64,000 bases of DNA, taken from the NCBI GenBank assembly GCA_965213705.1, contig OZ243913.1, positions 1,728,001 to 1,792,000 on the forward strand. The letters run 5' to 3'. Under the pieces are notes generated by a model. It worked only from the letters and a program-made list of their open reading frames with translations. It had not been told where the DNA came from and did no database searches. Positions 1 to 64,000 of the stretch are shown here, piece after piece. The position numbers and the translations under genes were made by a program. Each line of letters begins with the position of its first letter. The first letter of the stretch is position 1. The stretch is from Trueperaceae bacterium. Lineage in GTDB: Bacteria; Deinococcota; Deinococci; Deinococcales; Trueperaceae.

Positions 1-435
1 GGTATTTTTGAAATGGGGGGCGGCCTCGTCAACTTAAACCGCGTCGCCGAAGGTGACTCGTCCGCGCTCAGCGCAGAAGCGGGCAACCTGAGATACGACG
101 AAGCCACCGACCAAATCCTGCTCACCGAAAACGTGTCCATCGAATCCGACGGGCGCGTGAGCCAGGCCGACTCGGTCGAGTTCGACGACGCCAACAGCGT
201 CGCTGTTTTAACGGGCGACCCCGCGACCAGCCGCAAGGGCGACGAATTTTTTCAGGGCAACGTCATCACCTATTACTTGGACAGCAACGACGTGAAAGTG
301 ACCGGCAACATCCAAGGCGAACTCACCCTCGACCTGGGCGGTGAAGGGGCGACCACTACGGCCGGCGAGGACGGCTCGGCGGATACCCCCGACGAAGAAG
401 CGCCCCAAACACCCGACCCCAACCCGTCCCAGTAG
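1..435 (+). CDS. LptA/OstA-like beta-jellyroll protein, C-terminal part (frame open at window start)
   Basis: Frame open from base 1; repeats like 'AGNLRYDEATDQILLTENV' and 'ADSVEFDDANSVAVLTG' resemble LptA/OstA strands. Confidence 0.6.
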   Translation, partial: GIFEMGGGLVNLNRVAEGDSSALSAEAGNLRYDEATDQILLTENVSIESDGRVSQADSVEFDDANSVAVLTGDPATSRKGDEFFQGNVITYYLDSNDVKVTGNIQGELTLDLGGEGATTTAGEDGSADTPDEEAPQTPDPNPSQ

Positions 436-482
436 GTTTAAGCAGTAGGTTTGAGCTGTGGGTTTAAGCAGTAGGTTCAAGC
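431..482. repeat. Four imperfect 13-nt tandem copies (AGTAGGTTTAAGC) between convergent stop codons
   Basis: agtaggtttaagc agtaggtttgagc tgtgggtttaagc agtaggttcaagc. Confidence 0.85.
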
Positions 483-887
483 TTGGACTTTGGGAAAATC
501 CAGTACGAGCAGGCCGTCGCGCAGGCTCGCGTGGCTGCGCGCGTAGTCGACTTCGCCGGGCAACTCGACGCTGCGCTGAAAGTGGCCGCTGGCTCGTTCG
601 TTCAAGATAACGTCGACGCCGTCACCCGAACCGTCACTTGAGGGCTCGTACAGGGGCTCGCGCAGGCCCGCCACGGTAAGGCTGCGGCCCTGCAGGGCGA
701 TTTCTAAGTTTTCCTGGGTCACGCCGGGCACCTCGACGACCAGCCGGTAGGCGGCCCCCAAGTCCAGCAGCTCGAGCTTGGGACCGGCGTCGGCCTCGGG
801 CGCGGCGGTGCCCAAGCGCTCTATGTCGTCGCGCAGGGCGAGCAGGTCCCGGATGTCCCGGCTCGAGTCGAACTTCTCTAGCTCCAT
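477..887 (-). CDS. Hsp20/alpha-crystallin small heat-shock protein
   Basis: 'VEVPGV..ENLEI', 'ERASGHFQRSVELP', 'ASLRDGLLVLDFPK'; TAGACT -10 box 7 nt upstream of ATG. Confidence 0.9.
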   Translation of the reverse strand: MELEKFDSSRDIRDLLALRDDIERLGTAAPEADAGPKLELLDLGAAYRLVVEVPGVTQENLEIALQGRSLTVAGLREPLYEPSSDGSGDGVDVILNERASGHFQRSVELPGEVDYARSHASLRDGLLVLDFPKVQA

Positions 888-927
888 ACGGGCGAGTCTA
901 GCACCTTAGGGTGAGGCTTTTGTTACC

Positions 928-1890
928 GTGGGCACTGTGAAAAACGCCGAACCCGAAAAGGCTGCGGCGCGTGTTGCGACCCAGACCCCCCGTCGGCGCG
1001 TTCCCGTCCTGGCTGCGCCGACCGCCGCCGGCAAAACCGCCGCCGCCCTGCAACTCGCCGCCGACCTGCCGTTAGAAGTCGTCAGCGCCGACGCGATGAT
1101 GGTCTACCGGGGCCTCGACATCGGCACCGCCAAACCGACCCCGGCCGAGCGGGCGCGGTTGCCGCACCACCTTGTCGACGTGGTCGACCCCGACGAGGCT
1201 TTCAACGTCGCCGACTTCGTGCGACTGGCGGAGGCCGCTGTCAGCGAGGTTTGGCGGCGCGGCAACATCCCTTTCGTCGTCGGCGGCACCGGCTTTTACA
1301 TCCGCGCGCTGAGTGAAGGCTTGCCGACCACGCCGGCGGCTGACAAACAGGTGCAGGCGGCGTTGTGGGCACGGCTCGAGCGCGAAGGCGTGGACGTCTT
1401 GGCGCAAGAGCTGGCCGCTTTCAGCCCCGCGGACGCCGCGCGCGCCGAGCGCAACCCGCGCCGGGTGGTCCGAGCCTTGGAAATCATCAGACGGACCGGC
1501 CGCGCCCCGGCGAGCTTTCCCATGACGAAACCCGCTTTCGAGTACGACAAAACCGTGTTGCTGCCGCCTCTGGACGCGTTGCGCCCGCGCATCGTCCTCC
1601 GCACCGAAATCATGTTCAACCGCGGCCTGGTCGAAGAGGCGGCCTCGTTGCAGCGGCGCTACCCCGCGCAAACCACCGCGCGGCAGGCCATCGGTTACAA
1701 GGAGGCCGGCGCTTACCTGACGGGCGGCCTCACGCTGGACGAGGCCAAGGCGGCGGTGACGCTGGCGACGACGCAGTACGCCAAGCGCCAGCGCACCTGG
1801 TTCCGCAAGGAAACGGGCGCAACCTTTTACGAGACTGTGGCGACGGACGTGTTGGGGGAATTATGGGGGTGGCTCGAGGGCTGGGTTTAG
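928..1890 (+). CDS. miaA: tRNA dimethylallyltransferase
   Basis: APTAAGKT, SADAMMVYRGLDIGTAKP, VGGTGFY, AIGYKE, YAKRQRTWF. Confidence 0.97.
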   Translation: MGTVKNAEPEKAAARVATQTPRRRVPVLAAPTAAGKTAAALQLAADLPLEVVSADAMMVYRGLDIGTAKPTPAERARLPHHLVDVVDPDEAFNVADFVRLAEAAVSEVWRRGNIPFVVGGTGFYIRALSEGLPTTPAADKQVQAALWARLEREGVDVLAQELAAFSPADAARAERNPRRVVRALEIIRRTGRAPASFPMTKPAFEYDKTVLLPPLDALRPRIVLRTEIMFNRGLVEEAASLQRRYPAQTTARQAIGYKEAGAYLTGGLTLDEAKAAVTLATTQYAKRQRTWFRKETGATFYETVATDVLGELWGWLEGWV

Positions 1891-1990
1891 AAAGATTTTT
1901 CCTTGGCTCCGACCTACTAAACTGACGGACACTCTCGTTTCTTTATCCTCGCTACCGCCACGCCCGCCGCTCGAGCGTTAAACTGGCCTT

Positions 1991-3757
1991 ATGTCCTTGA
2001 GCTTTCTCGCGCCGCAGTTTTTGTGGGCGCTGCTGGCTGTTCCGGTGGTCGTGTTGCTGCACTTTATCCGCGCGCGCAAAAAACGCTACGAGGTGTCGGC
2101 GCTGTTTTTGTGGAAGCAGGCCCAGGAACTCGCGGCGGCGCGGCGGCGCTTTAGCCCGAGCGTGTTGCTGCTGCTCCAACTCGCTTTCGTGACGTTGGCC
2201 GCGCTGGCCCTGGCCCAACCGAGTTTGAGCCTGAGCGGCCCGCCCGAGCGGGTGCTGGTTGTCGACGCTTCGGCGAGTATGGCGGCGCGTGACGCGGGCG
2301 GGGTACGTTTGAACGAGGCCGTGGCGGCGGCTAAAACGCTTCTGCGCGGCGCGGGCCGGGTGGCGGTGGTGCGGGCCGGGCTGGGCGCGGCGGTGGTGCA
2401 ACCCCTCACCACGGACTTGGGCGCGGTCGAGCGCGCCCTGGACGGCCTTGTCGCCGCCGACCGCGAGGCCGACCTGGGGCGGGCGCTGTCACTGGCGCTG
2501 GCAATCGCACCCGACGCCGAAGTTCACCTGTTCACCGACGCCGAGCCGCCCCCCAGCAACCGCGCGGCGGTTCACGGCGTCGGCGGCGACGGCCTCAACA
2601 TAGGTATCAGCACGTTCGATATAGGTCTGCAGCAAGCTTTTGTGGCGGTGGTGAGCAACCACCCGCGGCCCCAAGAGGTGGGGCTCGAGCTGGCCCAGGA
2701 CGGCCGCGTCGTCGCGCAGACCACGCTGCTCGTTCCCGCGGCGGGGCAGGCCAACGCGTCGTTTCCGTTGGGCGACGCCACAGGGTTTTTCGAGGCGCGG
2801 CTGTTGGCGCCGGACTGGGATGCACTCGCTTTAGACGACTTGGCTTACGCCGGCAAACGTGATTTGCGAGTGGTCCTCAACCTAGCCGACGAGGCCGTCG
2901 AGCGCGCCCTCAGCGCGATTCCCGACCTCAGCTACCAGGTTCTTCCCAACGCCGCCCCGAACGCCCCCGGCTTCGGGGCACGCGTGTTGACAGGGGTCGC
3001 CCCCGAAAGTTTGGCGGAGGGCAACTACCTCCTTTTCGCCGCGCCCAGCGACGAGCCGGCGTTCAAGACCGTGCGCACCTGGGACCGCAGCGACCCGCTG
3101 CTGCGTTTTGTCGACCTGAGCGGTGCGGTCGTCGGTTTGCCCGCCAACCTGTTCGGCGCCTCGACCGATTCCTCGCCTGGTTCCTCGTCTGGCTCTTCGG
3201 CTGCAACCGTGGCGGCAACCGTACCGCCAGGCTGGCAAGTGTTGGCGCAAACCGGCGACCTGACGCCGGTCATCTTGCGCAAAACGGAACCCGACCTGAA
3301 CGTCGTCGCGGCCAACTTCAACCCGGCCCAAAGCGACCTCGTCAACCGTTCGGCTTTTCCGCTGTTCGTGACCAACGTCGTCAACGGGTTCCGCGACGAA
3401 ACACCGTTGGTGCTGGGCGAACCCTTGCCACCGGGCGCGGCGCTGCTCGTGGGTGAGCGCGAGGTGCCCCGCGCCCAGGCGACGCAGCCGGGGCTCTACA
3501 GACTGGACGGACAGACCTACGCGGCGAGCCTGCTCAGCTCGGCCGAGTCGCGCCTGAGCACCTTTCAAGAGGAAACGGTGGCCCCCGAACCCGAAGAAAC
3601 CTCTCAGCGGGTAAGAAACGCGGCGCTCTGGCTCGTCGCGCTGGCCGCCCTGTTTTTGACGGCCGAGTGGCTGCTGTGGTCGCGCGGGCGGCGCAGACCC
3701 TGGCACTTCGGCCCCTGGCGATTTAAACCTTGGCGGCCCCGCCGGCTGCGCCGCTAG
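1991..3757 (+). CDS. BatA N-terminal + vWA domain membrane protein
   Basis: N-terminal 'FLAPQFLWALLAVPVVVLLH', MIDAS-like 'VDASASM', 'LFTD', C-terminal 'LFLTAEWLL' TM. Confidence 0.85.
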   Translation: MSLSFLAPQFLWALLAVPVVVLLHFIRARKKRYEVSALFLWKQAQELAAARRRFSPSVLLLLQLAFVTLAALALAQPSLSLSGPPERVLVVDASASMAARDAGGVRLNEAVAAAKTLLRGAGRVAVVRAGLGAAVVQPLTTDLGAVERALDGLVAADREADLGRALSLALAIAPDAEVHLFTDAEPPPSNRAAVHGVGGDGLNIGISTFDIGLQQAFVAVVSNHPRPQEVGLELAQDGRVVAQTTLLVPAAGQANASFPLGDATGFFEARLLAPDWDALALDDLAYAGKRDLRVVLNLADEAVERALSAIPDLSYQVLPNAAPNAPGFGARVLTGVAPESLAEGNYLLFAAPSDEPAFKTVRTWDRSDPLLRFVDLSGAVVGLPANLFGASTDSSPGSSSGSSAATVAATVPPGWQVLAQTGDLTPVILRKTEPDLNVVAANFNPAQSDLVNRSAFPLFVTNVVNGFRDETPLVLGEPLPPGAALLVGEREVPRAQATQPGLYRLDGQTYAASLLSSAESRLSTFQEETVAPEPEETSQRVRNAALWLVALAALFLTAEWLLWSRGRRRPWHFGPWRFKPWRPRRLRR

Positions 3758-4341
3758 GGGGCTCGAGCCCGAACGTCGAAGGCAACCCGGACCGGGTCGT
3801 CGACTTCAACGCCGAAAAAGCTGGGCCGTTTCATGTCGTAGTCGCTCAGCTTGACCGTGAACGCGCCCGTCGCCGCGTAGGTCGCGCCGCTGCGGCTGAA
3901 GGTGGCCTCCGTCGTCACCTCGCGCCTGACGCCGTGCATCGTCAAGGTGCCGGCAAGGGTAAGCTCGAGCGCTTCGCCGTCACCCAAGCTGTCGCGGGGG
4001 GCTTGCACGTCCGCCAGTTCAAAGGTGATGTCGGGGTACTCACCCGTTTCGAACACGACGCGCCGCGCGTTGGCGTCGCGGATGAAGTTGCCCGAGTCGA
4101 ACTGTCCGGGCTGAACCGTCACGCTGAGTTGCGCCGCGCGCACCTGGTTCGGGTCGAGGCTGAAGGTGAGCCGCGCGACGGGCGCTCGCCCACTCCAACT
4201 GTTTGAAGGGTCCGAGGCCGTGTACTCGACCACGCTGTCCGGTAACAGCTCGAGCTGCGCGACCGCTAGGGTACTCAAAGCCAAAATGCTCAGGGTCAGG
4301 GTGCTCAAGGCCAACAAAACCAGCGTGAATCGTTTTTTCAT
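3754..4341 (-). CDS. YceI-family secreted lipid/polyisoprenoid-binding protein
   Basis: Start moved to MKKRFTL (signal peptide); 'FDSGNFIRD', 'YPDITF', 'GTLTMHGV', 'LSDYDM'. Confidence 0.85.
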   Translation of the reverse strand: MKKRFTLVLLALSTLTLSILALSTLAVAQLELLPDSVVEYTASDPSNSWSGRAPVARLTFSLDPNQVRAAQLSVTVQPGQFDSGNFIRDANARRVVFETGEYPDITFELADVQAPRDSLGDGEALELTLAGTLTMHGVRREVTTEATFSRSGATYAATGAFTVKLSDYDMKRPSFFGVEVDDPVRVAFDVRARAP

Positions 4342-4616
4342 AGCACCAGTATCGCCTTTGAACGGGCTTTCACACGTCGCGAGTCCTGAACTTACTGTCT
4401 CGCTCGAGAGGTTCACAGCTCGCGTTTTGAGCCCTTTCGGCCTCGCTCGACTCGACTTTAAGGAGGCTCGACGTTCCTGTTTGAAGGCGCTCAAGCAGGA
4501 ACGTCGGCTATCTTGTAGCGGCGCGGCGTCCGCGGAGCGGGGGCCGACCCCCTGAGCCGTCAATCCCGACTGGTTTACTGGTTGTTAATCGGAATCATTC
4601 CGATTAAACTAAGGCT

Positions 4617-5135
4617 ATGAACCCCGACCCCGCTACCCAAACGCCCGCCGACGCCCACGCCAACCCTGCTTTTGTGCTTCAGGTGGTGCAGCCCGCCCTG
4701 CTCGGGCTCATGGACGGCTCGGTCTCGACGCTCGCGCCGCTTTTTGCCGCTGCCGAGTTGACGGGCAACCCGCTTTCCGCCTTTTACGTCGGCATGGCGG
4801 CGGCGCTGGGCGCGGGCATCAGCATGGGTCTTGCCGAGGCCTTGTCGGACGACGGCGCTGTGTCGGGCCGGGGCAACCCCTGGGTGCGCGGCGCGATTAC
4901 CGGCGGCGCGACGATCGTCGGCGGGATGCTCCACACCTTTCCCTTTCTCCTCGGCAACCTGCAGACGGCGCTCTATTTGGCCTACGCCGTCGTCACTGCC
5001 GAACTGCTGGTCATCGCCTACATTCGCTACCACTACATGAAAAGTCCGCTCGGCCGAACCGTCCTGCAGGTCATTGTGGGCGGCGGCATCGTCTTCGGGG
5101 TGGGCCTGCTGCTGGGCCGCTTGGGCACGGGCTGA
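4617..5135 (+). CDS. VIT1/CCC1-family membrane protein (MbfA C-terminal-like, putative Fe/Mn transporter)
   Basis: '[18 protein letters not shown]', '[16 protein letters not shown]'. Confidence 0.85.
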
Positions 5136-5202
5136 TACGGATTCCGATACTACAGCTCGTAAACCTTGTAAGAGTCTTTCGCTTCCTTACCGGAATCCGT
5201 AT
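5135..5202. mobile_element. 68-bp MITE-like element with 12-bp terminal inverted repeats
   Basis: ATACGGATTCCG (5135-5146) ... CGGAATCCGTAT (5191-5202); same 12-mer at 35594 and 49643. Confidence 0.65.
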
Positions 5203-5386
5203 TTTATTCTCGTCTGCTCGCGCTTGATTCTAAAAGAATTAACGGAAAGGTATGAGGTGCTTCTCGAGCGCCCCTGAAAAACCTTTGACAGGAACTTAAC
5301 CGGTTTAACCCGTACTCGTTTTCGTTCGGGTTGACTCGCTCTCGCAAGTCCACTGCGAACCTACTCAGGAAACACTCAAACGCAGT

Positions 5387-6397
5387 TTAGGTAGAAGGCA
5401 AAAGCTCGAGCCCCTTCAACGCCTCTATGTCCTTAGCCCCCGAACAGTGCATGGCGACTTTAAGTTCCCAAACGAGCTGTTCCAAAACTTCCGTCACGGC
5501 CTCGGCGGAACGTGTGGCGGGCTCGAGCAGCGGTTTGGCGACCGCGACCACCTCTGCGCCCAAAACCAGCGCTTTGGCAATGTCTACGCCCGAGCGAACA
5601 CCGCCCGAGGCGACGAGGGGCGTCTCAGGCAGTGCCGCGCGCACCTCCTGCAGGGCGGTCGCGGTGGGAATGCCCCACTCGGCCAACTCGGCGGAGCGCA
5701 CCCGGCCGTAGTTCACAAACTCCTCGACCTTCGCCCAGGAGGTGCCGCCCGCGCCCGCCACGTCTAGTGCGGCGAAGCTGACACCCGCGACGCTTTTCGC
5801 CACCGCCGCGCTCAAGCCGTGGCCGACCTCTTTGAGCAGGACGGGATAAGGAACTTGGGGGACAAGGGTCTCGAGCTTGGGCACGAGATTCGCAAAGTTC
5901 GTGTCGCCGTTTTGTTGTAGGGCTTCTTGCAGCGGGTTCGTGTGCAGCGCCAGCGCGTCCGCGCCGATAGTTTCTACCGCCCGCCGCAACTCGGTTACCC
6001 CGTAGCCCTTGTTCAGTTGAGCTACGCCCAGGTTGCCGACGAGGAGCGCGCTCGGGGCGTAGGGCCGCACCTTGAAAGAGGCGGCGGCCTCGGGATGCTC
6101 GAGCATGACGCGCTGCGAGCCGAGCATCATCCCCACGCCCAAAGTTTCGGCGGCCGTCGCGAGGTGGCGGTTGATGGCGGCCGACAGTTCCGCGCCGCCG
6201 GTCATCGCGCCGATGAGTATCGGGGCGTTTAAGCGTTTGCTTAGAAAGGTGGTGCTCGTGTCGACGCGCCGCAGGTCGCTTTCGGGCAAAGCCTGATAGG
6301 GCAGGTCGAAGCGCTCGAAGCCGGTCGTGCGCGTGCTGTACTCGACCCCGTAACGCAGGCACACGTCGACGTGTTTGAGTTTGCGCTCGGTCAGCAT
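5387..6397 (-). CDS. fni: Type 2 isopentenyl-diphosphate isomerase
   Basis: RKLKHV, GAMTGG, LGSQR, NPLQE, KEVGHG, AGAGGTSW, SGGVR. Confidence 0.96.
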   Translation of the reverse strand: MLTERKLKHVDVCLRYGVEYSTRTTGFERFDLPYQALPESDLRRVDTSTTFLSKRLNAPILIGAMTGGAELSAAINRHLATAAETLGVGMMLGSQRVMLEHPEAAASFKVRPYAPSALLVGNLGVAQLNKGYGVTELRRAVETIGADALALHTNPLQEALQQNGDTNFANLVPKLETLVPQVPYPVLLKEVGHGLSAAVAKSVAGVSFAALDVAGAGGTSWAKVEEFVNYGRVRSAELAEWGIPTATALQEVRAALPETPLVASGGVRSGVDIAKALVLGAEVVAVAKPLLEPATRSAEAVTEVLEQLVWELKVAMHCSGAKDIEALKGLELLPST

Positions 6398-6484
6398 GTC
6401 GTCAGCATAGCTGAGAGCATACCGCGCTCGAGTCTTTTGGTTTCATAAAACTAGAAACCTTTGTACAAGGTCGGCTTCAACCGC

Positions 6485-6560
6485 GTCATCCTAAAGGGTA
6501 GCGAAGAACCCCGCGAGGGTGAGCTGCGAAGATTCGTCGCTGCGCTTCGTCCAGGATGGC
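6485..6560. repeat. REP-like palindrome of GTCATCCT...AGGATGRC type
   Basis: GTCATCCT..AGCGAAGAA ... TTCGTCGCT..AGGATGGC imperfect inverted repeat. Confidence 0.6.
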
Positions 6561-6598
6561 AAGGGACGTAGTCGACCAAGCAACCCTGTCGGGTGGCT

Positions 6599-8305
6599 TC
6601 AGTCGTGCGAGGCGGCTCCGTAGACTGCGGCGGGGTCGCTCGGCAAGGGGACGTGGTCGGGCCCCTCGAGCCGTTTTGCCAGCAGCGCCTTGAGGTCGTC
6701 CAAGCCTGCGCCGCTCAGCGCCGACACGCCCAGCGCGCCGTAACGCTCCGCCAAGCCCGCCAGTACCGTTTCGTGCGCGACGTCCGCTTTGTTGATGACC
6801 ACCAGGCGCTCGACTTTGAGGTCGAGGTCGTCCAGAATGCGCTCGACCGCGTCTACTCGGTCGGGCGCGCCGGGCGTGGCCCCGTCGACGACGTGCAGCA
6901 GCAGGTCGGCGTCGTGGAGTTCTTCCAGCGTGGCCCGAAAAGCGTTGACGAGTTCGTCGGGCAGGTCGCGGATAAAGCCGACCGTGTCGGTATAGAGCAC
7001 CTTTTCACCCCACTGTCCTAACGCGGGCAGCCAACCCTCCCGCGTCGTCGGGCGCAGCGTGGCGAAGAGTTTGTTCGCGCTCTGCGCGTCGGCCTTGGCG
7101 AGCGCGTTGAAGAGCGTGGACTTGCCCGCGTTGGTGTAGCCGACCAAGGCGATGACGGGCGTGCTCGACCCCGTGCGCGTCTTGCGCGTCTCGGCGCGGC
7201 GCGCGCTGATTTCGTCGACCTCTTTTTCCAGGGCCGTGAGGCGTTCGCGGATGCGGCGGCGGTCGAGTTCGAGCTTCGTCTCGCCGGGGCCGCGCGTGCC
7301 TATGCCGCCGCCCAAGCGGCTCAGCGCGGTGCCGCGCCCGGCCAGACGCGGCAACTGGTAGTGCAACTGCGCCAATTCGACTTGCACTTTGGCCTCGCGC
7401 CCGCGGGCGTTCTGCGCAAAAATGTCCAAGATGAGCTGGGTGCGGTCGATGGTTTTGAGGTTCGTTTCCGCTTCGATTTCGCGCGCCTGCGCCGGGTTGA
7501 GTTCGCGGTCGAAAATCAGCAGGTCGGCGTCCTCGTGGTAGGCTTTTGAGACGAGTTCTTGCAGTTTGCCGCGGCCAATCAGGGTGCGCGGGTCGGGGCT
7601 CGGGCGCTGCTGGCGGCTCGTGTAGACGACGCTCGCCCCGGCGGTGCGGGCGAGTTCGGCCAACTCGTCCAGCCGCGACTCGGCCTCGAGCGCTCCCTGA
7701 CCCGTGTCCAGCCCGATGAGTACGGCGCGCTCGCTGCTGCTGCGCTTGACCTCACGCGCTTGGCTGCTGCGCACCAACTCTTCTTCCAGCGCGCGGATGC
7801 GTTCCAACATCGGCACGTTTTCCAGCGCCGCCATGCTCATGGGCGCTTCGATGATCCAGTCTTCTTCTTGCGCGCTCACCGGCGCAATCATCGCTAAGTG
7901 TGCGCTTTCCAACACCACGCTGCCGCGCTCGTTCTCGAACAGGTCGACGGCTAAAATCGCGTCGAGCCGGTTCAAAAACAGTTTGGACAGGTCGGCGCTC
8001 GAGAGCCCGCCTTTTTTGAGGTGCGTGTGAACCAGCCGCAACCCGTAAAGCCGCGACTCGGCCTCGCCGTAGAGCGGCGGCAGCGGCGTGTCCGCGGCGT
8101 CGCCGACGGCGACCGTCGTCACCCGGCCACGCCGGTCTATCAGCACCGAGACGGGCGAGTTGACTTCCAGGCTCAGTTCACCCAGCGCCCGCAGCAGGTC
8201 GGCGGTCGCGGGCATGTCGGGCGGAACTTTACGGCGGTAGAGGTTGCTGAGGCTTTTGACCTGGCTTTTTTTGAGACCGCTGAGTTTACCGTGAACTTTT
8301 TCGAT
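6599..8305 (-). CDS. hflX: Ribosome-splitting GTPase HflX, long form; probable ATC start
   Basis: GYTNAGKS, KLFATL, DTVGF, NKAD; frame extends 30 codons past the first ATG to ATC (8303-8305) with AAAGGAG 8 nt upstream. Confidence 0.95.
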   Translation of the reverse strand: MEKVHGKLSGLKKSQVKSLSNLYRRKVPPDMPATADLLRALGELSLEVNSPVSVLIDRRGRVTTVAVGDAADTPLPPLYGEAESRLYGLRLVHTHLKKGGLSSADLSKLFLNRLDAILAVDLFENERGSVVLESAHLAMIAPVSAQEEDWIIEAPMSMAALENVPMLERIRALEEELVRSSQAREVKRSSSERAVLIGLDTGQGALEAESRLDELAELARTAGASVVYTSRQQRPSPDPRTLIGRGKLQELVSKAYHEDADLLIFDRELNPAQAREIEAETNLKTIDRTQLILDIFAQNARGREAKVQVELAQLHYQLPRLAGRGTALSRLGGGIGTRGPGETKLELDRRRIRERLTALEKEVDEISARRAETRKTRTGSSTPVIALVGYTNAGKSTLFNALAKADAQSANKLFATLRPTTREGWLPALGQWGEKVLYTDTVGFIRDLPDELVNAFRATLEELHDADLLLHVVDGATPGAPDRVDAVERILDDLDLKVERLVVINKADVAHETVLAGLAERYGALGVSALSGAGLDDLKALLAKRLEGPDHVPLPSDPAAVYGAASHD

Positions 8306-8630
8306 AGGGAACGCTCCTTTTCGCCGGCACTGGTCTGAGCGGCGTGGCGTGAATACACAGACGAATTTTGAGGTATGAACAAGCCGGTGCCGCGCTTCGC
8401 AACTAGGCCCTCGAGGGGCCGCGCTGAGAGGCGCAACGGGTTTGGTTTGGGTCTGTCAAGGTCATACCAGTGTAGGGGGTTTCAGATGAAAAGGATGTAA
8501 GCCTTGTCCCAAAACGAGAAACGGCGGGAAATGGCGCAGGACAAACCCGGCCCTTTGTCTCTCGACGTTCTCTCGGCACAAGGGGAAGAGTTCACGTCGC
8601 GCCGCGCGCGGCCCTTGTTAGACTGCGCCC

Positions 8631-9083
8631 ATGCGACGGCTTTTGCGGCGTTTCGGCTTGGCGGCTTGTCTGGTGAGTTTGGCCGCCTGTGCGCCCCGCT
8701 CCCGAGCGGACTACAGTTTGCTCACCACTTCGGACGGCGGGGCGAGCTTTTCGACACTTATCGCCCCCTTTTACCGTGACTTAGCCGTGCTGGACGTGCG
8801 GGTGGACGTTTACGACAGTTTTCGCTACGACGGGCAGGACCCACACGTGCAAGACCGCGTAGTGGACAACTTTCAGGCCAAGTACCAGGCCGAAGACAAA
8901 GGCTTTTGCGAACTTCGCAACCGCTACCGCAGCCCGGACGGCCGACACGTCATGGTGTTGGCGTCGAACGACAGCTTGGACGTTCGCGGCGTCGTCTACG
9001 ACTTGTCGCGGCACCCGCGGCTGGTTTACGCTTACTTTGAAGGCCGCGTGTTCAGCCCACTGCCAACCAAGCGCTGTCGCTGA
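8631..9083 (+). CDS. Hypothetical lipoprotein
   Basis: Basic N-terminus, lipobox LAAC, TAGACT 6 nt upstream of ATG. Confidence 0.7.
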   Translation: MRRLLRRFGLAACLVSLAACAPRSRADYSLLTTSDGGASFSTLIAPFYRDLAVLDVRVDVYDSFRYDGQDPHVQDRVVDNFQAKYQAEDKGFCELRNRYRSPDGRHVMVLASNDSLDVRGVVYDLSRHPRLVYAYFEGRVFSPLPTKRCR

Positions 9084-9107
9084 CGAGGAAATTAGGAACA
9101 GGGGAGA

Positions 9108-9986
9108 TTGAAGACGAGGGAGAAAGCCGTGGTGTTGCGTCGGGGTTGGGTTTTGAGCTTGCTCGTGTACGCGGCGGTCGGTACGGCCTTTTCTCAGGGT
9201 TTGGCGGCGCAAGACGCTGGGGGCGTGGTTTACGTCGCGCTCGAGGAGGTCGCGAGCCGCCTGGGCTACAGCCTGAGCGGGGGCGAAAGCAGTCTGACGC
9301 TGCGCGCCGCGGCGGGCGTGGCGGTGGTGTTCGCCGACTCGCCCGACATCCTCTTCAAACCCAAAAACAGCGTCGCAGCCCTCGAGCGGAGCGACCAGAG
9401 TTTGGCCGCTCCCGTACTCAAAACGGGTGAGACGTGGCTCGCGCCGTTGGAACTGCTCGAGCTGCTCGGCTTCACGGTGACGAACAAGAGCGTGACCACC
9501 CCGGAGGGTCGAACGTTCGCCCTGAACTTTGCAGCGCCCGACGTACCTCAAACGTCTCAGCGCGGCGAACTCGTCGACCTGGGCAACGGCGTCACCGGCG
9601 TAAGTTTTTACCTGCCTGGTGTCGCCGGGCCTGAGACCGTGAGCGTGCTGGTTTTGGACCTCAGCCTGCTCGCCCTGGTTTTTCCCCAGCAGCAGCGTAG
9701 CTTAGACGCGGTAGCGGCCAAGTTCAAAAACGCCAAACCCCTTTACTTTGCGGCGACAACGCTCGGCGCGGCCGAGTGGCAACCGGTTTTCACCGTGACC
9801 CAGGCCGGGCGCAGCGCGGAAGTGCGCTATCCTTTCGGTGTCAGCGTGCTGGCCGGGGACGCGGGCACCCTCACGCCCGACACGCCGGTTTCCGGTCTCG
9901 TCTTGCTGCCCACTTGGGTCAACTTGCGGCAACCGCTGACGCTCCGTTTGGCCGGGGTGAGCGCGACCGTGCAGTTTCGGCGCTGA
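9108..9986 (+). CDS. Hypothetical secreted protein (copper amine oxidase N-terminal/stalk-like motifs)
   Basis: Signal peptide; 'YVALEEVASRLG', 'APVLKTGETWLAPLELLELLG'; start uncertain. Confidence 0.6.
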   Translation: MKTREKAVVLRRGWVLSLLVYAAVGTAFSQGLAAQDAGGVVYVALEEVASRLGYSLSGGESSLTLRAAAGVAVVFADSPDILFKPKNSVAALERSDQSLAAPVLKTGETWLAPLELLELLGFTVTNKSVTTPEGRTFALNFAAPDVPQTSQRGELVDLGNGVTGVSFYLPGVAGPETVSVLVLDLSLLALVFPQQQRSLDAVAAKFKNAKPLYFAATTLGAAEWQPVFTVTQAGRSAEVRYPFGVSVLAGDAGTLTPDTPVSGLVLLPTWVNLRQPLTLRLAGVSATVQFRR

Positions 9987-10121
9987 CGCTGCTCCAGTTC
10001 GTATACTGTTTATGCTGTATTTTTATGTTGTGTTCGTACGCTGTGACAAAACCAAAGGCCGGTGAAGGTTGATACTGGTAGCTTGACGCAAGGGCTGTTC
10101 GCAGCCGAAGGAGGTTAACCC

Positions 10122-11300
10122 GTGAACATCGTCATCGCAGCGGCCGCGCGGACCCCGGTGGGGGCGTTTCAGGGCGCGTTCTCGAGCCTGAAGGCATCAG
10201 AACTCGGCGCCGTCGTCGTGAAGGAAGTCGTTGAACGCGCCGGTCTGGGTGCCGACGACGTCGACCTCGTCCTGATGGGCAACGTGCTCAGCGCCGGGAT
10301 GGGCCAAGCCCCGGCGCGGCAAGCGGCTATCTACGCCGGCTTGAGCCCGAAAACACCGGCCGTCACCCTCAACAAAATGTGCGGCAGCGGCTTGGAGGCG
10401 GTTATCCAGGCCGCCCGGGTCGTCGCCCTGGGCGACGCCGAGGTGGTCGTCGCGGGCGGCATGGAGTCGATGACGAACGCGCCCTACTTGTTGCCGGGTG
10501 CGCGCGGCGGCCTGCGCATGGGCAACAAAGACGTGGTGGACTCGATGGTTCACGACGGGCTGTGGGACGTCTACAACGACCTCCACATGGGCTCTTGCGC
10601 CGAACTTTGCGCGACCGAATACGCGTTGACCCGCGCGGCGCAAGACGAGTACGCGGCCTGTTCGTACCGGCGCGCTCAAAAGGCGATGCAAAGTGGCGCG
10701 CTCGAGCGCGAAATCGTCCCGGTCGAAGTCCGGGGCCGCAAGGGTGAGGTCACGACGGTCGCCGAAGACGAAGGTCCGCAGCAAGTCAAGTTCGACAAAA
10801 TCCCCACCCTGCGACCCGCTTTCGAAAAAGAGGGCACGGTCACGGCGGCCAACGCCTCGACCATCAACGACGGCGCGGCGGCGCTCCTGGTGACGACCGA
10901 AGACGTCGCCAAGGCGCGGGGGCTGCCTGTTTTGGCGCGCGTTGCGGGCTACAGCGCCCACGCCAAAGCGCCCGAACTGTTCGCGACGGCCCCCGTCGGC
11001 GCGATGCAAAAACTTTTTGACAAACTGGCCTGGCAACCCGCCGAGGTCGACCTGTTTGAGGTCAACGAAGCGTTTGCGGTGGTCCCCTTGGCGGCGATGG
11101 CGGCCTTCGACCTGCCACACGAGCGCGTCAACGTCAACGGCGGCGCGGTCGCCGTCGGTCACCCCATCGGTGCGTCGGGAGCGCGCATCTTGGTCACGCT
11201 CCTCAACGCGCTCGAAGAGCGCGGCGCTGAACGCGGCGTGGCGAGCATCTGCATCGGCGGTGGCGAAGCTTTGGCGTTGGGGGTGGAAAGGGTCGCCTGA
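10122..11300 (+). CDS. Acetyl-CoA C-acetyltransferase (thiolase)
   Basis: NKMCGSG, NEAF, GHPIGASG, CIGGG; SD AAGGAGG. Confidence 0.96.
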   Translation: MNIVIAAAARTPVGAFQGAFSSLKASELGAVVVKEVVERAGLGADDVDLVLMGNVLSAGMGQAPARQAAIYAGLSPKTPAVTLNKMCGSGLEAVIQAARVVALGDAEVVVAGGMESMTNAPYLLPGARGGLRMGNKDVVDSMVHDGLWDVYNDLHMGSCAELCATEYALTRAAQDEYAACSYRRAQKAMQSGALEREIVPVEVRGRKGEVTTVAEDEGPQQVKFDKIPTLRPAFEKEGTVTAANASTINDGAAALLVTTEDVAKARGLPVLARVAGYSAHAKAPELFATAPVGAMQKLFDKLAWQPAEVDLFEVNEAFAVVPLAAMAAFDLPHERVNVNGGAVAVGHPIGASGARILVTLLNALEERGAERGVASICIGGGEALALGVERVA

Positions 11301-11429
11301 GCACGGCCTCAAGCAGCGTTTCCCCGAATCACCCGAGTTTCAACGACCCAGAGAAGCGGACGTGAGAAGTCAATCCGCCCAACTGACTTAACACCCAGCT
11401 TCTTAATATCCAATCTTCTCAACACTTAA

Positions 11430-11652
11430 TTGTCCTGGTACACAGGTGAAAACGAAGGCGTCACCTGTTGTGCCCGCTCGCCTTCGGCGGGGTTTTTGAG
11501 TTTGGCTGACGGTATTCGGAGGGTTCCGGCTTGACTGCCGGAACCCTCCGCTTTGAGCTGCAGTCTCAACGTCTGCAGTCTCCCCAACACCCAGACACCT
11601 CGAGCCCCCCGAAACTCACAGCCCCGGTTGCGTACCGGCTCAAAGAGGCGCG
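11430..11652 (-). ncRNA. Candidate structured cis-regulatory RNA with c-di-AMP (ydaO) riboswitch-like motifs
   Basis: Multiple stems including a perfect 14-bp hairpin (11517-11550); motif order CGCC..CGGGGG..TTGGGG..GGAGGG..CCGAATACCGTCAGC..AGGCG. Confidence 0.4.
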
Positions 11653-12029
11653 CGGCTCGAGCCTCTCCAAAAGACCGCCGAAACGTTTCCGGTATGCGAA
11701 CCGTCGCCGGTGTGCGGGAAGAACTGCTGACTCGAGCCGTGTCCAACCTCACCGAGCAAGCTCACACGCGGTTAGAGCACGGACAAACTCACTTTCAAAG
11801 TAGTATGATTGGTACATGGAAGTACGCTCATAACCCTCGACCGTTCCACACCCTGCCCTACAGCCCGCCCCTGCGCCACGTCGTTTGACCCGTGGCCGCG
11901 GAGTCCGAAGCCGCTGTCTTTTGCGGATTCGCTCGCGAGCGGTGCAGGCGGACGCGCCGTTACGGCACAGCTTCGCGGCGACTTTTTACGCGGGTGGGCC
12001 CGGAGCGGTTTGTTTTCCGAAGGAACATC

Positions 12030-12680
12030 ATGAGCGACACCGTGCGCGTGTTGCTCGCCGACGACCACCCCATCGTACGTTCGGGTATCAAGGGTGCTTT
12101 GGAAACCGAAGACAACATCAAGGTCGTGGGTGAGGCCAACGACGGGCACGAAGTTCAAACGCTCTGCCGAGAACTGTTGCCGGACGTTCTCTTGCTCGAC
12201 CTGAACATGCCCGGTCCCAAAGCGACCGAGACCATCGCGGTGGTCAGGGAGACCTGCCCGGACACCAAAATCGTCATGCTCACCGCACACGACGAAGACG
12301 CCTATATTCGCGCCGTCATGCGCGCCGGGGTGTCGGGTTACTTGCTCAAAGAAGAGGCGGTCGACACGGTCGTGAAGGCGGTCCGCGCCGTCAAAAAGGG
12401 TGCAGCTTGGTACAGCCAAACGATTGCCGAACGCTTCGTACAATGGCAGTTCGGCCGCGAGCCCGAAATTGAAGACGCCCAGCTCACGCCCAGGGAGCGC
12501 GAACTGCTGGTGCTCGTCGCCAAGGGTTGGGACAACGCCCGCATCGCCCAAGAGCTGAGTTTGGCCGAGCAAACGGTGCGCAACTACACGAGCACGCTGT
12601 ACGAAAAGTTGCAGGTGCATTCTCGAGCCGAGGCCATCGTCTGGGCTAGAGAGCGCGGCTTTGCCGACGAAGCAATCTAG
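12030..12680 (+). CDS. NarL/LuxR-family response regulator
   Basis: ADDHPIVR, DVLLLDLNMP, GYLLK, LTPRE...TVRNY; start moved to MSDTV after AAGGA. Confidence 0.95.
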   Translation: MSDTVRVLLADDHPIVRSGIKGALETEDNIKVVGEANDGHEVQTLCRELLPDVLLLDLNMPGPKATETIAVVRETCPDTKIVMLTAHDEDAYIRAVMRAGVSGYLLKEEAVDTVVKAVRAVKKGAAWYSQTIAERFVQWQFGREPEIEDAQLTPRERELLVLVAKGWDNARIAQELSLAEQTVRNYTSTLYEKLQVHSRAEAIVWARERGFADEAI

Positions 12681-13011
12681 GCGGTGATTTACAGTCACCT
12701 CGACTTTCGTCAGGTAGGAACGTCGGGTCGAAAAAAGCAACCGAGGGAGCGCGAACGGGTTGCACCTCTTCCCCTTGCTGTTTGTCTTTTCCACTTTTTC
12801 TTCAAACACCTCGCCAAAGTCGCCGAGGAGGTTGCCAAGTACAGGCGTCCACTAATTTGAGTAAGGCCGTTCACTTTTGTGTCTACCTCAATAGCCGACG
12901 CTCACTCCATACTCATACCTGTACTTTTCGAAAATCGTACTTTATCCTGTAGGCCTACACCAACATTTTTCGGTGTGCGTGGGCAAGCTTAAGGTTGACT
13001 GGGAGGTCGAC

Positions 13012-13149
13012 ATGTTGGAAACGATTGCGATTATTCTTCTTGTGCTCTGGCTTTTGGGTCTGGTGACCGGATTTCTCGGCAACCTCATCTATATCCTGCT
13101 CGTGGTCGCCGTCGTCCTCTTTCTGGTGAGGTTTTTGCGCCGCACCTAG
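13012..13149 (+). CDS. 45-aa small membrane protein, lmo0937/DUF5670-like (not in ORF track)
   Basis: MLETIAIILLVLWLLGLVTGFLGNLIYILLVVAVVLFLVRFLRRT; SD GGGAGG at 13001-13006. Confidence 0.85.
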   Translation: MLETIAIILLVLWLLGLVTGFLGNLIYILLVVAVVLFLVRFLRRT

Positions 13150-13278
13150 CGAACACGACCTCACCAGTTAAGGACAACCTACCAGTAAGGACAACTTCAA
13201 AAGTGCAAGAGCGTGTCTAAAAACACGCTCTTTTGCAAGTTTATTCGGCCACGGGGCTCGAGACGTTTTTCCTGCCGG

Positions 13279-14145
13279 CTACGAACTTCCGACGGGGTTC
13301 TGTTCTTTACGGTTGGCATAAACTTGGGTAAACTCCGCGCCGAGCAGAAAAATCTGCGCGGAGTAGTAAACCCACAGCAGCAAAACGACCAGTGAGCCGG
13401 CGCTGCCATAGGTACTCGCCACGGCGCTCTTGCTCAGGTACAGCCCGATAAGCGTCTTACCGACAACAAAAAGTAACGCAGTCACGGCCGCACCCGCCCA
13501 CATGTCGTGCCACCTCACTTCGGTGTCGGGCAGAACTTTGAATAAGACGGCGAAAAAGAGGGTAAGAACGACAAAAGACACGCCTTCGACGGCGAACCCC
13601 CAAACAAAGTCGGTGCCCGGCAGCAGGGTCCGCGCCGAGGTGGACAGGGCGTCGACCACAGCAGTCGCCACCAGTGACAAGACGAGCAGAAAGCCGATGC
13701 CGACGACCAGGGCAAAGGAGACGAGGCGCGAGCGCAACAGCCGCACCACCCCACTTTTGTCCGGGTCGGGTTGGACGTCCCAGATATGGTTGAGGGCGTT
13801 TTGGAGCTGAACGAAGACACCCGTCGCGCCCACGATAAGCAAGACGAAGCCGATGACGGTTGCCAACACATCACCCGAGGTGGCCCCCTGCCGCTCGCTG
13901 ATAATCGTCCTGATAAAGTCCGCAACGCCGTCGCCGAACACGTCCTGCAACTGGGCGACAAGTTCTTGCTCTCCGAACGTTTGGCCGAGAAAACCCGAAG
14001 CCAAGTTCAGCACGGCAACGACAATGATGAGTAAGGGCGCGAGTGAAAACACCGTGTAATAGGCAAGCGACGCCGCGTACACCGATACGTTGTCACTCTG
14101 CCATTCTTTCAGGGTCTGTTTTGCTACAGCCAACGCCTTGTTCAT
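13279..14145 (-). CDS. YihY/BrkB-family membrane protein
   Basis: AASLAYYTVFSLAP, LQNALNHIW, YGSAGSLVVLLLWVYYSAQIFLLGAE; SD GGGAGG before MNKAL. Confidence 0.93.
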   Translation of the reverse strand: MNKALAVAKQTLKEWQSDNVSVYAASLAYYTVFSLAPLLIIVVAVLNLASGFLGQTFGEQELVAQLQDVFGDGVADFIRTIISERQGATSGDVLATVIGFVLLIVGATGVFVQLQNALNHIWDVQPDPDKSGVVRLLRSRLVSFALVVGIGFLLVLSLVATAVVDALSTSARTLLPGTDFVWGFAVEGVSFVVLTLFFAVLFKVLPDTEVRWHDMWAGAAVTALLFVVGKTLIGLYLSKSAVASTYGSAGSLVVLLLWVYYSAQIFLLGAEFTQVYANRKEQNPVGSS

Positions 14146-14524
14146 AGACCTCCCGAGCCGAGAATACCTCACCACGGTCTTCGTTCCTGGTACGACCGAG
14201 TTTTTTGCCTTGTGACCTTTCTCCGGCGGCTTGCCGATGGTGCACCTTCGGCAAGCCGCTCGGTACCTCGCCATATACCTGCTTTGTCGAGGCGAAGGTC
14301 CGGGGCGGTTCGGTCAATCCCACGCCTTTACGACGTTGCTTTGGCGCGGCTCGAGTACTTCTATACCAAAGAAATGTACGGGTGTACAAAGCTCGGCGCG
14401 TACCGCTGCCTCTCACCGACGCCCCCGCAATCTTTTAGGCTGGCACGATGCAGCAGCTCGCCGCTCTATCCTGTACTTCTCCAGACTGTATTTCCAGGTC
14501 GGGGTTGGGTTTATACTATTGTCA

Positions 14525-14580
14525 AGTCTACACCTATAGGTTTGCACTTGTGGGTCTATACCTGTAGGTTTATACCTGGA
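14525..14580. repeat. Four imperfect 14-nt tandem copies (GGTYTAYACCTGTA-like)
   Basis: agtctacacctata ggtttgcacttgtg ggtctatacctgta ggtttatacctgga. Confidence 0.7.
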
Positions 14581-14698
14581 TAGGTCTTTGTGAGGGTCGG
14601 CTGCTCCACCGGGTCTGGGTCAACCGAACGTGGTCGCTCTGGCGCTTGGCCCCGCACCGAACGAACCTCGCGACGACCAGGGTGAAAGGGAGGAAAAA

Positions 14699-15163
14699 AT
14701 GGACACGCAAAAAGAAGGCAACGCCACTCTCAAAAACGATGCCAAAGAGGTCGCCGACAGCGTCGCTGCCGACGTCAAACAAAAAGCCGGGGAGACGAAA
14801 GACCAGGTTGTCGGTCAGCTCAAAGAAGTTCAGGATGAGGTGACGAGCCAAGCTAAGTCGGGTTTGCAACAGGGACGCAGCCAAGTCGCCTCGCAAGTCG
14901 GCGGCGTGGCGTCGGCCGTTCAGCAGTTCGGCGAACAGCTCCGCAACGAAGACCATCCCAACTTGGCGAGTTACACCGAGAAGTTCGGCGAACAGGTCAA
15001 AGGCGTCGCGGACTACATGGAGAACCGAGACTTGGGCGACATTATCAGCGACGTCGAGGGTTTTGCGCGCCGGCAACCGGCGGCGTTCATCGGCTTGTCG
15101 CTCGTTTTAGGTCTCGCGGCCGCCCGGTTTCTCAAAAGCTCGAGCCCGAACCAGCCTCGCTAG
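14699..15163 (+). CDS. Conserved hypothetical helical protein with C-terminal anchor (type found beside DUF3618 genes)
   Basis: SD GGGAGG; 'DVEGFARRQPAAFIGLSLVLGLAAARFLKSS'. Confidence 0.75.
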   Translation: MDTQKEGNATLKNDAKEVADSVAADVKQKAGETKDQVVGQLKEVQDEVTSQAKSGLQQGRSQVASQVGGVASAVQQFGEQLRNEDHPNLASYTEKFGEQVKGVADYMENRDLGDIISDVEGFARRQPAAFIGLSLVLGLAAARFLKSSSPNQPR

Positions 15164-15303
15164 GCTCCGTTTTTGCCGGTCACCTTTTGTTTGTCATTTC
15201 GTTTGTCATTATCGACCCGTAGCAGTCGGTCAACTTTTCGGTCACCGGGTTTGCACAGCCGCACCCCTTTCTGAACGGGTGCCGAACACTTAAGGAGAGA
15301 ATC

Positions 15304-16476
15304 ATGGACGACCCCAACCAGAACAACACGTCAGCTTCGGACGCGAACAAAACGCCCGAAGAACTGCAAGCGGACATTGCCTCAACTCGGGAACGCATCG
15401 GCAGGGACATCGACGAACTTTCCGACCGCGTCAACCCCGAACGCCTTCAAAACCAAGCGAAAGACGCGCTCGCGGACACGCTGGCAGGCGCGCAAGAAAC
15501 CGTCATGGGGACGGTCAACGACCTGGGCCAAAAGGCCAGCGCACGCGCGCAAGAGGCGAGTTCCGGTCTTATCGGCATGATTAGAAGCAACCCGGTGCCC
15601 GCAGCCCTTATCGGTTTGGGCGTCGGCTTGTTGGCGGCGGGCGGCGCGACCGTCGCGGGTTCGTCGGGCGGCGCGAGCCGTTACAAAACCTACGGCGGCG
15701 ACGCTTACGGCGGTTTCGACCGCACGGGGGGTTCGGCCTCCGACCGCTTCGGCACCAGTTCAAACGACGCACTGGTGGGTGCCAAGGCCCTGCCCCGTAC
15801 GAATTACGCTCAAGACTATGGTGACCAGGGCTACGGTCAGGGTTACGGTGGGCGAGCGGGCTCGTCTTCGCAGGGTTCGTTTTTACAGGGTTCGTTTTCG
15901 CAGCGGTCCTCGCAGAGCAGCGGCGCTCAAGGCGTCATGGGCTGGGTCGAAGAGCATCCCTTGGCGGTGGGCGCGGTCACCTTGTTGCTAGGCGCGGCCA
16001 TCGGCCTGTCGGCACCCGGCACACGCTACGAAGACGAAACGATGGGTGAAATGAGCGACCGCTCCATCCAGCGGGCCAAGAGCGTCGTCGGCGACGCCGT
16101 CGACGTGGTCAAGGAAAGTGCCAGCCAAGCGACGAAAGCGGTCAAGGACGAGTTGAGTGAGCGCTCACCCTCCAAAGACGGTCTGAAAGACACCGTCAAG
16201 GCGGTAGCCGGAACCGTCACGAGCGAGGTCAAAGACGCCGCGACAAACGTGGTGGACAAGACCACGCAGGCCGTCAAAGAGGAAACAAACAAAAAAACAG
16301 GTTCCGGTAACGTGGACTCTGACACTGCAAGTTCTAACAACGCAAACTCTGCCAACGCAAAAAACAGCGCTGCAGACTCTAATACTGCAGACTCTGATAC
16401 TGCAGGCTCCAACACTGCGGACTCCAAAGACGGCGGTTCCAAAAACGCCGCCTCTAAAAAGTCGGACAACACCTGA
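15304..16476 (+). CDS. DUF3618-domain protein with LEA-like hydrophilic tail
   Basis: 'PEELQADIASTRERIGRDIDELSDRVNP'; two NP/HP-L-A TM motifs; NTADS repeats at C-terminus. Confidence 0.8.
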   Translation: MDDPNQNNTSASDANKTPEELQADIASTRERIGRDIDELSDRVNPERLQNQAKDALADTLAGAQETVMGTVNDLGQKASARAQEASSGLIGMIRSNPVPAALIGLGVGLLAAGGATVAGSSGGASRYKTYGGDAYGGFDRTGGSASDRFGTSSNDALVGAKALPRTNYAQDYGDQGYGQGYGGRAGSSSQGSFLQGSFSQRSSQSSGAQGVMGWVEEHPLAVGAVTLLLGAAIGLSAPGTRYEDETMGEMSDRSIQRAKSVVGDAVDVVKESASQATKAVKDELSERSPSKDGLKDTVKAVAGTVTSEVKDAATNVVDKTTQAVKEETNKKTGSGNVDSDTASSNNANSANAKNSAADSNTADSDTAGSNTADSKDGGSKNAASKKSDNT

Positions 16477-16492
16477 CCCGACAGCCGAACCC

Positions 16493-16525
16493 AAGGGCCG
16501 AGAGTCGTTTTCTCGGCCCTTTTTT
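16493..16525 (+). terminator. Intrinsic terminator
   Basis: AAGGGCCGAGA-GTCGTTT-TCTCGGCCCTT followed by T run. Confidence 0.8.
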
Positions 16526-16701
16526 GTAGCCGTTCCCCGACCCGACCACGTGGCCTGAGCCCAGACCGTAGTTGGTGAGCTAGTTGTGAGCCGCTCGCAC
16601 GTTTTATAAAGGTTGGGTCGGCCAGATGCACGTCGGGGTTTCCGGACCCCGGGCACTCGCGAGTGAAAGCCGACCCCGCTTGCGAAGGCGTAAAGGAGAC
16701 C

Positions 16702-18408
16702 ATGACATCTAAAACTGCTTCAGCCGAGACGGTTGCAAGTGCGACTTCGGACACACCCGGAGACAACGCGTCCGTTTCGTTTAGTTTGTTCGCGCCCTAC
16801 AACACAGAAGCCGTCCTCAGGGGCAGCTTTTCAGGCTGGGAAGACATCCCGATGACTAAGGGAGACGACGGTGTTTTTCGCGTCGAACTCAGTTTGGCCG
16901 ACGGCGACTACACCTACAAGTTTCGAGTCCGCTCCAAAAGTTGGTTTGTAGACGAGGACGCTTTCGTCGACGTCGTCGACCCTTACGCTACGGCCGTCGA
17001 GGACACCGAGCAGGCCAACGGCGTGTTGTGTGTACAAAACGGTGCGCGCATCACCGACGCTTACGTTTGGCAGCACGACGACAAACCTTTACCCCCCGAC
17101 CACAGCCTCGTGATTTACGAGTTGCACGTAGGGGACTTTTCGGGTGAGGGCGACCTGGCCGGGCGCGGACGTTTCGAGGACGTCGTCGCCAAGCTCGACT
17201 ACCTGAGCGACTTGGGCGTCAACGCGGTCGAGCTGATGCCGGTCGAAGAGTACCCGGGCGACCACAGTTGGGGCTACAACCCGCGCTACTTTTTTGCCGC
17301 CGAGTCGAGCTACGGCTCGAGCGCGGACCTCAAAGCCTTGGTCGACGCCTGTCACTCCCTGGGCATTCGCGTTATCAAAGACGGCGTCTACAACCACTCC
17401 GAAGCGAGCAGCCCACTAACCCAAATCGACCACGACTACTGGTATCACCACGAGCCGAGAGACCCTGACAACAACTGGGGACCCGAATTCAACTACGAAA
17501 AGTACGACGAAAACTTAGACACCTACCCGGCACGAAAGTTCGTCGGCGACGCGGTGCGCTACTGGACGAGCGAGTACCACTTGGACGGCCTCCGTTTCGA
17601 CGCGGCGCGGCAGATGGAGAACTTCGACTTTATGTACTGGGTCACGCGCGAGGCCAAGCGCGTCGCCGGGGACAAGCCGTTTTACACGGTTGCCGAATAT
17701 ATCCCCGAAACGCCCGAAGTGACCGGTGTAGACGGTCCGATGGACGCCTGCTGGCACGACAGCTTCTACCACACCCTCAAAGAGGTTATGCACGGCGAAC
17801 GGGTGGACTTCGAACGCCTCAAAAACGCGCTCGACGCAAAACGCACAGGCTTTCCGGGTGCGACCAACGTGATTAACTACCTCTCCAACCACGACCACAA
17901 CCACGTTATGGCCGACTTGGGCGACGCTGGGATTTTGGGTGAGGAGGCTTTTAGACGCGTCAGACTCGGCGCGGCGCTGCTGATGACGGCCGTCGGCGTG
18001 CCGCTGGTCTGGATGGGGGACGAGTTCGGCGAGTTTACTCACACTTCGGTAGAGCAGAACAAGCTCGACTGGGCGCTGTTGGGCAACGACGCCAACCGCA
18101 ACCTGCGCGAGACCTTCAAGGGCCTTATCGGTTTGCGCACCTCGAGCCCGGCCCTGTTTACCGCCAACATCGACTTTTTCCACGAGAACCCCGACAAAAA
18201 CGTCATCGCTTACACGCGTTGGGACGAAGGTTCGCGCGTCGTCATCGTCGCCAACCTGTCCGCCGACTTTCACGGCGGCTACACCGTCCCCGACTTTCCC
18301 GCTCAGGGAACCCTGCACGAGTGGACGGGCGACTACGACGTCACGGTCGAGGGCGACAGCGTGACCCTCGACTTGCCCCCGTTCGAAGCGAAAGTGTTTG
18401 TGGGGTGA
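16702..18408 (+). CDS. GH13 alpha-amylase-family glycosidase with N-terminal CBM48 (branching enzyme/trehalohydrolase-like)
   Basis: IYELHVGDF, LGVNAVELMP, WGYNP, DGLRFDA, AE, NHD; SD AAGGAG. Confidence 0.9.
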   Translation: MTSKTASAETVASATSDTPGDNASVSFSLFAPYNTEAVLRGSFSGWEDIPMTKGDDGVFRVELSLADGDYTYKFRVRSKSWFVDEDAFVDVVDPYATAVEDTEQANGVLCVQNGARITDAYVWQHDDKPLPPDHSLVIYELHVGDFSGEGDLAGRGRFEDVVAKLDYLSDLGVNAVELMPVEEYPGDHSWGYNPRYFFAAESSYGSSADLKALVDACHSLGIRVIKDGVYNHSEASSPLTQIDHDYWYHHEPRDPDNNWGPEFNYEKYDENLDTYPARKFVGDAVRYWTSEYHLDGLRFDAARQMENFDFMYWVTREAKRVAGDKPFYTVAEYIPETPEVTGVDGPMDACWHDSFYHTLKEVMHGERVDFERLKNALDAKRTGFPGATNVINYLSNHDHNHVMADLGDAGILGEEAFRRVRLGAALLMTAVGVPLVWMGDEFGEFTHTSVEQNKLDWALLGNDANRNLRETFKGLIGLRTSSPALFTANIDFFHENPDKNVIAYTRWDEGSRVVIVANLSADFHGGYTVPDFPAQGTLHEWTGDYDVTVEGDSVTLDLPPFEAKVFVG

Positions 18409-18410
18409 AA

Positions 18411-18441
18411 GTGGAGGGCGGGTTTGAAACCCGCCTTCCAC
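18411..18441. repeat. REP-like palindrome / bidirectional terminator
   Basis: GTGGAGGGCGGGTTT-G-AAACCCGCCTTCCAC; similar hairpins at 39552-39573 and 47397-47419. Confidence 0.7.
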
Positions 18442-18460
18442 GCGACCTTCAACACCAGCC

Positions 18461-19663
18461 CTACGCCGTCCTGCGCCGCTCGCCGTGCCGCAAAATCTGG
18501 TCGGGGTTGTCTAAGTTGCCCGCGTCGACAGTCAGGCTCGAGACGTTGCTGCCCGGCACCTCAAACATGAGGTCGAGAAGGGTTTTCTCCAACACGGCCC
18601 GCAAACCCCGCGCCCCCGTTTTGTAGTCGTGGGCGCGCTGGGCGACTTCGAAAAGCGCGGCTTCGGTAAACCTGAGTTCGACGCCCTCTAACGAAAACAG
18701 TTCCTTGTACTGCTTGACGAGCGCGTTTTTCGGCTTGGTGAGGACATTGACGAGCGCGTCCAGGCTCAGGTCTTGCAACCTCACGCTCACCGCCAAGCGC
18801 CCGATGAGTTCCGGGATGAGCCCGAACTTCATCAGGTCTTCGGGCAGCACCTCGGTCGTGGCGACTTTGTCTTCAAACCTGGTATCGTCGTAACTCTGAA
18901 AGCCGACGCTGGCTACGTTGACGCGTTTGCCGACGATGTCGTTGATTCCTTCGAACGCGCCGCCGCAGATGAACAAGATGTTGCTCGTGTCGACCGGGAT
19001 GAGTTCCTGGTGCGGGTGTTTGCGCCCGCCCTGGGGCGGCACGTGGGTCACGGTGCCCTCGACGATTTTCAACAGCGCTTGCTGCACGCCCTCGCCGGAC
19101 ACGTCCCGCGTGATAGACACGCCCTCGGACTTGCGGGCGATTTTGTCGATTTCGTCCAAGTAGATAATGCCCCGCTCGGCCGCCTCGACGTCGTAGTTGG
19201 CGGTTTGCAGCAGCCTCAAGATGATGTTTTCGACGTCGTCGCCCACGTAGCCCGCTTCGGTCAGGGTGGTCGCGTCGGCGATGGCGAAGGGCACTTGCAA
19301 AATTCGCGCCAGCGTTTGGGCCAGCAGCGTTTTACCCGTACCCGACGAGCCTATCAACAAAATGTTCGCTTTTTGCAGGTCAGAGTCGGGGTACTGCAAG
19401 CGGCGGTAGTGGTTGTAGACCGCCACGGACAGCGCTTTTTTGGCCTCGTCCTGTTCGATGACGTAGGCGTCGAGCTGGCTTTTCAGTTCGCGCGGCGTCG
19501 GCAAGCGCCCGCCCGCCATGTGCTTGGTGCGGTTGGCCTCGAGCACGTCCGAAATCCGCTCGACGCAGTAGTTGCAAATGTGCGTCAAGCCGTTTTCCGA
19601 GGCGACCAGTCGGCCCACCTCGGCGTGGGTGCGACCGCAAAAGTTACAGCGGGGCTGCGGCAT
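18461..19663 (-). CDS. clpX: ATP-dependent Clp protease ATPase subunit
   Basis: Zn finger [26 protein letters not shown] loop, GARGL. Confidence 0.98.
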
Positions 19664-20281
19664 CTACAAGTCCTCGTCGGTGATGCTGAATTTCGGCATC
19701 TTGCGCGGGTCGACGACGCGGTCGATGAGGCCGTACTCGAGGGCCTCTTGGGGAGCCATAAAGTTGTCGCGCTCCATGTCTTTGCGCAACTTCTCACGGC
19801 CGTGGTCGGTGTGTTTTGCGTACAAACCCTCTAACACATCCCGCAGGCTCAGCACTTCCCTGGCTTGGACCTCTAAGTCCGGCGTGTTGCCGCGAAAACC
19901 CGCCGAGCCCGCGTGAATCATAATTCGGCTGTTCGGCAGCGCCACGCGGCTGCCGTGCTCGCCCGCCATCAAGATAACCGAACCCATCGACATGGCGATG
20001 CCGACGCAGTTCGTATGCACCGGCGCAGAAATGTACTGCATCACGTCGTAAATGGCGAGTCCGGCGTAGACCTCGCCGCCGGGACAGTTGATGAAGATGT
20101 TGATGGGCTGCTCGCGCGACTGTGAGTCGAGGAGCAGCAGCTGCGCCACAATCGTGTTGGCGACGTTCGAGTCGATGGGCGTGCCCAAAAAGATAATCCG
20201 CTCGCGCAACAGGCGGCTGTAGATGTCGTACATCCGCTCGCCGCGGCTCGTTTGTTCGATGACATAGGGAACTAAAGACAT
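19664..20281 (-). CDS. clpP: Clp protease proteolytic subunit
   Basis: YDIYSRLLRERII, AMSMG, RIMIH, DMERD. Confidence 0.98.
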   Translation of the reverse strand: MSLVPYVIEQTSRGERMYDIYSRLLRERIIFLGTPIDSNVANTIVAQLLLLDSQSREQPINIFINCPGGEVYAGLAIYDVMQYISAPVHTNCVGIAMSMGSVILMAGEHGSRVALPNSRIMIHAGSAGFRGNTPDLEVQAREVLSLRDVLEGLYAKHTDHGREKLRKDMERDNFMAPQEALEYGLIDRVVDPRKMPKFSITDEDL

Positions 20282-20479
20282 AATTACACCTTATACCAAA
20301 TCTTGGGAGGGGGGTAGGGAAAAAACTGCATGGGTGGGAGGCTCTTTAAGCGCCGCATGGTCGTCAGTATGAAACGAACTGCACCGACCCGCCGTCAGCA
20401 AGCTCACGTACTGAAAGCGCGCGGGTTGACCAAACGAAAACCCGCCCCAAACCTCGGAGCGGGTCGGGCAGCCTGAGCT

Positions 20480-21922
20480 TTACTCGGTTCCTTGGTTCGC
20501 ACTCACCTCGGCGGCTTGTTCGGACGCTTCGGCCGCGGCGTCTTCGTTTCCGGTGCTCTCGTCTTCGAAGTCGTCCTCGTCGTCCATCTCGGTTTGCCCT
20601 AAGAGTTCGCGCACCGTTTCGCGCACGGCCTTGTCGCGGGTGAGGGCGAAGCGGTAGTTCTCGAGCCATTCTTCGCCCGCCTCGCGGCGAAAGCGGCTCA
20701 CGTCCTGGTTCTCGCGCGACGCCATGTAGCGCACGGCGTCGTCGAACTCTTTGGCGCTCAGCGTCGTACCGCGGTTCTCGAGCAACCGCTCCAAGACCAT
20801 GTCCCGCTTGACGCCCAGCTCGGCGGCTTGTTGCAGTTCCGCGTCGAACTCGGTGCGTTTGTCGGTTCCGTCTAAGTTGGCAAGGTACGCTTCCAAACCG
20901 ACGCCGTTTTGCTGCAACTCCTGCGCCAGGTTGTTGAGCAGCGTCGCCTTGCGGCGATTGACGAGGCTTTTGGGCAATTCCAGGGTCGTTTCTTGGATGA
21001 GTTTGTCGACGAACTCTTCGCGTTGCGCCTGGAAGGCCTCGTTCTCGAGTTCGCGTTGTAAGTTCTCACGAATTTTCGCCTCGACCTCAGGCCAGGTCTC
21101 GAACCCGAGCGTTTTGGCGAGTTCGTCGTCGGCTTCGGGCTTCTCTTTTTCTTTGACGTCTTTGACCAGCACGGTCAGCTTGGGCAGTTCGGCCGCGGCG
21201 GCGCTTGCGGCAATCTCTTCTTCGGTGCCGCTCTCACCAGTGTCCGCGTCATCCTGGTCATCTTCTTCGTCGTACTCGTCTTCGTCGTCACTCCCCGAGG
21301 TGAGTGACAATTCAACCACGTCGCCCATCGCCTTGCCCAATAGTTGCTGCGCGAAGGCCGCGTCCACCCGTTCCAAGTCGATGGGGAGGACGCTGCCGCT
21401 CTCGACGCCGTCGCGCAGCGTCTCGACGAGCACGTAGTCACCCGGTTCCACCGCGCGGTCGACCGGGACGAGCGTGGCGTTTTCGCGCTGCAAGTCCTTG
21501 ACCGCTTCCGCGACCATGTCAGCGGTCAAGGGCGGTGCGGCGGTGTCGATGATGATTTCGCCCAAGTCCGGCAGGGTAAATTCGGGGTACAGGTCGACCT
21601 CGACCTCGAAAGTGTAGTCGCTGCCTTCGCTGGGTTCGTCGGCGTGAAAGTGGGCGTGGACCGGGGTCAGCTCCAGCTCTTTGACGGCTTTCGGATAGTT
21701 CGTTTCGACCAGGGCGTCGCGCACCTCTTGGTTGAGCGCGTCTTGTCCGACCCGCTGTACGAGCACCGCTTTGGGCGCTTTGCCCGGCCGAAAACCCGGC
21801 ACCTTGACCTGGCGTGCGACCGAGGTGAGGATGGCCCCGAAGGTTTTGTCCACGTCTTGCGCCGGGACGGTCACTTCGAACTTGGCGGACGCCGCTTGTT
21901 TGTCGATGAGTTTGGTTTGCAT
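20480..21922 (-). CDS. tig: Trigger factor
   Basis: VPGFRPGKAP signature; canonical tig-clpP-clpX order. Confidence 0.95.
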   Translation of the reverse strand: MQTKLIDKQAASAKFEVTVPAQDVDKTFGAILTSVARQVKVPGFRPGKAPKAVLVQRVGQDALNQEVRDALVETNYPKAVKELELTPVHAHFHADEPSEGSDYTFEVEVDLYPEFTLPDLGEIIIDTAAPPLTADMVAEAVKDLQRENATLVPVDRAVEPGDYVLVETLRDGVESGSVLPIDLERVDAAFAQQLLGKAMGDVVELSLTSGSDDEDEYDEEDDQDDADTGESGTEEEIAASAAAAELPKLTVLVKDVKEKEKPEADDELAKTLGFETWPEVEAKIRENLQRELENEAFQAQREEFVDKLIQETTLELPKSLVNRRKATLLNNLAQELQQNGVGLEAYLANLDGTDKRTEFDAELQQAAELGVKRDMVLERLLENRGTTLSAKEFDDAVRYMASRENQDVSRFRREAGEEWLENYRFALTRDKAVRETVRELLGQTEMDDEDDFEDESTGNEDAAAEASEQAAEVSANQGTE

Positions 21923-22101
21923 GGTTTCTCCTAGCTCTCGCTGTCAGCGTACCAGTGTACCCGAAAAGCCCGGCTCGGCAAACAGCGCCTCAGACAGTTT
22001 GGGCCGAGGCTCTGCTAAGTAACGGACTTGTTGCTAAGCCCACGTCCTCTTTCGTATACTGTTAAACGCCGCGCTGTTAGGTACGCCGTGCGGCCGGGTC
22101 T

Positions 22102-22179
<78 letters not shown>

Positions 22180-22243
22180 GGGTTTACGGGTATCATCTGT
22201 AAGTTACTGATAACGCCTATTTTTATAGATGATACCTACAAGT

Positions 22244-22319
<76 letters not shown>

Positions 22320-22392
22320 AAATCTTAAGGGTATCATCTATAATAAATGCAGAGGCACATCTTCAAGTGAACCAAAGATGCTACCTCTAAAT

Positions 22393-22469
<77 letters not shown>

Positions 22470-22500
22470 CGCAAAGCTCGTCGCAGAGCTGGACACGAAC

Positions 22501-22537
22501 ACCCGAAAAGCCTTCATGGTTTTTCGGGTTACTTTTT
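22501..22537 (+). terminator. Probable terminator of the tRNA operon
   Basis: ACCCGAAAA...TTTTCGGGT followed by T-rich tract. Confidence 0.65.
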
Positions 22538-22704
22538 ACCGGCATCTATTAAAGACCAAGACCAGTGTCCTAACAACCTTCCGGGGTTCAGGAAAACGCG
22601 CCCTTTGTCGCTGACCCAAGCCGACATGGTGTAACGCCTCCCCACTGAAACAGCGGGTGTTACTGTTCGAGTTCACGCACCGATTTAGTACACGCTTTGG
22701 CGCA

Positions 22705-22764
22705 ACCTAACGTTTGACCTAACGCACGAACGTACCTTATGGTGAACCCATCTGAACGTTAGGT
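22705..22764 (+). promoter_or_regulatory. Sigma70-type promoter with overlapping putative LacI operators
   Basis: TTGACC (22714) N18 TATGGT (22738); ACCTAACG at 22705 and 22717, inverted CGTTAGGT at 22757. Confidence 0.55.
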
Positions 22765-22770
22765 CGTGAC

Positions 22771-23772
22771 ATGAAAAAAGTTTCTCTGGCGGACATTGCC
22801 AGCGCTGTCGGCGTGTCCAAATTTTCGGTTTCCAGGGCGCTCGCGGGCAAGTCGGGTGTCAGCGAGGAGACGCGCGAGCTGGTCGTCGAAACGGCAAAAC
22901 GGCTGGGCTACCGCGTCAAGCCGGGGCGACAGCGGCTCATTTTTCAGTTCGACTTGGTCGTTTACAACGACGCCGACATGACCGAGTTTTGGATGGGCGT
23001 CATCACGGGCGCGCAGCGCGAAGCGAAACGGCTGGGCGTTTACCTGATAACCCGACCCATCCACGACGCCGAGGAAAGCCTGCAGCCCGCCGGTGGCGAA
23101 CTAGACGGGGTGATTGGCGGCAGCGGGTTGTCACGGGAGCTGCTCGAGCGCTACCGAACGCGCGGCGTCAAAACCGTCTTAATCAGCACGCCCGCGCCGG
23201 GCGACCCGTGGCACAGCGTGACCATTGCCGACGAGGAGGGCGCGTTCGCGGTGGGTCGACACCTCCAAACGTTAGGTCATGTTGCGCTTGCGTTTGTCAC
23301 CGACAGGGTCGCTAAAACGTCGTTCGCCAACCGCGAGCGCGGGCTGCGGCGCTACGCCGGGGACAAGGGGCTCGAGTACCGGCTCATCAAGGTGAACGGC
23401 CACGAGCCGGGTCGGTCTTTCGAGGGTGTCTTCGGTGGCTTGCTCAAAAACGGCGGCGCGCCCACCGGGCTCTACTGCGCCACCGACAGCCTCGCCTTTG
23501 CGGTCATCCACGCGCTGAACCGCCTGGGCTTGGGCGTGCCGCGCGACGTGTCGGTGGTGGGGGTTTACAACACGTTCGAGTCACGCAGCTCCGTACCACG
23601 ACTTACGACGCTGGACGTGCCGCGTGAGGAAATCGGCAAGCTGGCGGTGCGGCAGCTTTACGCGCTCGTCGCCACCCAAGAAGCGTTCGTGCCGACACGC
23701 GTCCAGGTCGCGCCGTCGCTGGTTGTCAGAGAGTCAACGGCCAAGGCCGGAAAGGGGAACTATGTCAGCTAA
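22771..23772 (+). CDS. LacI-family transcriptional regulator
   Basis: 'SLADIASAVGVSKFSVSRAL', 'VPRDVSVVG', 'PRLTT', 'LVVREST'. Confidence 0.95.
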   Translation: MKKVSLADIASAVGVSKFSVSRALAGKSGVSEETRELVVETAKRLGYRVKPGRQRLIFQFDLVVYNDADMTEFWMGVITGAQREAKRLGVYLITRPIHDAEESLQPAGGELDGVIGGSGLSRELLERYRTRGVKTVLISTPAPGDPWHSVTIADEEGAFAVGRHLQTLGHVALAFVTDRVAKTSFANRERGLRRYAGDKGLEYRLIKVNGHEPGRSFEGVFGGLLKNGGAPTGLYCATDSLAFAVIHALNRLGLGVPRDVSVVGVYNTFESRSSVPRLTTLDVPREEIGKLAVRQLYALVATQEAFVPTRVQVAPSLVVRESTAKAGKGNYVS

Positions 23773-24193
23773 CAGAGCAAGTAAACGGTTCGTTTCACCT
23801 GAGGACGTCGAAACGCATGTGTTCGACTGGGGCACCATCAAGTGGATGAGCGCGCCCGCCACCAACGGCGCGGAGAAGTTCACCACCGGCGTCGTACTGC
23901 TCAAGCCCGGCGCGGGTCACGCGCGGCACAACCACGAGAGCGTCGAGGAAATCCTCTACGTCGTGTCCGGCGAGGGCGAGCAGATGATAGAGCTGCCCGA
24001 CGGCAGCGAGGAGCGCAGACCGATTCGCGCCGGGATGCTGGTTCATATTCCCGCCGACGTGTTTCACGAGACCATGAACACCTCATGGGAAGAACTCAAA
24101 CTCATCGCCATCTACGCGCCGCCTGGCCCCGAAGACCTGTTGCGCGACTTTGCGGAAAAAATTCTGCCCGCGGGCGAAATACCCAAAGGTTAG
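23762..24193 (+). CDS. Cupin-domain protein
   Basis: '[22 protein letters not shown]' and 'IPADVFH' metal-binding motifs. Confidence 0.9.
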
Positions 24194-24203
24194 CGGGGAC
24201 GCG

Positions 24204-25412
24204 GTGAAGGTTTACGTGATAGGCACCTGCGACACCAAGGGCGCTGAGCTGCGCTACATGCGCGACTTGCTCAAAGCGGCGGGGGTGGACACGGTTTTGG
24301 TAGACGTAGGCACCGGAGGCGACACTAGCAACGGTGGCGACAGGGGCGCAGTGGACGTGACGCCGCACGAGGTCGCGGCACACCATCCTGAAGGGGCTGA
24401 CAAGGTTTTTAGCGACGACCGGGGCGAGGCTGTCGCGGGGATGAGTCTGGCCCTCGAGCACTTTATAAAGTTGCGCGGCGACGTGGCGGGCGCGCTTTCC
24501 GCGGGCGGCTCGGGCGGCACGGCGTTGGTCGCGCCCGCGCTGCGCGCCCTGCCCATCGGCACGCCCAAGGTGATGGTGTCGACCGTCGCCTCCGGCAACG
24601 TCGCGCCCTACGTCGGCCCCAGCGACATCTGCATGATGTACTCGGTCACCGACGTACAAGGACTCAACAACATCAGCCGTCAGGTCTTGGGCAACGCGGC
24701 GCACGCGGTAGTGGGCATGGTCACCAACGAGGTGCCGAAGCTCAGCGACACGCGCCCGGCGGTCGGGCTGAGCATGTTCGGCGTCACGACGCCCTGCGTG
24801 CAGCAGGTGGTGGCGGCGTTGGAGGGGGACTACGACTGCTTGGTGTTCCACGCGACCGGCACGGGCGGGCAGTCGCTGGAAAAACTCGTGGACTCGGGTC
24901 TCGTTGTGGGCGTCGTCGACGCGACCACCACCGAAGTCTGCGACTTGCTGATGGGCGGCGTGTTCAGCGCGGGTGAGGACCGCTTCGGCAGCGTGATTCG
25001 CACGGGAGCGCCCTATGTAGGCTCGGTCGGGGCGCTCGACATGGTGAACTTCGGTGCCAAAGAGACGGTGCCGGACAAGTACAAAGACCGCAACCTCTAC
25101 GCCCACAATTCCCAGGTGACGCTCATGCGCACGACGGCGGAGGAAAACACCCGCATGGGCGAGTGGATTGCGAACAAGCTCAACCAGATGGAGGGCGAGG
25201 TGCGCTTTTTGCTGCCCCTCGGCGGCGTGTCGCTCATCGACGCGCCGGGGCAACCCTTTTACGACCCCGAAGCGGACCAAGCGCTGTTCGAAGCGCTCGA
25301 GGCCAATGTCCGGCAAACCGACAAGCGCAAACTCGTCAAGGTGGACCACAACATCAACGACCCCGAGTTTGCAGACGCGCTCGTGGAGCATTTCAGGGCG
25401 GTGAGCGCTTAG
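24204..25412 (+). CDS. Tm-1-like ATP-binding domain protein (UPF0261)
   Basis: 'GTCDTKGAE', 'GGSGGT', '[11 protein letters not shown]', '[10 protein letters not shown]', 'FHATGTGG', 'GALDMVNF', 'INDPEFA'. Confidence 0.92.
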
Positions 25413-26242
25413 TGGCCTTTGCGCGTTCGGACATCTTGAACAAGTTCAAGGGCATGATAGCGCGCCGCGAACCCATCATCGGCGGCGGCGCGGGCACAGG
25501 CTTGTCCGCCAAGTGGGAGGAAAAGGGCGGCATCGACCTGATTGTGATTTACAACTCGGGGCGCTACCGCATGGCGGGGCGGGGCTCGCTGGCGGGCCTT
25601 CTCGCTTACGGCAACGCCAACGACATCGTCATGGACATGGCGAAAGAAGTTCTGCCCGTCGCCAAGAACACGCCCGTGCTGGCAGGTGTCAACGGCACCG
25701 ACCCCTTTTACGACCCAGACGTGTTTTTGGCCGAGCTGCGCCGCGTGGGCTTCTCCGGCGTGCAAAACTTTCCTACGGTGGGGCTTATCGACGGGAACTT
25801 CAGGGCCAACTTGGAAGAGACCGGGATGGGCTACGACCTAGAGGTCGACATGATTGCCCGCGCGCACAGGCTCGAGCTGCTGACGACGCCCTACGTTTTT
25901 AATAGCGAGGACGCCGAGGCCATGACCGCGGCGGACGCGGACATCCTCGTGTGCCACATGGGCCTCACCACCGGCGGCGGGATTGGCGCGGAAACGGCGC
26001 TGACCCTAGAAGACTGCGTACCCGTCATAGATGAGTGGTCAGACGCCGCGCTGAGCGTGCGCGACGACGTCATCATCCTCTGTCACGGCGGCCCCATCGC
26101 CATGCCGGACGACGCTGGTTATATTCTCGAGCACTGCAAAAACGTTCACGGCTTCTACGGTGCCAGCAGCATGGAGCGTCTGCCTGTGGAGAGAGCCCTA
26201 AAAGAGCAGACCGAAAAATTCAAGGCGCTACGGTTCGAGTGA
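25412..26242 (+). CDS. TIM-barrel 'PEP hydrolase'/signal-transduction family protein
   Basis: '[11 protein letters not shown]', '[19 protein letters not shown]', 'QNFPTVG', 'CHGGPI', '[10 protein letters not shown]'; GTG overlaps upstream TAG. Confidence 0.92.
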
Positions 26243-26264
26243 CGTCGCCCCGCCGAGGTCATTC

Positions 26265-27137
26265 GTGACCAAGTTTCTCATCGTCACCCTTAACGGGCTC
26301 ACGCTGGCCTCGCTCTACTTCATCGTGGCGTCGGGGTTCTCGCTCATCTTCGGCTTGATGCGGGTCGTCAACATGGCGCACGGTGCGCTCTATCTACTGG
26401 GCGCTTACGCAGGTTGGAGCCTGTGGGACGCGACCGGCAACTGGTGGCTGGCGCTGCTCGCGGGGCCTTTAGCGTCTGTCGCCGCCGGGCTGCTGATGCA
26501 GCGCTTTTTGTTGCGGCGGGTGGTGGGCGACGACCTGCGCGAGGCGCTTGTGACGGTTGCTGTAGGCATCATCATCGCCGACACGCTGCTGCGCGGGTAC
26601 GGCGGCGCGATTCGGCAGGTGCGCCCGCCCGCCGTACTGAGCGGCGCGACGCCGCTGGGGTTTATCGGCGTGCCCGCCTACCCGACGTTTCGTCTGGCGA
26701 TGGTGGGCGTAGCCGTGCTGGTGGGGGTGGGTCTATGGTACTTGCTGCAGCGCACCAAGCTCGGCATAGTTATCCGGGCCGGGATTGACGACCGCGCGAT
26801 GGTGGACGCTCTGGGTATCAACATCGACACCGTTTTCCTGGTGGTCTTCGCTCTGGGCTCTTTTCTGGCTGGGTTGGCGGGCGTGGTCGGCGCGTCCGCC
26901 CTGTCACTACGTCCAGGTGACGACGGGGTGTACCTCCTGTCGTCACTCATCGTGGTGATTGTGGGCGGTATGGGAAGTTTGGGCGGCGCGGCGGTGGGGG
27001 CGCTGCTGGTGGGGCTGGCGGGGCAGTATGGCTTAGCTTACACGCCGACCTACGCGAGCCTGTTGACCTTTGTGATTATGGTGGCGGTGCTGGCGCTGCG
27101 CCCCCGTGGTCTGCTCGGAAAGCAGCTCACGCGGTGA
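26265..27137 (+). CDS. Branched-chain amino acid-type ABC permease (LivH-like)
   Basis: 'GFSLIFGLMRVVNMAHG', 'VIVGGMGS'. Confidence 0.93.
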   Translation: MTKFLIVTLNGLTLASLYFIVASGFSLIFGLMRVVNMAHGALYLLGAYAGWSLWDATGNWWLALLAGPLASVAAGLLMQRFLLRRVVGDDLREALVTVAVGIIIADTLLRGYGGAIRQVRPPAVLSGATPLGFIGVPAYPTFRLAMVGVAVLVGVGLWYLLQRTKLGIVIRAGIDDRAMVDALGINIDTVFLVVFALGSFLAGLAGVVGASALSLRPGDDGVYLLSSLIVVIVGGMGSLGGAAVGALLVGLAGQYGLAYTPTYASLLTFVIMVAVLALRPRGLLGKQLTR

Positions 27138-28096
27138 ACCGCGCCGTGCGGCTGGCGCTGGGTGGCGGGGCGTTGTTGGGTTTGGTGACCTTACCCTTGT
27201 ACGCCTCTAACTTTGTCACCTTGCAAATCGGGGTGCAGTCGCTGTACTTAGCCATTTTAGCCATGAGCCTCGCGTTCCTGGCGGGCTACGGCGGCATGGT
27301 GTCGCTGGCGCAATTAGGGCTGTTCGGCGTGGGCGGCTACACCTTTGCCCACCTGGTCGTCATGCAGGGGTTCCCACCCGCTTTGGCCGTTCTCGCCGCC
27401 CTCGTCCTGCCGCCCCTCGTCGGGGTGGGGTTCGCGCTGGTTTCGGTCAGGACGGAAGGCATCTACTTTCTCATGATAACGCTGGCGCTGTCCATGCTGA
27501 CCTACGCCTTCGCCTTGCAAAACAGGGGATTGACGAGAGGCTTTTCGGGCATCAACGGGGTCGAGCCACCCACTTTCGGGGCGCTCAACTTAGAGAACAC
27601 TGTCACTTTCTACTACGTCACGCTTGCGTGTGCCCTCCTCGTGTACGCCCTCTTGCGCTACGTCGTCAGCACCCCTTTCGGGTTGGCCCTCCAGGCCATG
27701 CGGGACAACTCGCGCCGGATGCGTGCCCTCGGCTTCAACGTGACCGCGCACCGCGTGGCGGCCTTTGCGCTGGCCGCGTTCATAGCAGGGCTCGCCGGGA
27801 TTTTAGGTGTCTGGTACAACGGCCAGATGACGCCCAGCAGCATCGACCTAGGCCGCAACATCAACGTCCTCATCATCGCCGTGGTGGGGGGGCTGCTCTA
27901 CTTCGAGGGCGGCTTCGTCGGGGCCTTTTTCTTTGTGCTGGTCACGACCTTTGCCAGCTCGTTCACCGACCGGTTCAACACCCTTATCGGCGTCGCTTTC
28001 TTGCTTGTGGCTCTGTTTTTGCCAGGGGGCTTGATGGGTTTGGTCGACCGTTTGGTCAAGCCGCGCCAACTTCCCGTCGAGCGTGCCCCGCCATGA
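27134..28096 (+). CDS. Branched-chain amino acid-type ABC permease (LivM-like)
   Basis: 'GYGGMVSLAQ', 'GIYFLMITLA', 'PFGLALQAMRDN'. Confidence 0.93.
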   Translation: MNRAVRLALGGGALLGLVTLPLYASNFVTLQIGVQSLYLAILAMSLAFLAGYGGMVSLAQLGLFGVGGYTFAHLVVMQGFPPALAVLAALVLPPLVGVGFALVSVRTEGIYFLMITLALSMLTYAFALQNRGLTRGFSGINGVEPPTFGALNLENTVTFYYVTLACALLVYALLRYVVSTPFGLALQAMRDNSRRMRALGFNVTAHRVAAFALAAFIAGLAGILGVWYNGQMTPSSIDLGRNINVLIIAVVGGLLYFEGGFVGAFFFVLVTTFASSFTDRFNTLIGVAFLLVALFLPGGLMGLVDRLVKPRQLPVERAPP

Positions 28097-28200
28097 CCCC
28101 TTGGCCCTCGAGCACCTTCACCGAGGGAGGTGATAACCCCCGACCGAACACAGTCTGAAAGCAAACGAAACCAACCTTTGTGCAACAGAAGGGACACTAC

Positions 28201-29427
28201 ATGAAGAAGTTATGGTTAGGTTTACTGGCAACCCTGTTCGCCGTGACGCTGGCGCAGGAGCCGCTTAAAATCGGCACTGTGGCGGTGCTCGAGGGGGCCT
28301 TTACGGTGCTGGGCGAGGACTCGGTGCGCGGCGTCGAGATGGCGATTGCCGAATTTGGCGGCGAGGTGGCGGGCCGACCTATCGAGTTGAGCGTTGAAGC
28401 TTCCGACGCCACGCCCGACCGCGCGGTGAACGCGGTGCGCAAACTCGTGGAGCAAGAAGGCGTCGACATCGTTGTGGGACCCCTGTCGGGCGACGAGGGC
28501 ATCGCCGTCAAAAACTACGCCAAGACGCAGCCCCAAACGACCTTTTTGAACGGCGCGTCGGGCGCGCAAGACGCGACCCTGCGCGACCCGGCTGAAAACT
28601 TTTTCCGCTTCAACACCGACGGCACGCAGTGGATGGCCGGACTGGGCGACTACGCCTACAACGAAAAGGGCTATGAAAAAATCGTCACCATCGCTGAGGA
28701 CTACAGCTTTCCCTACTCGCAGGTGGGCGGTTTTCTGCTCGACTACTGTCAGGCGGGTGGCGAGGTCGTGGACCGGTTCTGGGCGCCTATCGGCACGACG
28801 GACTTCAGCTCCATCGTCGCGTCCATTCCCCGCGACGTAGACGCGATTTACGTGGCACTGGGCGGCGCGGACGCGGTGAACTTTTTGTCGCAGTACAACC
28901 AGTTCGGCGGCTCCGCCCCGATGATTGCCGGGTCCATCACCGTGGACCAGACCATCCTGAGCAGCGAGGGCGCGCTGCTGGACAACGTTGTCGGCGCGAT
29001 TTCCGCCGGCCCCATCGCTGACAACGACTCGAGCGAGGCTTTTCGCGCGTTCGTGGAGGGCTACAAGGAGCAGTTCCCCGACGCCTTCACCTCCCCTTCG
29101 CTGTTCGCCTGGGCGTACTACGTGAACACCTTGGCGGCGCTTACCGCCGTCGAAGAGGTCGGCGGCGACTTGTCGGACGGTCAAGCGGCGTTTCAAGCCG
29201 CACTTACCGACGTGGTTTTAGAAGGCCCGACCGGCACCATCACACTGGACGGCAACCGGCAAGCCATCGGCAACAACTACATCACCGAAATCGTCCAGAA
29301 CGACGACGGCACCCTGACCAGCGAACTGGTCGCCGTCGCCGAGGGCGTCAACCAAACGATGGGTATGGACGCGGACACCTACCTCGCCATCGGCGAATTC
29401 GGGCGCGACAACCCGACCTGCGAATAA
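28201..29427 (+). CDS. LivK-like ABC substrate-binding protein
   Basis: Signal peptide MKKLWLG..TLA; 'EFGGEVAGRPIEL', 'VGPLSG'. Confidence 0.92.
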   Translation: MKKLWLGLLATLFAVTLAQEPLKIGTVAVLEGAFTVLGEDSVRGVEMAIAEFGGEVAGRPIELSVEASDATPDRAVNAVRKLVEQEGVDIVVGPLSGDEGIAVKNYAKTQPQTTFLNGASGAQDATLRDPAENFFRFNTDGTQWMAGLGDYAYNEKGYEKIVTIAEDYSFPYSQVGGFLLDYCQAGGEVVDRFWAPIGTTDFSSIVASIPRDVDAIYVALGGADAVNFLSQYNQFGGSAPMIAGSITVDQTILSSEGALLDNVVGAISAGPIADNDSSEAFRAFVEGYKEQFPDAFTSPSLFAWAYYVNTLAALTAVEEVGGDLSDGQAAFQAALTDVVLEGPTGTITLDGNRQAIGNNYITEIVQNDDGTLTSELVAVAEGVNQTMGMDADTYLAIGEFGRDNPTCE

Positions 29428-29583
29428 TTCTGAGCCCAGTCAGCCTCTTCCTGAAAAACAGGAGGAGGCTGTTACCAAAAGTTTTTCGACCTTCGCAGTT
29501 ACCGAGTGCCACCGAGCAAAACAAACACCCTGTCTTTATATGTTAGGTGAACAAGTTTATTTTATGAACAAGAATGCAGCCCT

Positions 29584-30330
29584 ATGACGACCAACGCACT
29601 CGAGCTGACAAGCTTAGGCGTTCAGTTCGGCGGGATTCACGCCGTCAAGGACGTGACGTTGCAGGTGACGGCGGGTGAGCGGCGCGCGGTGCTGGGACCC
29701 AACGGGGCGGGCAAGTCGAGCCTGTTCAACCTCGTGGCCGGCGAATACGCGCCGACTTCGGGCAATATCCGCATGTTCGGACGTGAGGTGACGCGGCTGC
29801 CTATCTACAAACGCAGCCGTTTAGGGCTCGGGAGGACGTATCAGACTTCCGCCCTGTTCCCGCACCTGTCCATCCTTCAACACTTGTATTTGGCCGTGCG
29901 CGGCTGCAACAGCGGGCGCATGAGCCTCAGACCTCTTAAAAAATCAGACACCTATTACCGTCAGGCGCAAGACTTGGCGCAGCAGGTCGGTTTGTTCGAA
30001 AAGGGTGACCGCCTCGTTTCGGATGTTTCCCACGGTGAGCAGCGGCAGCTGGAAATCGGGCTGGCGCTAGCGGGTGAGCCCAGGCTGGTCTTGCTGGACG
30101 AGCCCGCCGCCGGACTCTCGCAAGGAGAACGCGCCCGCCTAGTGAGCCTGCTGAAAGCTTTACCCAAAGACCTCACCCTGATGATTATCGAACACGACAT
30201 GGACGTGGCGTTGGAGGTCGCTGACCTCATCACCGTGATGCACGACGGAAAGGTACTCGTGACCGAAACGCCCGCAGACCTGCGGCAAAACAGAGAAATT
30301 CACGCGCTGTACCTGGGCAAGCGTGAGTGA
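29584..30330 (+). CDS. ABC ATPase (LivG-like)
   Basis: GPNGAGKS, SHGEQ, LLDEP, IEHDM. Confidence 0.94.
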   Translation: MTTNALELTSLGVQFGGIHAVKDVTLQVTAGERRAVLGPNGAGKSSLFNLVAGEYAPTSGNIRMFGREVTRLPIYKRSRLGLGRTYQTSALFPHLSILQHLYLAVRGCNSGRMSLRPLKKSDTYYRQAQDLAQQVGLFEKGDRLVSDVSHGEQRQLEIGLALAGEPRLVLLDEPAAGLSQGERARLVSLLKALPKDLTLMIIEHDMDVALEVADLITVMHDGKVLVTETPADLRQNREIHALYLGKRE

Positions 30331-31027
30331 GGTGCCGCTGCTCAGCGTAGAGGAGTTGAACGTGTACTACGGCAGCGCCCACACGTTACAAGACGTGTCG
30401 TTCACGCTTGAAAGCGGCGCGGTCGCCCTAGTCGGGCGCAACGGGATGGGCAAAACTACGCTCTGCAACGCGCTCATGGGCCTCGTTCCGGCGCGCTCGG
30501 GTAGTGTAGCTGTCAACGGGCAAACCCTAAACGGCAAAAAACCGCACCAGCGGGCGCGGCAGGGCGTGGGTTACGTGCCGCAAGGACGGCGTATCTTCCC
30601 GTCGTTGACGGTCCACGAACACCTGGCGATGCTCTCGCAAAAAGGGGCGGCCTGGACGACTGAGCGTGTCTACGACCTATTCCCTCGGCTTTACGAGCGG
30701 CGCGGCAGCGGCGCGGGCAAGCTCTCCGGCGGCGAGCAGCAGATGTTGGCCGTGGCTCGAGCCCTACTCCTCAACGCACGTCTGCTGGTCATGGACGAAC
30801 CCTCCGAGGGTTTGGCGCCCGTGATTGTCGACCAGTTGGTAGAAACGCTGAACGCCCTCGTAGAAGAGGACATCGGTTTGCTTATCGTCGAGCAGAAGTT
30901 GGAGGTGGCGGCGCACCTGTCAAACCGCATCCTGGTCATGATGAACGGGCGGATTGTGACGGAGACGAGCGCAAGCGACCTGCTGACCGACGAAGGGGCG
31001 CAGCGGCGTTACCTGGGGATAGGTTGA
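30323..31027 (+). CDS. ABC ATPase (LivF-like)
   Basis: GRNGMGKT, LSGGEQQM, MDEPSEGLAP, VEQ. Confidence 0.94.
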   Translation: MSEVPLLSVEELNVYYGSAHTLQDVSFTLESGAVALVGRNGMGKTTLCNALMGLVPARSGSVAVNGQTLNGKKPHQRARQGVGYVPQGRRIFPSLTVHEHLAMLSQKGAAWTTERVYDLFPRLYERRGSGAGKLSGGEQQMLAVARALLLNARLLVMDEPSEGLAPVIVDQLVETLNALVEEDIGLLIVEQKLEVAAHLSNRILVMMNGRIVTETSASDLLTDEGAQRRYLGIG

Positions 31028-31239
31028 GCAACCGTTGACGCTAGGCCGGAACCCGACGAATTTCAGAATTTCCAAAATGACTGGGTCGGTAACCTTGAAA
31101 AGGGTGCGGTTATTTCTGGAAGCGGCGGTGTGTGCAAAGTGCGCTACGCTCACCCCGTCAACAGCAAACGCAAAGGTTACAAACGCAAAGGTTGCGAATC
31201 AACAAAGGTCGTGAATCCACAAAGGCTATAACTATAGGC

Positions 31240-32838
31240 ATGGACCCGCATCCTACCGACTTGGAACCTGTGAAGACAGAGAGCGCCGCCGAGCCACCGG
31301 GTGCTCCCGGCATCCGGCAGCAAAAACAGAGTGAAAAAGTGGGCCGGGCTTACGCCGAAGCCCTCATCGACACGCTCCGCGAAGGCCTGCTGGTGCTGGA
31401 CAACAGCTTGCGTGTCGAAACTGCCAACCCATCTTTTTACCGTATGTTCCAAGTCACCGAACAAGAAACCCTCGGCAAGCTCGTTTTTGAAATTGGTGAC
31501 GGTGAGTGGGCAAGCCCGGCCCTGCGCGAGTTGTTGGAAGACATCTTGCCCAAAAACAAAGTCGTCATGGGTTTTGAGCTGACGTACAAGTTCAAAGGTA
31601 GCAGCCGCACGTTGTCGCTGAACGCCAGGCAAGTCGACCACGTCCAGAGAATTTTGCTGACCCTGGAAGACGTAACCGAACAGCGCCGGTCGGAACACGC
31701 GGAGCGGGTCAAGAGCGAACAGCTCTACCGGGCCATCGCCGCGAACCTGCCGGGCGGCGCGGCCTTTGTCGTGGACCGCGACTTGCGTTACCGGCTCGCC
31801 GCAGGAGAAGCGCTCGCCGGGGCGGGTCTGACCCCGGCCGACCTCGAGGGCCGCCCTCTTCACGAAGTCGTCGAAAAAGGACTGGCCCCCACCTACGAGT
31901 TGCTTTACCAACAAGCGCTTTCGGGTCAGAGTTTCCGCTGGGAACACAGCGTACAGGGGCGTTACTACATGTCTCACGGCACCCCGCTCAGAGACGAAGC
32001 GGGTGCGGTGTACGCGGCGCTCGCCGTGTCTTACGACATTACCGAGCGCAAACAAGCCGAAAGACAGCTGCGCGAACTCAACGAGATGTTGGAGACCCGT
32101 GTCCAAGCCCGGACCCGGGAGGTACGCGGGCTCGCCAGCCAACTCACCTTGGCGGAAAGCCGCGAACGCAACCGCCTGGCGCAAGTTTTGCACGACGAAC
32201 TGCAACAGCAACTGCACGCTTTACAGTTCCCCTTGAGCAGCCTGCAAAAAACAGTGCAAGACGAGGGCTCGAGGGCGCAGGTGGAACGAGCTTACACCGT
32301 CTTAAAAGACGCCATTCGCATAGTGCGCGCCGTGACGAGCGAACTGAGCCCGCCGGTGCCGGGCGACAAAGGTTTGGGCGCGGCGCTCAGGTGGCTGTGT
32401 GACAGCGTTCAAGAGCGCTTCGGTTTGGTCGTGACCCTGCGGGTGGACGAGGCCGCCGACGCGCTCGATACTACCGACACACTCGATACCACGGCGGCTA
32501 CCACCGCCGACGCTACGACTTCGGGCGCAACCGGCGAAGCCCTGCGGACGCTGCTGCTCACCCTGGTGCGCGAGTGTCTTTTCAACGTCACGAAACACGC
32601 CGGCGTCGGCGCAGCCGAAGTGTGCTTGTCCAAGACGGCGGAGGGGCTGGAGCTGACGGTCAGCGACCTCGGCAGGGGGTTCGAACCCGACGGACTCCGG
32701 GGCGGCAGCGGCCTGGGTCTTCAAAGCGCGGACCAGCGGTTGCGGCTCTTCGGCGGCGAGGTGCGGCTCGAGAGCGCGCCCGGGAAGGGCACGCGGGTAA
32801 TGATGGTCGTCCCGGCGACGGCGCTCGGTTCGGCGTAA
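31240..32838 (+). CDS. Cytoplasmic PAS-PAS sensor histidine kinase (HisKA_3/NarX-like); start uncertain
   Basis: 'ERNRLAQVLHDELQQ', 'ECLFNVTKHA', 'DLGRGF', 'GLGL'; two PAS-like segments. Confidence 0.88.
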   Translation: MDPHPTDLEPVKTESAAEPPGAPGIRQQKQSEKVGRAYAEALIDTLREGLLVLDNSLRVETANPSFYRMFQVTEQETLGKLVFEIGDGEWASPALRELLEDILPKNKVVMGFELTYKFKGSSRTLSLNARQVDHVQRILLTLEDVTEQRRSEHAERVKSEQLYRAIAANLPGGAAFVVDRDLRYRLAAGEALAGAGLTPADLEGRPLHEVVEKGLAPTYELLYQQALSGQSFRWEHSVQGRYYMSHGTPLRDEAGAVYAALAVSYDITERKQAERQLRELNEMLETRVQARTREVRGLASQLTLAESRERNRLAQVLHDELQQQLHALQFPLSSLQKTVQDEGSRAQVERAYTVLKDAIRIVRAVTSELSPPVPGDKGLGAALRWLCDSVQERFGLVVTLRVDEAADALDTTDTLDTTAATTADATTSGATGEALRTLLLTLVRECLFNVTKHAGVGAAEVCLSKTAEGLELTVSDLGRGFEPDGLRGGSGLGLQSADQRLRLFGGEVRLESAPGKGTRVMMVVPATALGSA

Positions 32839-32950
32839 CCGTGCCCGGCCCTCAGTGCCGGAAAAATCTGCTGGCGGCGTAGTCGGCAAGAGCTGGTTTT
32901 GAGGGCTGCACGGTTCTGCGGAGAGTCGGCCGGAAGCTCGAGAAAGTCGT

Positions 32951-33959
32951 TTACAAGCCGTAGAGCGTGCCCTGTTCGGCACCTTGTTTCATCAGCTCGA
33001 GCAAGCGTTCGGCGAGCTGGACCTCGGGCGCCAAGTCCGGGTCGTCGTGGCTGTCTTCCTTAAACCGCCGAGCGGTTTGACCCATCAAGCTGACGGCTTG
33101 CTCCGGGTCGTTTCCGTAGAGCCGGGCCGACTTTTGCATGTTGCTCACCAGGACGGCCAAAGCCACGGTTTTGGCGACGCTTGGCTGGGCGAAGTAGCGG
33201 CCCTCGGCCAGGGGCGCACCGTCGTAACTGGAGCTTAGGCTGCCCAGTACCGTTTCACCGCTCGGGGTTTGGTAGCTGAGGTCGCCTATGACGCTAAAGG
33301 GAGCCGGCTCGGCCGTCGCCAACCTGACCAGCAGGGCGCCCCGACGCTTGCTCAAGAACACCGTGCTCGTGTTCAGCTCCGCCACGCGCTCGGCGGTGGG
33401 AAAGCCGTAGCCTTCGGCAACTTCAAGCCCGGGTGAAGGCGTGACGGTGAGCCGCAGGTCGTAAGCGACGGGGCTCGCCAAAAAGGGCCAGTCCTCACTC
33501 AAGACCTTGTTGACGTCGCGGCTGCCGAACAGCGTAAACGCGTTGCCCCCCCGGACTTTGCTCAGGGCCGAAAAGGTTTCGGGGCCGAGGCCGACGCCAA
33601 CCCCGAACACCGTCAAACCCACGCCGCCGGACGCGCCTTCGCGGGCCAAGTCCTGAAACTCGGTCGCGCCCGTCGCGCCCACGTTGGGTTGAACGTCGGT
33701 GAAGAGCAGCAGCCGCTTTTCGTGCCCCGGTTTGGCGGACTGCGCAAGCCGGTACGCCGCTTGCAAACCCGCTTCCATGTTCGTCGCGCCTTCACTTTTC
33801 AAGCCTCGCACGCTCAAAAGCAGCTTGTCCTGCGCGCTGCCGGGGGTCAGCGGCAACGCGGTCCTGGCGCTGCTGCCGTAGACCACCATCCCGACCTCAA
33901 GCGCCGAGCAGACAAACGAGTGTTAACACCAAACCGCCGAACAGCGAACGTCTTAGCAT
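32951..33959 (-). pseudogene. vWA-domain lipoprotein disrupted by an internal deletion
   Basis: SD GGAGGAG + MLRRSLFGGLVLTLVCLLGA then TGA (33897-33899) at the lipobox Cys position; vWA C-half ('GATNMEAGL', 'LFTDVQPNVG') resumes in another frame without MIDAS. Confidence 0.75.
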
Positions 33960-34076
33960 GTCTCCTCCAGGCCTCAAAGCGAGGTCATTCGGTCAAGGTG
34001 AGGCTATTGTATTTCAAAAAGACCGTGGTGTCTCTTCACCGTTCGCGTTTCGCCTGTCACCACGAAAAGCTGCACG

Positions 34077-34466
34077 CTAAACTTCCGCCTCTAACCAGTC
34101 CGCAACGTCTTTTATAAAAGCCTCCGCCCAGGCCAACACGTTTGAGACGTCCTCGGCGCTGACCTCGGCTTAGAGGTCGTAGTCTCCCTCGAGCCGCAGT
34201 AGTTCAGCGCGGATAAAGTGTTTGTGATGCTCGCGCCACGTAGGATTTTCTTTAGCAAACTCGCGGCCAAAAGCCGCAATAACCGCGCTGTGGCGTTTGA
34301 ACGACAATCCTTTGTGTAAAAGAAGCGCTGTTGCCCCGTAGAACATAGCGTAGTAAGCGCGTGAAGCGGAGAATTCGGGAAAAGAAGGTGACAATTCTCT
34401 TGCGGCCGACAAGCTAGCCTTTGCCTTTTGAAGTGCGCCAAGCTCGGCGCTAAACGGCGCGCTCAC
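34077..34466 (-). pseudogene. HEPN (UPF0332-like) toxin with in-frame nonsense codon
   Basis: 'ASRAYYAMF..H..VIAAF..R..GDYDL' TAA (34170-34172), then in-frame AEVSAEDVSNVLAWAEAFIKDVADWLEAEV TAG. Confidence 0.75.
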
Positions 34467-34786
34467 AGCGCAACGGCGTCCCGCCTGACGCTTTTTGTAA
34501 AAGGCGTGTCCCATGACCAACGCTCGCTGTCTTGCACTATTACGCTCAAGTACGGTGCGCCCGAACAGACGAGTGACGAAACGACCTCGGCAACCGTCTC
34601 TTGCACCGGGCGCTTTGCTCCTTCAACGATGACGAGCACGTCTACATCCGAATCTGCACGCGCGTTCCCCCTGGCCTTGGAGCCGTACAGGTAGATGCCT
34701 ATAATAACGGCCGAGTGTTTGGCGCGTAACTGCTGCTCAAAGACCTGTAACGCCTTGCGCTCTACCAGGGGTAGTGAAGCGTTCAC
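34463..34786 (-). CDS. Minimal nucleotidyltransferase (MNT antitoxin)
   Basis: GS-X10-DXD: YGSKARGNARADSDVD. Confidence 0.9.
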   Translation of the reverse strand: MNASLPLVERKALQVFEQQLRAKHSAVIIGIYLYGSKARGNARADSDVDVLVIVEGAKRPVQETVAEVVSSLVCSGAPYLSVIVQDSERWSWDTPFTKSVRRDAVAL

Positions 34787-34894
34787 AGACCAATGCTAGC
34801 ACGGGCGGACGGCCCCGACCCGCCCTCGAGCCCACCAGCAACGCCGGATAAATCGCATATCGTCACCCTGGACAGCTCATGCTAAGCTGGTGCC

Positions 34895-35215
34895 ATGACG
34901 CAGCGACTAGCCATCACGCCGGAGATACAAAGTCTGGCCGAGCGTGTCGCCAAGGCGACGGGCGCGGTCGCTGTGGTCGCTTTCGGCAGCGTCGCCAGAG
35001 GCGACGCTGCCGGGGAGAGCGACCTCGACCTCCTTTATGTCGTGCCCGATGAAGCTGACGTGATTCAACTCGCTGCTCGAGCCGAACGCGCCGTTTATCC
35101 GCGAACGCGCGCTTTGGACCTTGTTCCTATGCGGCGAAGCCACTGGCAGCAAAAACGTTCAACCTTTGCCAGACAAGTCGCTGAAGAGGGTATCGTTATT
35201 GATGTCACCGGATGA
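34895..35215 (+). CDS. Minimal nucleotidyltransferase (MNT antitoxin)
   Basis: FGSVARGDAAGESDLD; leaderless TAAGCT-N6-ATG. Confidence 0.9.
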   Translation: MTQRLAITPEIQSLAERVAKATGAVAVVAFGSVARGDAAGESDLDLLYVVPDEADVIQLAARAERAVYPRTRALDLVPMRRSHWQQKRSTFARQVAEEGIVIDVTG

Positions 35216-35594
35216 CGGCGAGGCGTTGCGCTGGGCAGCGTTCGCCGAAGAAGATTACCAATACGCGCTTCTCGGTATGCGGGAGTACCCGAGAAACGCC
35301 AGTTGGGACTTTCATCAAGCCGCCGAAAAATACCTCAAAGCAATTTTGAAAAGTCGAGGCACCGAGCCGCCGCGCACGCACGACCTTCTGCTGCTTCTGA
35401 CCCTGCTCGTGCCTGAGCTGAGCCCTGACGACGAACTTGTCGAAGCGGCGAGCGGTCTCGCACTGTTCGGCGTCATCCGGCGCTACCCCGCAGACTTGCC
35501 GGAGGTCGGTCAGGAAGATGCGCGACGCGCCAGGACGCTAGCCGAACATATACGCAGTTTCGCGCGCCGTGAGCTGGGGCTCGAGCCGCCGTAA
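35202..35594 (+). CDS. HEPN-domain protein
   Basis: 'FHQAAEKYLKAIL', 'PPRTHDL', 'RRYP'; overlaps MNT stop. Confidence 0.9.
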   Translation: MSPDDGEALRWAAFAEEDYQYALLGMREYPRNASWDFHQAAEKYLKAILKSRGTEPPRTHDLLLLLTLLVPELSPDDELVEAASGLALFGVIRRYPADLPEVGQEDARRARTLAEHIRSFARRELGLEPP

Positions 35595-36093
35595 TACGGA
35601 TTCCGGTCATACAGCTGATAAACTAAAAAGTTTTTCGCTTTCCTCTGTGGCTGGCGGTCACTGCCGAGACCTACGAGCCGACAAACGAGACCCACGCCGC
35701 GCTTTCCGGGTGGCTTTACGCGCAAGCGTCGCAGCCAAAGATGACGGCGGGCGATGTTGTAAAAGCGCTGGATGAGCTGACCGACGCCCACTCATTGCCA
35801 CGAACAAGCTGCACCGGGTGTAGGCGGTCTTTTGGGTAGGGAAGGCTTCAACCAGCACATCACCTTAACGCTGTAGCTGCCGCCCAGCTTGTGTTTGACT
35901 CAGTAAAGGCGGTGGACGTGACTTTCTTGCTGCACGGTGACAAGTTGACAACGACAAACTGCGCGAGGGATTTGGACCTGCTAACGCTGGGGAAATAAGG
36001 TCTCACAGAGTTCTCGCGGCGGAGTTGTGAAAAGAACTAAGCCAAAAAAGACCCCGCCAAAAAGCGGGGAAAAGTAGATTTTGTGAGAGCGCC

Positions 36094-36453
36094 TTACTGC
36101 TTAGCGACGCCTATCACGTTCGAGAAGTTAAATATAGACGAGCTTTTGCTAGTGGTTGTACCTGCAAAGTCTGTTCCCGTGTTGGTCGTGACGGCCCACG
36201 CGGTCACGGAGTTACAGCTGTTCGGTTCATAGTCTCCCACGAGTTGCGTTTTGGCCGGATAGGTGCTTGTGTCGATATGGTAAATCTCAGCTTGGGTCAG
36301 GATTTCTTTGGAACACGACTGAGCGGCGGCGTCTTGCGCTCGGTTTCGCACGCCCGAAAGGTTGGGTATTAAAACCGCCGTGAGAATGCCGATGATGGAC
36401 AGGACGATGAGGAGTTCGATTAACGTAAAACCGTGGGATGCATGTCGTTTCAT
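36094..36453 (-). CDS. Type IV pilin (second copy)
   Basis: G|FTLIELLIV class III signal; 'AAQSC..C'. Confidence 0.9.
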   Translation of the reverse strand: MKRHASHGFTLIELLIVLSIIGILTAVLIPNLSGVRNRAQDAAAQSCSKEILTQAEIYHIDTSTYPAKTQLVGDYEPNSCNSVTAWAVTTNTGTDFAGTTTSKSSSIFNFSNVIGVAKQ

Positions 36454-36521
36454 AGCGTTCCTCTAAATGTAAGAGGCCGAGTTTCCCCGACCTCTTAACA
36501 ATCTACTAGCTCAGGGGTTGT

Positions 36522-36911
36522 TTAGCTCATGCCGCCTTCAGTGATGGTGTAAAGTTTCTGACCGTTTGCATGTTTGACGGTGTAGGTGTAAGTACCTGTG
36601 GCAGCGGCCGCACCAGTAACAGTGATGTTGGTATCGTTGCAAACACCAGTGCCATAAGTGCTAGCTTTCGTTTCGTCACCGAAGAGGGTGGCGGCGGCGG
36701 GGTAACCACCCTCTTTGGGGTTGTCAATTTTCCAGATAGCAGCGGCGCTAGCTAGCGACTTACCACAGCTCTGAGCGGCGGTGTCATAAGCCCGCTGACG
36801 AGCACCAAGCAGGTTCGGGATGAGAACCGCGGCTAAAATACCGATGATTGCAATGACAATCAGCAGTTCGATGAGGGTGAAACCCCCGTTTTTCTTACCG
36901 GTATTGCGCAT
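36522..36911 (-). CDS. Type IV pilin, likely major pilin
   Basis: G|FTLIELLIVIAIIGILAAVLIPNLLGAR; SD GAGG; hairpin downstream (36470-36497). Confidence 0.9.
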   Translation of the reverse strand: MRNTGKKNGGFTLIELLIVIAIIGILAAVLIPNLLGARQRAYDTAAQSCGKSLASAAAIWKIDNPKEGGYPAAATLFGDETKASTYGTGVCNDTNITVTGAAAATGTYTYTVKHANGQKLYTITEGGMS

Positions 36912-37214
36912 GGTGTTGCCTCTCTGGGACACTCGATAAAGGATGAATGAAAGGCGAGTATCCTGGTTCTGAATTCAGCCTCGGGGATTCCCTGGGGCTC
37001 AGAAGTAAGTTTAGGGTTAAGGTCTTACAAATTCCTTACAAAATTTCATAGTTGCGGGTTTCGCCGTGCCGAACGGCGCAAACGCGGGGGCGGGACGGCG
37101 CAATAATTTTTGGGCTCGTCCTAAAATGCTTTCTTGCGACGAATGTAGGTGAAGGCCAATTTTGCGGCTGTTATACATCAACTTATCCTGTGTGTAACCG
37201 TATATAGTGGCAAA

Positions 37215-37454
37215 GTGACGAAAAAGGCTAAACTCTTAGACAAGGCACGCCGCACCCCGAACGGGCTGCGCTTCGGTGAATTGGAAACCCTGATGCAGCA
37301 ATGCGGCTGGACGCTACGCCGCCAAATCGGAAGCCACCGCGTCTGGTACTCGCCGCAAAACTTTCGACTGCCGGTGCGAGAGGACAAAGGCGGCAAGGCT
37401 AAAGGCTAGCAGGTAAAGCAGTTTTTTGACCAACTGGATACGGAGGATGCGCTA
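37215..37454 (+). pseudogene. hicA: HicA toxin with amber codon at conserved Tyr
   Basis: 'LRFGEL..GSH..GKAKG' TAG (37407-37409) 'QVKQF'; leaderless TATAGT-N6-GTG. Confidence 0.75.
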
Positions 37455-37799
37455 GTGACCAAGCAGGACTATGACGGTTTCACGGTAAATATGTTCTTCG
37501 ACGAGGACGACCAGTGGCTCGCGCATTTTGTCGAGTTGCCCAGCGTGTCGGCCTTTGGGGACACGCCGGAGGAAGCCCTGACCGAACTCAAAACCGCGTG
37601 GGAACTTTTGAAAGAGTGTTACCTCGAGGACGGCGAAGCTATACCCGTCGCGCCGGGGAACAAGAACTACAGCGGCAAATTCAACGTGCGGATTGACAAG
37701 CGGGTGCACAAGTCACTGGCAGTAGAAGCGGCACACGCAGGGATTAGTCTGAACGCTCTGGTAGCGCAAAAGCTGGCGAAGAGTGTACACGTGAAGTGA
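37455..37799 (+). CDS. hicB: HicB antitoxin
   Basis: 'ELPSVSAFGDTPEEAL', 'YSGKFNVRI..VH..LA..A..GISLN'; SD GGAGG. Confidence 0.92.
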   Translation: MTKQDYDGFTVNMFFDEDDQWLAHFVELPSVSAFGDTPEEALTELKTAWELLKECYLEDGEAIPVAPGNKNYSGKFNVRIDKRVHKSLAVEAAHAGISLNALVAQKLAKSVHVK

Positions 37800-37974
37800 G
37801 GTTGTCTCGAGCACCAACTCTCCCCACAACGGCGAGGTGTGATGCAAGACGGCTTCGCGGTTGTCCGGGTTTGGAGCCTTCTACCCTGAGCCACAGGTTA
37901 AGCGTGTGTTAGAATTCCCACACTCGGTAACTCGGCACTAAAGTCGGGCTGCCAAGTCCTAACAAGGAGGCACA

Positions 37975-39543
37975 ATGAAGAAACTTTTTTTAAGCGTGGT
38001 GCTTGCGTTCGGCTTGTTGGCCGGAATGACGAGCGCGCAAACCCTTACCTACGCCCGTAGCGGGCTGCCGGTCACCCTGGACTCGGCGGACTCGACCGAC
38101 GGGAACTCGCTCACCGTGAGTTACCAAATCACCGAGCCGCTGCTGCTCTTTGAACTGGGTTCGACCGAGGTCAAACCCGGCCTGGCGACCGAGTGGAGCG
38201 CCAACGAGGACTCGTCGGTGTGGACGTTCAAGCTGCGCGAAGGCGTGACCTTTCAAGACGGCACCGAGTTCAACGCCGAGGCCGTGAAGTTCAACTTGGA
38301 CCGCTGGAACGACCCCGAGAACGAGTACCGCTTTGCCGACGAGGGTAAAACGTACACCGCTTGGGGCTGGGTCTTCGGCGGGCCGAAGGGCGAGGGCGTG
38401 TTGGACTCGGTCGAGGTTATAGACGACACCACCGTGCAACTCAACCTGACCCAGCCGGTCGGCTTGCTGCCGAACATGATTGCCTCGAGCTACTTCGGCC
38501 TCGACTCGCCGACGGCCGTGATGGAAGCGGGCGCGGACTACGGCACCCCGAGCGTCGGCGTGGTCGGCACGGGACCGTTTAAGTTCGAAGAGTGGTTGGA
38601 AGGCGAGCGCGTGGTGCTCTCAGCCTATGACAACTACTGGGGCGGCGAGGTCGGCTTCGACCAGCTCGTCTTCCGCGGCATCGAGGACCCGACCGCGCGC
38701 TTGGCTGAGTTGCAAGCGGGTACCGTCGACATCGCCGTCGACTTGGGCCCCGACGACCTGTCCGTTATCGAGAGCGACCCGAACCTGGTGCGCGTGCCGG
38801 GGCCGAGCTTGAACGTCGGCTACATCGCCATGAACCAGACCAACGAGCCGTTGGGTGACGTGCGGGTGCGCCAGGCCATCGCCCACGCCGTCGACTGGCA
38901 AGCCATCGTCGACGCCTTTTACGGCGGTTTGGGCATCCGCGCGACCGAGTTTATCCCCGACGCTTTCGACTGGGCGCGGGCCGGTGTTGAGGGTTACGCG
39001 TACGACCCCGAACTCGCACGTTCCCTTCTCGCCGAGGCGGGCTTCCCGGACGGCTTCGACACCGAGCTGTGGTACATGCCCGTGTCGCGTCCTTACTTCC
39101 CGACGCCCGAGCCCATCGCCTCCACCGTGGCGACTTACCTAGCCGACGTCGGCATCAACGCCGAACTCATGACCGAAGACTGGGGCATCTACCTAGACGA
39201 CTACCAGACCGGCAAGTTCCCCATGTACATGCTCGGCTGGAGTCCCGACTACGGCGACCCGGACAACTACCTGTACACCTTTTTCGGGCCGTCCGCCATC
39301 AACGACTTGGGTTGGGACGACCCCGAAGTGCGCGACCTGCTCAACGAGGCGCGTCAGGTGACCGGCAACGAGGCGCGCGGCGACCTCTACGCGCAAGTCA
39401 CCCAGGCCGTTTACGACGATGTCGCTTCGATTCCCGTGGCGCACAACAGCGTGCTCTACGCGGCGCGGCAGCGGGTCCAAAACTGGACGCCGAGCCCCCT
39501 GGGTTCGACCGAACAGCTCTACATCATCAACTTAGAGGAGTAA
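37975..39543 (+). CDS. Peptide ABC substrate-binding protein (DppA-like)
   Basis: 'PGLATEW', 'FKLREGVTFQDG', 'GTGPF', 'RPYFP'. Confidence 0.93.
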   Translation: MKKLFLSVVLAFGLLAGMTSAQTLTYARSGLPVTLDSADSTDGNSLTVSYQITEPLLLFELGSTEVKPGLATEWSANEDSSVWTFKLREGVTFQDGTEFNAEAVKFNLDRWNDPENEYRFADEGKTYTAWGWVFGGPKGEGVLDSVEVIDDTTVQLNLTQPVGLLPNMIASSYFGLDSPTAVMEAGADYGTPSVGVVGTGPFKFEEWLEGERVVLSAYDNYWGGEVGFDQLVFRGIEDPTARLAELQAGTVDIAVDLGPDDLSVIESDPNLVRVPGPSLNVGYIAMNQTNEPLGDVRVRQAIAHAVDWQAIVDAFYGGLGIRATEFIPDAFDWARAGVEGYAYDPELARSLLAEAGFPDGFDTELWYMPVSRPYFPTPEPIASTVATYLADVGINAELMTEDWGIYLDDYQTGKFPMYMLGWSPDYGDPDNYLYTFFGPSAINDLGWDDPEVRDLLNEARQVTGNEARGDLYAQVTQAVYDDVASIPVAHNSVLYAARQRVQNWTPSPLGSTEQLYIINLEE

Positions 39544-39700
39544 CACCCGGCGGGGGCGTTTCTGAACGCCCCCCTTATTTTGCCATTTGGGTCAACGAGA
39601 TTTTTTATGCAAAGGTTTTAGCTGAGGAGCAGGGAAGGAGCAAAGAAAAACTTATGATGTCACTTTCTACTTTCAGCTTGGTACTCGGTACCTTCAAACC

Positions 39701-40756
39701 TTGACGATTTATATTTTTCGGCGTTTGTTGGGGCTTTTCCCGGTGCTGCTCGGCATCAGCCTGCTCGTTTTCGCCATTCCCAGGAGCGTGCCGGGCGACC
39801 CCGCGACCATCATGTTGGGTCAGCGCAGCACGCCCGAACAGCAAGCGCGGTTGCGCGAGAACCTGGGCCTGAACCGGCCCCTCTTTTTTGACGTGGTGGG
39901 TTTCCGCGAGAGCGGCGAGGTGGGGCGGCTGTTTCAGTCTCAGTATTTCTTTTTTATCGGCAACGCCCTGCGCGGCGACTTGGGCCGTTCGGTGTTCACG
40001 CGCGTGCCCGTGGCGACGACGCTGGCGCGGCGCTTTCCGGCAACCCTGGAACTGACCCTGGTGGCGATGCTGTTCGCGCTCCTCGTCGGGATTCCGGCCG
40101 GGGTCTTTGCGGCGCTCAACCGGGGCAACTTTACCGACACGTTGGTCGTCGTCGTCGCGCTGACGGGGGTGTCGTTTCCGGTCTTTTGGCTGGCAATTAT
40201 CCTCAAGTACATTTTCTCTATCAACCTGGGCTGGCTGCCGCCCTCGCAACGCCTGGACATCGCCTACACCATCTCGCCGATTACGGGGATGTACGTGCTG
40301 GACGGGCTATTGCGCGGCCAGTTCGGGGCGGTCCTGGACGCGCTGCGCCACCTGGTCTTGCCCGCGATTGCCCTCGGCACGATTCCCCTAGCCATCATCG
40401 TGCGGATGACCCGGAGCAGCATGTTGGAAGTGTTGGGCCAGGACTACATCCGCACCGCGCGGGCCAAGGGCGTGCTGCGCCGCAGCGTGGTCAACAAACA
40501 CGCCTTTCGCAACGCGCTCATCCCGGTCGTCACGGTCGTGGGGTTGTCGTTCGGCACGCTGCTCTCGGGCGCGATTCTCACCGAGACCGTGTTCGACTGG
40601 CCGGGCGTGGGCAGTTGGGTGTACAGCGCGATTACCTCGCGCGACTATCCCATCATCCAGGGCGGCGTGCTGTTCGTGGCGTTCGTGTTCGTCATCGTCA
40701 ATTTGCTGGTCGACCTGTCCTACGCGGTCATCGACCCCAGGATTCAGTATTCATGA
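39701..40756 (+). CDS. Peptide ABC permease (DppB-like)
   Basis: 'PGDPA', 'FPATLEL', 'DYIRTARAKG', 'DPRI'. Confidence 0.94.
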   Translation: MTIYIFRRLLGLFPVLLGISLLVFAIPRSVPGDPATIMLGQRSTPEQQARLRENLGLNRPLFFDVVGFRESGEVGRLFQSQYFFFIGNALRGDLGRSVFTRVPVATTLARRFPATLELTLVAMLFALLVGIPAGVFAALNRGNFTDTLVVVVALTGVSFPVFWLAIILKYIFSINLGWLPPSQRLDIAYTISPITGMYVLDGLLRGQFGAVLDALRHLVLPAIALGTIPLAIIVRMTRSSMLEVLGQDYIRTARAKGVLRRSVVNKHAFRNALIPVVTVVGLSFGTLLSGAILTETVFDWPGVGSWVYSAITSRDYPIIQGGVLFVAFVFVIVNLLVDLSYAVIDPRIQYS

Positions 40757-40933
40757 GGGCGGGGCACGGTCGTCATGGTGAGGTGCTCGGATGTGCTCAC
40801 GTCGTAGTGGAAGGTGAGGGAGTGGGAGGTAGGGGAGTTGGGGAAAAGGGAAGTAGGGAAGAAAAAGCTTTCTGTTTTACACCCTTCTTTTTCCACTTTC
40901 CCACCTCCCGGGTTCGCTCTGAAAGAGTCCCCC

Positions 40934-41860
40934 GTGGCTAGCGCCGCGCCCCGCGCGGAGCAACCCAAGGGCCGCTCGCTCTTCCAAGACGCCTTTCGGC
41001 GCTTTTTCCGGCACACGACCGGGGTGGTGGGTTTAAGCATCATCGTGTTTTTGCTGCTTGCCACGTTTTTAGCCCCCGTGTTGCAGCCCTACAACGCCCA
41101 GCGCGACCGCAACTTGCAGTTGCGGCTGCTGCCCCCGACCTGGACCCTGAACGAAACCGAGTTGGCGGCTCGAGACCTCTCCCCGACGAGCTACGTCTTC
41201 GGCGCGGACGAACTCGGCCGCGACCTGTTCGTGCGAGTCTGGCACGGCGGGCGTATCAGCTTGCGCGCCGGGCTGTTGGCGGTCGCCATCGCCTTTGTGG
41301 TGGGGGTGTCGCTGGGCCTGGTGGCGGGCTACTTCGGCGGTTGGCTGGACATGTTTCTGGTGTGGCTGGTCGACATCATGCTGGCGTTTCCGGGAATTCT
41401 GCTCGCCATCGCCATCGTCGCGGCCTTCGGGCCGAGCCTCACCAACGCGCTCATCGCGGTGAGCATCACGCAGATTCCCATTTATATTCGCATCACGCGG
41501 GGCGTCGTCATCGGGATGCGCGACTCGGAGCACGTGCAGGCGGCGCGCTCGCTGGGCTCGGGCTCGACGCGCATCATCCTGGCGCACATCTTGCCGAACG
41601 TGCTCTCGCCGATTATCGTGCAACTGACCCTGTCCATCGGCACGGCGATTCTGGACATCGCCGCGCTCGGGTTTTTGGGCCTCGGCGCGCAGCCGCCCGA
41701 CCCCGAGTGGGGCGTGATGATTCGGGACGGTTACCGCCAGTTCTTAAAAGCGCCGTGGCTGTCCATCTTTCCGGGCCTCGCCATCTTTTTGGCGGTGCTG
41801 GGTTTCAACCTGCTCGGCGACGCCATCCGCGACGTGCTCGACCCGCGCTTGCGGGAGTAG
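40934..41860 (+). CDS. Peptide ABC permease (DppC-like)
   Basis: 'FGADELGRDL', 'HILPN', 'PPDPEWG', 'DPRL'; start moved to GTG 40934. Confidence 0.93.
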   Translation: MASAAPRAEQPKGRSLFQDAFRRFFRHTTGVVGLSIIVFLLLATFLAPVLQPYNAQRDRNLQLRLLPPTWTLNETELAARDLSPTSYVFGADELGRDLFVRVWHGGRISLRAGLLAVAIAFVVGVSLGLVAGYFGGWLDMFLVWLVDIMLAFPGILLAIAIVAAFGPSLTNALIAVSITQIPIYIRITRGVVIGMRDSEHVQAARSLGSGSTRIILAHILPNVLSPIIVQLTLSIGTAILDIAALGFLGLGAQPPDPEWGVMIRDGYRQFLKAPWLSIFPGLAIFLAVLGFNLLGDAIRDVLDPRLRE

Positions 41861-41972
41861 GGTGAGAAGCAGGAAGCAGGGAGTCGGAAGGGCAGCCGTT
41901 GTGTAAAGAGAAAAGTGTGTAACGAGAAAAGCGGTGTTGCTCGGGACGGGCTGTAGCGGACGGTGGCGGGCG

Positions 41973-42063
41973 GACCTCCTAAATCCCCCTAAAAGGGGAT
42001 TGGAAACTTTTTGCTGCTCTCTTTGTCTCCTTTTAGGGGAGATGCCCGAAGGGCAGAGGGGTC
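41973..42063. repeat. Composite multi-hairpin REP/MITE-like repeat
   Basis: GACC..AATCCCC-CTAAA-AGGGGATT..TCTCC-TTTTA-GGGGAGA-TGCCC-GAA-GGGCA-GAGGGGTC. Confidence 0.55.
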
Positions 42064-42190
42064 TTACGGTGAAGCGCCCCTGTAGCAAGCTCGAGCCTGT
42101 ACCCTACCGGCCTTGAAAGTGCTCGTCATGCCAACGCCGACTTTGAGAGGAGCGCTCGAGCCGTGCCCGAATGAATGCTAAACTCTGAGC

Positions 42191-43573
42191 ATGACACCTA
42201 CAACCGAAGTGCCGTGGCTGGACGAGTTGTTTTCGCTGTTGCAGCCCGACCAGGTAAGTACGGGGGCGTCGGTGCTCGAGACCCATTCCAAGGGCGAGTC
42301 CTACGACGAGGCCACCCTGCCCGAGGCGGTCGTGTTCCCCGAAATGACCGAGGACGTGCAACGGGTGATGCGCTTTGCCTATCAGCACGGCGTACCGGTC
42401 ACGCCGGTCGCGGTGAACTCGTCGTTGGAAGGCCACACGGTGCCGGTCAAGGGCGGGATTTCGCTCGACCTGACCCGCATGAACCACGTCGTGGAGTTTT
42501 GCGCCGAAGACCTGCTCATCGTCGTGCAACCGGCGGTCACTTACCCGCAGGTGAACGAACACGTCGGGCGCAGCGGGCTGTTTTTCCCCATCGACCCCGG
42601 CGCGCACGCGTCCATAGGCGGCATGGTGGCGACGAACGCGTCGGGCACGATGGCGGTGCGCTACGGCGTCACCGCGGACTTCGTGCTCGGTTTGGAGGTC
42701 GTCACGCCGACGGGCGAGATTATTCGCACGGGCTCACGGGCGCGCAAAAGCTCCTCGGGCTACAACCTCACCCGACTTTACTGCGGCTCGGAAGGCACGC
42801 TGGGCGTGGTCACCCAAATCACCCTGCGCCTGACCGGTCTGCCCGAAGCCTCGAGCGCGGCGCGGGTGCCGTTCAAAGATGCCGACAGCGCGACCGCCTT
42901 TGTCACGAGCCTCATCCAGGCGGGGCTGCCCGTGGCGCGCTGCGAAATCGTCGACCCTGTCAGCATCCGCGCGGTGAACGCCTACCAGAACACCGTCTAC
43001 CCCGAAGAGATGACGATTTTTTTAGAGTTTCAGGGCAACCCCGACGGCGTGCGGGCGGACGCGGCGCTGGCCCGGGAGTTGGCGCACGAGCACGGGGCGC
43101 TATCCTTCGACGCGAGCAGCGACCCGGCGGAACGGGCCAAGCTGTGGGAAGCGCGCCACAAGATGTTCTACGCCGCCGTCGCCGCCAACCCGGGGCGGCG
43201 CAGCGTCGTCACCGACGTAACCGTGCCGATTTCCGAACTACCCGAAGCGGTGCAGGTCGCTCTGGACGCCTGCGAAACCCACCACCTCACGGCTTACATG
43301 GTCGGGCACGTCGGTGACGGTAACTTTCACCTAGCCATCTTTTTCGACCGCGGCGACGCGGACGCCCTGACCCGGGTAGAAGCGGTCGGCCACACCATGA
43401 TCAAGCACGCCCTTTCGGTCGGCGGCACGTCGACGGGCGAGCACGGCGTGGGCCTGCGCAAGCTCAAGTACATGGTTGAAGAACACGGCGCGGCCCTGGA
43501 CGTGATGTGGGCGCTCAAAAACGCGCTCGACCCGAAAGGAATCATGAACCCGGGTAAAAAGTTGCCCGCGTAA
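42191..43573 (+). CDS. FAD-linked oxidase, D-lactate dehydrogenase/GlcD-like
   Basis: 'SSLEGH', 'FPIDPGA', 'GSEGTLG', 'GHVGDGNFH', 'GEHGVG', 'DPKGIMNPGK'. Confidence 0.93.
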   Translation: MTPTTEVPWLDELFSLLQPDQVSTGASVLETHSKGESYDEATLPEAVVFPEMTEDVQRVMRFAYQHGVPVTPVAVNSSLEGHTVPVKGGISLDLTRMNHVVEFCAEDLLIVVQPAVTYPQVNEHVGRSGLFFPIDPGAHASIGGMVATNASGTMAVRYGVTADFVLGLEVVTPTGEIIRTGSRARKSSSGYNLTRLYCGSEGTLGVVTQITLRLTGLPEASSAARVPFKDADSATAFVTSLIQAGLPVARCEIVDPVSIRAVNAYQNTVYPEEMTIFLEFQGNPDGVRADAALARELAHEHGALSFDASSDPAERAKLWEARHKMFYAAVAANPGRRSVVTDVTVPISELPEAVQVALDACETHHLTAYMVGHVGDGNFHLAIFFDRGDADALTRVEAVGHTMIKHALSVGGTSTGEHGVGLRKLKYMVEEHGAALDVMWALKNALDPKGIMNPGKKLPA

Positions 43574-43588
43574 AAACCCGGTTTCAAG

Positions 43589-44263
43589 CTAGTCACCCTC
43601 GTCCCTTTTTGGGTTCGGCGGGGAAACGGTGTGAGTGGCGGGCTGAGGAACGGGGCGGGCGACGGGGCGGGCGACAGGAACTCCGGGACGTTCGGTGCCG
43701 CGTTCAGAGAGGGCGACGAAAAGGCGTTGCAAACGGGGGCGCGCCCTGCCGAGCAAAAAAGCGAGCGGTAAAACGAGCGCGAGCGACATCACCAAAAGCG
43801 CGTCCGACTGCAAAAAGGTTTCTCCGAACCAAGCGCTGGCGACGAGCCACGGCAGCCGGGCCACCATCGCCGCGAGCCACAACTGGCCGATGGGCAACGC
43901 GCTCAGACCCGCCGCGGCGACGGCGAAGTCCAGGTTGAGGACAAAAAAGAGCAGCCCCCAGACGAACACTGAGCGAATACCGAGCAACTCTTCCCACTGC
44001 TTCCACGCTTCGGGCCGCACGAGCCTGAGCAGCAAAGGCCGCCCGACGAGCCGCGCTAAGCTCAAAGCGGTCAGCGCGCCGATGCCGAGCCCGATGACGC
44101 CGTAACCTACCGCCGGAAGGAAACCGAAGGCCGTACCGCCGAGTGCGCCGATGAGGGGCGTAGGGATAAAGGGCAGCAGCGCCGCCATCACAAAGCTGAA
44201 AATATAGTAAAGCGGCCCGTACAGCCCCGCGCTGGTGATGAAAGTCGTCAAAAGGTCGGTCAT
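43589..44263 (-). CDS. TVP38/TMEM64 (DedA/VTT) membrane protein
   Basis: 'PFIP..GGTAFG', 'LARLVGR', 'AAGLS'. Confidence 0.8.
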   Translation of the reverse strand: MTDLLTTFITSAGLYGPLYYIFSFVMAALLPFIPTPLIGALGGTAFGFLPAVGYGVIGLGIGALTALSLARLVGRPLLLRLVRPEAWKQWEELLGIRSVFVWGLLFFVLNLDFAVAAAGLSALPIGQLWLAAMVARLPWLVASAWFGETFLQSDALLVMSLALVLPLAFLLGRARPRLQRLFVALSERGTERPGVPVARPVARPVPQPATHTVSPPNPKRDEGD

Positions 44264-44392
44264 GGTTAGGTTTGGGGGGTTCCGGGGGCGGTGAACATAA
44301 GGGGCAGTCTACCGCCCAGTGTAGTCGGTCGCGTCCGCCCGACGTATGAAGAAGCGTAAAGGCGTCTTAACCCTGTGCTACGCTGGGCTCCC

Positions 44393-45364
44393 ATGAGCGT
44401 TTATCCCCTGAAACTGCGGCCTACGCCGAGCGAACGACTGTGGGGCGGCGACCGTCTGAAGCGGTTCGTGCCGGGTTTTGCCAATTTGACGACGAGGGAG
44501 CCCCTGGGCGAGGCGTGGCTCGTCTACGCCGAGAACGAAGTCTTGAACGGGCTGCACGAGGGGCGCACGCTGCAGGCGGTCGCGGACGAACTGGGGGAGC
44601 GGTTGCTGGGCACCCACAGCGTCGCCCGCTACGGTACCCAAGTCCCGCTGCTGGCAAAGTTTTTGGACGCTGCCGACAAGCTTTCGGTGCAAGTCCACCC
44701 CGACGACCAGTACGCTCGAGCGCACGAGGCCGACACGGGCTACTTGGGCAAGACCGAAGCCTGGTACATCCTGGCCGCGGAGCCGGGCGCGAGCATCGTC
44801 TGGGACGTCAAAAAAGACGTCACCAAAGAGGCGATTCGCGCGGCCGTCGCAGAGGGCACGCTGGAAAACCTGCTGAGGGTCGTTCCGGTCCAGGCGGGCG
44901 ACGTGGTCTACAACCCGGCGGGGACCCTTCACGCACTTGGGGCGGGCGTTTTGCTGTTCGAAATCCAGCAGTCGAGCGACCTCACCTACCGACTTTACGA
45001 CTACGGACGCACGGACGCTTCGGGCAAGGAGCGCGAACTGCACGTCGACAAAGGCTTGGAGGTGCTGACCTTCCAAACCGACCGCGACGCCAAGGTGCCA
45101 CCCCGGCAACTGTCCGAACACGTCACGCAACTCGTACGTTCGAACTTTTTCGTGATGGAAAAGTGGGAGGTCGTCGAAACCTTGCGGAGTGCGACCGCGC
45201 CGACGAGTCTGGAAACCCTGACGGTCCTCGAGGGCGAAATAACCGTGACGGCGGCGGGCGAAAGCGTCACGCTTGCCCGTGCCGAGTCGGCGGCGCTGCC
45301 CGCACTGCTGGGGCCGTACCAACTTGCGGGCCGCGGGACGCTGCTGCGCTGCTATCTACCGTAA
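44393..45364 (+). CDS. Type I mannose-6-phosphate isomerase
   Basis: 'LWGG', 'GEAW', 'LSVQVHPDD', 'GKTEAW', 'EIQQSSDLTYRLYDY'. Confidence 0.93.
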   Translation: MSVYPLKLRPTPSERLWGGDRLKRFVPGFANLTTREPLGEAWLVYAENEVLNGLHEGRTLQAVADELGERLLGTHSVARYGTQVPLLAKFLDAADKLSVQVHPDDQYARAHEADTGYLGKTEAWYILAAEPGASIVWDVKKDVTKEAIRAAVAEGTLENLLRVVPVQAGDVVYNPAGTLHALGAGVLLFEIQQSSDLTYRLYDYGRTDASGKERELHVDKGLEVLTFQTDRDAKVPPRQLSEHVTQLVRSNFFVMEKWEVVETLRSATAPTSLETLTVLEGEITVTAAGESVTLARAESAALPALLGPYQLAGRGTLLRCYLP

Positions 45365-45598
45365 CTGACAGCGTTCCAAAGTTTTTCGTTGTTCGCTTGA
45401 TAAACTAGCAGTTCTGCAAGTAGAGATGCAGCGCCGAATGAGGGCCAAGACGGGATGAGTTCTCCTCGCTCGTCGACAAGGGGTTGCAACCCCTCGTTCG
45501 AACTTCGGGGCTTTTTCGAGTGAGTTGTTACCCGCTCTCAGGCTCACGTGTGGCGCGGACGGCACGGCGTCGGCGTTCAGGGGGCTACCCTTGACGGT

Positions 45599-47392
45599 AT
45601 GACCGAAGACCGCGCCGAAACCTCACCCAGCCGCGTCTCAGGCGCAGCCGGTCAATCCCTCGCCGACAGCCTCAGCAAGCTGTGGACATTGCTCCGGCCC
45701 AGAAAGTGGCAGGTGCTCGGCTTGTCGCTGTTGCTGTCGCTGACGGCGGTGCTGGCGCAGTTGAGCCCGCAGTTCGTCCGCATCGTCATCGACGACCTCA
45801 TCCCGCGTGGCGAGCCGCGCTTGTTTTTGCTCATGGCGGCGGGGCTGGTTTTGTTTTACCTGGTGAGCGCCGCTGTCGGCTACGCGGCGATGTACTACAG
45901 TTACGCGTTTACCCAAGCGGTCATCAGCGACGTGCGTTTGAAGGCGTACGGGTCGCTGCTCGCTTTGCCGCTGGAACGCTTTACCAAGGAGCGCTCCGGC
46001 TCGCTCGTGTCGCGGGTGGTGTCGGACGTGAACGCCCTCGAGACCATGATTCAGTCGGGGGCGTCGCGGCTGCTGGGCCAACTGTTCAGCGTGCTTGTCG
46101 TGCTCGGGATTTTGTTCTGGATGAACTCCTCCCTCGCCCTGGTGAGCATCGTCATTGTCGCGGTGATGGTGGTTATCACCGCGCTGTTCCAGGGGCCGCT
46201 GCGCGCCTCGGCGCGGCGCATCCGAGCCCGCGTCGGCGACCTCACCGCGACAGCGACCGAGGCTATCGGCAACATCGCCGTCGTGAAAGTATTCGCCAAC
46301 GAAGCGTTGGAACTGCAGCGCTTTCGGCGCGACAACGACGACTACGTCCGGCTCAACTTGGGCCGCCGCAAACAGGTCGGCGCGATGGAGGGTTTGGTCG
46401 AACTGGGCTCGCAACTCGGCCTGGCGGGGTTGCTGCTGTTGGGCGCGTGGTTCGTCGTCGGCGGGAGTTTGAGCATCGGCGAACTGTCGGCGTTTTTGCT
46501 GTATTTACGCAACCTCATCGGGCCGGTGATGTCGGTGATGTTTTTCAACAACGCGCTGCAGAGCGGTCTGGCCGCGCTCGAGCGGGTGACCGAGTTGCTG
46601 GAAGACCGTCCCGAAACCGAGGGCGACGCGGTCGACATTGCCGACACGACCCTGGCGTTCGATGACGTCCGCTTTACCTATCCCGGCGACGAGACCGAAG
46701 CGCTCCGGGGCTTGAACTTGAGGCTCGAGCCGGGCGAGACCGTCGCCCTGGTGGGGCCGTCGGGCGCGGGCAAGAGCACGGTGACCAAACTCCTGAGCCG
46801 CCTGTACGACCCGTCGGGGGGCCGGGTGACCCTCGGGGGCCGCGACCTGCGCACCTACCGGCTGAAAACGCTGCGCCAGACCGTCGCCCACGTGCCCCAG
46901 GAACCCACGCTGTTTTCGGGCACGGTGGCGGAGAACATCCGCTACGCCAAACCCGACGCGACGCCCGCCGAGGTGCGCCGCGCCGCCGAACTCGCCAACG
47001 CGCACGCCTTTGTCGAGGCCTTGCCGAGCGGCTACGACACCGAAATCGGCGAGCGCGGCGTCAAACTCTCGGGCGGCCAAAAACAGCGCGTCGCCATCGC
47101 CCGCGCCATCCTCAAAGGTGCCCGAGTCCTGGTGCTGGACGAAGCGACGTCGAGCCTCGACAGCGAGTCCGAGGCGCTCATCCAGGACGCGCTCGAGGGG
47201 ATATGGCAACGCCAGGGGGCGACGAGTCTCGTCATCGCCCACCGGCTGTCGACGGTTCAAAACGCCGACCGGATTTTCGTGCTGGACCAAGGCCGCGTGG
47301 TCGAGGCGGGCACGCACCGGCAACTGCTGGCGCGGGGCGGGCTGTACCGGACGCTCTACGACTTGCAGTTTAAAGAGGAGAAAGCGGCTTGA
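45599..47392 (+). CDS. ABC exporter, fused permease/ATPase (MsbA-like)
   Basis: Six TM segments + GPSGAGKS, LSGGQKQR, LDEATS, IAHRLST. Confidence 0.94.
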   Translation: MTEDRAETSPSRVSGAAGQSLADSLSKLWTLLRPRKWQVLGLSLLLSLTAVLAQLSPQFVRIVIDDLIPRGEPRLFLLMAAGLVLFYLVSAAVGYAAMYYSYAFTQAVISDVRLKAYGSLLALPLERFTKERSGSLVSRVVSDVNALETMIQSGASRLLGQLFSVLVVLGILFWMNSSLALVSIVIVAVMVVITALFQGPLRASARRIRARVGDLTATATEAIGNIAVVKVFANEALELQRFRRDNDDYVRLNLGRRKQVGAMEGLVELGSQLGLAGLLLLGAWFVVGGSLSIGELSAFLLYLRNLIGPVMSVMFFNNALQSGLAALERVTELLEDRPETEGDAVDIADTTLAFDDVRFTYPGDETEALRGLNLRLEPGETVALVGPSGAGKSTVTKLLSRLYDPSGGRVTLGGRDLRTYRLKTLRQTVAHVPQEPTLFSGTVAENIRYAKPDATPAEVRRAAELANAHAFVEALPSGYDTEIGERGVKLSGGQKQRVAIARAILKGARVLVLDEATSSLDSESEALIQDALEGIWQRQGATSLVIAHRLSTVQNADRIFVLDQGRVVEAGTHRQLLARGGLYRTLYDLQFKEEKAA

Positions 47393-47422
47393 CGGCGGGG
47401 CGGGCTTAGGACCCGCCCCTTT

Positions 47423-48295
47423 TTACGGCAGGGTCGCGGGTGGACGGGCTCGAGCCTTGAGCGCCCGCAGCACGTCGGCCGGGTCCTCATAAACACGGTG
47501 CCGTTTGAACGAGGTGCAGAGCGACACCACGTCGCGCTCCAGCAATTCCCACGCGTGGCTGTTTTCTTCGACGCTCACCACCTGCGGAAAGTCGATGACG
47601 ACGACCCTGCCCTGCCACCACAGCAGGTTGTAGGTCGAAAAGTCGCCGTGAACCTTGCCGAGGTCCAAAAACTTCACCAGGATGTCCAAGCTTTGTGCCC
47701 AAGCTGCCTGCGCCTCGTCGGGCGGCAGCCGGGTGTCGGAGAGTCGGGGTGCGGCGTGGTCGCGGGTGCCGATAAACTCCATCAGCACGGTGTGTCCCGA
47801 CTCGATAATGTCGCTCGAGTCGGGGCCGACGGCCGGTTTGGGCACGGGTAAACCCGCCTCGAACAGTTCCCACATCTGCCGATACTCCTCGTACACCCAC
47901 ATGGCTTGTTGGGCTTGCAGGCCGTTCAGGGAGCGCTGGTTGATGGCTTTTTTGATGCGCGCGTCGGCAACGTAGCGGCCCTGGCGGTAGACGTTGTCCT
48001 TGCGAAACGACCGCACCGCCAAGTCGCTGTAGACCTTGGCCGCGAGAAGTCCCTGCGGACCTTCGGCTAAGTACACGGTCGCCTCTTTGCCGCTTTTGAG
48101 TTCGCCCAGGACGGCGTTCAAAAAACCGCGCTCGAGCAGCCGCTGCAGACTGGCGTCGCTAAAGGTCGCGTCGCCCGGCGCGTCCGCGGGAGCGTGGAGC
48201 TGTTTGACCGAGCGCTTACTTTTGGGTTTGCGCCGGTCTTTGCGGCGGCTGAAACTCTCTTCGGCGTCGGCGTAGTCGTTGCGGACTTTCTTCAA
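47423..48295 (-). CDS. RIO1-family atypical kinase/ATPase
   Basis: 'KSGKEATVY', 'AAKVY', 'VHGDFSTYN', 'IDFPQ'; TTG start after GGAGG. Confidence 0.92.
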   Translation of the reverse strand: MKKVRNDYADAEESFSRRKDRRKPKSKRSVKQLHAPADAPGDATFSDASLQRLLERGFLNAVLGELKSGKEATVYLAEGPQGLLAAKVYSDLAVRSFRKDNVYRQGRYVADARIKKAINQRSLNGLQAQQAMWVYEEYRQMWELFEAGLPVPKPAVGPDSSDIIESGHTVLMEFIGTRDHAAPRLSDTRLPPDEAQAAWAQSLDILVKFLDLGKVHGDFSTYNLLWWQGRVVVIDFPQVVSVEENSHAWELLERDVVSLCTSFKRHRVYEDPADVLRALKARARPPATLP

Positions 48296-48494
48296 GGTTT
48301 CCTCCGGGGAAGTGAGTAGCGTGGTTGCAGGGCGTGTCCGTTCCAAATCGGCTCATGACGGCCACCTCACGCCGAGCAGGTTCTCAAGACCAAGTTAACT
48401 GGGAGTTGTGCAAACTAGACACTGCGGACCGTACCCGAGACGAACTAAACCTCGCAACGTTGGGGGTGTCGCCCTTGATAAGTTGTCACCGGAG

Positions 48495-48551
48495 TCAAAG
48501 GCTGAACTTCAGGGCAGACGGGCGTGCGGCTGTGCGCATAAGTTGGACCAT
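48495..48551 (-). CDS. Putative 18-aa leader peptide (uORF) of the RIO kinase gene
   Basis: GGGAGGTGA SD 7 nt before ATG; MVQLMRTAARPSALKFSL; CATACT -10-like box at 48584-48589. Confidence 0.55.
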   Translation of the reverse strand: MVQLMRTAARPSALKFSL

Positions 48552-48635
48552 ACGACCATCACCTCCCTGGATTCGGTAGGGTCAGTATGCACGCCCTCGC
48601 ACGCTTTTGTCAATCTCGGCGGCTTATACTTGGCT

Positions 48636-49583
48636 GTGCTCGAGCTTGTCCAAGATGACATCCAGGAATTCGAAAGCCGGTTGCTGCAAGAACTCAGGTC
48701 CTCGGTCGAGTTTATCGAGGCCATCGGCGAAAACTTGGCGAGCGCGGGCGGCAAACGCCTCCGGCCCGGCCTCGCCTTTTTGGCGGGTCGCCTGCTCCGC
48801 ACCGACTTAGAGACCGCCATGAAGGTCGCGCTGTCGGTCGAACTGCTGCACTCGGCGTCGCTGCTGCACGACGACCTCATCGACGACGCCGACACGCGCC
48901 GCGGCCACGAAGCCGCCTTCCGGCGCTACGGCAACGTGGTGAGCGTGATGTCGGGCGACTACCTCCTCGCCAAGGTGCTGGGTTTGCTCGCCAAGGCCGA
49001 CACGGCCGCGTTCACGGCGCTCATGTCGGACACCGCCGCGCACATTTGCGAGGGCGAGGTGTTGCAGTTTCAAATGGCGACTTTAGAGACCTACTCGTTC
49101 GAGGATTACTTCCGCATCATCGAAGGCAAAACGGCCGCGCTGTTTGCCGCGGCGCTTACCGGTGTGGCGCTGCTTGCGCAGGCCCCGGTCGAGGCGCAGA
49201 ACGCCCTACGCACCTTTGGGCTGAGTTACGGGCGCGCGTTTCAGCTGCAGGACGACTACCTGGACTTGCTCGGCGACGAGGCCACGTTGGGCAAACCCGT
49301 CGGCGGCGACCTGCGCGAGGGCAAGGCGACCTACCCGACCCTGGTGCTGCTCGAGCAAAACGTGCTCGAGGCCCGCACCATCTTGTCGCGGCACGCGCAA
49401 AAAGAGGGCGACGTGGCGCGCATGGTCGAACTCGTTACGGAGTGCGGGGCCGACCGCAAAACGCGCGAGCGCATCGTGACCGAAGCTCAAACGGCTGTCG
49501 ACGCGCTTGCGGTGTTCCCCGACGGCGCGGCCAAAACCCAACTTGTGAAGTTGGCTGAGCGGGAGATAGGGCGGGCCAAGTAA
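48636..49583 (+). CDS. Polyprenyl diphosphate synthase
   Basis: GGKRLRP, LLHDDLID..RRG, GKTA, FQLQDD, GGDLREGK; TATACT-N5-GTG. Confidence 0.95.
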   Translation: MLELVQDDIQEFESRLLQELRSSVEFIEAIGENLASAGGKRLRPGLAFLAGRLLRTDLETAMKVALSVELLHSASLLHDDLIDDADTRRGHEAAFRRYGNVVSVMSGDYLLAKVLGLLAKADTAAFTALMSDTAAHICEGEVLQFQMATLETYSFEDYFRIIEGKTAALFAAALTGVALLAQAPVEAQNALRTFGLSYGRAFQLQDDYLDLLGDEATLGKPVGGDLREGKATYPTLVLLEQNVLEARTILSRHAQKEGDVARMVELVTECGADRKTRERIVTEAQTAVDALAVFPDGAAKTQLVKLAEREIGRAK

Positions 49584-49809
49584 GGGTCCAGCGTTTTTCG
49601 GTAGACATCTTCAACCCTACGACCAACCCGGCGGCACACCTGATACGGATTCCGGTCCTACACCTACCGAACTCAAAGGGGCTTTTACCTTCAGTCCGCA
49701 AAAGTTTATTCTCGCCCTGCTTGGACTAACAGAGGTCATGAACCGAAAAGGCTACTAGCGGCTATCTTTTTTTGAGACAAATTTTACGCCCTCCTGGTAT
49801 CATTATAAC

Positions 49810-49825
49810 TAACATATATATGTTA
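49810..49825. promoter_or_regulatory. Perfect 16-bp palindrome, putative operator
   Basis: TAACATATATATGTTA just upstream of the SD of the GGDEF-RHH gene. Confidence 0.6.
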
Positions 49826-49849
49826 CTGGTACTACCTAGGAGGCAAGAC

Positions 49850-50461
49850 ATGACCGCAAAAATTTCTCTCCTCTCTCGCCCCGCTTTCGAGGAAAAGTTT
49901 GCAGCCTTTGCCGACCAGCAGGTCAGCGTCGCCATGCTCGACCTCGACCATTTTATGCAAATCAACGAGGACTACGGCCACGCCGCCGGGGACGATGTTT
50001 TGCGGAGTTTGGAAAACGTCCTGACCGGCAGCTTGCCGAATGACGCCCTCGTCGGCCGTTTCGGGGGCGACGAGTACGCGGTCGCGCTGCCCGAAACGCC
50101 CGCCGAGGGTGCGCTTATCTTGCTGGAAGAAATCCGCAGCCACTTCTCGAGCCGCCAACCCGCTGCCAGCGTGCCGCGCAAGGTTCACCTGTCGGTCGGC
50201 ATCGCCAGCCGCCCGCCCCACGCCGAAACGGTACCCGAGTTGCTGCGCGCCGCTACCGAAGCGCTCTACCGCGCCAAGCGCGAGGGCAAAAGCCGCATCG
50301 CCATCTACACCGAGTCCAAGATGACCCTGAAGAGCAACTACTATTCCAAAGCGAGCTTAGAGCGCCTCACCAAACTCTCCGCCGCCCTCGACCGCACCGA
50401 GGCGAGCCTGTTGCGCGAGGCGCTGGACGACCTGTTTATCAAACACCGGGGCGAGTTGTGA
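49850..50461 (+). CDS. GGDEF domain fused to a C-terminal ribbon-helix-helix domain
   Basis: DLDHF..IN..YGHAAGD, GRFGGDEY, ALYRAKREGK; tail 'KSNYYSKASLERLTKLSAALDRTEASLLREALDDLF'; SD AGGAGG. Confidence 0.85.
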   Translation: MTAKISLLSRPAFEEKFAAFADQQVSVAMLDLDHFMQINEDYGHAAGDDVLRSLENVLTGSLPNDALVGRFGGDEYAVALPETPAEGALILLEEIRSHFSSRQPAASVPRKVHLSVGIASRPPHAETVPELLRAATEALYRAKREGKSRIAIYTESKMTLKSNYYSKASLERLTKLSAALDRTEASLLREALDDLFIKHRGEL

Positions 50462-50685
50462 CCTATACCGAATTGCCGTCGCCCTGGCAGCTTTGTTCAG
50501 ACCTGGCTTGGGAGGCTTATCAGTCGGGTTCGCTGCCTATCGCGGCGGTCATCGTGGACGCCGAAGGTAAAGTGGTGGCGACCGGGCGCAACCGCATTGC
50601 TGAAAAACCGCGCCGCACCCGCAGGTTTGTAACGCCTCCCTGGCATACTCTTCCCTTGCGCGGCCCCACAACGAGCCGACCCTAG
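50458..50685 (+). pseudogene. Truncated nucleoside/cytidine deaminase-family gene
   Basis: 'LAWEAYQSGSLPIAAVIVD..GKVVATGRNR' but no HAE or PCxxC motifs before the stop. Confidence 0.65.
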
Positions 50686-50870
50686 ATACTTTCGGCGTCG
50701 GCGCGGTATGCTCGCCAGACAGGGCTACACCGTTGTAAAGACTGGATTGATGTAGAGCGGTGTGGACGAAGCTTGAGTAGCGGGGTTGCTGGCTGAGCAT
50801 TTGCTCGCCGTCGTTGGAGGTTCATGTCAGCTTCACAAACATCTGAAAAACCTTTAGGGCGTGTACGTTC

Positions 50871-51398
50871 ATGACGGAGGTGACCCCCGACGAGTCTCTC
50901 GTGCAACGCATGGCCGCTCGAGACGAAGACGCCCTGAGAGAGCTTCACCAACGCTACGCCCCTTACCTGAGCGCCGTTGCCAGGCGAATGCTGAAAGACC
51001 CCGACGAAGTTCAGCAGTGCGTGCAAGACGCGTTCGTCAACGCCTGGGACTACGCCGAACGCTACGACGTGGACAAAGCGAGCGCCAAAACTTGGCTCGT
51101 CACCATCTGTCACCGCCTCGCTATCAACCGCATTCGCGGCGGCAAACTGGACACCCTGCCGCTGCAACATTGGGACGCTCCCGTCCGCCATCCCGACCAC
51201 GTAGAAAGACTGTACGTCCAAGAAGCCGTCGCTACTTTGAGCGACGAGGACAGAGAACTTATCGAACTGGCTTTTTACCAGGGCTACTCGCACAGCCAGG
51301 TTGCCAAAGCCACCGGCAAACCGCTCGGCACCGTCAAGACGAAGCTGCGTAACGCGCTGCAAACGCTCCGTGAACACCTGACAGGAGGTGAGGCATGA
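50871..51398 (+). CDS. ECF sigma factor (SigK-like)
   Basis: 'VQDAFVNAW', 'TWLVTI', 'LAFYQGYSHSQVA..PLGTVKTKLR'. Confidence 0.93.
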   Translation: MTEVTPDESLVQRMAARDEDALRELHQRYAPYLSAVARRMLKDPDEVQQCVQDAFVNAWDYAERYDVDKASAKTWLVTICHRLAINRIRGGKLDTLPLQHWDAPVRHPDHVERLYVQEAVATLSDEDRELIELAFYQGYSHSQVAKATGKPLGTVKTKLRNALQTLREHLTGGEA

Positions 51399-52108
51399 CC
51401 GTCGACCGCGACTTACTTTTGGATTACGTCATGGGCAGCCTTACCCTGGAGCAAGAGTCCGAGGTGGCCGCTTACCTGAACCGAAACCCCGCAGAGGCTG
51501 CTTGGGTACGCGACATGTTCGAGACGTTGGCAGCGGTGGCGTTGGCCCAGGACCCGGCCGAGGTTGCCGCCGGTGCGGAGGACGCGCTGTTGGCGCGCAT
51601 TCGCGCCCGTCCTGAGTCGTCCGACGCCGCGCCCGAGCCCGCGCCGGTCGTGACCTTGCCGCGTGAAGCCGCGCCGCGCCGCTCACGCGGTGGCCCCTGG
51701 CTCGCCCTAGCTTTGGCCGCAGCCCTCGCCGTCGTTGCCTGGGTCGGTTTGCGGCCCGCGCTCGAGCGGTATCAGGTCGCGCAGCGTCTGGACCAGCTTT
51801 GCAGCGAAGCGGGTGTAAGGTGTGAAACGCTCGCAACCGACAGCAACCAGCCGCTCGGTACCTTGGCGCTCAAAGCCGACAACACGCTCTACGTCGTATT
51901 CGACCGCGACCCGCCCGCCGGGCAGGTCTACCAAGCCTGGGAAATCGTCGGCGGTACGCCTCAGTCTCTCGGCGTGTGGGACGGGCGCGCCCTGGCTATC
52001 GAACAGGCCGTGAGTACGGACAGCACTTTCGGGGTGTCTGTGGAGCCGCCCGGCGGCAGCCCGCAGCCGACCAGCACGCCCATCGTGGTGTTGCCCCTGG
52101 CCGGCTGA
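51395..52108 (+). CDS. Anti-sigma factor (RskA-like)
   Basis: 'DYVMGSL', one TM, 'GQVYQAW', 'FGVSVEPPGGSPQPT'. Confidence 0.9.
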   Translation: MTVDRDLLLDYVMGSLTLEQESEVAAYLNRNPAEAAWVRDMFETLAAVALAQDPAEVAAGAEDALLARIRARPESSDAAPEPAPVVTLPREAAPRRSRGGPWLALALAAALAVVAWVGLRPALERYQVAQRLDQLCSEAGVRCETLATDSNQPLGTLALKADNTLYVVFDRDPPAGQVYQAWEIVGGTPQSLGVWDGRALAIEQAVSTDSTFGVSVEPPGGSPQPTSTPIVVLPLAG

Positions 52109-52354
52109 GGACACCCCCGAGTTTTCCGGCAAGTCTTCCAGCAAGTCTCCTAGCGGGCGCTCGAGCGAGAACCCGTCTGCTTTAGCGCCCGGAGCACAAT
52201 TTCAGCCCGGAGATTTTGCTAGCCTCAAAATACTGCGCTGCGAGAAACATCCAGTTCAGTTGTAGACGTGTAAGTACGGTTTGAAAAGGCGGAAAACGAA
52301 TCCGGTTCGTTCCGCCCCGACTGCAACAAAATTTGCGAATCGAAAGGAAAAAAC

Positions 52355-53746
52355 ATGAAAAAAGGGTTACTGATTTTAAGCCTGATGCTTATGCCCGTCG
52401 TGGCATACGCACAAGACACCGGCGGCGAGACCGGTGGCGCCATGATGGGCGACATGATGGTGACGGACGGCACCTACGAGGTTCAGTTGTCCGGCAGCCA
52501 AGAAGTGCCCCCGGTGATGACCGACGCGACCGGTTCGGCAACCTTTACCCTGACGGGCGACGCTTTGAGCGTCACAGGTGACTTTGAAAACCTCAGCAGC
52601 ATGGCTATCGAAGTTGCGGGCACACCCGCTCACATCCACATGGCCCCGATGGGTGAAAACGGCCCCGTCGTCATCCCCTTGAACGTGACCCTGGCCGAAG
52701 ACGCCATGAGCGGCATCTTTAGTGTCGACGCCACGCTCACGCCCGAGCAAACCGACGCCGTCATGGCGGGCAACTTCTACATCAACGTCCACAGCGAAAT
52801 GCACCAGGGCGGCGAGCTGCGCGGTCAACTCGTCTCGAGCATGATGGGCATGGACCAGATGGGCATGAACCAGGGCATGGGTATGGCCTTCGCCGACCTA
52901 GACACCGACATGAGCGGCTCGCTGAGCGAAGACGAGTTCAACGTCGGCATGGAGTCGGGCGGTATGATGGGCGCGTTCACCGACTTCGACACCGACATGA
53001 GCGGCGACATTAGCGAAGACGAGTTCAACAGCATGTCCGGCATGATGGACATGGACGGCGGCATGATGGGTTCCGGCCTGACGGTGGTCGACCCGGACGG
53101 CAACATGGCACCTATGGTTTTCAGCGACCTCGACACCGACATGAGCGGCACCGTCGACGAGAACGAGTTCAACGCCGGTATGGAGATGTCGGGCGGCAGC
53201 ATGATGGGCACACTGGCCGACTTTGACACCGACATGAGCGGTGACTTAAGCGAAGACGAGTTCAACGCGATGAACACCGGCATGATGGACACTGGCATGA
53301 CGGACATGGGCATGATGGGCGAAACCGGCGGCGCGATGATGGACGGCATGATGGGCATGACCTTTGCCGACCTCGACACCAACGCTGACGGCGGCATCGA
53401 CCAGATGGAGTTCGACACTGCGATGGGCATGATGGACGGCATGAGCTTTGCCGACCTCGATACCGACGGCAGTGGCATTATCGACGAAATGGAATTCGAC
53501 GCCGCGATGGGCATGATGAACGACAACATGTCGGGCGACGCCCTGACGGTCGTCGGCCCTGACGGTATGCCCCTTATGACTTTTGCGGACTTTGACACCG
53601 ACATGAGCGGCACTATCGACGAGGACGAGTTCAACGCCGGTATGGAGATGTCGGGCGGCACCATGACCGGCACCTTCAGCGACTTTGACACCGACATGAG
53701 CGGCGACTTAAGCGAAGACGAATACAACGCGATGAGCCAACCGTAA
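52355..53746 (+). CDS. Secreted Met-rich protein: CHRD domain + eight EF-hand-like loops
   Basis: Signal peptide; 'LSGSQEVPP..AHIH..YINVHS..GELRGQ'; DTDxSGxxxxxE loops x8. Confidence 0.85.
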   Translation: MKKGLLILSLMLMPVVAYAQDTGGETGGAMMGDMMVTDGTYEVQLSGSQEVPPVMTDATGSATFTLTGDALSVTGDFENLSSMAIEVAGTPAHIHMAPMGENGPVVIPLNVTLAEDAMSGIFSVDATLTPEQTDAVMAGNFYINVHSEMHQGGELRGQLVSSMMGMDQMGMNQGMGMAFADLDTDMSGSLSEDEFNVGMESGGMMGAFTDFDTDMSGDISEDEFNSMSGMMDMDGGMMGSGLTVVDPDGNMAPMVFSDLDTDMSGTVDENEFNAGMEMSGGSMMGTLADFDTDMSGDLSEDEFNAMNTGMMDTGMTDMGMMGETGGAMMDGMMGMTFADLDTNADGGIDQMEFDTAMGMMDGMSFADLDTDGSGIIDEMEFDAAMGMMNDNMSGDALTVVGPDGMPLMTFADFDTDMSGTIDEDEFNAGMEMSGGTMTGTFSDFDTDMSGDLSEDEYNAMSQP

Positions 53747-53763
53747 AACACGGTTAGGCAGGC

Positions 53764-53801
53764 AAAAGCGGGACTCGGCACGTGCCGAGTCCCGCTTTTT
53801 T
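53764..53801 (+). terminator. Intrinsic terminator
   Basis: AAAAGCGGGACTCGGCACGTGCCGAGTCCCGCTTTTTT. Confidence 0.85.
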
Positions 53802-54032
53802 GTCTTGTTTTTGCCAAAGGGTTCTGCACAGGTTGTATAAGTTTGACTCGCACAAGCTCGAACCTGTCCCCAATAAAAAGGTCTCACGGGATTGTAATTG
53901 AGTCTCGGTACAACCCAAAACCCAGACGAAACTCAATTCGTACCGTTGTGGACGAGCGTACTGAAAAAAGTTTTGAGGCGTCGGGTTGGGCGCGTAGGAA
54001 CTGGGCTTCTCAGGTTCTGGGAAAAGGACTAT

Positions 54033-55446
54033 TACAGAGTTTCGTCCGGGTTTCAGTGCAAGCTGAGATCCGGACGAAATTCATCTTTGTGGAAAAAGAC
54101 GATGTGCAAGGGATAATAAGGCATCGTCACCGCCGACGAGAGGTGCGTACTGAGTGACTACAAGAAAAGAAGCGAGGTGCTCAAGCGCGGTTGAGAAGGT
54201 TCGGGGTCCGGGTCTACCCTTGGTATGGGTTTGACCCAACCGGGTAAGAAAGTCGAGCGCTTCATCCTCCTCGGCTACACCCAGGTCGTGCAAGAACGCC
54301 GCGGCTATCCAGGCGAAAGCTACAAGCGTCTTCAAAGCTTCAAACGACATGAGTTGCACAGTTTCCCAACCAAGACTCGACTTCGACCAGGCGAACAGGT
54401 CTTCTATCGCCCAGCGCTGCCGGTAGGTTTTCAAGAGACGTTCGAGCAGTTGCTGCTCTTCACCCTCGCGCAGCGTGAGGTTGGTGATGAGCACCCAACC
54501 TTTAGTTTTAAGCTTGGAGCGGACTTGCGCCACACATACCTCAAGCCCGAGCGCGTCTGCAAGCTCAACTTGAACCGCCGCTATAGCAACCGGCACAGGC
54601 TCGTGTTTGTGGCGTTTAGCGCTCGGGTCGAGCAAGCGTTTTTCGAGACTGGCGTTCGCCAGTAAAGGTGCAGACCCTAGCACCTTTGTAAGGTTGCTGG
54701 GGCGGTTGTTGAGCAGACACTTACGTTTCATGTGCTGCACGCGGGTCACGAAGCAGTCCCCCTTTTGGTGAATGTGCCGCATCAGCTTGAGGTTGTCGCC
54801 GGCCCTGTCGACAACCCACAGCAACCTACCTACCCCTTGAGCACGGAGCGCAGCCGTAACAGCGTCGATGGCTTGGCAATACGCTACGTTTGCGCTTTTG
54901 AAGCCCGGTTCCAGGGTAGAAAAGCTGTGGTGATAGACAATCGCCCTGACGCCACTCTCGCCGATAGCCAGCACGTTCAAGGTGTGAAAGCCTGAGACGG
55001 GTTCGCCTTCCAAACTTCTGACCGTGTCCAGGTGTTCCAAACAGCTTGCAAACGGTTTACGCAGGTCGCTTTCGTCCATAATCAGTAGCACCTCGTGTTC
55101 ACCCTGCAGGCGTTTAGCACCTTCTTTTGTCAACTGAGTCGTAAGACGGTCTGCACTCAGGTCAGCCCGGTCATTCTGGTTATGCACCAGGCGACGGACG
55201 CGCCTTTCGGCGTGCAAGCTCGTTCCCAAGCTGCTACTGCTTTTGGCAATTCGGCTAACCCTCAAATCCCCGCTGCCGATAATGCCCTGCAACGTACCCA
55301 CAAAACCATCGAATAACCTTCTGTCCTTGAACAAGTCTTTGTAACCAGCAGCGAACGTTTCCAGTTTGGATAGCTTTGTTTGCATAATGCTCTGGTTATA
55401 CAGACTTTTGTCCGGTCAACAGTGCAACCTCTTGACGAATGCTGCA
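54033..55446 (-). mobile_element. Insertion sequence (IS4/IS701-like); ends approximate
   Basis: Transposase flanked by related hairpin repeats at 54033-54082 and 55399-55446; lower GC; no CTCGAG seen inside. Confidence 0.65.
54081..55385 (-). CDS. DDE transposase, IS4-like
   Basis: MDESD, VDRAGD, Y-2-R-3-E-6-K (YRQRWAIEDLFAWSK). Confidence 0.9.
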   Translation of the reverse strand: MQTKLSKLETFAAGYKDLFKDRRLFDGFVGTLQGIIGSGDLRVSRIAKSSSSLGTSLHAERRVRRLVHNQNDRADLSADRLTTQLTKEGAKRLQGEHEVLLIMDESDLRKPFASCLEHLDTVRSLEGEPVSGFHTLNVLAIGESGVRAIVYHHSFSTLEPGFKSANVAYCQAIDAVTAALRAQGVGRLLWVVDRAGDNLKLMRHIHQKGDCFVTRVQHMKRKCLLNNRPSNLTKVLGSAPLLANASLEKRLLDPSAKRHKHEPVPVAIAAVQVELADALGLEVCVAQVRSKLKTKGWVLITNLTLREGEEQQLLERLLKTYRQRWAIEDLFAWSKSSLGWETVQLMSFEALKTLVAFAWIAAAFLHDLGVAEEDEALDFLTRLGQTHTKGRPGPRTFSTALEHLASFLVVTQYAPLVGGDDALLSLAHRLFPQR

Positions 55447-55506
55447 TACCGGGCTACACTATCTTTTATCAGCGCTCACGAGGCGCTTCTTTTTTTGCCT
55501 ATTTTT

Positions 55507-56259
55507 CTAAAACGTGTAGCGTCCACCCTCTTCTGCCTTCGTGGTGTTGGCGAAAAGTTCTCGAGCCTTTTCTACCGCAGCGGCGGTCAGCCTGTCTTCG
55601 GGGGGTAGGTGAACGAGCAGCAGGCGCTGGGCTCGAGCTTGGGCGGCGGCTCGAGCTGCGTCCGCCGCACCGCTGTGGCCGGGGCCGTCGCCGGTCGCCT
55701 CGTGAACGAAAATAGCTGCGCCGGTGCCGAGCCGGACGATTGCCTCGGTGGGTTCGGTGTCGCAGGAGTAGGCGACGGTGTTGCCGCCTTGCCGGTCTGT
55801 GACGCGCAAGCCGATGACGGGCACCGGGTGAACGCCGGGCGCGGCGGTAACCTCCCAGTGCTCGTCGCTGAAAACCACGGCACCCTCTTCGTGGGCCACT
55901 TCGTTCCAGACGATACCCGGGTAACCCGTCCAGTCGCTCGTGTCGAAGGTGTCGTGCATCCGCCGCGCCTGGGACAGGGCGGCGGCAATCCCGTAGACGG
56001 GCAGCGGGTCGCGGCGGCCGAGCAGCCAGATTTTTTCCATAAACAATGGAAAGCCGCTGACGTGGTCGGCGTGTTCGTGGGTGACGACGAGGGCTGAGAG
56101 CTTGTCCAAGTCCGCCCCGGAAGCCATGAGTCGCTGCACCGCGTCGCCGCCGCAGTCTATGACGATAAGCGAGCGTTCGTTCTCGAGCGCCAACATCGTG
56201 GTGGTGCGGTGCGGGTCGCTCACCGCCGCGCCGGTGCCGAGGGTGTACAAAACGGCCAT
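55507..56259 (-). CDS. MBL-fold metallohydrolase (RNase Z/BN-like)
   Basis: LGTG, IDCG, THEHADH, YSCDT, HEAT, LVH; SD AGGAGG. Confidence 0.88.
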   Translation of the reverse strand: MAVLYTLGTGAAVSDPHRTTTMLALENERSLIVIDCGGDAVQRLMASGADLDKLSALVVTHEHADHVSGFPLFMEKIWLLGRRDPLPVYGIAAALSQARRMHDTFDTSDWTGYPGIVWNEVAHEEGAVVFSDEHWEVTAAPGVHPVPVIGLRVTDRQGGNTVAYSCDTEPTEAIVRLGTGAAIFVHEATGDGPGHSGAADAARAAAQARAQRLLLVHLPPEDRLTAAAVEKARELFANTTKAEEGGRYTF

Positions 56260-56311
56260 GTTCAAGACCTCCTGTAGCTATCTTAAGGCTCGAGCCTTGT
56301 TTTGTCCGCAA

Positions 56312-56381
56312 CCAAGTTTGGACAGCCAAGTTTGGACAGCCAAGTTTGGGCGGACAAGTTTAGGCAGCCAAGTTTCGTCGG
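56312..56381. repeat. Five 14-nt tandem copies (CCAAGTTTGGACAG)
   Basis: ccaagtttggacag x2, ccaagtttgggcgg, acaagtttaggcag, ccaagtttcgtcgg. Confidence 0.9.
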
Positions 56382-56415
56382 ATGTGGGGGCGGTTAGTCC
56401 GAAACGGCCTTGGCG

Positions 56416-57192
56416 CTACGTTCGTTTTCCGTAGCGGTTCAGGGCCAGTTCGAGCCCTTCGGGGGTGCCGACGTCGAGAAACGTTCCCGTCTCGAACACC
56501 TGGGTTTGCAGCTCGAGCCCCGCCGCCAGCGCCGCCAGAAAGACGGGCGCGAGTTGCGCTTCCGGTACGTCGCCCGTGAGAGCGAGGTTTTCGAGATGAG
56601 CGTGCAAGAACTCCGTGAAGCGCGGCGACCACAGCGCCAAACCCCAACTCAGGGTGAGACGGGTCTCGAGCGGCTTGACGACGATGTCGTGCACGCGGCC
56701 GTTCGCGTCTACCGCAACCATGTCGGAGCGTTCGGGCGCGCTGGCGGGAAACAGGCCGAGCACGACGTCGGCTCCGGTCGCGGTAAGCCGGTCGCGCAAG
56801 CGCCGAAACACGTCCGGGGGTTCGTAGACGATGTCCGGGAATCCGAGGGCTATGTGCGCGTCTTTGACAAACCCGTAGGCCGAGTCGAGGCTGTAGGGTA
56901 CGCCGTGGGGCAACTTGGCGAGCGTGTAAGCAATGTCGAGGTCGAAGTCGCCGCCGTCCCGGTAGTACGCCGGAATGTCCCACTTGCCCGGCCGCAGCAC
57001 CATCACGACCTTGTGGATGCCGGCGTTGCGGAAGGTCTCGAGCAGGTAGTGGCTCACCACTTTGGCCTGGAGCGTGCCGTCCGGCAGCGCGCGAAAGCCG
57101 AGCGGCAACAACTCTTTGCTGCCCGGTAAACGCCCCAACCGCGTCGCCCGCCCCGCCATCGGGACGAGGCCGATGATGTCGGTTATTGCCAT
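56416..57192 (-). CDS. Sugar-phosphate nucleotidyltransferase (dTDP-glucose pyrophosphorylase-like)
   Basis: 'PMAGRATRL..SKELLP', 'GFPD', 'LDVGTPE'. Confidence 0.85.
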   Translation of the reverse strand: MAITDIIGLVPMAGRATRLGRLPGSKELLPLGFRALPDGTLQAKVVSHYLLETFRNAGIHKVVMVLRPGKWDIPAYYRDGGDFDLDIAYTLAKLPHGVPYSLDSAYGFVKDAHIALGFPDIVYEPPDVFRRLRDRLTATGADVVLGLFPASAPERSDMVAVDANGRVHDIVVKPLETRLTLSWGLALWSPRFTEFLHAHLENLALTGDVPEAQLAPVFLAALAAGLELQTQVFETGTFLDVGTPEGLELALNRYGKRT

Positions 57193-57259
57193 ACCTCATT
57201 CTACGCAGTACCGACCAAAAAGGCCGAGCGCGAACTCGGCCTTTTCAAAACTCTTGTGC

Positions 57260-58069
57260 CTACTCGTTCTCGGCCGCCGTGGTGCCCGTAAACGAGGGTG
57301 CGTCACTGGCGGGAAAACTCTCTAAACTGGCTTCGGTGACCTCGTTGGGTTGGTCCTCCAGCGACGTTTTCAAACGGTTCAGGTCGTCGCGGATTTGCAC
57401 ACTCGGGGCTTCGCCGAACAACCGCGCCACGGCCGCGCCGAGCCGTCCTGCGGGCGGGTTGTAGGTGAGTTTGACCTCGACCTCGGTGCCGCCCGCCACT
57501 TCTTTGAAGCGCACCGCGCCCGCGTTGGCAACCGTCGAGTGCGGCAAGGAGCGCCAACTGATGAGTTCGCCGCGCTTGTCGCCGACAATCTCGGCGTCCC
57601 AGGTCACGTCCAGACCTGCCGGACCCTTGGCCCGCCAGTGCGAAGTGCCGTTGGGCAGCGTCTTGACCGACTCCAGGTGACTCATGAACTGCGGCAGGTT
57701 TTCAAAGTGTCGCCAGAAGTCGTAGAGGTCTTCGGGGCTGCGGTTAATCGTCACGCTTTCCTCAACGTGGACACCCTGATGCTGCGAAACCGCGTAGGGC
57801 CGCCGCGTGGGGCGCGAGCCGGTGTCGATACCGAGCGCGTTGTAGAGTTCGCAGTGACCGCTCACGCCCCGGTAAACGAGGTAACCACCGAGCGCGCCCA
57901 GCAGCACGCTCGATGCGGAGCGTTGCCGCAGAGCCGACACGAGCAGCGCGCCCCCCGCCGCCGACGACAGCAAGCGCTCGGCCCCACCAACGTTACTGTC
58001 CATGACCGCCGGATTGGGGTCGTTCTCCCTAGCCCACTGGCGAAAAGCTCTGTCCGGTTCTTGCATCAT
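57260..58069 (-). CDS. YgaP/DUF2892 TM + SRPBCC (cyclase/dehydrase-like) protein
   Basis: 'NVGGAER', 'RGVSGHC', 'FENLPQFMSH', 'ESFPASD'. Confidence 0.88.
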   Translation of the reverse strand: MMQEPDRAFRQWARENDPNPAVMDSNVGGAERLLSSAAGGALLVSALRQRSASSVLLGALGGYLVYRGVSGHCELYNALGIDTGSRPTRRPYAVSQHQGVHVEESVTINRSPEDLYDFWRHFENLPQFMSHLESVKTLPNGTSHWRAKGPAGLDVTWDAEIVGDKRGELISWRSLPHSTVANAGAVRFKEVAGGTEVEVKLTYNPPAGRLGAAVARLFGEAPSVQIRDDLNRLKTSLEDQPNEVTEASLESFPASDAPSFTGTTAAENE

Positions 58070-58219
58070 TGGTTTGCCCCGTTCCGCTCAGCGCTTTGAG
58101 GCCGAGCCCTTTGAGTCGAGCATAGATTAAGGCCGGTGGATAAGTTTGTTCTATGTGGCACGAAGTGAAAGTTGTGTTGCATTTTGAACAGCGTAACAGT
58201 ACAGACGGCTAAATACACT

Positions 58220-58522
58220 TCATAACCCGCTGTTTAAGAAGTGAGAAAATCTTTGCCAAAAAGTAGGGTCATACATACTCGCTTTATTCTCAAAATCCAA
58301 CTCTGTGCCGACTTGTTCTATCTTTTTGACCAAGCTGTGACTCAATGTCAGTTTTTCCTCCAGCAGGTACAGACCAAAAAGCTCGTAAGCTATTTCTAAC
58401 TCCGCGTGATTGATGTAATGCTGGACGCTCGAATTTAAATCGGCGGGTAATTCGAGCATTAGGTTGTCAAGTATGATTCCACTTCGGTTTTCTATCTCCT
58501 TATAGTGTTTGGAACTTAACAC
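58220..58522 (-). CDS. AT-rich orphan protein, MafI-like immunity candidate
   Basis: Markedly lower GC; 'HYINHAELEIAYELFGLYLLEE'; SD GAGG. Confidence 0.5.
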   Translation of the reverse strand: MLSSKHYKEIENRSGIILDNLMLELPADLNSSVQHYINHAELEIAYELFGLYLLEEKLTLSHSLVKKIEQVGTELDFENKASMYDPTFWQRFSHFLNSGL

Positions 58523-58551
58523 GGTTTCCTCTCGAGTCCCAACGACTTGCC

Positions 58552-59310
58552 TCAGCCCCCTAACCGCTTCACCTCCACGGCCGCCCCCACCATCCCCGCC
58601 TCGTTGAGCAAAATAGCGGCCACGACCGGCGTTTTGGTGTCTAAGTAGGGGAAAAACTGGTCGCTCTTTTTGCTCACGCCGCCGCCGATGATGAACAGGT
58701 CGGGGGAGAACAAGAATTCTAAGTGGTTGAGGTACTTGTTGACCCGTTTACCCCACTTTTTCCAGCTCATGTCTTTGTCTTCTCGAGCCTTCGCCGAGGT
58801 GCGCGGCTCGACCTCTTTGCCGCCGAGTTCCATGTGGCCCAGTTCGGTGTTGGGGACGAGCACGCCGTCGTTAAACAGCGCCGTGCCGATGCCGGTGCCG
58901 AAGGTCAGCATGAACACGACGCCCTCTTGGTCCTTGCCCGCGCCGAAGGCCATCTCGGCCACGCCCGCCGCGTCCGCGTCGTTGAGGACGTGGACTTTTT
59001 GGCCGGTCACTTTCTCGAACAGCGCGTCGGCGTCGGTGCCTATCCAACTCTTGTCGACGTTGGCAGCGCTGTAGACCACGCCGCGCCGCACCACCGCCGG
59101 AAAGGTGCAGCCGACGTCGCCCGTGTAGTCGAAGTGCCCGACGATTTCTTTGACGGTTTCGGCGACGGCCTGCGGGGTGGCGGGTTGTGGCGTCGGGATG
59201 CGGTGGCGGTCGGTGGTTAGCTCACCCTTTTCGGGATTCACGAGCGCACCTTTGATGCCCGAGCCGCCGATGTCGATGCCGAGAAGAACAGAAGGTTTTT
59301 TGCGTGCCAT
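58552..59310 (-). CDS. ppgK: Polyphosphate glucokinase (ROK family)
   Basis: [39 protein letters not shown]. Confidence 0.93.
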
Positions 59311-59456
59311 GAGTTGAAGTGTAGCAGATTGACCGCTTTGGCCCGAGGTCGTGTCAAAAAGCGTGCTTTGTCTTGCAAGGTGTTGCGCCGGTCACGCAAA
59401 CACGCCCCGATAAGGGCACGCAGTTTTTCCAAGCCGGCAAGCAGGGGAGGGCGGTG

Positions 59457-59729
59457 TCAGCTCCGCGCGTTGTCCTGGAGCATGGCCGACAGGGTTTGCT
59501 CCTTTTGCTCTTTGGGGTGAACCTGCAGCTCGAGCCCCAACGCGTCCAAAACATCGAGAAGCAAACCCGGTACTTCTCCTTCCAACCCGGACTGAAGGCG
59601 GTCGATTTGCGTTTGGTCGACGCCCAAGTCTTGGGCCAGCTCGCGAGCGGTCTTGTTTTGCGAGGCGAGCGCGGACTTAATGGCGTTTCTCACGGCTTCG
59701 TTGGTCGCGTTCCCAGCTGCGTTTTTCAT
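59457..59729 (-). CDS. XRE-family HTH protein
   Basis: 'TARELAQDLGVDQTQIDRL', 'VLDALGLEL'; TATGAT-N6-ATG. Confidence 0.75.
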   Translation of the reverse strand: MKNAAGNATNEAVRNAIKSALASQNKTARELAQDLGVDQTQIDRLQSGLEGEVPGLLLDVLDALGLELQVHPKEQKEQTLSAMLQDNARS

Positions 59730-59921
59730 TGGACCATCATAAGCCGTCCGCACAGCAGAGCGTGGCGAAGCAAGGGTCGTATCGCGGTACAGGGTGTGGT
59801 GAAGTGTGGGACTCAGGCCAACCTTCAGCGCCGCCCTGAGGTTTAGACTATGTTTCGAGTTGGGTATGGCAGCAAGTTCGGTATCTCCACTACTTCATCT
59901 TCACCACTTCGAGAGGACGAC

Positions 59922-60293
59922 GTGAGCGCCAAAAACGTACTTGGGAACGACCTAGAACCCTGTTCTAACAACCCCGTGACGGGCTTTTACCGCACCGGCA
60001 GCTGCGAGACGGGGCCGGAAGACCGCGGCGTCCACGTTGTTTGTGCCCGCGTGACGAAAGAGTTTTTGCAGTTCAGCCTCGCGCAGGGCAACGACCTCGT
60101 CACCCCGCGCCCCGAGTTCGGCTTTCCGGGTCTCGAGCCCGGCGACCGCTGGTGTCTTTGCGCCGAGCGTTGGCGCGAGGCGTTGAGCGCAGGCGTCGCG
60201 CCGCCCGTCGCGCTCGCCGCCACCCACGCTGCGGCGCTGCGGGTGGTTTCGCTCGAGGACCTACAAGCTCACGCAGCGCCCGACGAAAGCTAG
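59922..60293 (+). CDS. DUF2237-family protein
   Basis: 'NVLGNDLEPCS..PVTGFYR.G.C', 'GNDLVTP', 'GDRWCLCA.RW'. Confidence 0.9.
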   Translation: MSAKNVLGNDLEPCSNNPVTGFYRTGSCETGPEDRGVHVVCARVTKEFLQFSLAQGNDLVTPRPEFGFPGLEPGDRWCLCAERWREALSAGVAPPVALAATHAAALRVVSLEDLQAHAAPDES

Positions 60294-60445
60294 CCTTCGC
60301 TCGAGGTTTGCACTTCTCCGGCCCAGCACGGTATCGGCACTACTTCGACGTTTTCCGGTCTTGGCCTCGTCAAAGCTTGTGTGCTACACTGGCAAGGTTG
60401 ACTTTACGGGCTCCGCACAGGTGCTCACCCAGAGGTGATTGAAAA

Positions 60446-60673
60446 ATGGCGAAAGTATGTTCTATCTGCGGCAAAGGCCCCATCGTCCGCAACCAACTCG
60501 TGCAGTCGGGCAAAGCTAAAAGCAAGGGCGGCGTCGGTCGCAAGACGACCGGCATCACCAAGACCTGGAAGTACCCGAACCTTCAAAAAGTCAAGGTGTG
60601 GCGCGACGGCAACGCCCAGGCGCAGCGCGTCTGCACCTCGTGTATCCGCGAGGGCAAAACGCTCGCGGCTTAA
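60446..60673 (+). CDS. rpmB: 50S ribosomal protein L28 (Zn-ribbon type)
   Basis: [28 protein letters not shown]. Confidence 0.95.
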
Positions 60674-60713
60674 ACCCTGTACAAATCAAACCCTGTACAA
60701 AAGCTTAAAGACC

Positions 60714-60751
60714 AAAGCGAGCCGAGGTGAACGCCTCGGCCTTCGCTTTTC
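60714..60751 (+). terminator. Intrinsic terminator after rpmB
   Basis: AAAGCGAGCCGAGG..CCTCGGCCTTCGCTTTT. Confidence 0.7.
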
Positions 60752-60818
60752 AGGGCGGGCTGCGAGCGGCGTGCTAAACTTTTTTTGTGGCCCGTCCATT
60801 TAAAAAAAGGTTTACCGT

Positions 60819-61544
60819 GTGAACCGCTTGCGCAGCGTAAAACCGGGTTGGTACGTGTTGCTGTTTTTCGTCCTGTACAGCCTCGTCGTCACCGTTGCGC
60901 TAACCCGCACCGAGCGGGCCAACCGCGCCCTGCGCACGCCGAACGAAAGGGCGGTAGACCCCGAACCCGCCAGGGTCGCGCCCGCAGGGCTGTGGTTCCC
61001 GGTGCCGGGCGCGTCCGTGCCGCAAAACCCGGCGTACTTACCGGGCGCGCCGCGCGTTTACCGGCGCGGCGTCAACCAAGGTTTCGACTTTTACGGCGAA
61101 GACGCGGGCGTTCCCATTTCCTACGGTACCCCGGTCGTTGCCGCGGCGGACGGCGTGGTGACGCGGGTCGACACGGACTACACCGAACTCGGCGCTGAGG
61201 CCTGGCAAACCCTTCTAAACGAGGTTTTCGAAAACGGAGCGGGCGAAGAACAACTCAACTTGTTGCGCGGTCGGCAGGTTTGGCTCCAAACCGAAGACGG
61301 CCTGAGTTTGCGTTACGGACACTTGTCGGGCGTGGCTCCGGGCTTGACGCCTGAAGAGCCCGTCTACCGCGGCCAAGTCATAGGTTTTGTCGGCAATTCG
61401 GGCACCGACGACGGCGTGGCCGGCTCTGTCCGCGGTGCGCGGCTGCACTTCGAAGTGTGGCAACCCGACGGTACTTTTTTAGGTCAAGAGTTGGACACGG
61501 AAACGCTGCGCAGTGCCGCCGCCGCGCTCTTTACGGGTCCCTGA
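60819..61544 (+). CDS. M23-family peptidase (first Zn-ligand His apparently replaced by Asn)
   Basis: 'NQGFDF' in place of HxGxD, 'GTPVVAAADG', 'YGHL', 'GFVGNSG', 'LHFEV'. Confidence 0.85.
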   Translation: MNRLRSVKPGWYVLLFFVLYSLVVTVALTRTERANRALRTPNERAVDPEPARVAPAGLWFPVPGASVPQNPAYLPGAPRVYRRGVNQGFDFYGEDAGVPISYGTPVVAAADGVVTRVDTDYTELGAEAWQTLLNEVFENGAGEEQLNLLRGRQVWLQTEDGLSLRYGHLSGVAPGLTPEEPVYRGQVIGFVGNSGTDDGVAGSVRGARLHFEVWQPDGTFLGQELDTETLRSAAAALFTGP

Positions 61545-61545
61545 C

Positions 61546-62772
61546 GTGCCGAGCCCCGACGGCCCGACCGCTTTCGAAGTCGTGTGGCGCAACCCCTGGG
61601 TGCGTGCCCTAACCTACCTCGCACTCGCCGCCTTTGTGCTGTGGTTGTTGGTGCGCTACCAGTCCGGCTACGCCTTCGCGCTGCAAGTCGCCATCATCGG
61701 CTTCGTCATCGCCTACATCCTCAACCCGCTCGTGCTGCTGTTGGGGCGTGTCCGGATTCGGCGGGCGCTCGCGGTCGTCATCATTTACGTGCTGCTGCTG
61801 TTCGTGATTGTGCTCGGCTCGGTGCTGATTACGCAAGTGGTCACCGAACTTGGGCGGTTTATCACCCTTATTCCGACGGCGCTGACCAACATCGGTGACC
61901 TGACCGGCACCGTGTCCACCTGGGCGACCGGGCTGGTCGAGCGCCTGCCCGCCGTGTTGTCCGACCGGCTGGGTTTGGGCGGCTCGAGCGAGGCCATAAG
62001 CGTGCAGGTTCAAGAGCAGTTCGCCGAACTGGTCGCGGACACCACCGCCAGCATCACGGTGTTGTTGGAGAGGTTGGTGCGGGAGGGTCCGAGCCTGCTG
62101 CTCTCCGGCGGCACAACAATCGTCTCGACGACTTTGCAGGTGTTTTTGATTTTGCTGGCGAGCGCTTACTTTCTTTACGACTTTCCAAAGTTCACGGCGG
62201 CTTTTCGCCGTGCGGTGCCGGTGCGGTGGCGGCCCCTCTACGCCGACCTCATCGAAAAGGCGGACGCGGCGGTGGGCGGCTACCTGCGCGGGCAACTCCT
62301 CATCACCTCCGTTTTGGGCATTTTTATTTTTATCGGCCTGACTCTTATCCGCGTGCCGCTGGCCCCGGCCATCAGCTTCTTAGCGGCGCTGTTCAACATC
62401 GTGCCGTACCTGGGGCCTATCATCGGCGTGATTCCAGCGGTGCTGCTCGGCTTTACGGTCAGCCCGCTCACCGCGCTCCTGGCCGTCGTCGTGTTCGTGG
62501 TGGCGAACCAGTTGGAAGGCCACTTTTTGGCACCTTACATCTTGTCCAAAAGTACCGACCTGCACCCGGTCACGGTGCTCCTGGCGATTTTGGCGGGCGC
62601 GGGGCTGTTCGGCTTTTTGGGCGCGCTCTTGGCCGTGCCGACGGTCGCGCTCGTCAAGCTGGTTTTAGAAGAATACCTGTACCGGCGCTCCGCTTACCAC
62701 GAGGTTCCGGTCGCGCCGCCGACCGAAGAAGCGCTCGACACGCCGCTGTTGGCGCGGTCTGAAGGAGACTAG
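61546..62772 (+). CDS. AI-2E/PerM-family transporter
   Basis: 'AYILNPLV', 'GGYLRGQ', 'VPYLGP', 'LHP', 'GALLAVP'. Confidence 0.92.
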   Translation: MPSPDGPTAFEVVWRNPWVRALTYLALAAFVLWLLVRYQSGYAFALQVAIIGFVIAYILNPLVLLLGRVRIRRALAVVIIYVLLLFVIVLGSVLITQVVTELGRFITLIPTALTNIGDLTGTVSTWATGLVERLPAVLSDRLGLGGSSEAISVQVQEQFAELVADTTASITVLLERLVREGPSLLLSGGTTIVSTTLQVFLILLASAYFLYDFPKFTAAFRRAVPVRWRPLYADLIEKADAAVGGYLRGQLLITSVLGIFIFIGLTLIRVPLAPAISFLAALFNIVPYLGPIIGVIPAVLLGFTVSPLTALLAVVVFVVANQLEGHFLAPYILSKSTDLHPVTVLLAILAGAGLFGFLGALLAVPTVALVKLVLEEYLYRRSAYHEVPVAPPTEEALDTPLLARSEGD

Positions 62773-62834
62773 CGTAGCGCGACGGGTTTTCCTTTGCTAG
62801 CGGGCGCAGGGCGCAACGCGGTACAGTAAGCCAC

Positions 62835-64000
62835 GTGGCACGCTCGAACACCAAACGCAAGAAAAAGTCTGCCAAAACCGCGTCCAAAACCGGCTCGGCT
62901 TTCGACCTCGAGGCGCTGGGCCTGGTTCTCTTAGCCATCGGCATTTTTATCCTCGGCCTGCTCGTCCCGCAGGTGCCGACGGGTGAATGGGGGAGGAGTT
63001 TGCGCAGTCTAGCGACCGCGCGCGTCGGCTTGGGCGCGTACGTGTTGCCCTGGCCCTTCCTCGTGCTGGGCGCTTTGTTCCTGCTCCGGCGCAACCCGAA
63101 GGGCTGGCCTCGAGTGCTGGCGGGTTATCTCGTTTTGGCCCTCGGGTTGTGGTGTTTGGCGATGCTGGCTTACCCAGCCGTGACCGGGCGCTGGGGCGCG
63201 GCGTTGCGCGGTTACTTGGACGGGGCGGCGGGCCTGCTCGCCTACGTGCCCGCCCTGTTTATCGCGAGCGTCGGGTTGGACTTGCTGTTGGGTTGGACGC
63301 CGACACGGCTTACCAGGACTGTCTCGAGGGGCAGCGTCGACGGCGTGCGGCGCGGTTTCAAGGGCTTTGTGGCGGCGCGGGCCGGTTGGAAAAAACGAGC
63401 CGCTTTCAAGGCCGACGTCGCGCTTGCCAAAAACGACTTGAGCAACCTTGACAAAGACCTGCAAGCTTTGGAGAGCTTGTACCCCGGCAGCGCCGAGGTC
63501 GGCAAGTGGCGCAAGTCGGTGGCGGTCTCGCTCAAACAGCTCAAAAAACCGACCCCCGCCGACCTCGCCGATATCAGTCAGGACCTGCACGCCTGGCAGG
63601 GGGCGGTCGGAGACTTTACTAAGGACCGCGCCAAGGAACTCTCAGTGTACTTGCGCGGCGAGGGCGTGCCGGACTTTGGCGCGCTGACAAAGCGTGTCAA
63701 AGCCAGTTTCGACGACCCCGTCACCGAGCCCGGCTCCCTGGGTAAAGCCCTCGACAGCGTGCGCAAAGCCTTAGCCCTCGACCTGACCGCCCTCGCCGAG
63801 CGGCACCGCCGCAGCTTGCGCGAGCGCGACCTGGCCGAAGCCGCCCTCAAAGACATGCGCCCTCGAGACCTGGTGAAAGCCTCCGAAGACCACAACAAGC
63901 GCACCGAGCAGTACCGGCACGTCGCCGCCGACGCTGCGGCCCTGGAAACGTACGCCGACACGCTCGAGCCCTGGCGCGACCTCGTCGGCAAACACGCGCG
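62835..64000 (+). CDS. ftsK: DNA translocase FtsK, N-terminal part (runs off window; not in ORF track)
   Basis: TACAGT-N7-GTG; basic N-terminus then 'FDLEALGLVLLAIGIF' and several TMs, like Deinococcota FtsK; ATPase domain lies outside the window. Confidence 0.6.
   Translation, partial: MARSNTKRKKKSAKTASKTGSAFDLEALGLVLLAIGIFILGLLVPQVPTGEWGRSLRSLATARVGLGAYVLPWPFLVLGALFLLRRNPKGWPRVLAGYLVLALGLWCLAMLAYPAVTGRWGAALRGYLDGAAGLLAYVPALFIASVGLDLLLGWTPTRLTRTVSRGSVDGVRRGFKGFVAARAGWKKRAAFKADVALAKNDLSNLDKDLQALESLYPGSAEVGKWRKSVAVSLKQLKKPTPADLADISQDLHAWQGAVGDFTKDRAKELSVYLRGEGVPDFGALTKRVKASFDDPVTEPGSLGKALDSVRKALALDLTALAERHRRSLRERDLAEAALKDMRPRDLVKASEDHNKRTEQYRHVAADAAALETYADTLEPWRDLVGKHA

Follow-up and report, generated by a model that had tools for sequence, protein, structure and literature searches.

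The hexamer CTCGAG is a highly iterated palindrome throughout the genome of the Trueperaceae bacterium analysed here (G000), and its excess is independent of codons and repeats. It occurs 8,868 times in 4.25 Mb (~2.1/kb; 2,088 per Mb; one site per ~480 bases) and ranks first of all hexamers for over-representation in a genome-wide Markov analysis. Because this excess extends throughout the genome and, among relatives, is found mostly where a stand-alone methylase and mutS have both been kept, it is likely a counterpart of the unexplained cyanobacterial palindrome HIP1 in a second phylum, built probably by methylation-guided repair. Our literature search found no published description of hyper-abundant CTCGAG.

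Abundance and placement of CTCGAG

Over the whole genome, the observed-to-expected ratio (O/E) of CTCGAG was 3.69 in a Markov model of order 2 and 1.47 at maximal order, that is, with TCGA and both pentamers accounted for. On base composition, the hexamer was in 6-fold and the octamer GCTCGAGC in 22-fold excess. Shuffling of synonymous codons gave O/E values of 2.54, 20.3, and 3.63 in the three frames. Sites were denser in intergenic DNA (2.3–2.8/kb) than in genes (2.05/kb), and the intergenic O/E of 4.85 was the highest of all compartments. Thus, O/E did not approach 1 after control for TCGA and dicodon bias, nor was the excess missing between genes, the two outcomes that would have spoken against the original prediction of a HIP1-like signature. 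The one-off neighbours of CTCGAG showed a depletion (0.54–0.89) that is probably overstated, as the expectation includes the motif itself. In copy number (roughly 500–2,500 per Mb, top word of its length) and in its excess in every frame and in non-coding DNA, CTCGAG behaves as Elhai (2015) described for HIP-class words.

The unit in this genome is the hexamer, and GCTCGAGC, which had been proposed as the unit, reflects a flank preference: its maximal-order O/E was 0.97 genome-wide. A G flank accompanied 58% of sites in G000 and 98% in the relative G005, whereas G016 had no flank preference. Only in some relatives, G005 for example, is the octamer the unit. No 12-base flank was common to three of the 1,654 intergenic sites, and arm lengths around CTCGAG equalled those of shuffled pairing except at about seven sites, which rejects a repeat or hairpin family (REP etc.).

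The window, that is, the whole 64,000-nucleotide stretch under analysis, contains a sample of this signature (Table 1). An exact recount of its first 10 kb reproduced the hexamer and octamer counts first reported, octamer positions included, and the recomputed expectation on composition (3.4 hexamers, 0.36 octamers) was in line with the one given then. The nine intergenic examples all lie between called genes, two of them one base away from where they had been placed (true positions 34825 and 42090). The transposase and pilin genes are site-free, as had been noticed, which is weak evidence alone, with about 2.7 and 0.8 sites expected. Genome-wide, however, multi-copy elements carried 15 CTCGAG in 36.8 kb, or 0.41/kb versus 2.09/kb. 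Young mobile DNA is thus typically without the excess, and the transposase of the window fits.

Table 1. Features discussed in the text; plain numbers are positions in the window, prefixed ones are genome coordinates
Feature	Position	Strand	Remarks
CTCGAG sites, 105 (39 as GCTCGAGC)	1..64000		exact recount; coding and non-coding; sample of the genome-wide signature
Sites of the first 10 kb, 23 hexamers and 11 octamers	770..9462		exact recount
Intergenic GCTCGAGC	1969..1976		between miaA-like gene (928-1890) and BatA/VWA gene (1991-3757)
Other non-coding sites	5263, 6427, 8410, 14350, 34825, 42090, 52160, 56289		between called genes
Pilin-type gene	36522..36932	-	N-methyl motif (N_methyl); 53% GC; zero CTCGAG
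DDE transposase gene	54081..55385	-	Pfam DDE_Tnp_1; three identical genome copies; zero CTCGAG
Orphan m6A-type methylase gene	G000:C1:1135936-1137615	-	outside the window; adjoins dnaG
mutS and mutL	G000:C1:1618371-1623657		

We also looked at how the sites are spaced. Autocorrelation and Fourier analysis on 1-kb bins, a simpler test than the damped-sine fit of Xu et al. (2018), revealed no significant period at the kilobase scale (highest spectral peak 7.2 versus a null maximum near 7.5), and hence not the periodic spacing at tens of kilobases of that study. The 437-base gap between dnaA and dnaN held one CTCGAG, not the cluster expected at oriC of a Dam-like regulator. Neither result supports the nucleoid-organising role that had been suggested. 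Spacing was nonetheless slightly even (gap CV 0.94): the share of Leu-Glu pairs written as CTCGAG rose from 0.41–0.51 near another site to 0.55–0.65 far from one, and Leu-Asp was flat.

Methylases, MutS, and turnover of the sites

The methylase of G000 is a gamma-class enzyme with an NPPF motif and no nuclease neighbour. Its type was present in 53 of 121 family genomes and adjoins dnaG in several genera. Searches of Pfam, NCBIfam, PADLOC, PDB, plasmid, phage, and Atlas collections gave no named match, and no full-length match turned up in 50 kb of the M. extorquens AM1 megaplasmid. Relatives replace this enzyme by PaeR7I- or TaqI-like ones, so that three families fill the slot. PaeR7I-type methylases, 48% to plasmid paeR7IM and only about 22% identical to the G000 enzyme, occurred in seven of the 121 genomes; all seven showed the excess, and five lacked the G000 type. 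In genus g39, 19 of 25 genomes had the G000 type and three of the remaining six the PaeR7I type, and in G171 the resident gene is split by an integrative element bearing a PaeR7I-type enzyme. From this exchange we infer that the G000 methylase recognises CTCGAG. More direct signs of this specificity are lacking in its family: the partner nuclease bears only a faint likeness to XhoI/PaeR7I, and restriction-modification (RM) loci showed no avoidance of CTCGAG. A search of G000 for XhoI-family nucleases had no match, and neither did its control. G000 had zero PF00145 matches, hence no m5C methylase; m4C may come from its other N6/N4 genes.

In three other species, such enzymes are known to be active. 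SMRT sequencing identified orphan m6A CTCGAG enzymes in Meiothermus ruber, M. chliarophilus, and Marinithermus hydrothermalis (M.Mru1279II, M.Mch9957IV, and M.Mhy14884I), with no cognate nuclease listed and 94–99.5% of sites methylated (Blow et al. 2016, PMC4752239, tables S3/S4); the main text of that paper is silent on these genera and on a genome-wide excess. Collectively, these data favour the idea of a lineage-wide HIP-like signature accompanied by an orphan methyltransferase, the specificity of the G000 enzyme being a matter of prediction. Nevertheless, a methylase is not strictly necessary for the excess. In Allomeiothermus silvanus, CTCGAG ranked first (O/E 3.1 in 50 kb of plasmid), yet none of five SMRT motifs is CTCGAG. 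Family f5 had the densest sites (5–6/kb), and a search of two of its genomes for the three methylase types turned up no shared one.

Nor is a methylase sufficient, as 24 of 26 methylase-positive, MutS-negative genomes were low. A strong excess was found in 29 of the 32 family genomes with methylase and MutS, versus five of the 89 others (2/26 with methylase only, 1/2 with MutS only, 2/61 with neither), and these five exceptions are fragmented assemblies, 67–95% complete. G000 itself has both MutS and MutL. Excess was scored against CTCGAC and by Markov O/E; the reversed word GAGCTC was a poor control, being itself avoided in some genomes, and masked the signal in genus g15. A SecY tree covering 50 members of the 121-genome set placed all low genomes except G180 in one clade (SH-aLRT 94). 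The MutS link is therefore phylogenetically weak, amounting to about two independent contrasts. G180 is a counter-example, with methylase and MutS present and a ratio of 1.16. Within the low clade, the highest ratios (1.80 and 1.69) belonged to its two genomes retaining methylase and MutS; for G192, however, the Markov O/E of a 40-kb sample showed no such elevation.

Turnover was measured on 619 kb aligned to the congener G001 at 85% identity (800 kb of its 4.3 Mb used). At the Glu wobble position following CTC, loss was 0.015 versus 0.273 elsewhere, and gain 0.63 (0.31–1.33) versus 0.40 elsewhere. Over synonymous positions, loss was reduced to ×0.05–0.31 at each of the six CTCGAG positions (3–20 times slower), and pooled gain was raised ×3.0 (2.3–3.7). 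A one-parameter selection-like model (lnL −605) outperformed protection only (−636) and gain only (−648), the last of which is rejected as the worst fit. Turnover thus follows a weak selection-like bias confined to the site. GC-biased conversion is rejected, because T and A were favoured at positions 2 and 5. Between genes, CTCGAG was conserved at 61 of 92 sites versus 713 of 1,549 for words of the same composition. In the comparison with all hexamers, conservation was 67% versus 49%, and CTCGAG was sixth of 70 same-composition words. Conservation beyond control words is the mark of a HIP used by Xu et al. (2018). Amino acids at Leu-Glu sites were not more conserved (0.809 versus 0.808). No protective halo was seen: divergence was not lower from 4 to 3,000 bases from CTCGAG, nor anywhere beyond 3 bases. 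This, together with an only weak density dependence, is unlike a saturating long-patch model. Among 285 differences between IS copies, one touched CTCGAG, too few to give a direction of change.

Possible origins of the excess

Tentatively, and at somewhat under even confidence, we attribute the bias to the joint action of MutS/MutL repair favouring the methylated strand and an orphan adenine methylase with CTCGAG as its probable target. Hemimethylated or newly methylated sites would direct strand choice without MutH. A replication error or recombination heteroduplex destroying CTCGAG would be repaired back, and a mismatch creating it would be kept, such that the word would accumulate as a ratchet and individual sites would serve no purpose in themselves. 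In highly expressed genes, selection on codons would resist accumulation; young mobile DNA would lack the word, and the excess would fade once repair is lost. Elhai (2015, PMC4390886) put forward such a ratchet for HIP1. Of the three mechanisms offered originally, methyl-directed repair is the best supported, by the co-distribution with MutS and by the site-confined bias in gain and loss. A wider claim is possible but doubtful, namely that in much of Deinococcota methylated CTCGAG is a MutH-independent strand signal for MutS/MutL, its slot refilled from three unrelated RM families, and the palindrome a repair footprint that fades with mutS loss.

The rate signature, however, fits natural selection equally well. 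CTCGAG might be a binding site for a chromosome or repair protein, kept by weak selection, with the methylase secondary, a view that we regard as unlikely but credible. At one site per 480 bases, nucleases of XhoI/PaeR7I type would be a serious hazard to the genome, and a CTCGAG methylase of any kind would be kept as protection; such protective retention is the 'vaccine' idea. The filling of the slot by unrelated enzymes and the excess in A. silvanus where no methylation was detected would both follow, the lineage-specific G flanks suit a reader protein, and so does the slightly even spacing. On the other hand, kilobase periodicity is lacking, oriC has a single site, no reader protein was identified, and the tracking of MutS by the excess is left unexplained.

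The MutS link is not predicted either by molecular drive, in which putatively better uptake or recombination of (methylated) CTCGAG DNA spreads alleles without benefit to the cell. Drive predicts the same slower loss and faster gain, and methylated HIP1 is reported to raise transformation >100-fold in Synechococcus PCC 7002 (bioRxiv 2024.09.10.611283). Pilin genes lie within the window, and Thermus thermophilus is described as naturally competent. Yet known DNA uptake sequences are longer than CTCGAG and non-palindromic, intergenic CTCGAG lies outside hairpins and repeats, and Deinococcus radiodurans, which is transformable, avoids the word (O/E 0.06). We regard drive as distinctly unlikely.

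We consider quite improbable a methylation-independent context bias, with MutS/MutL or a nicking enzyme reading bare sequence and the methylase a passenger. It would cover both the MutS link and the methylase-free lineages, but D. radiodurans, in which our control search found MutS, avoids CTCGAG, the complete MutS-positive, methylase-negative genome G228 is low (1.32), and no such enzyme was found in a search that excluded Vsr and NucS. Lastly, a by-product of Leu-Glu codon or dicodon usage, TCGA bias, or a repeat family is scarcely conceivable: the Leu-Glu frame does hold 4,800 of 6,703 coding sites (pair O/E 1.25, without outside control), and the mild O/E of 1.6–2.0 in high-GC relatives may be of this kind, but for G000 the maximal-order Markov, codon-shuffle, intergenic, and flank results above refute such artefacts.

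Comparison with known systems

For three decades HIP1 hyper-abundance has lacked an agreed explanation, and strand choice for repair in bacteria without MutH is only partly understood (Elhai 2015). The methyl-directed reading, if true, would make CTCGAG a second HIP system, independent of HIP1, and the first to be tied to mismatch repair by comparative evidence. CTCGAG offers a parallel outside the cyanobacteria in which the mark is on adenine, both mutS and the methylase have been lost naturally, and one member, T. thermophilus, is naturally competent and genetically tractable. In 50 kb of its strain HB27, CTCGAG accounted for 55 of the 59 TCGA sites, which opens the ratchet, binding-site, and uptake models to knockouts. 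CTCGAG is also a strong marker of lineage and recent transfer, and methylation of donor DNA at this word may be relevant when CTCGAG-rich organisms are transformed.

Like HIP1 (GCGATCGC) and the alternate cyanobacterial HIPs (Elhai 2015, PMC4390886; Xu et al. 2018, PMC5861425), CTCGAG is a palindrome present at ~2,000 per Mb both within and outside coding DNA, is better conserved between genomes than control words, and has a six-base core with a G...C flank extension. Orphan methylases come from more than one class in both systems, and in both a minority of lineages show the excess without a recognisable methylase (four strains in Elhai 2015). The differences lie in the word, the phylum, the unit (core hexamer rather than octamer in G000), the absence of detected periodicity, and a lower O/E (6-fold and 22-fold versus 55–228 reported for HIP1). 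MutS, moreover, varies across the Trueperaceae family, which provides a comparative test. HIP1 proper, with its GATC and CGATCG methylases, is rejected: G000 has four copies of GCGATCGC, a CGATCG O/E of 0.03, and no PF00145 match. The G-meC repair signal of Elhai is inapplicable as written, because methylation in relatives is m6A and G000 lacks an m5C methylase; the candidate enzyme, by its NPPF motif, is of m6A type. Enrichment by Vsr/Dcm very-short-patch repair, which would need an m5C methylase and act only in reversing C-to-T changes, does not agree with the lack of an m5C enzyme or with a bias at six positions that includes transversions.

The three SMRT-characterised enzymes share the order of G000 and the motif predicted for its methylase. 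As in the Dam/GATC and MutHLS system of Gammaproteobacteria, an orphan methylase would mark a palindrome and might contribute to strand choice; unlike there, G000 has no oriC cluster and avoids GATC 10-fold. The Nocardia CTCGAG clusters at oriC are equally unlike the single site between dnaA and dnaN, and the enzyme of Nocardia is recorded as an m5C methylase that has a Vsr partner (Blow et al. 2016). Closest in class are the gamma-class methylases of the PaeR7I/XhoI and TaqI RM systems, which supply two of the three slot-filling families, the G000 enzyme being the third; here, however, the methylase is mostly nuclease-free, and the site is hoarded instead of avoided.

CTCGAG in the Trueperaceae genome

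Recounting the first 10 kb returned the 23 CTCGAG and 11 GCTCGAGC (the hexamer with G and C flanks) claimed in the original prediction, and the composition-based expectation of 3.4 and 0.36, respectively, agreed with its estimate. The whole 64-kb window has 105 hexamers and 39 octamers. By SecY, the closest named relatives of the genome are labelled Trueperaceae or Truepera. Over the complete genome (G000; one contig of 4.25 Mb, 60.9% GC), CTCGAG occurs 8,868 times, that is, 2.09/kb, with 154–258 copies in each full 100-kb bin. It is the rank-1 hexamer, and the enrichment held in Markov models, with observed/expected ratios (O/E) of 6.35 at order 0, 3.69 at order 2, and 1.47 at maximal order, while the majority of other palindromes are avoided, GATC being 10-fold down. 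The octamer (n = 2,879) showed an O/E of 8.4 at order 2 and 0.97 at maximal order. The octamer thus amounts to the hexamer combined with an independent bias towards G on either side (58% on each). In a relative, G005 (L171–L175 and other loci), the HIP is a genuine octamer, GCTCGAGC making up 1,817 of 2,026 CTCGAG, and the methylase is a divergent PaeR7I-type.

The excess acts on DNA. Gene calls made for this analysis gave 3,872 genes, and a within-gene synonymous-codon shuffle of 3,221 of them yielded O/E of 2.54, 20.3, and 3.63 across the three frames, with CTC-GAA at 0.21. As had been proposed from the intergenic sites, Leu-Glu codons alone do not account for the signal: intergenic density was 2.3–2.8/kb (gaps of 30–600 bases) vs 2.05/kb in genes, with an intergenic O/E of 4.85. 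Among 1,654 intergenic sites, no 12-base flank was common to three, and hairpin arms did not depart from chance. Multi-copy elements carried only 0.41/kb, and GATC-rich, probably foreign genes (n = 43) still had an O/E of 2.66. The site was used least, at 36–37% of Leu-Glu pairs vs 53%, in the ribosomal-protein region and among the most typical genes. Gaps between sites were a little more even than random (CV 0.94), with no significant period in G000. The dnaA-dnaN origin gap contains one CTCGAG.

Other features were noticed (table below). The heptamer-like word ACTCGG(T/C)A has 617 matches genome-wide, including 78 clusters of at least two spaced 7, 14, or 21 bases, and its 10-base form is >90% intergenic. 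It is reminiscent of the short heptamers that occur in tandem in cyanobacteria. The methylase-nuclease cluster may be related to GATC avoidance.

Coordinates of features in the window, in G000, and in G171 (a relative)
Feature	Location	Observation
ACTCGG(T/C)A word	window 37922-37937	
ACTCGG(T/C)A word	window 53773-53790	inverted pair then T run, terminator-like
ACTCGG(T/C)A word	window 29500	
ACTCGG(T/C)A word	window 39683	
463-aa protein	window 52355-53746	CHRD domain and many EF-hand motifs
recA pair	G000:C1:102982-104022 and 3349163-3350221	near-identical
dnaA-dnaN gap	G000:C1:443141-443578	dense DnaA-box array
Cumulative GC-skew minimum	G000, near 510 kb	close to second DnaA-box cluster at about 515900
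Methylase-nuclease cluster (L002, L011)	G000:C1:4058495-4061623	low-GC; N6/N4 methylase, MutH/Sau3AI-like nuclease, D12-class (Dam-like) methylase
Integrative element (L133)	within G171:C4:626000-645999	~8 kb; splits resident orphan methylase gene; three tyrosine-integrase-like ORFs, IS4-type transposase pieces, PaeR7I-type methylase

Spread, methylases, and mismatch repair

In samples of 20–400 kb from 19 relatives, CTCGAG ranked first of 2,080 hexamers in 11, was mild in 7 (O/E 1.6–2.4), and was depleted in 1; flank preference varied by lineage, and density peaked in family f5 (up to 6/kb). Plasmid stretches of 50 kb gave rank 1 and an O/E of 3.1 in A. silvanus, 55 of 59 TCGA sites as CTCGAG in T. 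thermophilus HB27, and a single CTCGAG (O/E 0.06) in D. radiodurans. Strong avoidance (O/E 0.06–0.3) was seen in D. radiodurans MP1 (L430) and G013, in a family adjoining CTCGAG-hoarding ones. Within family f4 (61 genomes), density was 1.4–3.5/kb in genera g39, g45, and g46 and 0.6–1.1/kb in g15.

The original prediction proposed a search for a CTCGAG or TCGA methyltransferase. We found no m5C enzyme in G000, and its adenine methylases include one orphan of 559 aa between dnaG and tsaB. A putative specificity for CTCGAG is deduced for this candidate from the known CTCGAG enzymes with which it is exchanged. Of 121 family genomes, 53 carry homologs, dnaG-adjacent in several genera; outside the phylum, the methylase family adjoins a nuclease-like partner whose XhoI/PaeR7I likeness is only faint. 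PaeR7I-type enzymes were present in seven of the 121, all with strong excess, five of which lack the G000 type. Genus g39 has the G000 type in 19 of 25 genomes and the PaeR7I type in 3 (the other 3 being outside the PaeR7I search), and g46 has the PaeR7I type in both genomes tested; G028 has both types, with the nuclease split. TaqI-like enzymes were found in 26/26 g15 genomes and in G018. At 20 g15/g48 loci (L191–L210), a single syntenic slot is filled by TaqI-like methylases that fall into two sequence subtypes, and TCGA is rare unless as CTCGAG (71 of 151 TCGA); the second subtype may be narrowed to CTCGAG. A quick methylase tree (lacking one row and built without G251) placed the copies of G001 (the congener) and G021 apart from those of G000 and G063 although neighbours are shared, a pattern suggestive of in situ replacement.

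Blow 2016 (PMC4752239) records orphan m6A enzymes active on CTCGAG in M. ruber, M. chliarophilus, and Marinithermus, and its tables list five motifs for A. silvanus, CTCGAG not among them. G191 (g45) and two f5 genomes shared no enzyme of the G000, PaeR7I, or TaqI types in a search that set aside alpha-class enzymes. These cases, A. silvanus included, count against a methylase being necessary. The m5C enzyme common to both f5 genomes is presumably MspI-like.

By CTCGAG:CTCGAC ratio, a measure blunted at high GC, 34 of the 121 genomes stood at 2.1–29 and 87 at ≤1.8, the cut at 2 being set after this gap had been seen. In G000, mutS and mutL are adjacent. A MutS_I profile matched 34/121 genomes; the 87 without a match include whole high-GC genera. 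High ratios were found in 29/32 genomes with methylase and MutS (including the unpublished G251), 2/26 with methylase only, 1/2 with MutS only, and 2/61 with neither; the five high genomes without the full gene pair come from fragmented assemblies, 67–95% complete. On a quick SecY tree (50 of the 121), low genomes formed one clade of 34 (SH-aLRT 94) plus G180, so this striking association rests on about two independent events. Three tips of the low clade kept mutS, and the two that also have the methylase show the top ratios among the 87 low genomes. G180 contradicts the association, and mutS loss accompanies high GC3.

Gain, loss, and possible mechanisms

Aligning 800 kb of G001 (of 4.3 Mb) to G000 matched 619 kb at 85% identity (552 genes). 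In Glu codons that follow CTC, the wobble base was G in both genomes at 531 positions, A in both at 7, and different at 12. Loss was 0.015 vs 0.273 in other contexts, and gain 0.63 (0.31–1.33) vs 0.40. Over all synonymous positions, CTCGAG loss was reduced at each base of the hexamer (x0.05–0.31), and gain, when pooled, was raised x3.0 (2.3–3.7). Summed log-likelihoods were −594 (free), −605 (selection-like), −636 (protection-only), and −648 (gain-only), from a reversible two-state model on two genomes with sparse counts for positions 1, 2, and 5; position 6 alone slightly preferred protection. Divergence was reduced only ≤3 bases from a site, with no protective halo around sites out to 3 kb.

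That the excess is a real HIP-like system is hardly in doubt. We tentatively favour, as a reading with a little under an even chance, a methylation-guided repair ratchet, in which the orphan methylase would target CTCGAG and the methyl mark would set strand choice in repair; the excess, rate bias, and gene distributions are what was observed. The rate signature does not discriminate among selection, biased conversion, and biased repair. That CTCGAG is a binding site kept by selection and shielded by the methylase, a reading for which the selection-like fit may speak as much as for the ratchet, is rather unlikely. A drive by uptake or recombination is less probable again. The preference for T at position 2 and A at position 5 excludes GC-biased conversion. 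A repair bias independent of methylation, with which the cases counted against a necessary methylase would agree, is quite improbable.

Comparison with known systems

CTCGAG, Thermus, and Deinococcus are absent from the main texts of Elhai 2015 (PMC4390886), Xu 2018 (PMC5861425), and PMC13756078, and that of Blow 2016 (PMC4752239) mentions CTCGAG only for Nocardia. The open literature searched, subscription journals and REBASE being outside it, gave no description of the excess in this phylum. The present analysis contributes the co-distribution with MutS, the rates of gain and loss, and Thermus as a test case. The CTCGAG system operates in the manner of HIP1 and the alternate HIPs but is not HIP1, and in G000 it lacks HIP periodicity as well as the G-meC feature of HIP models.
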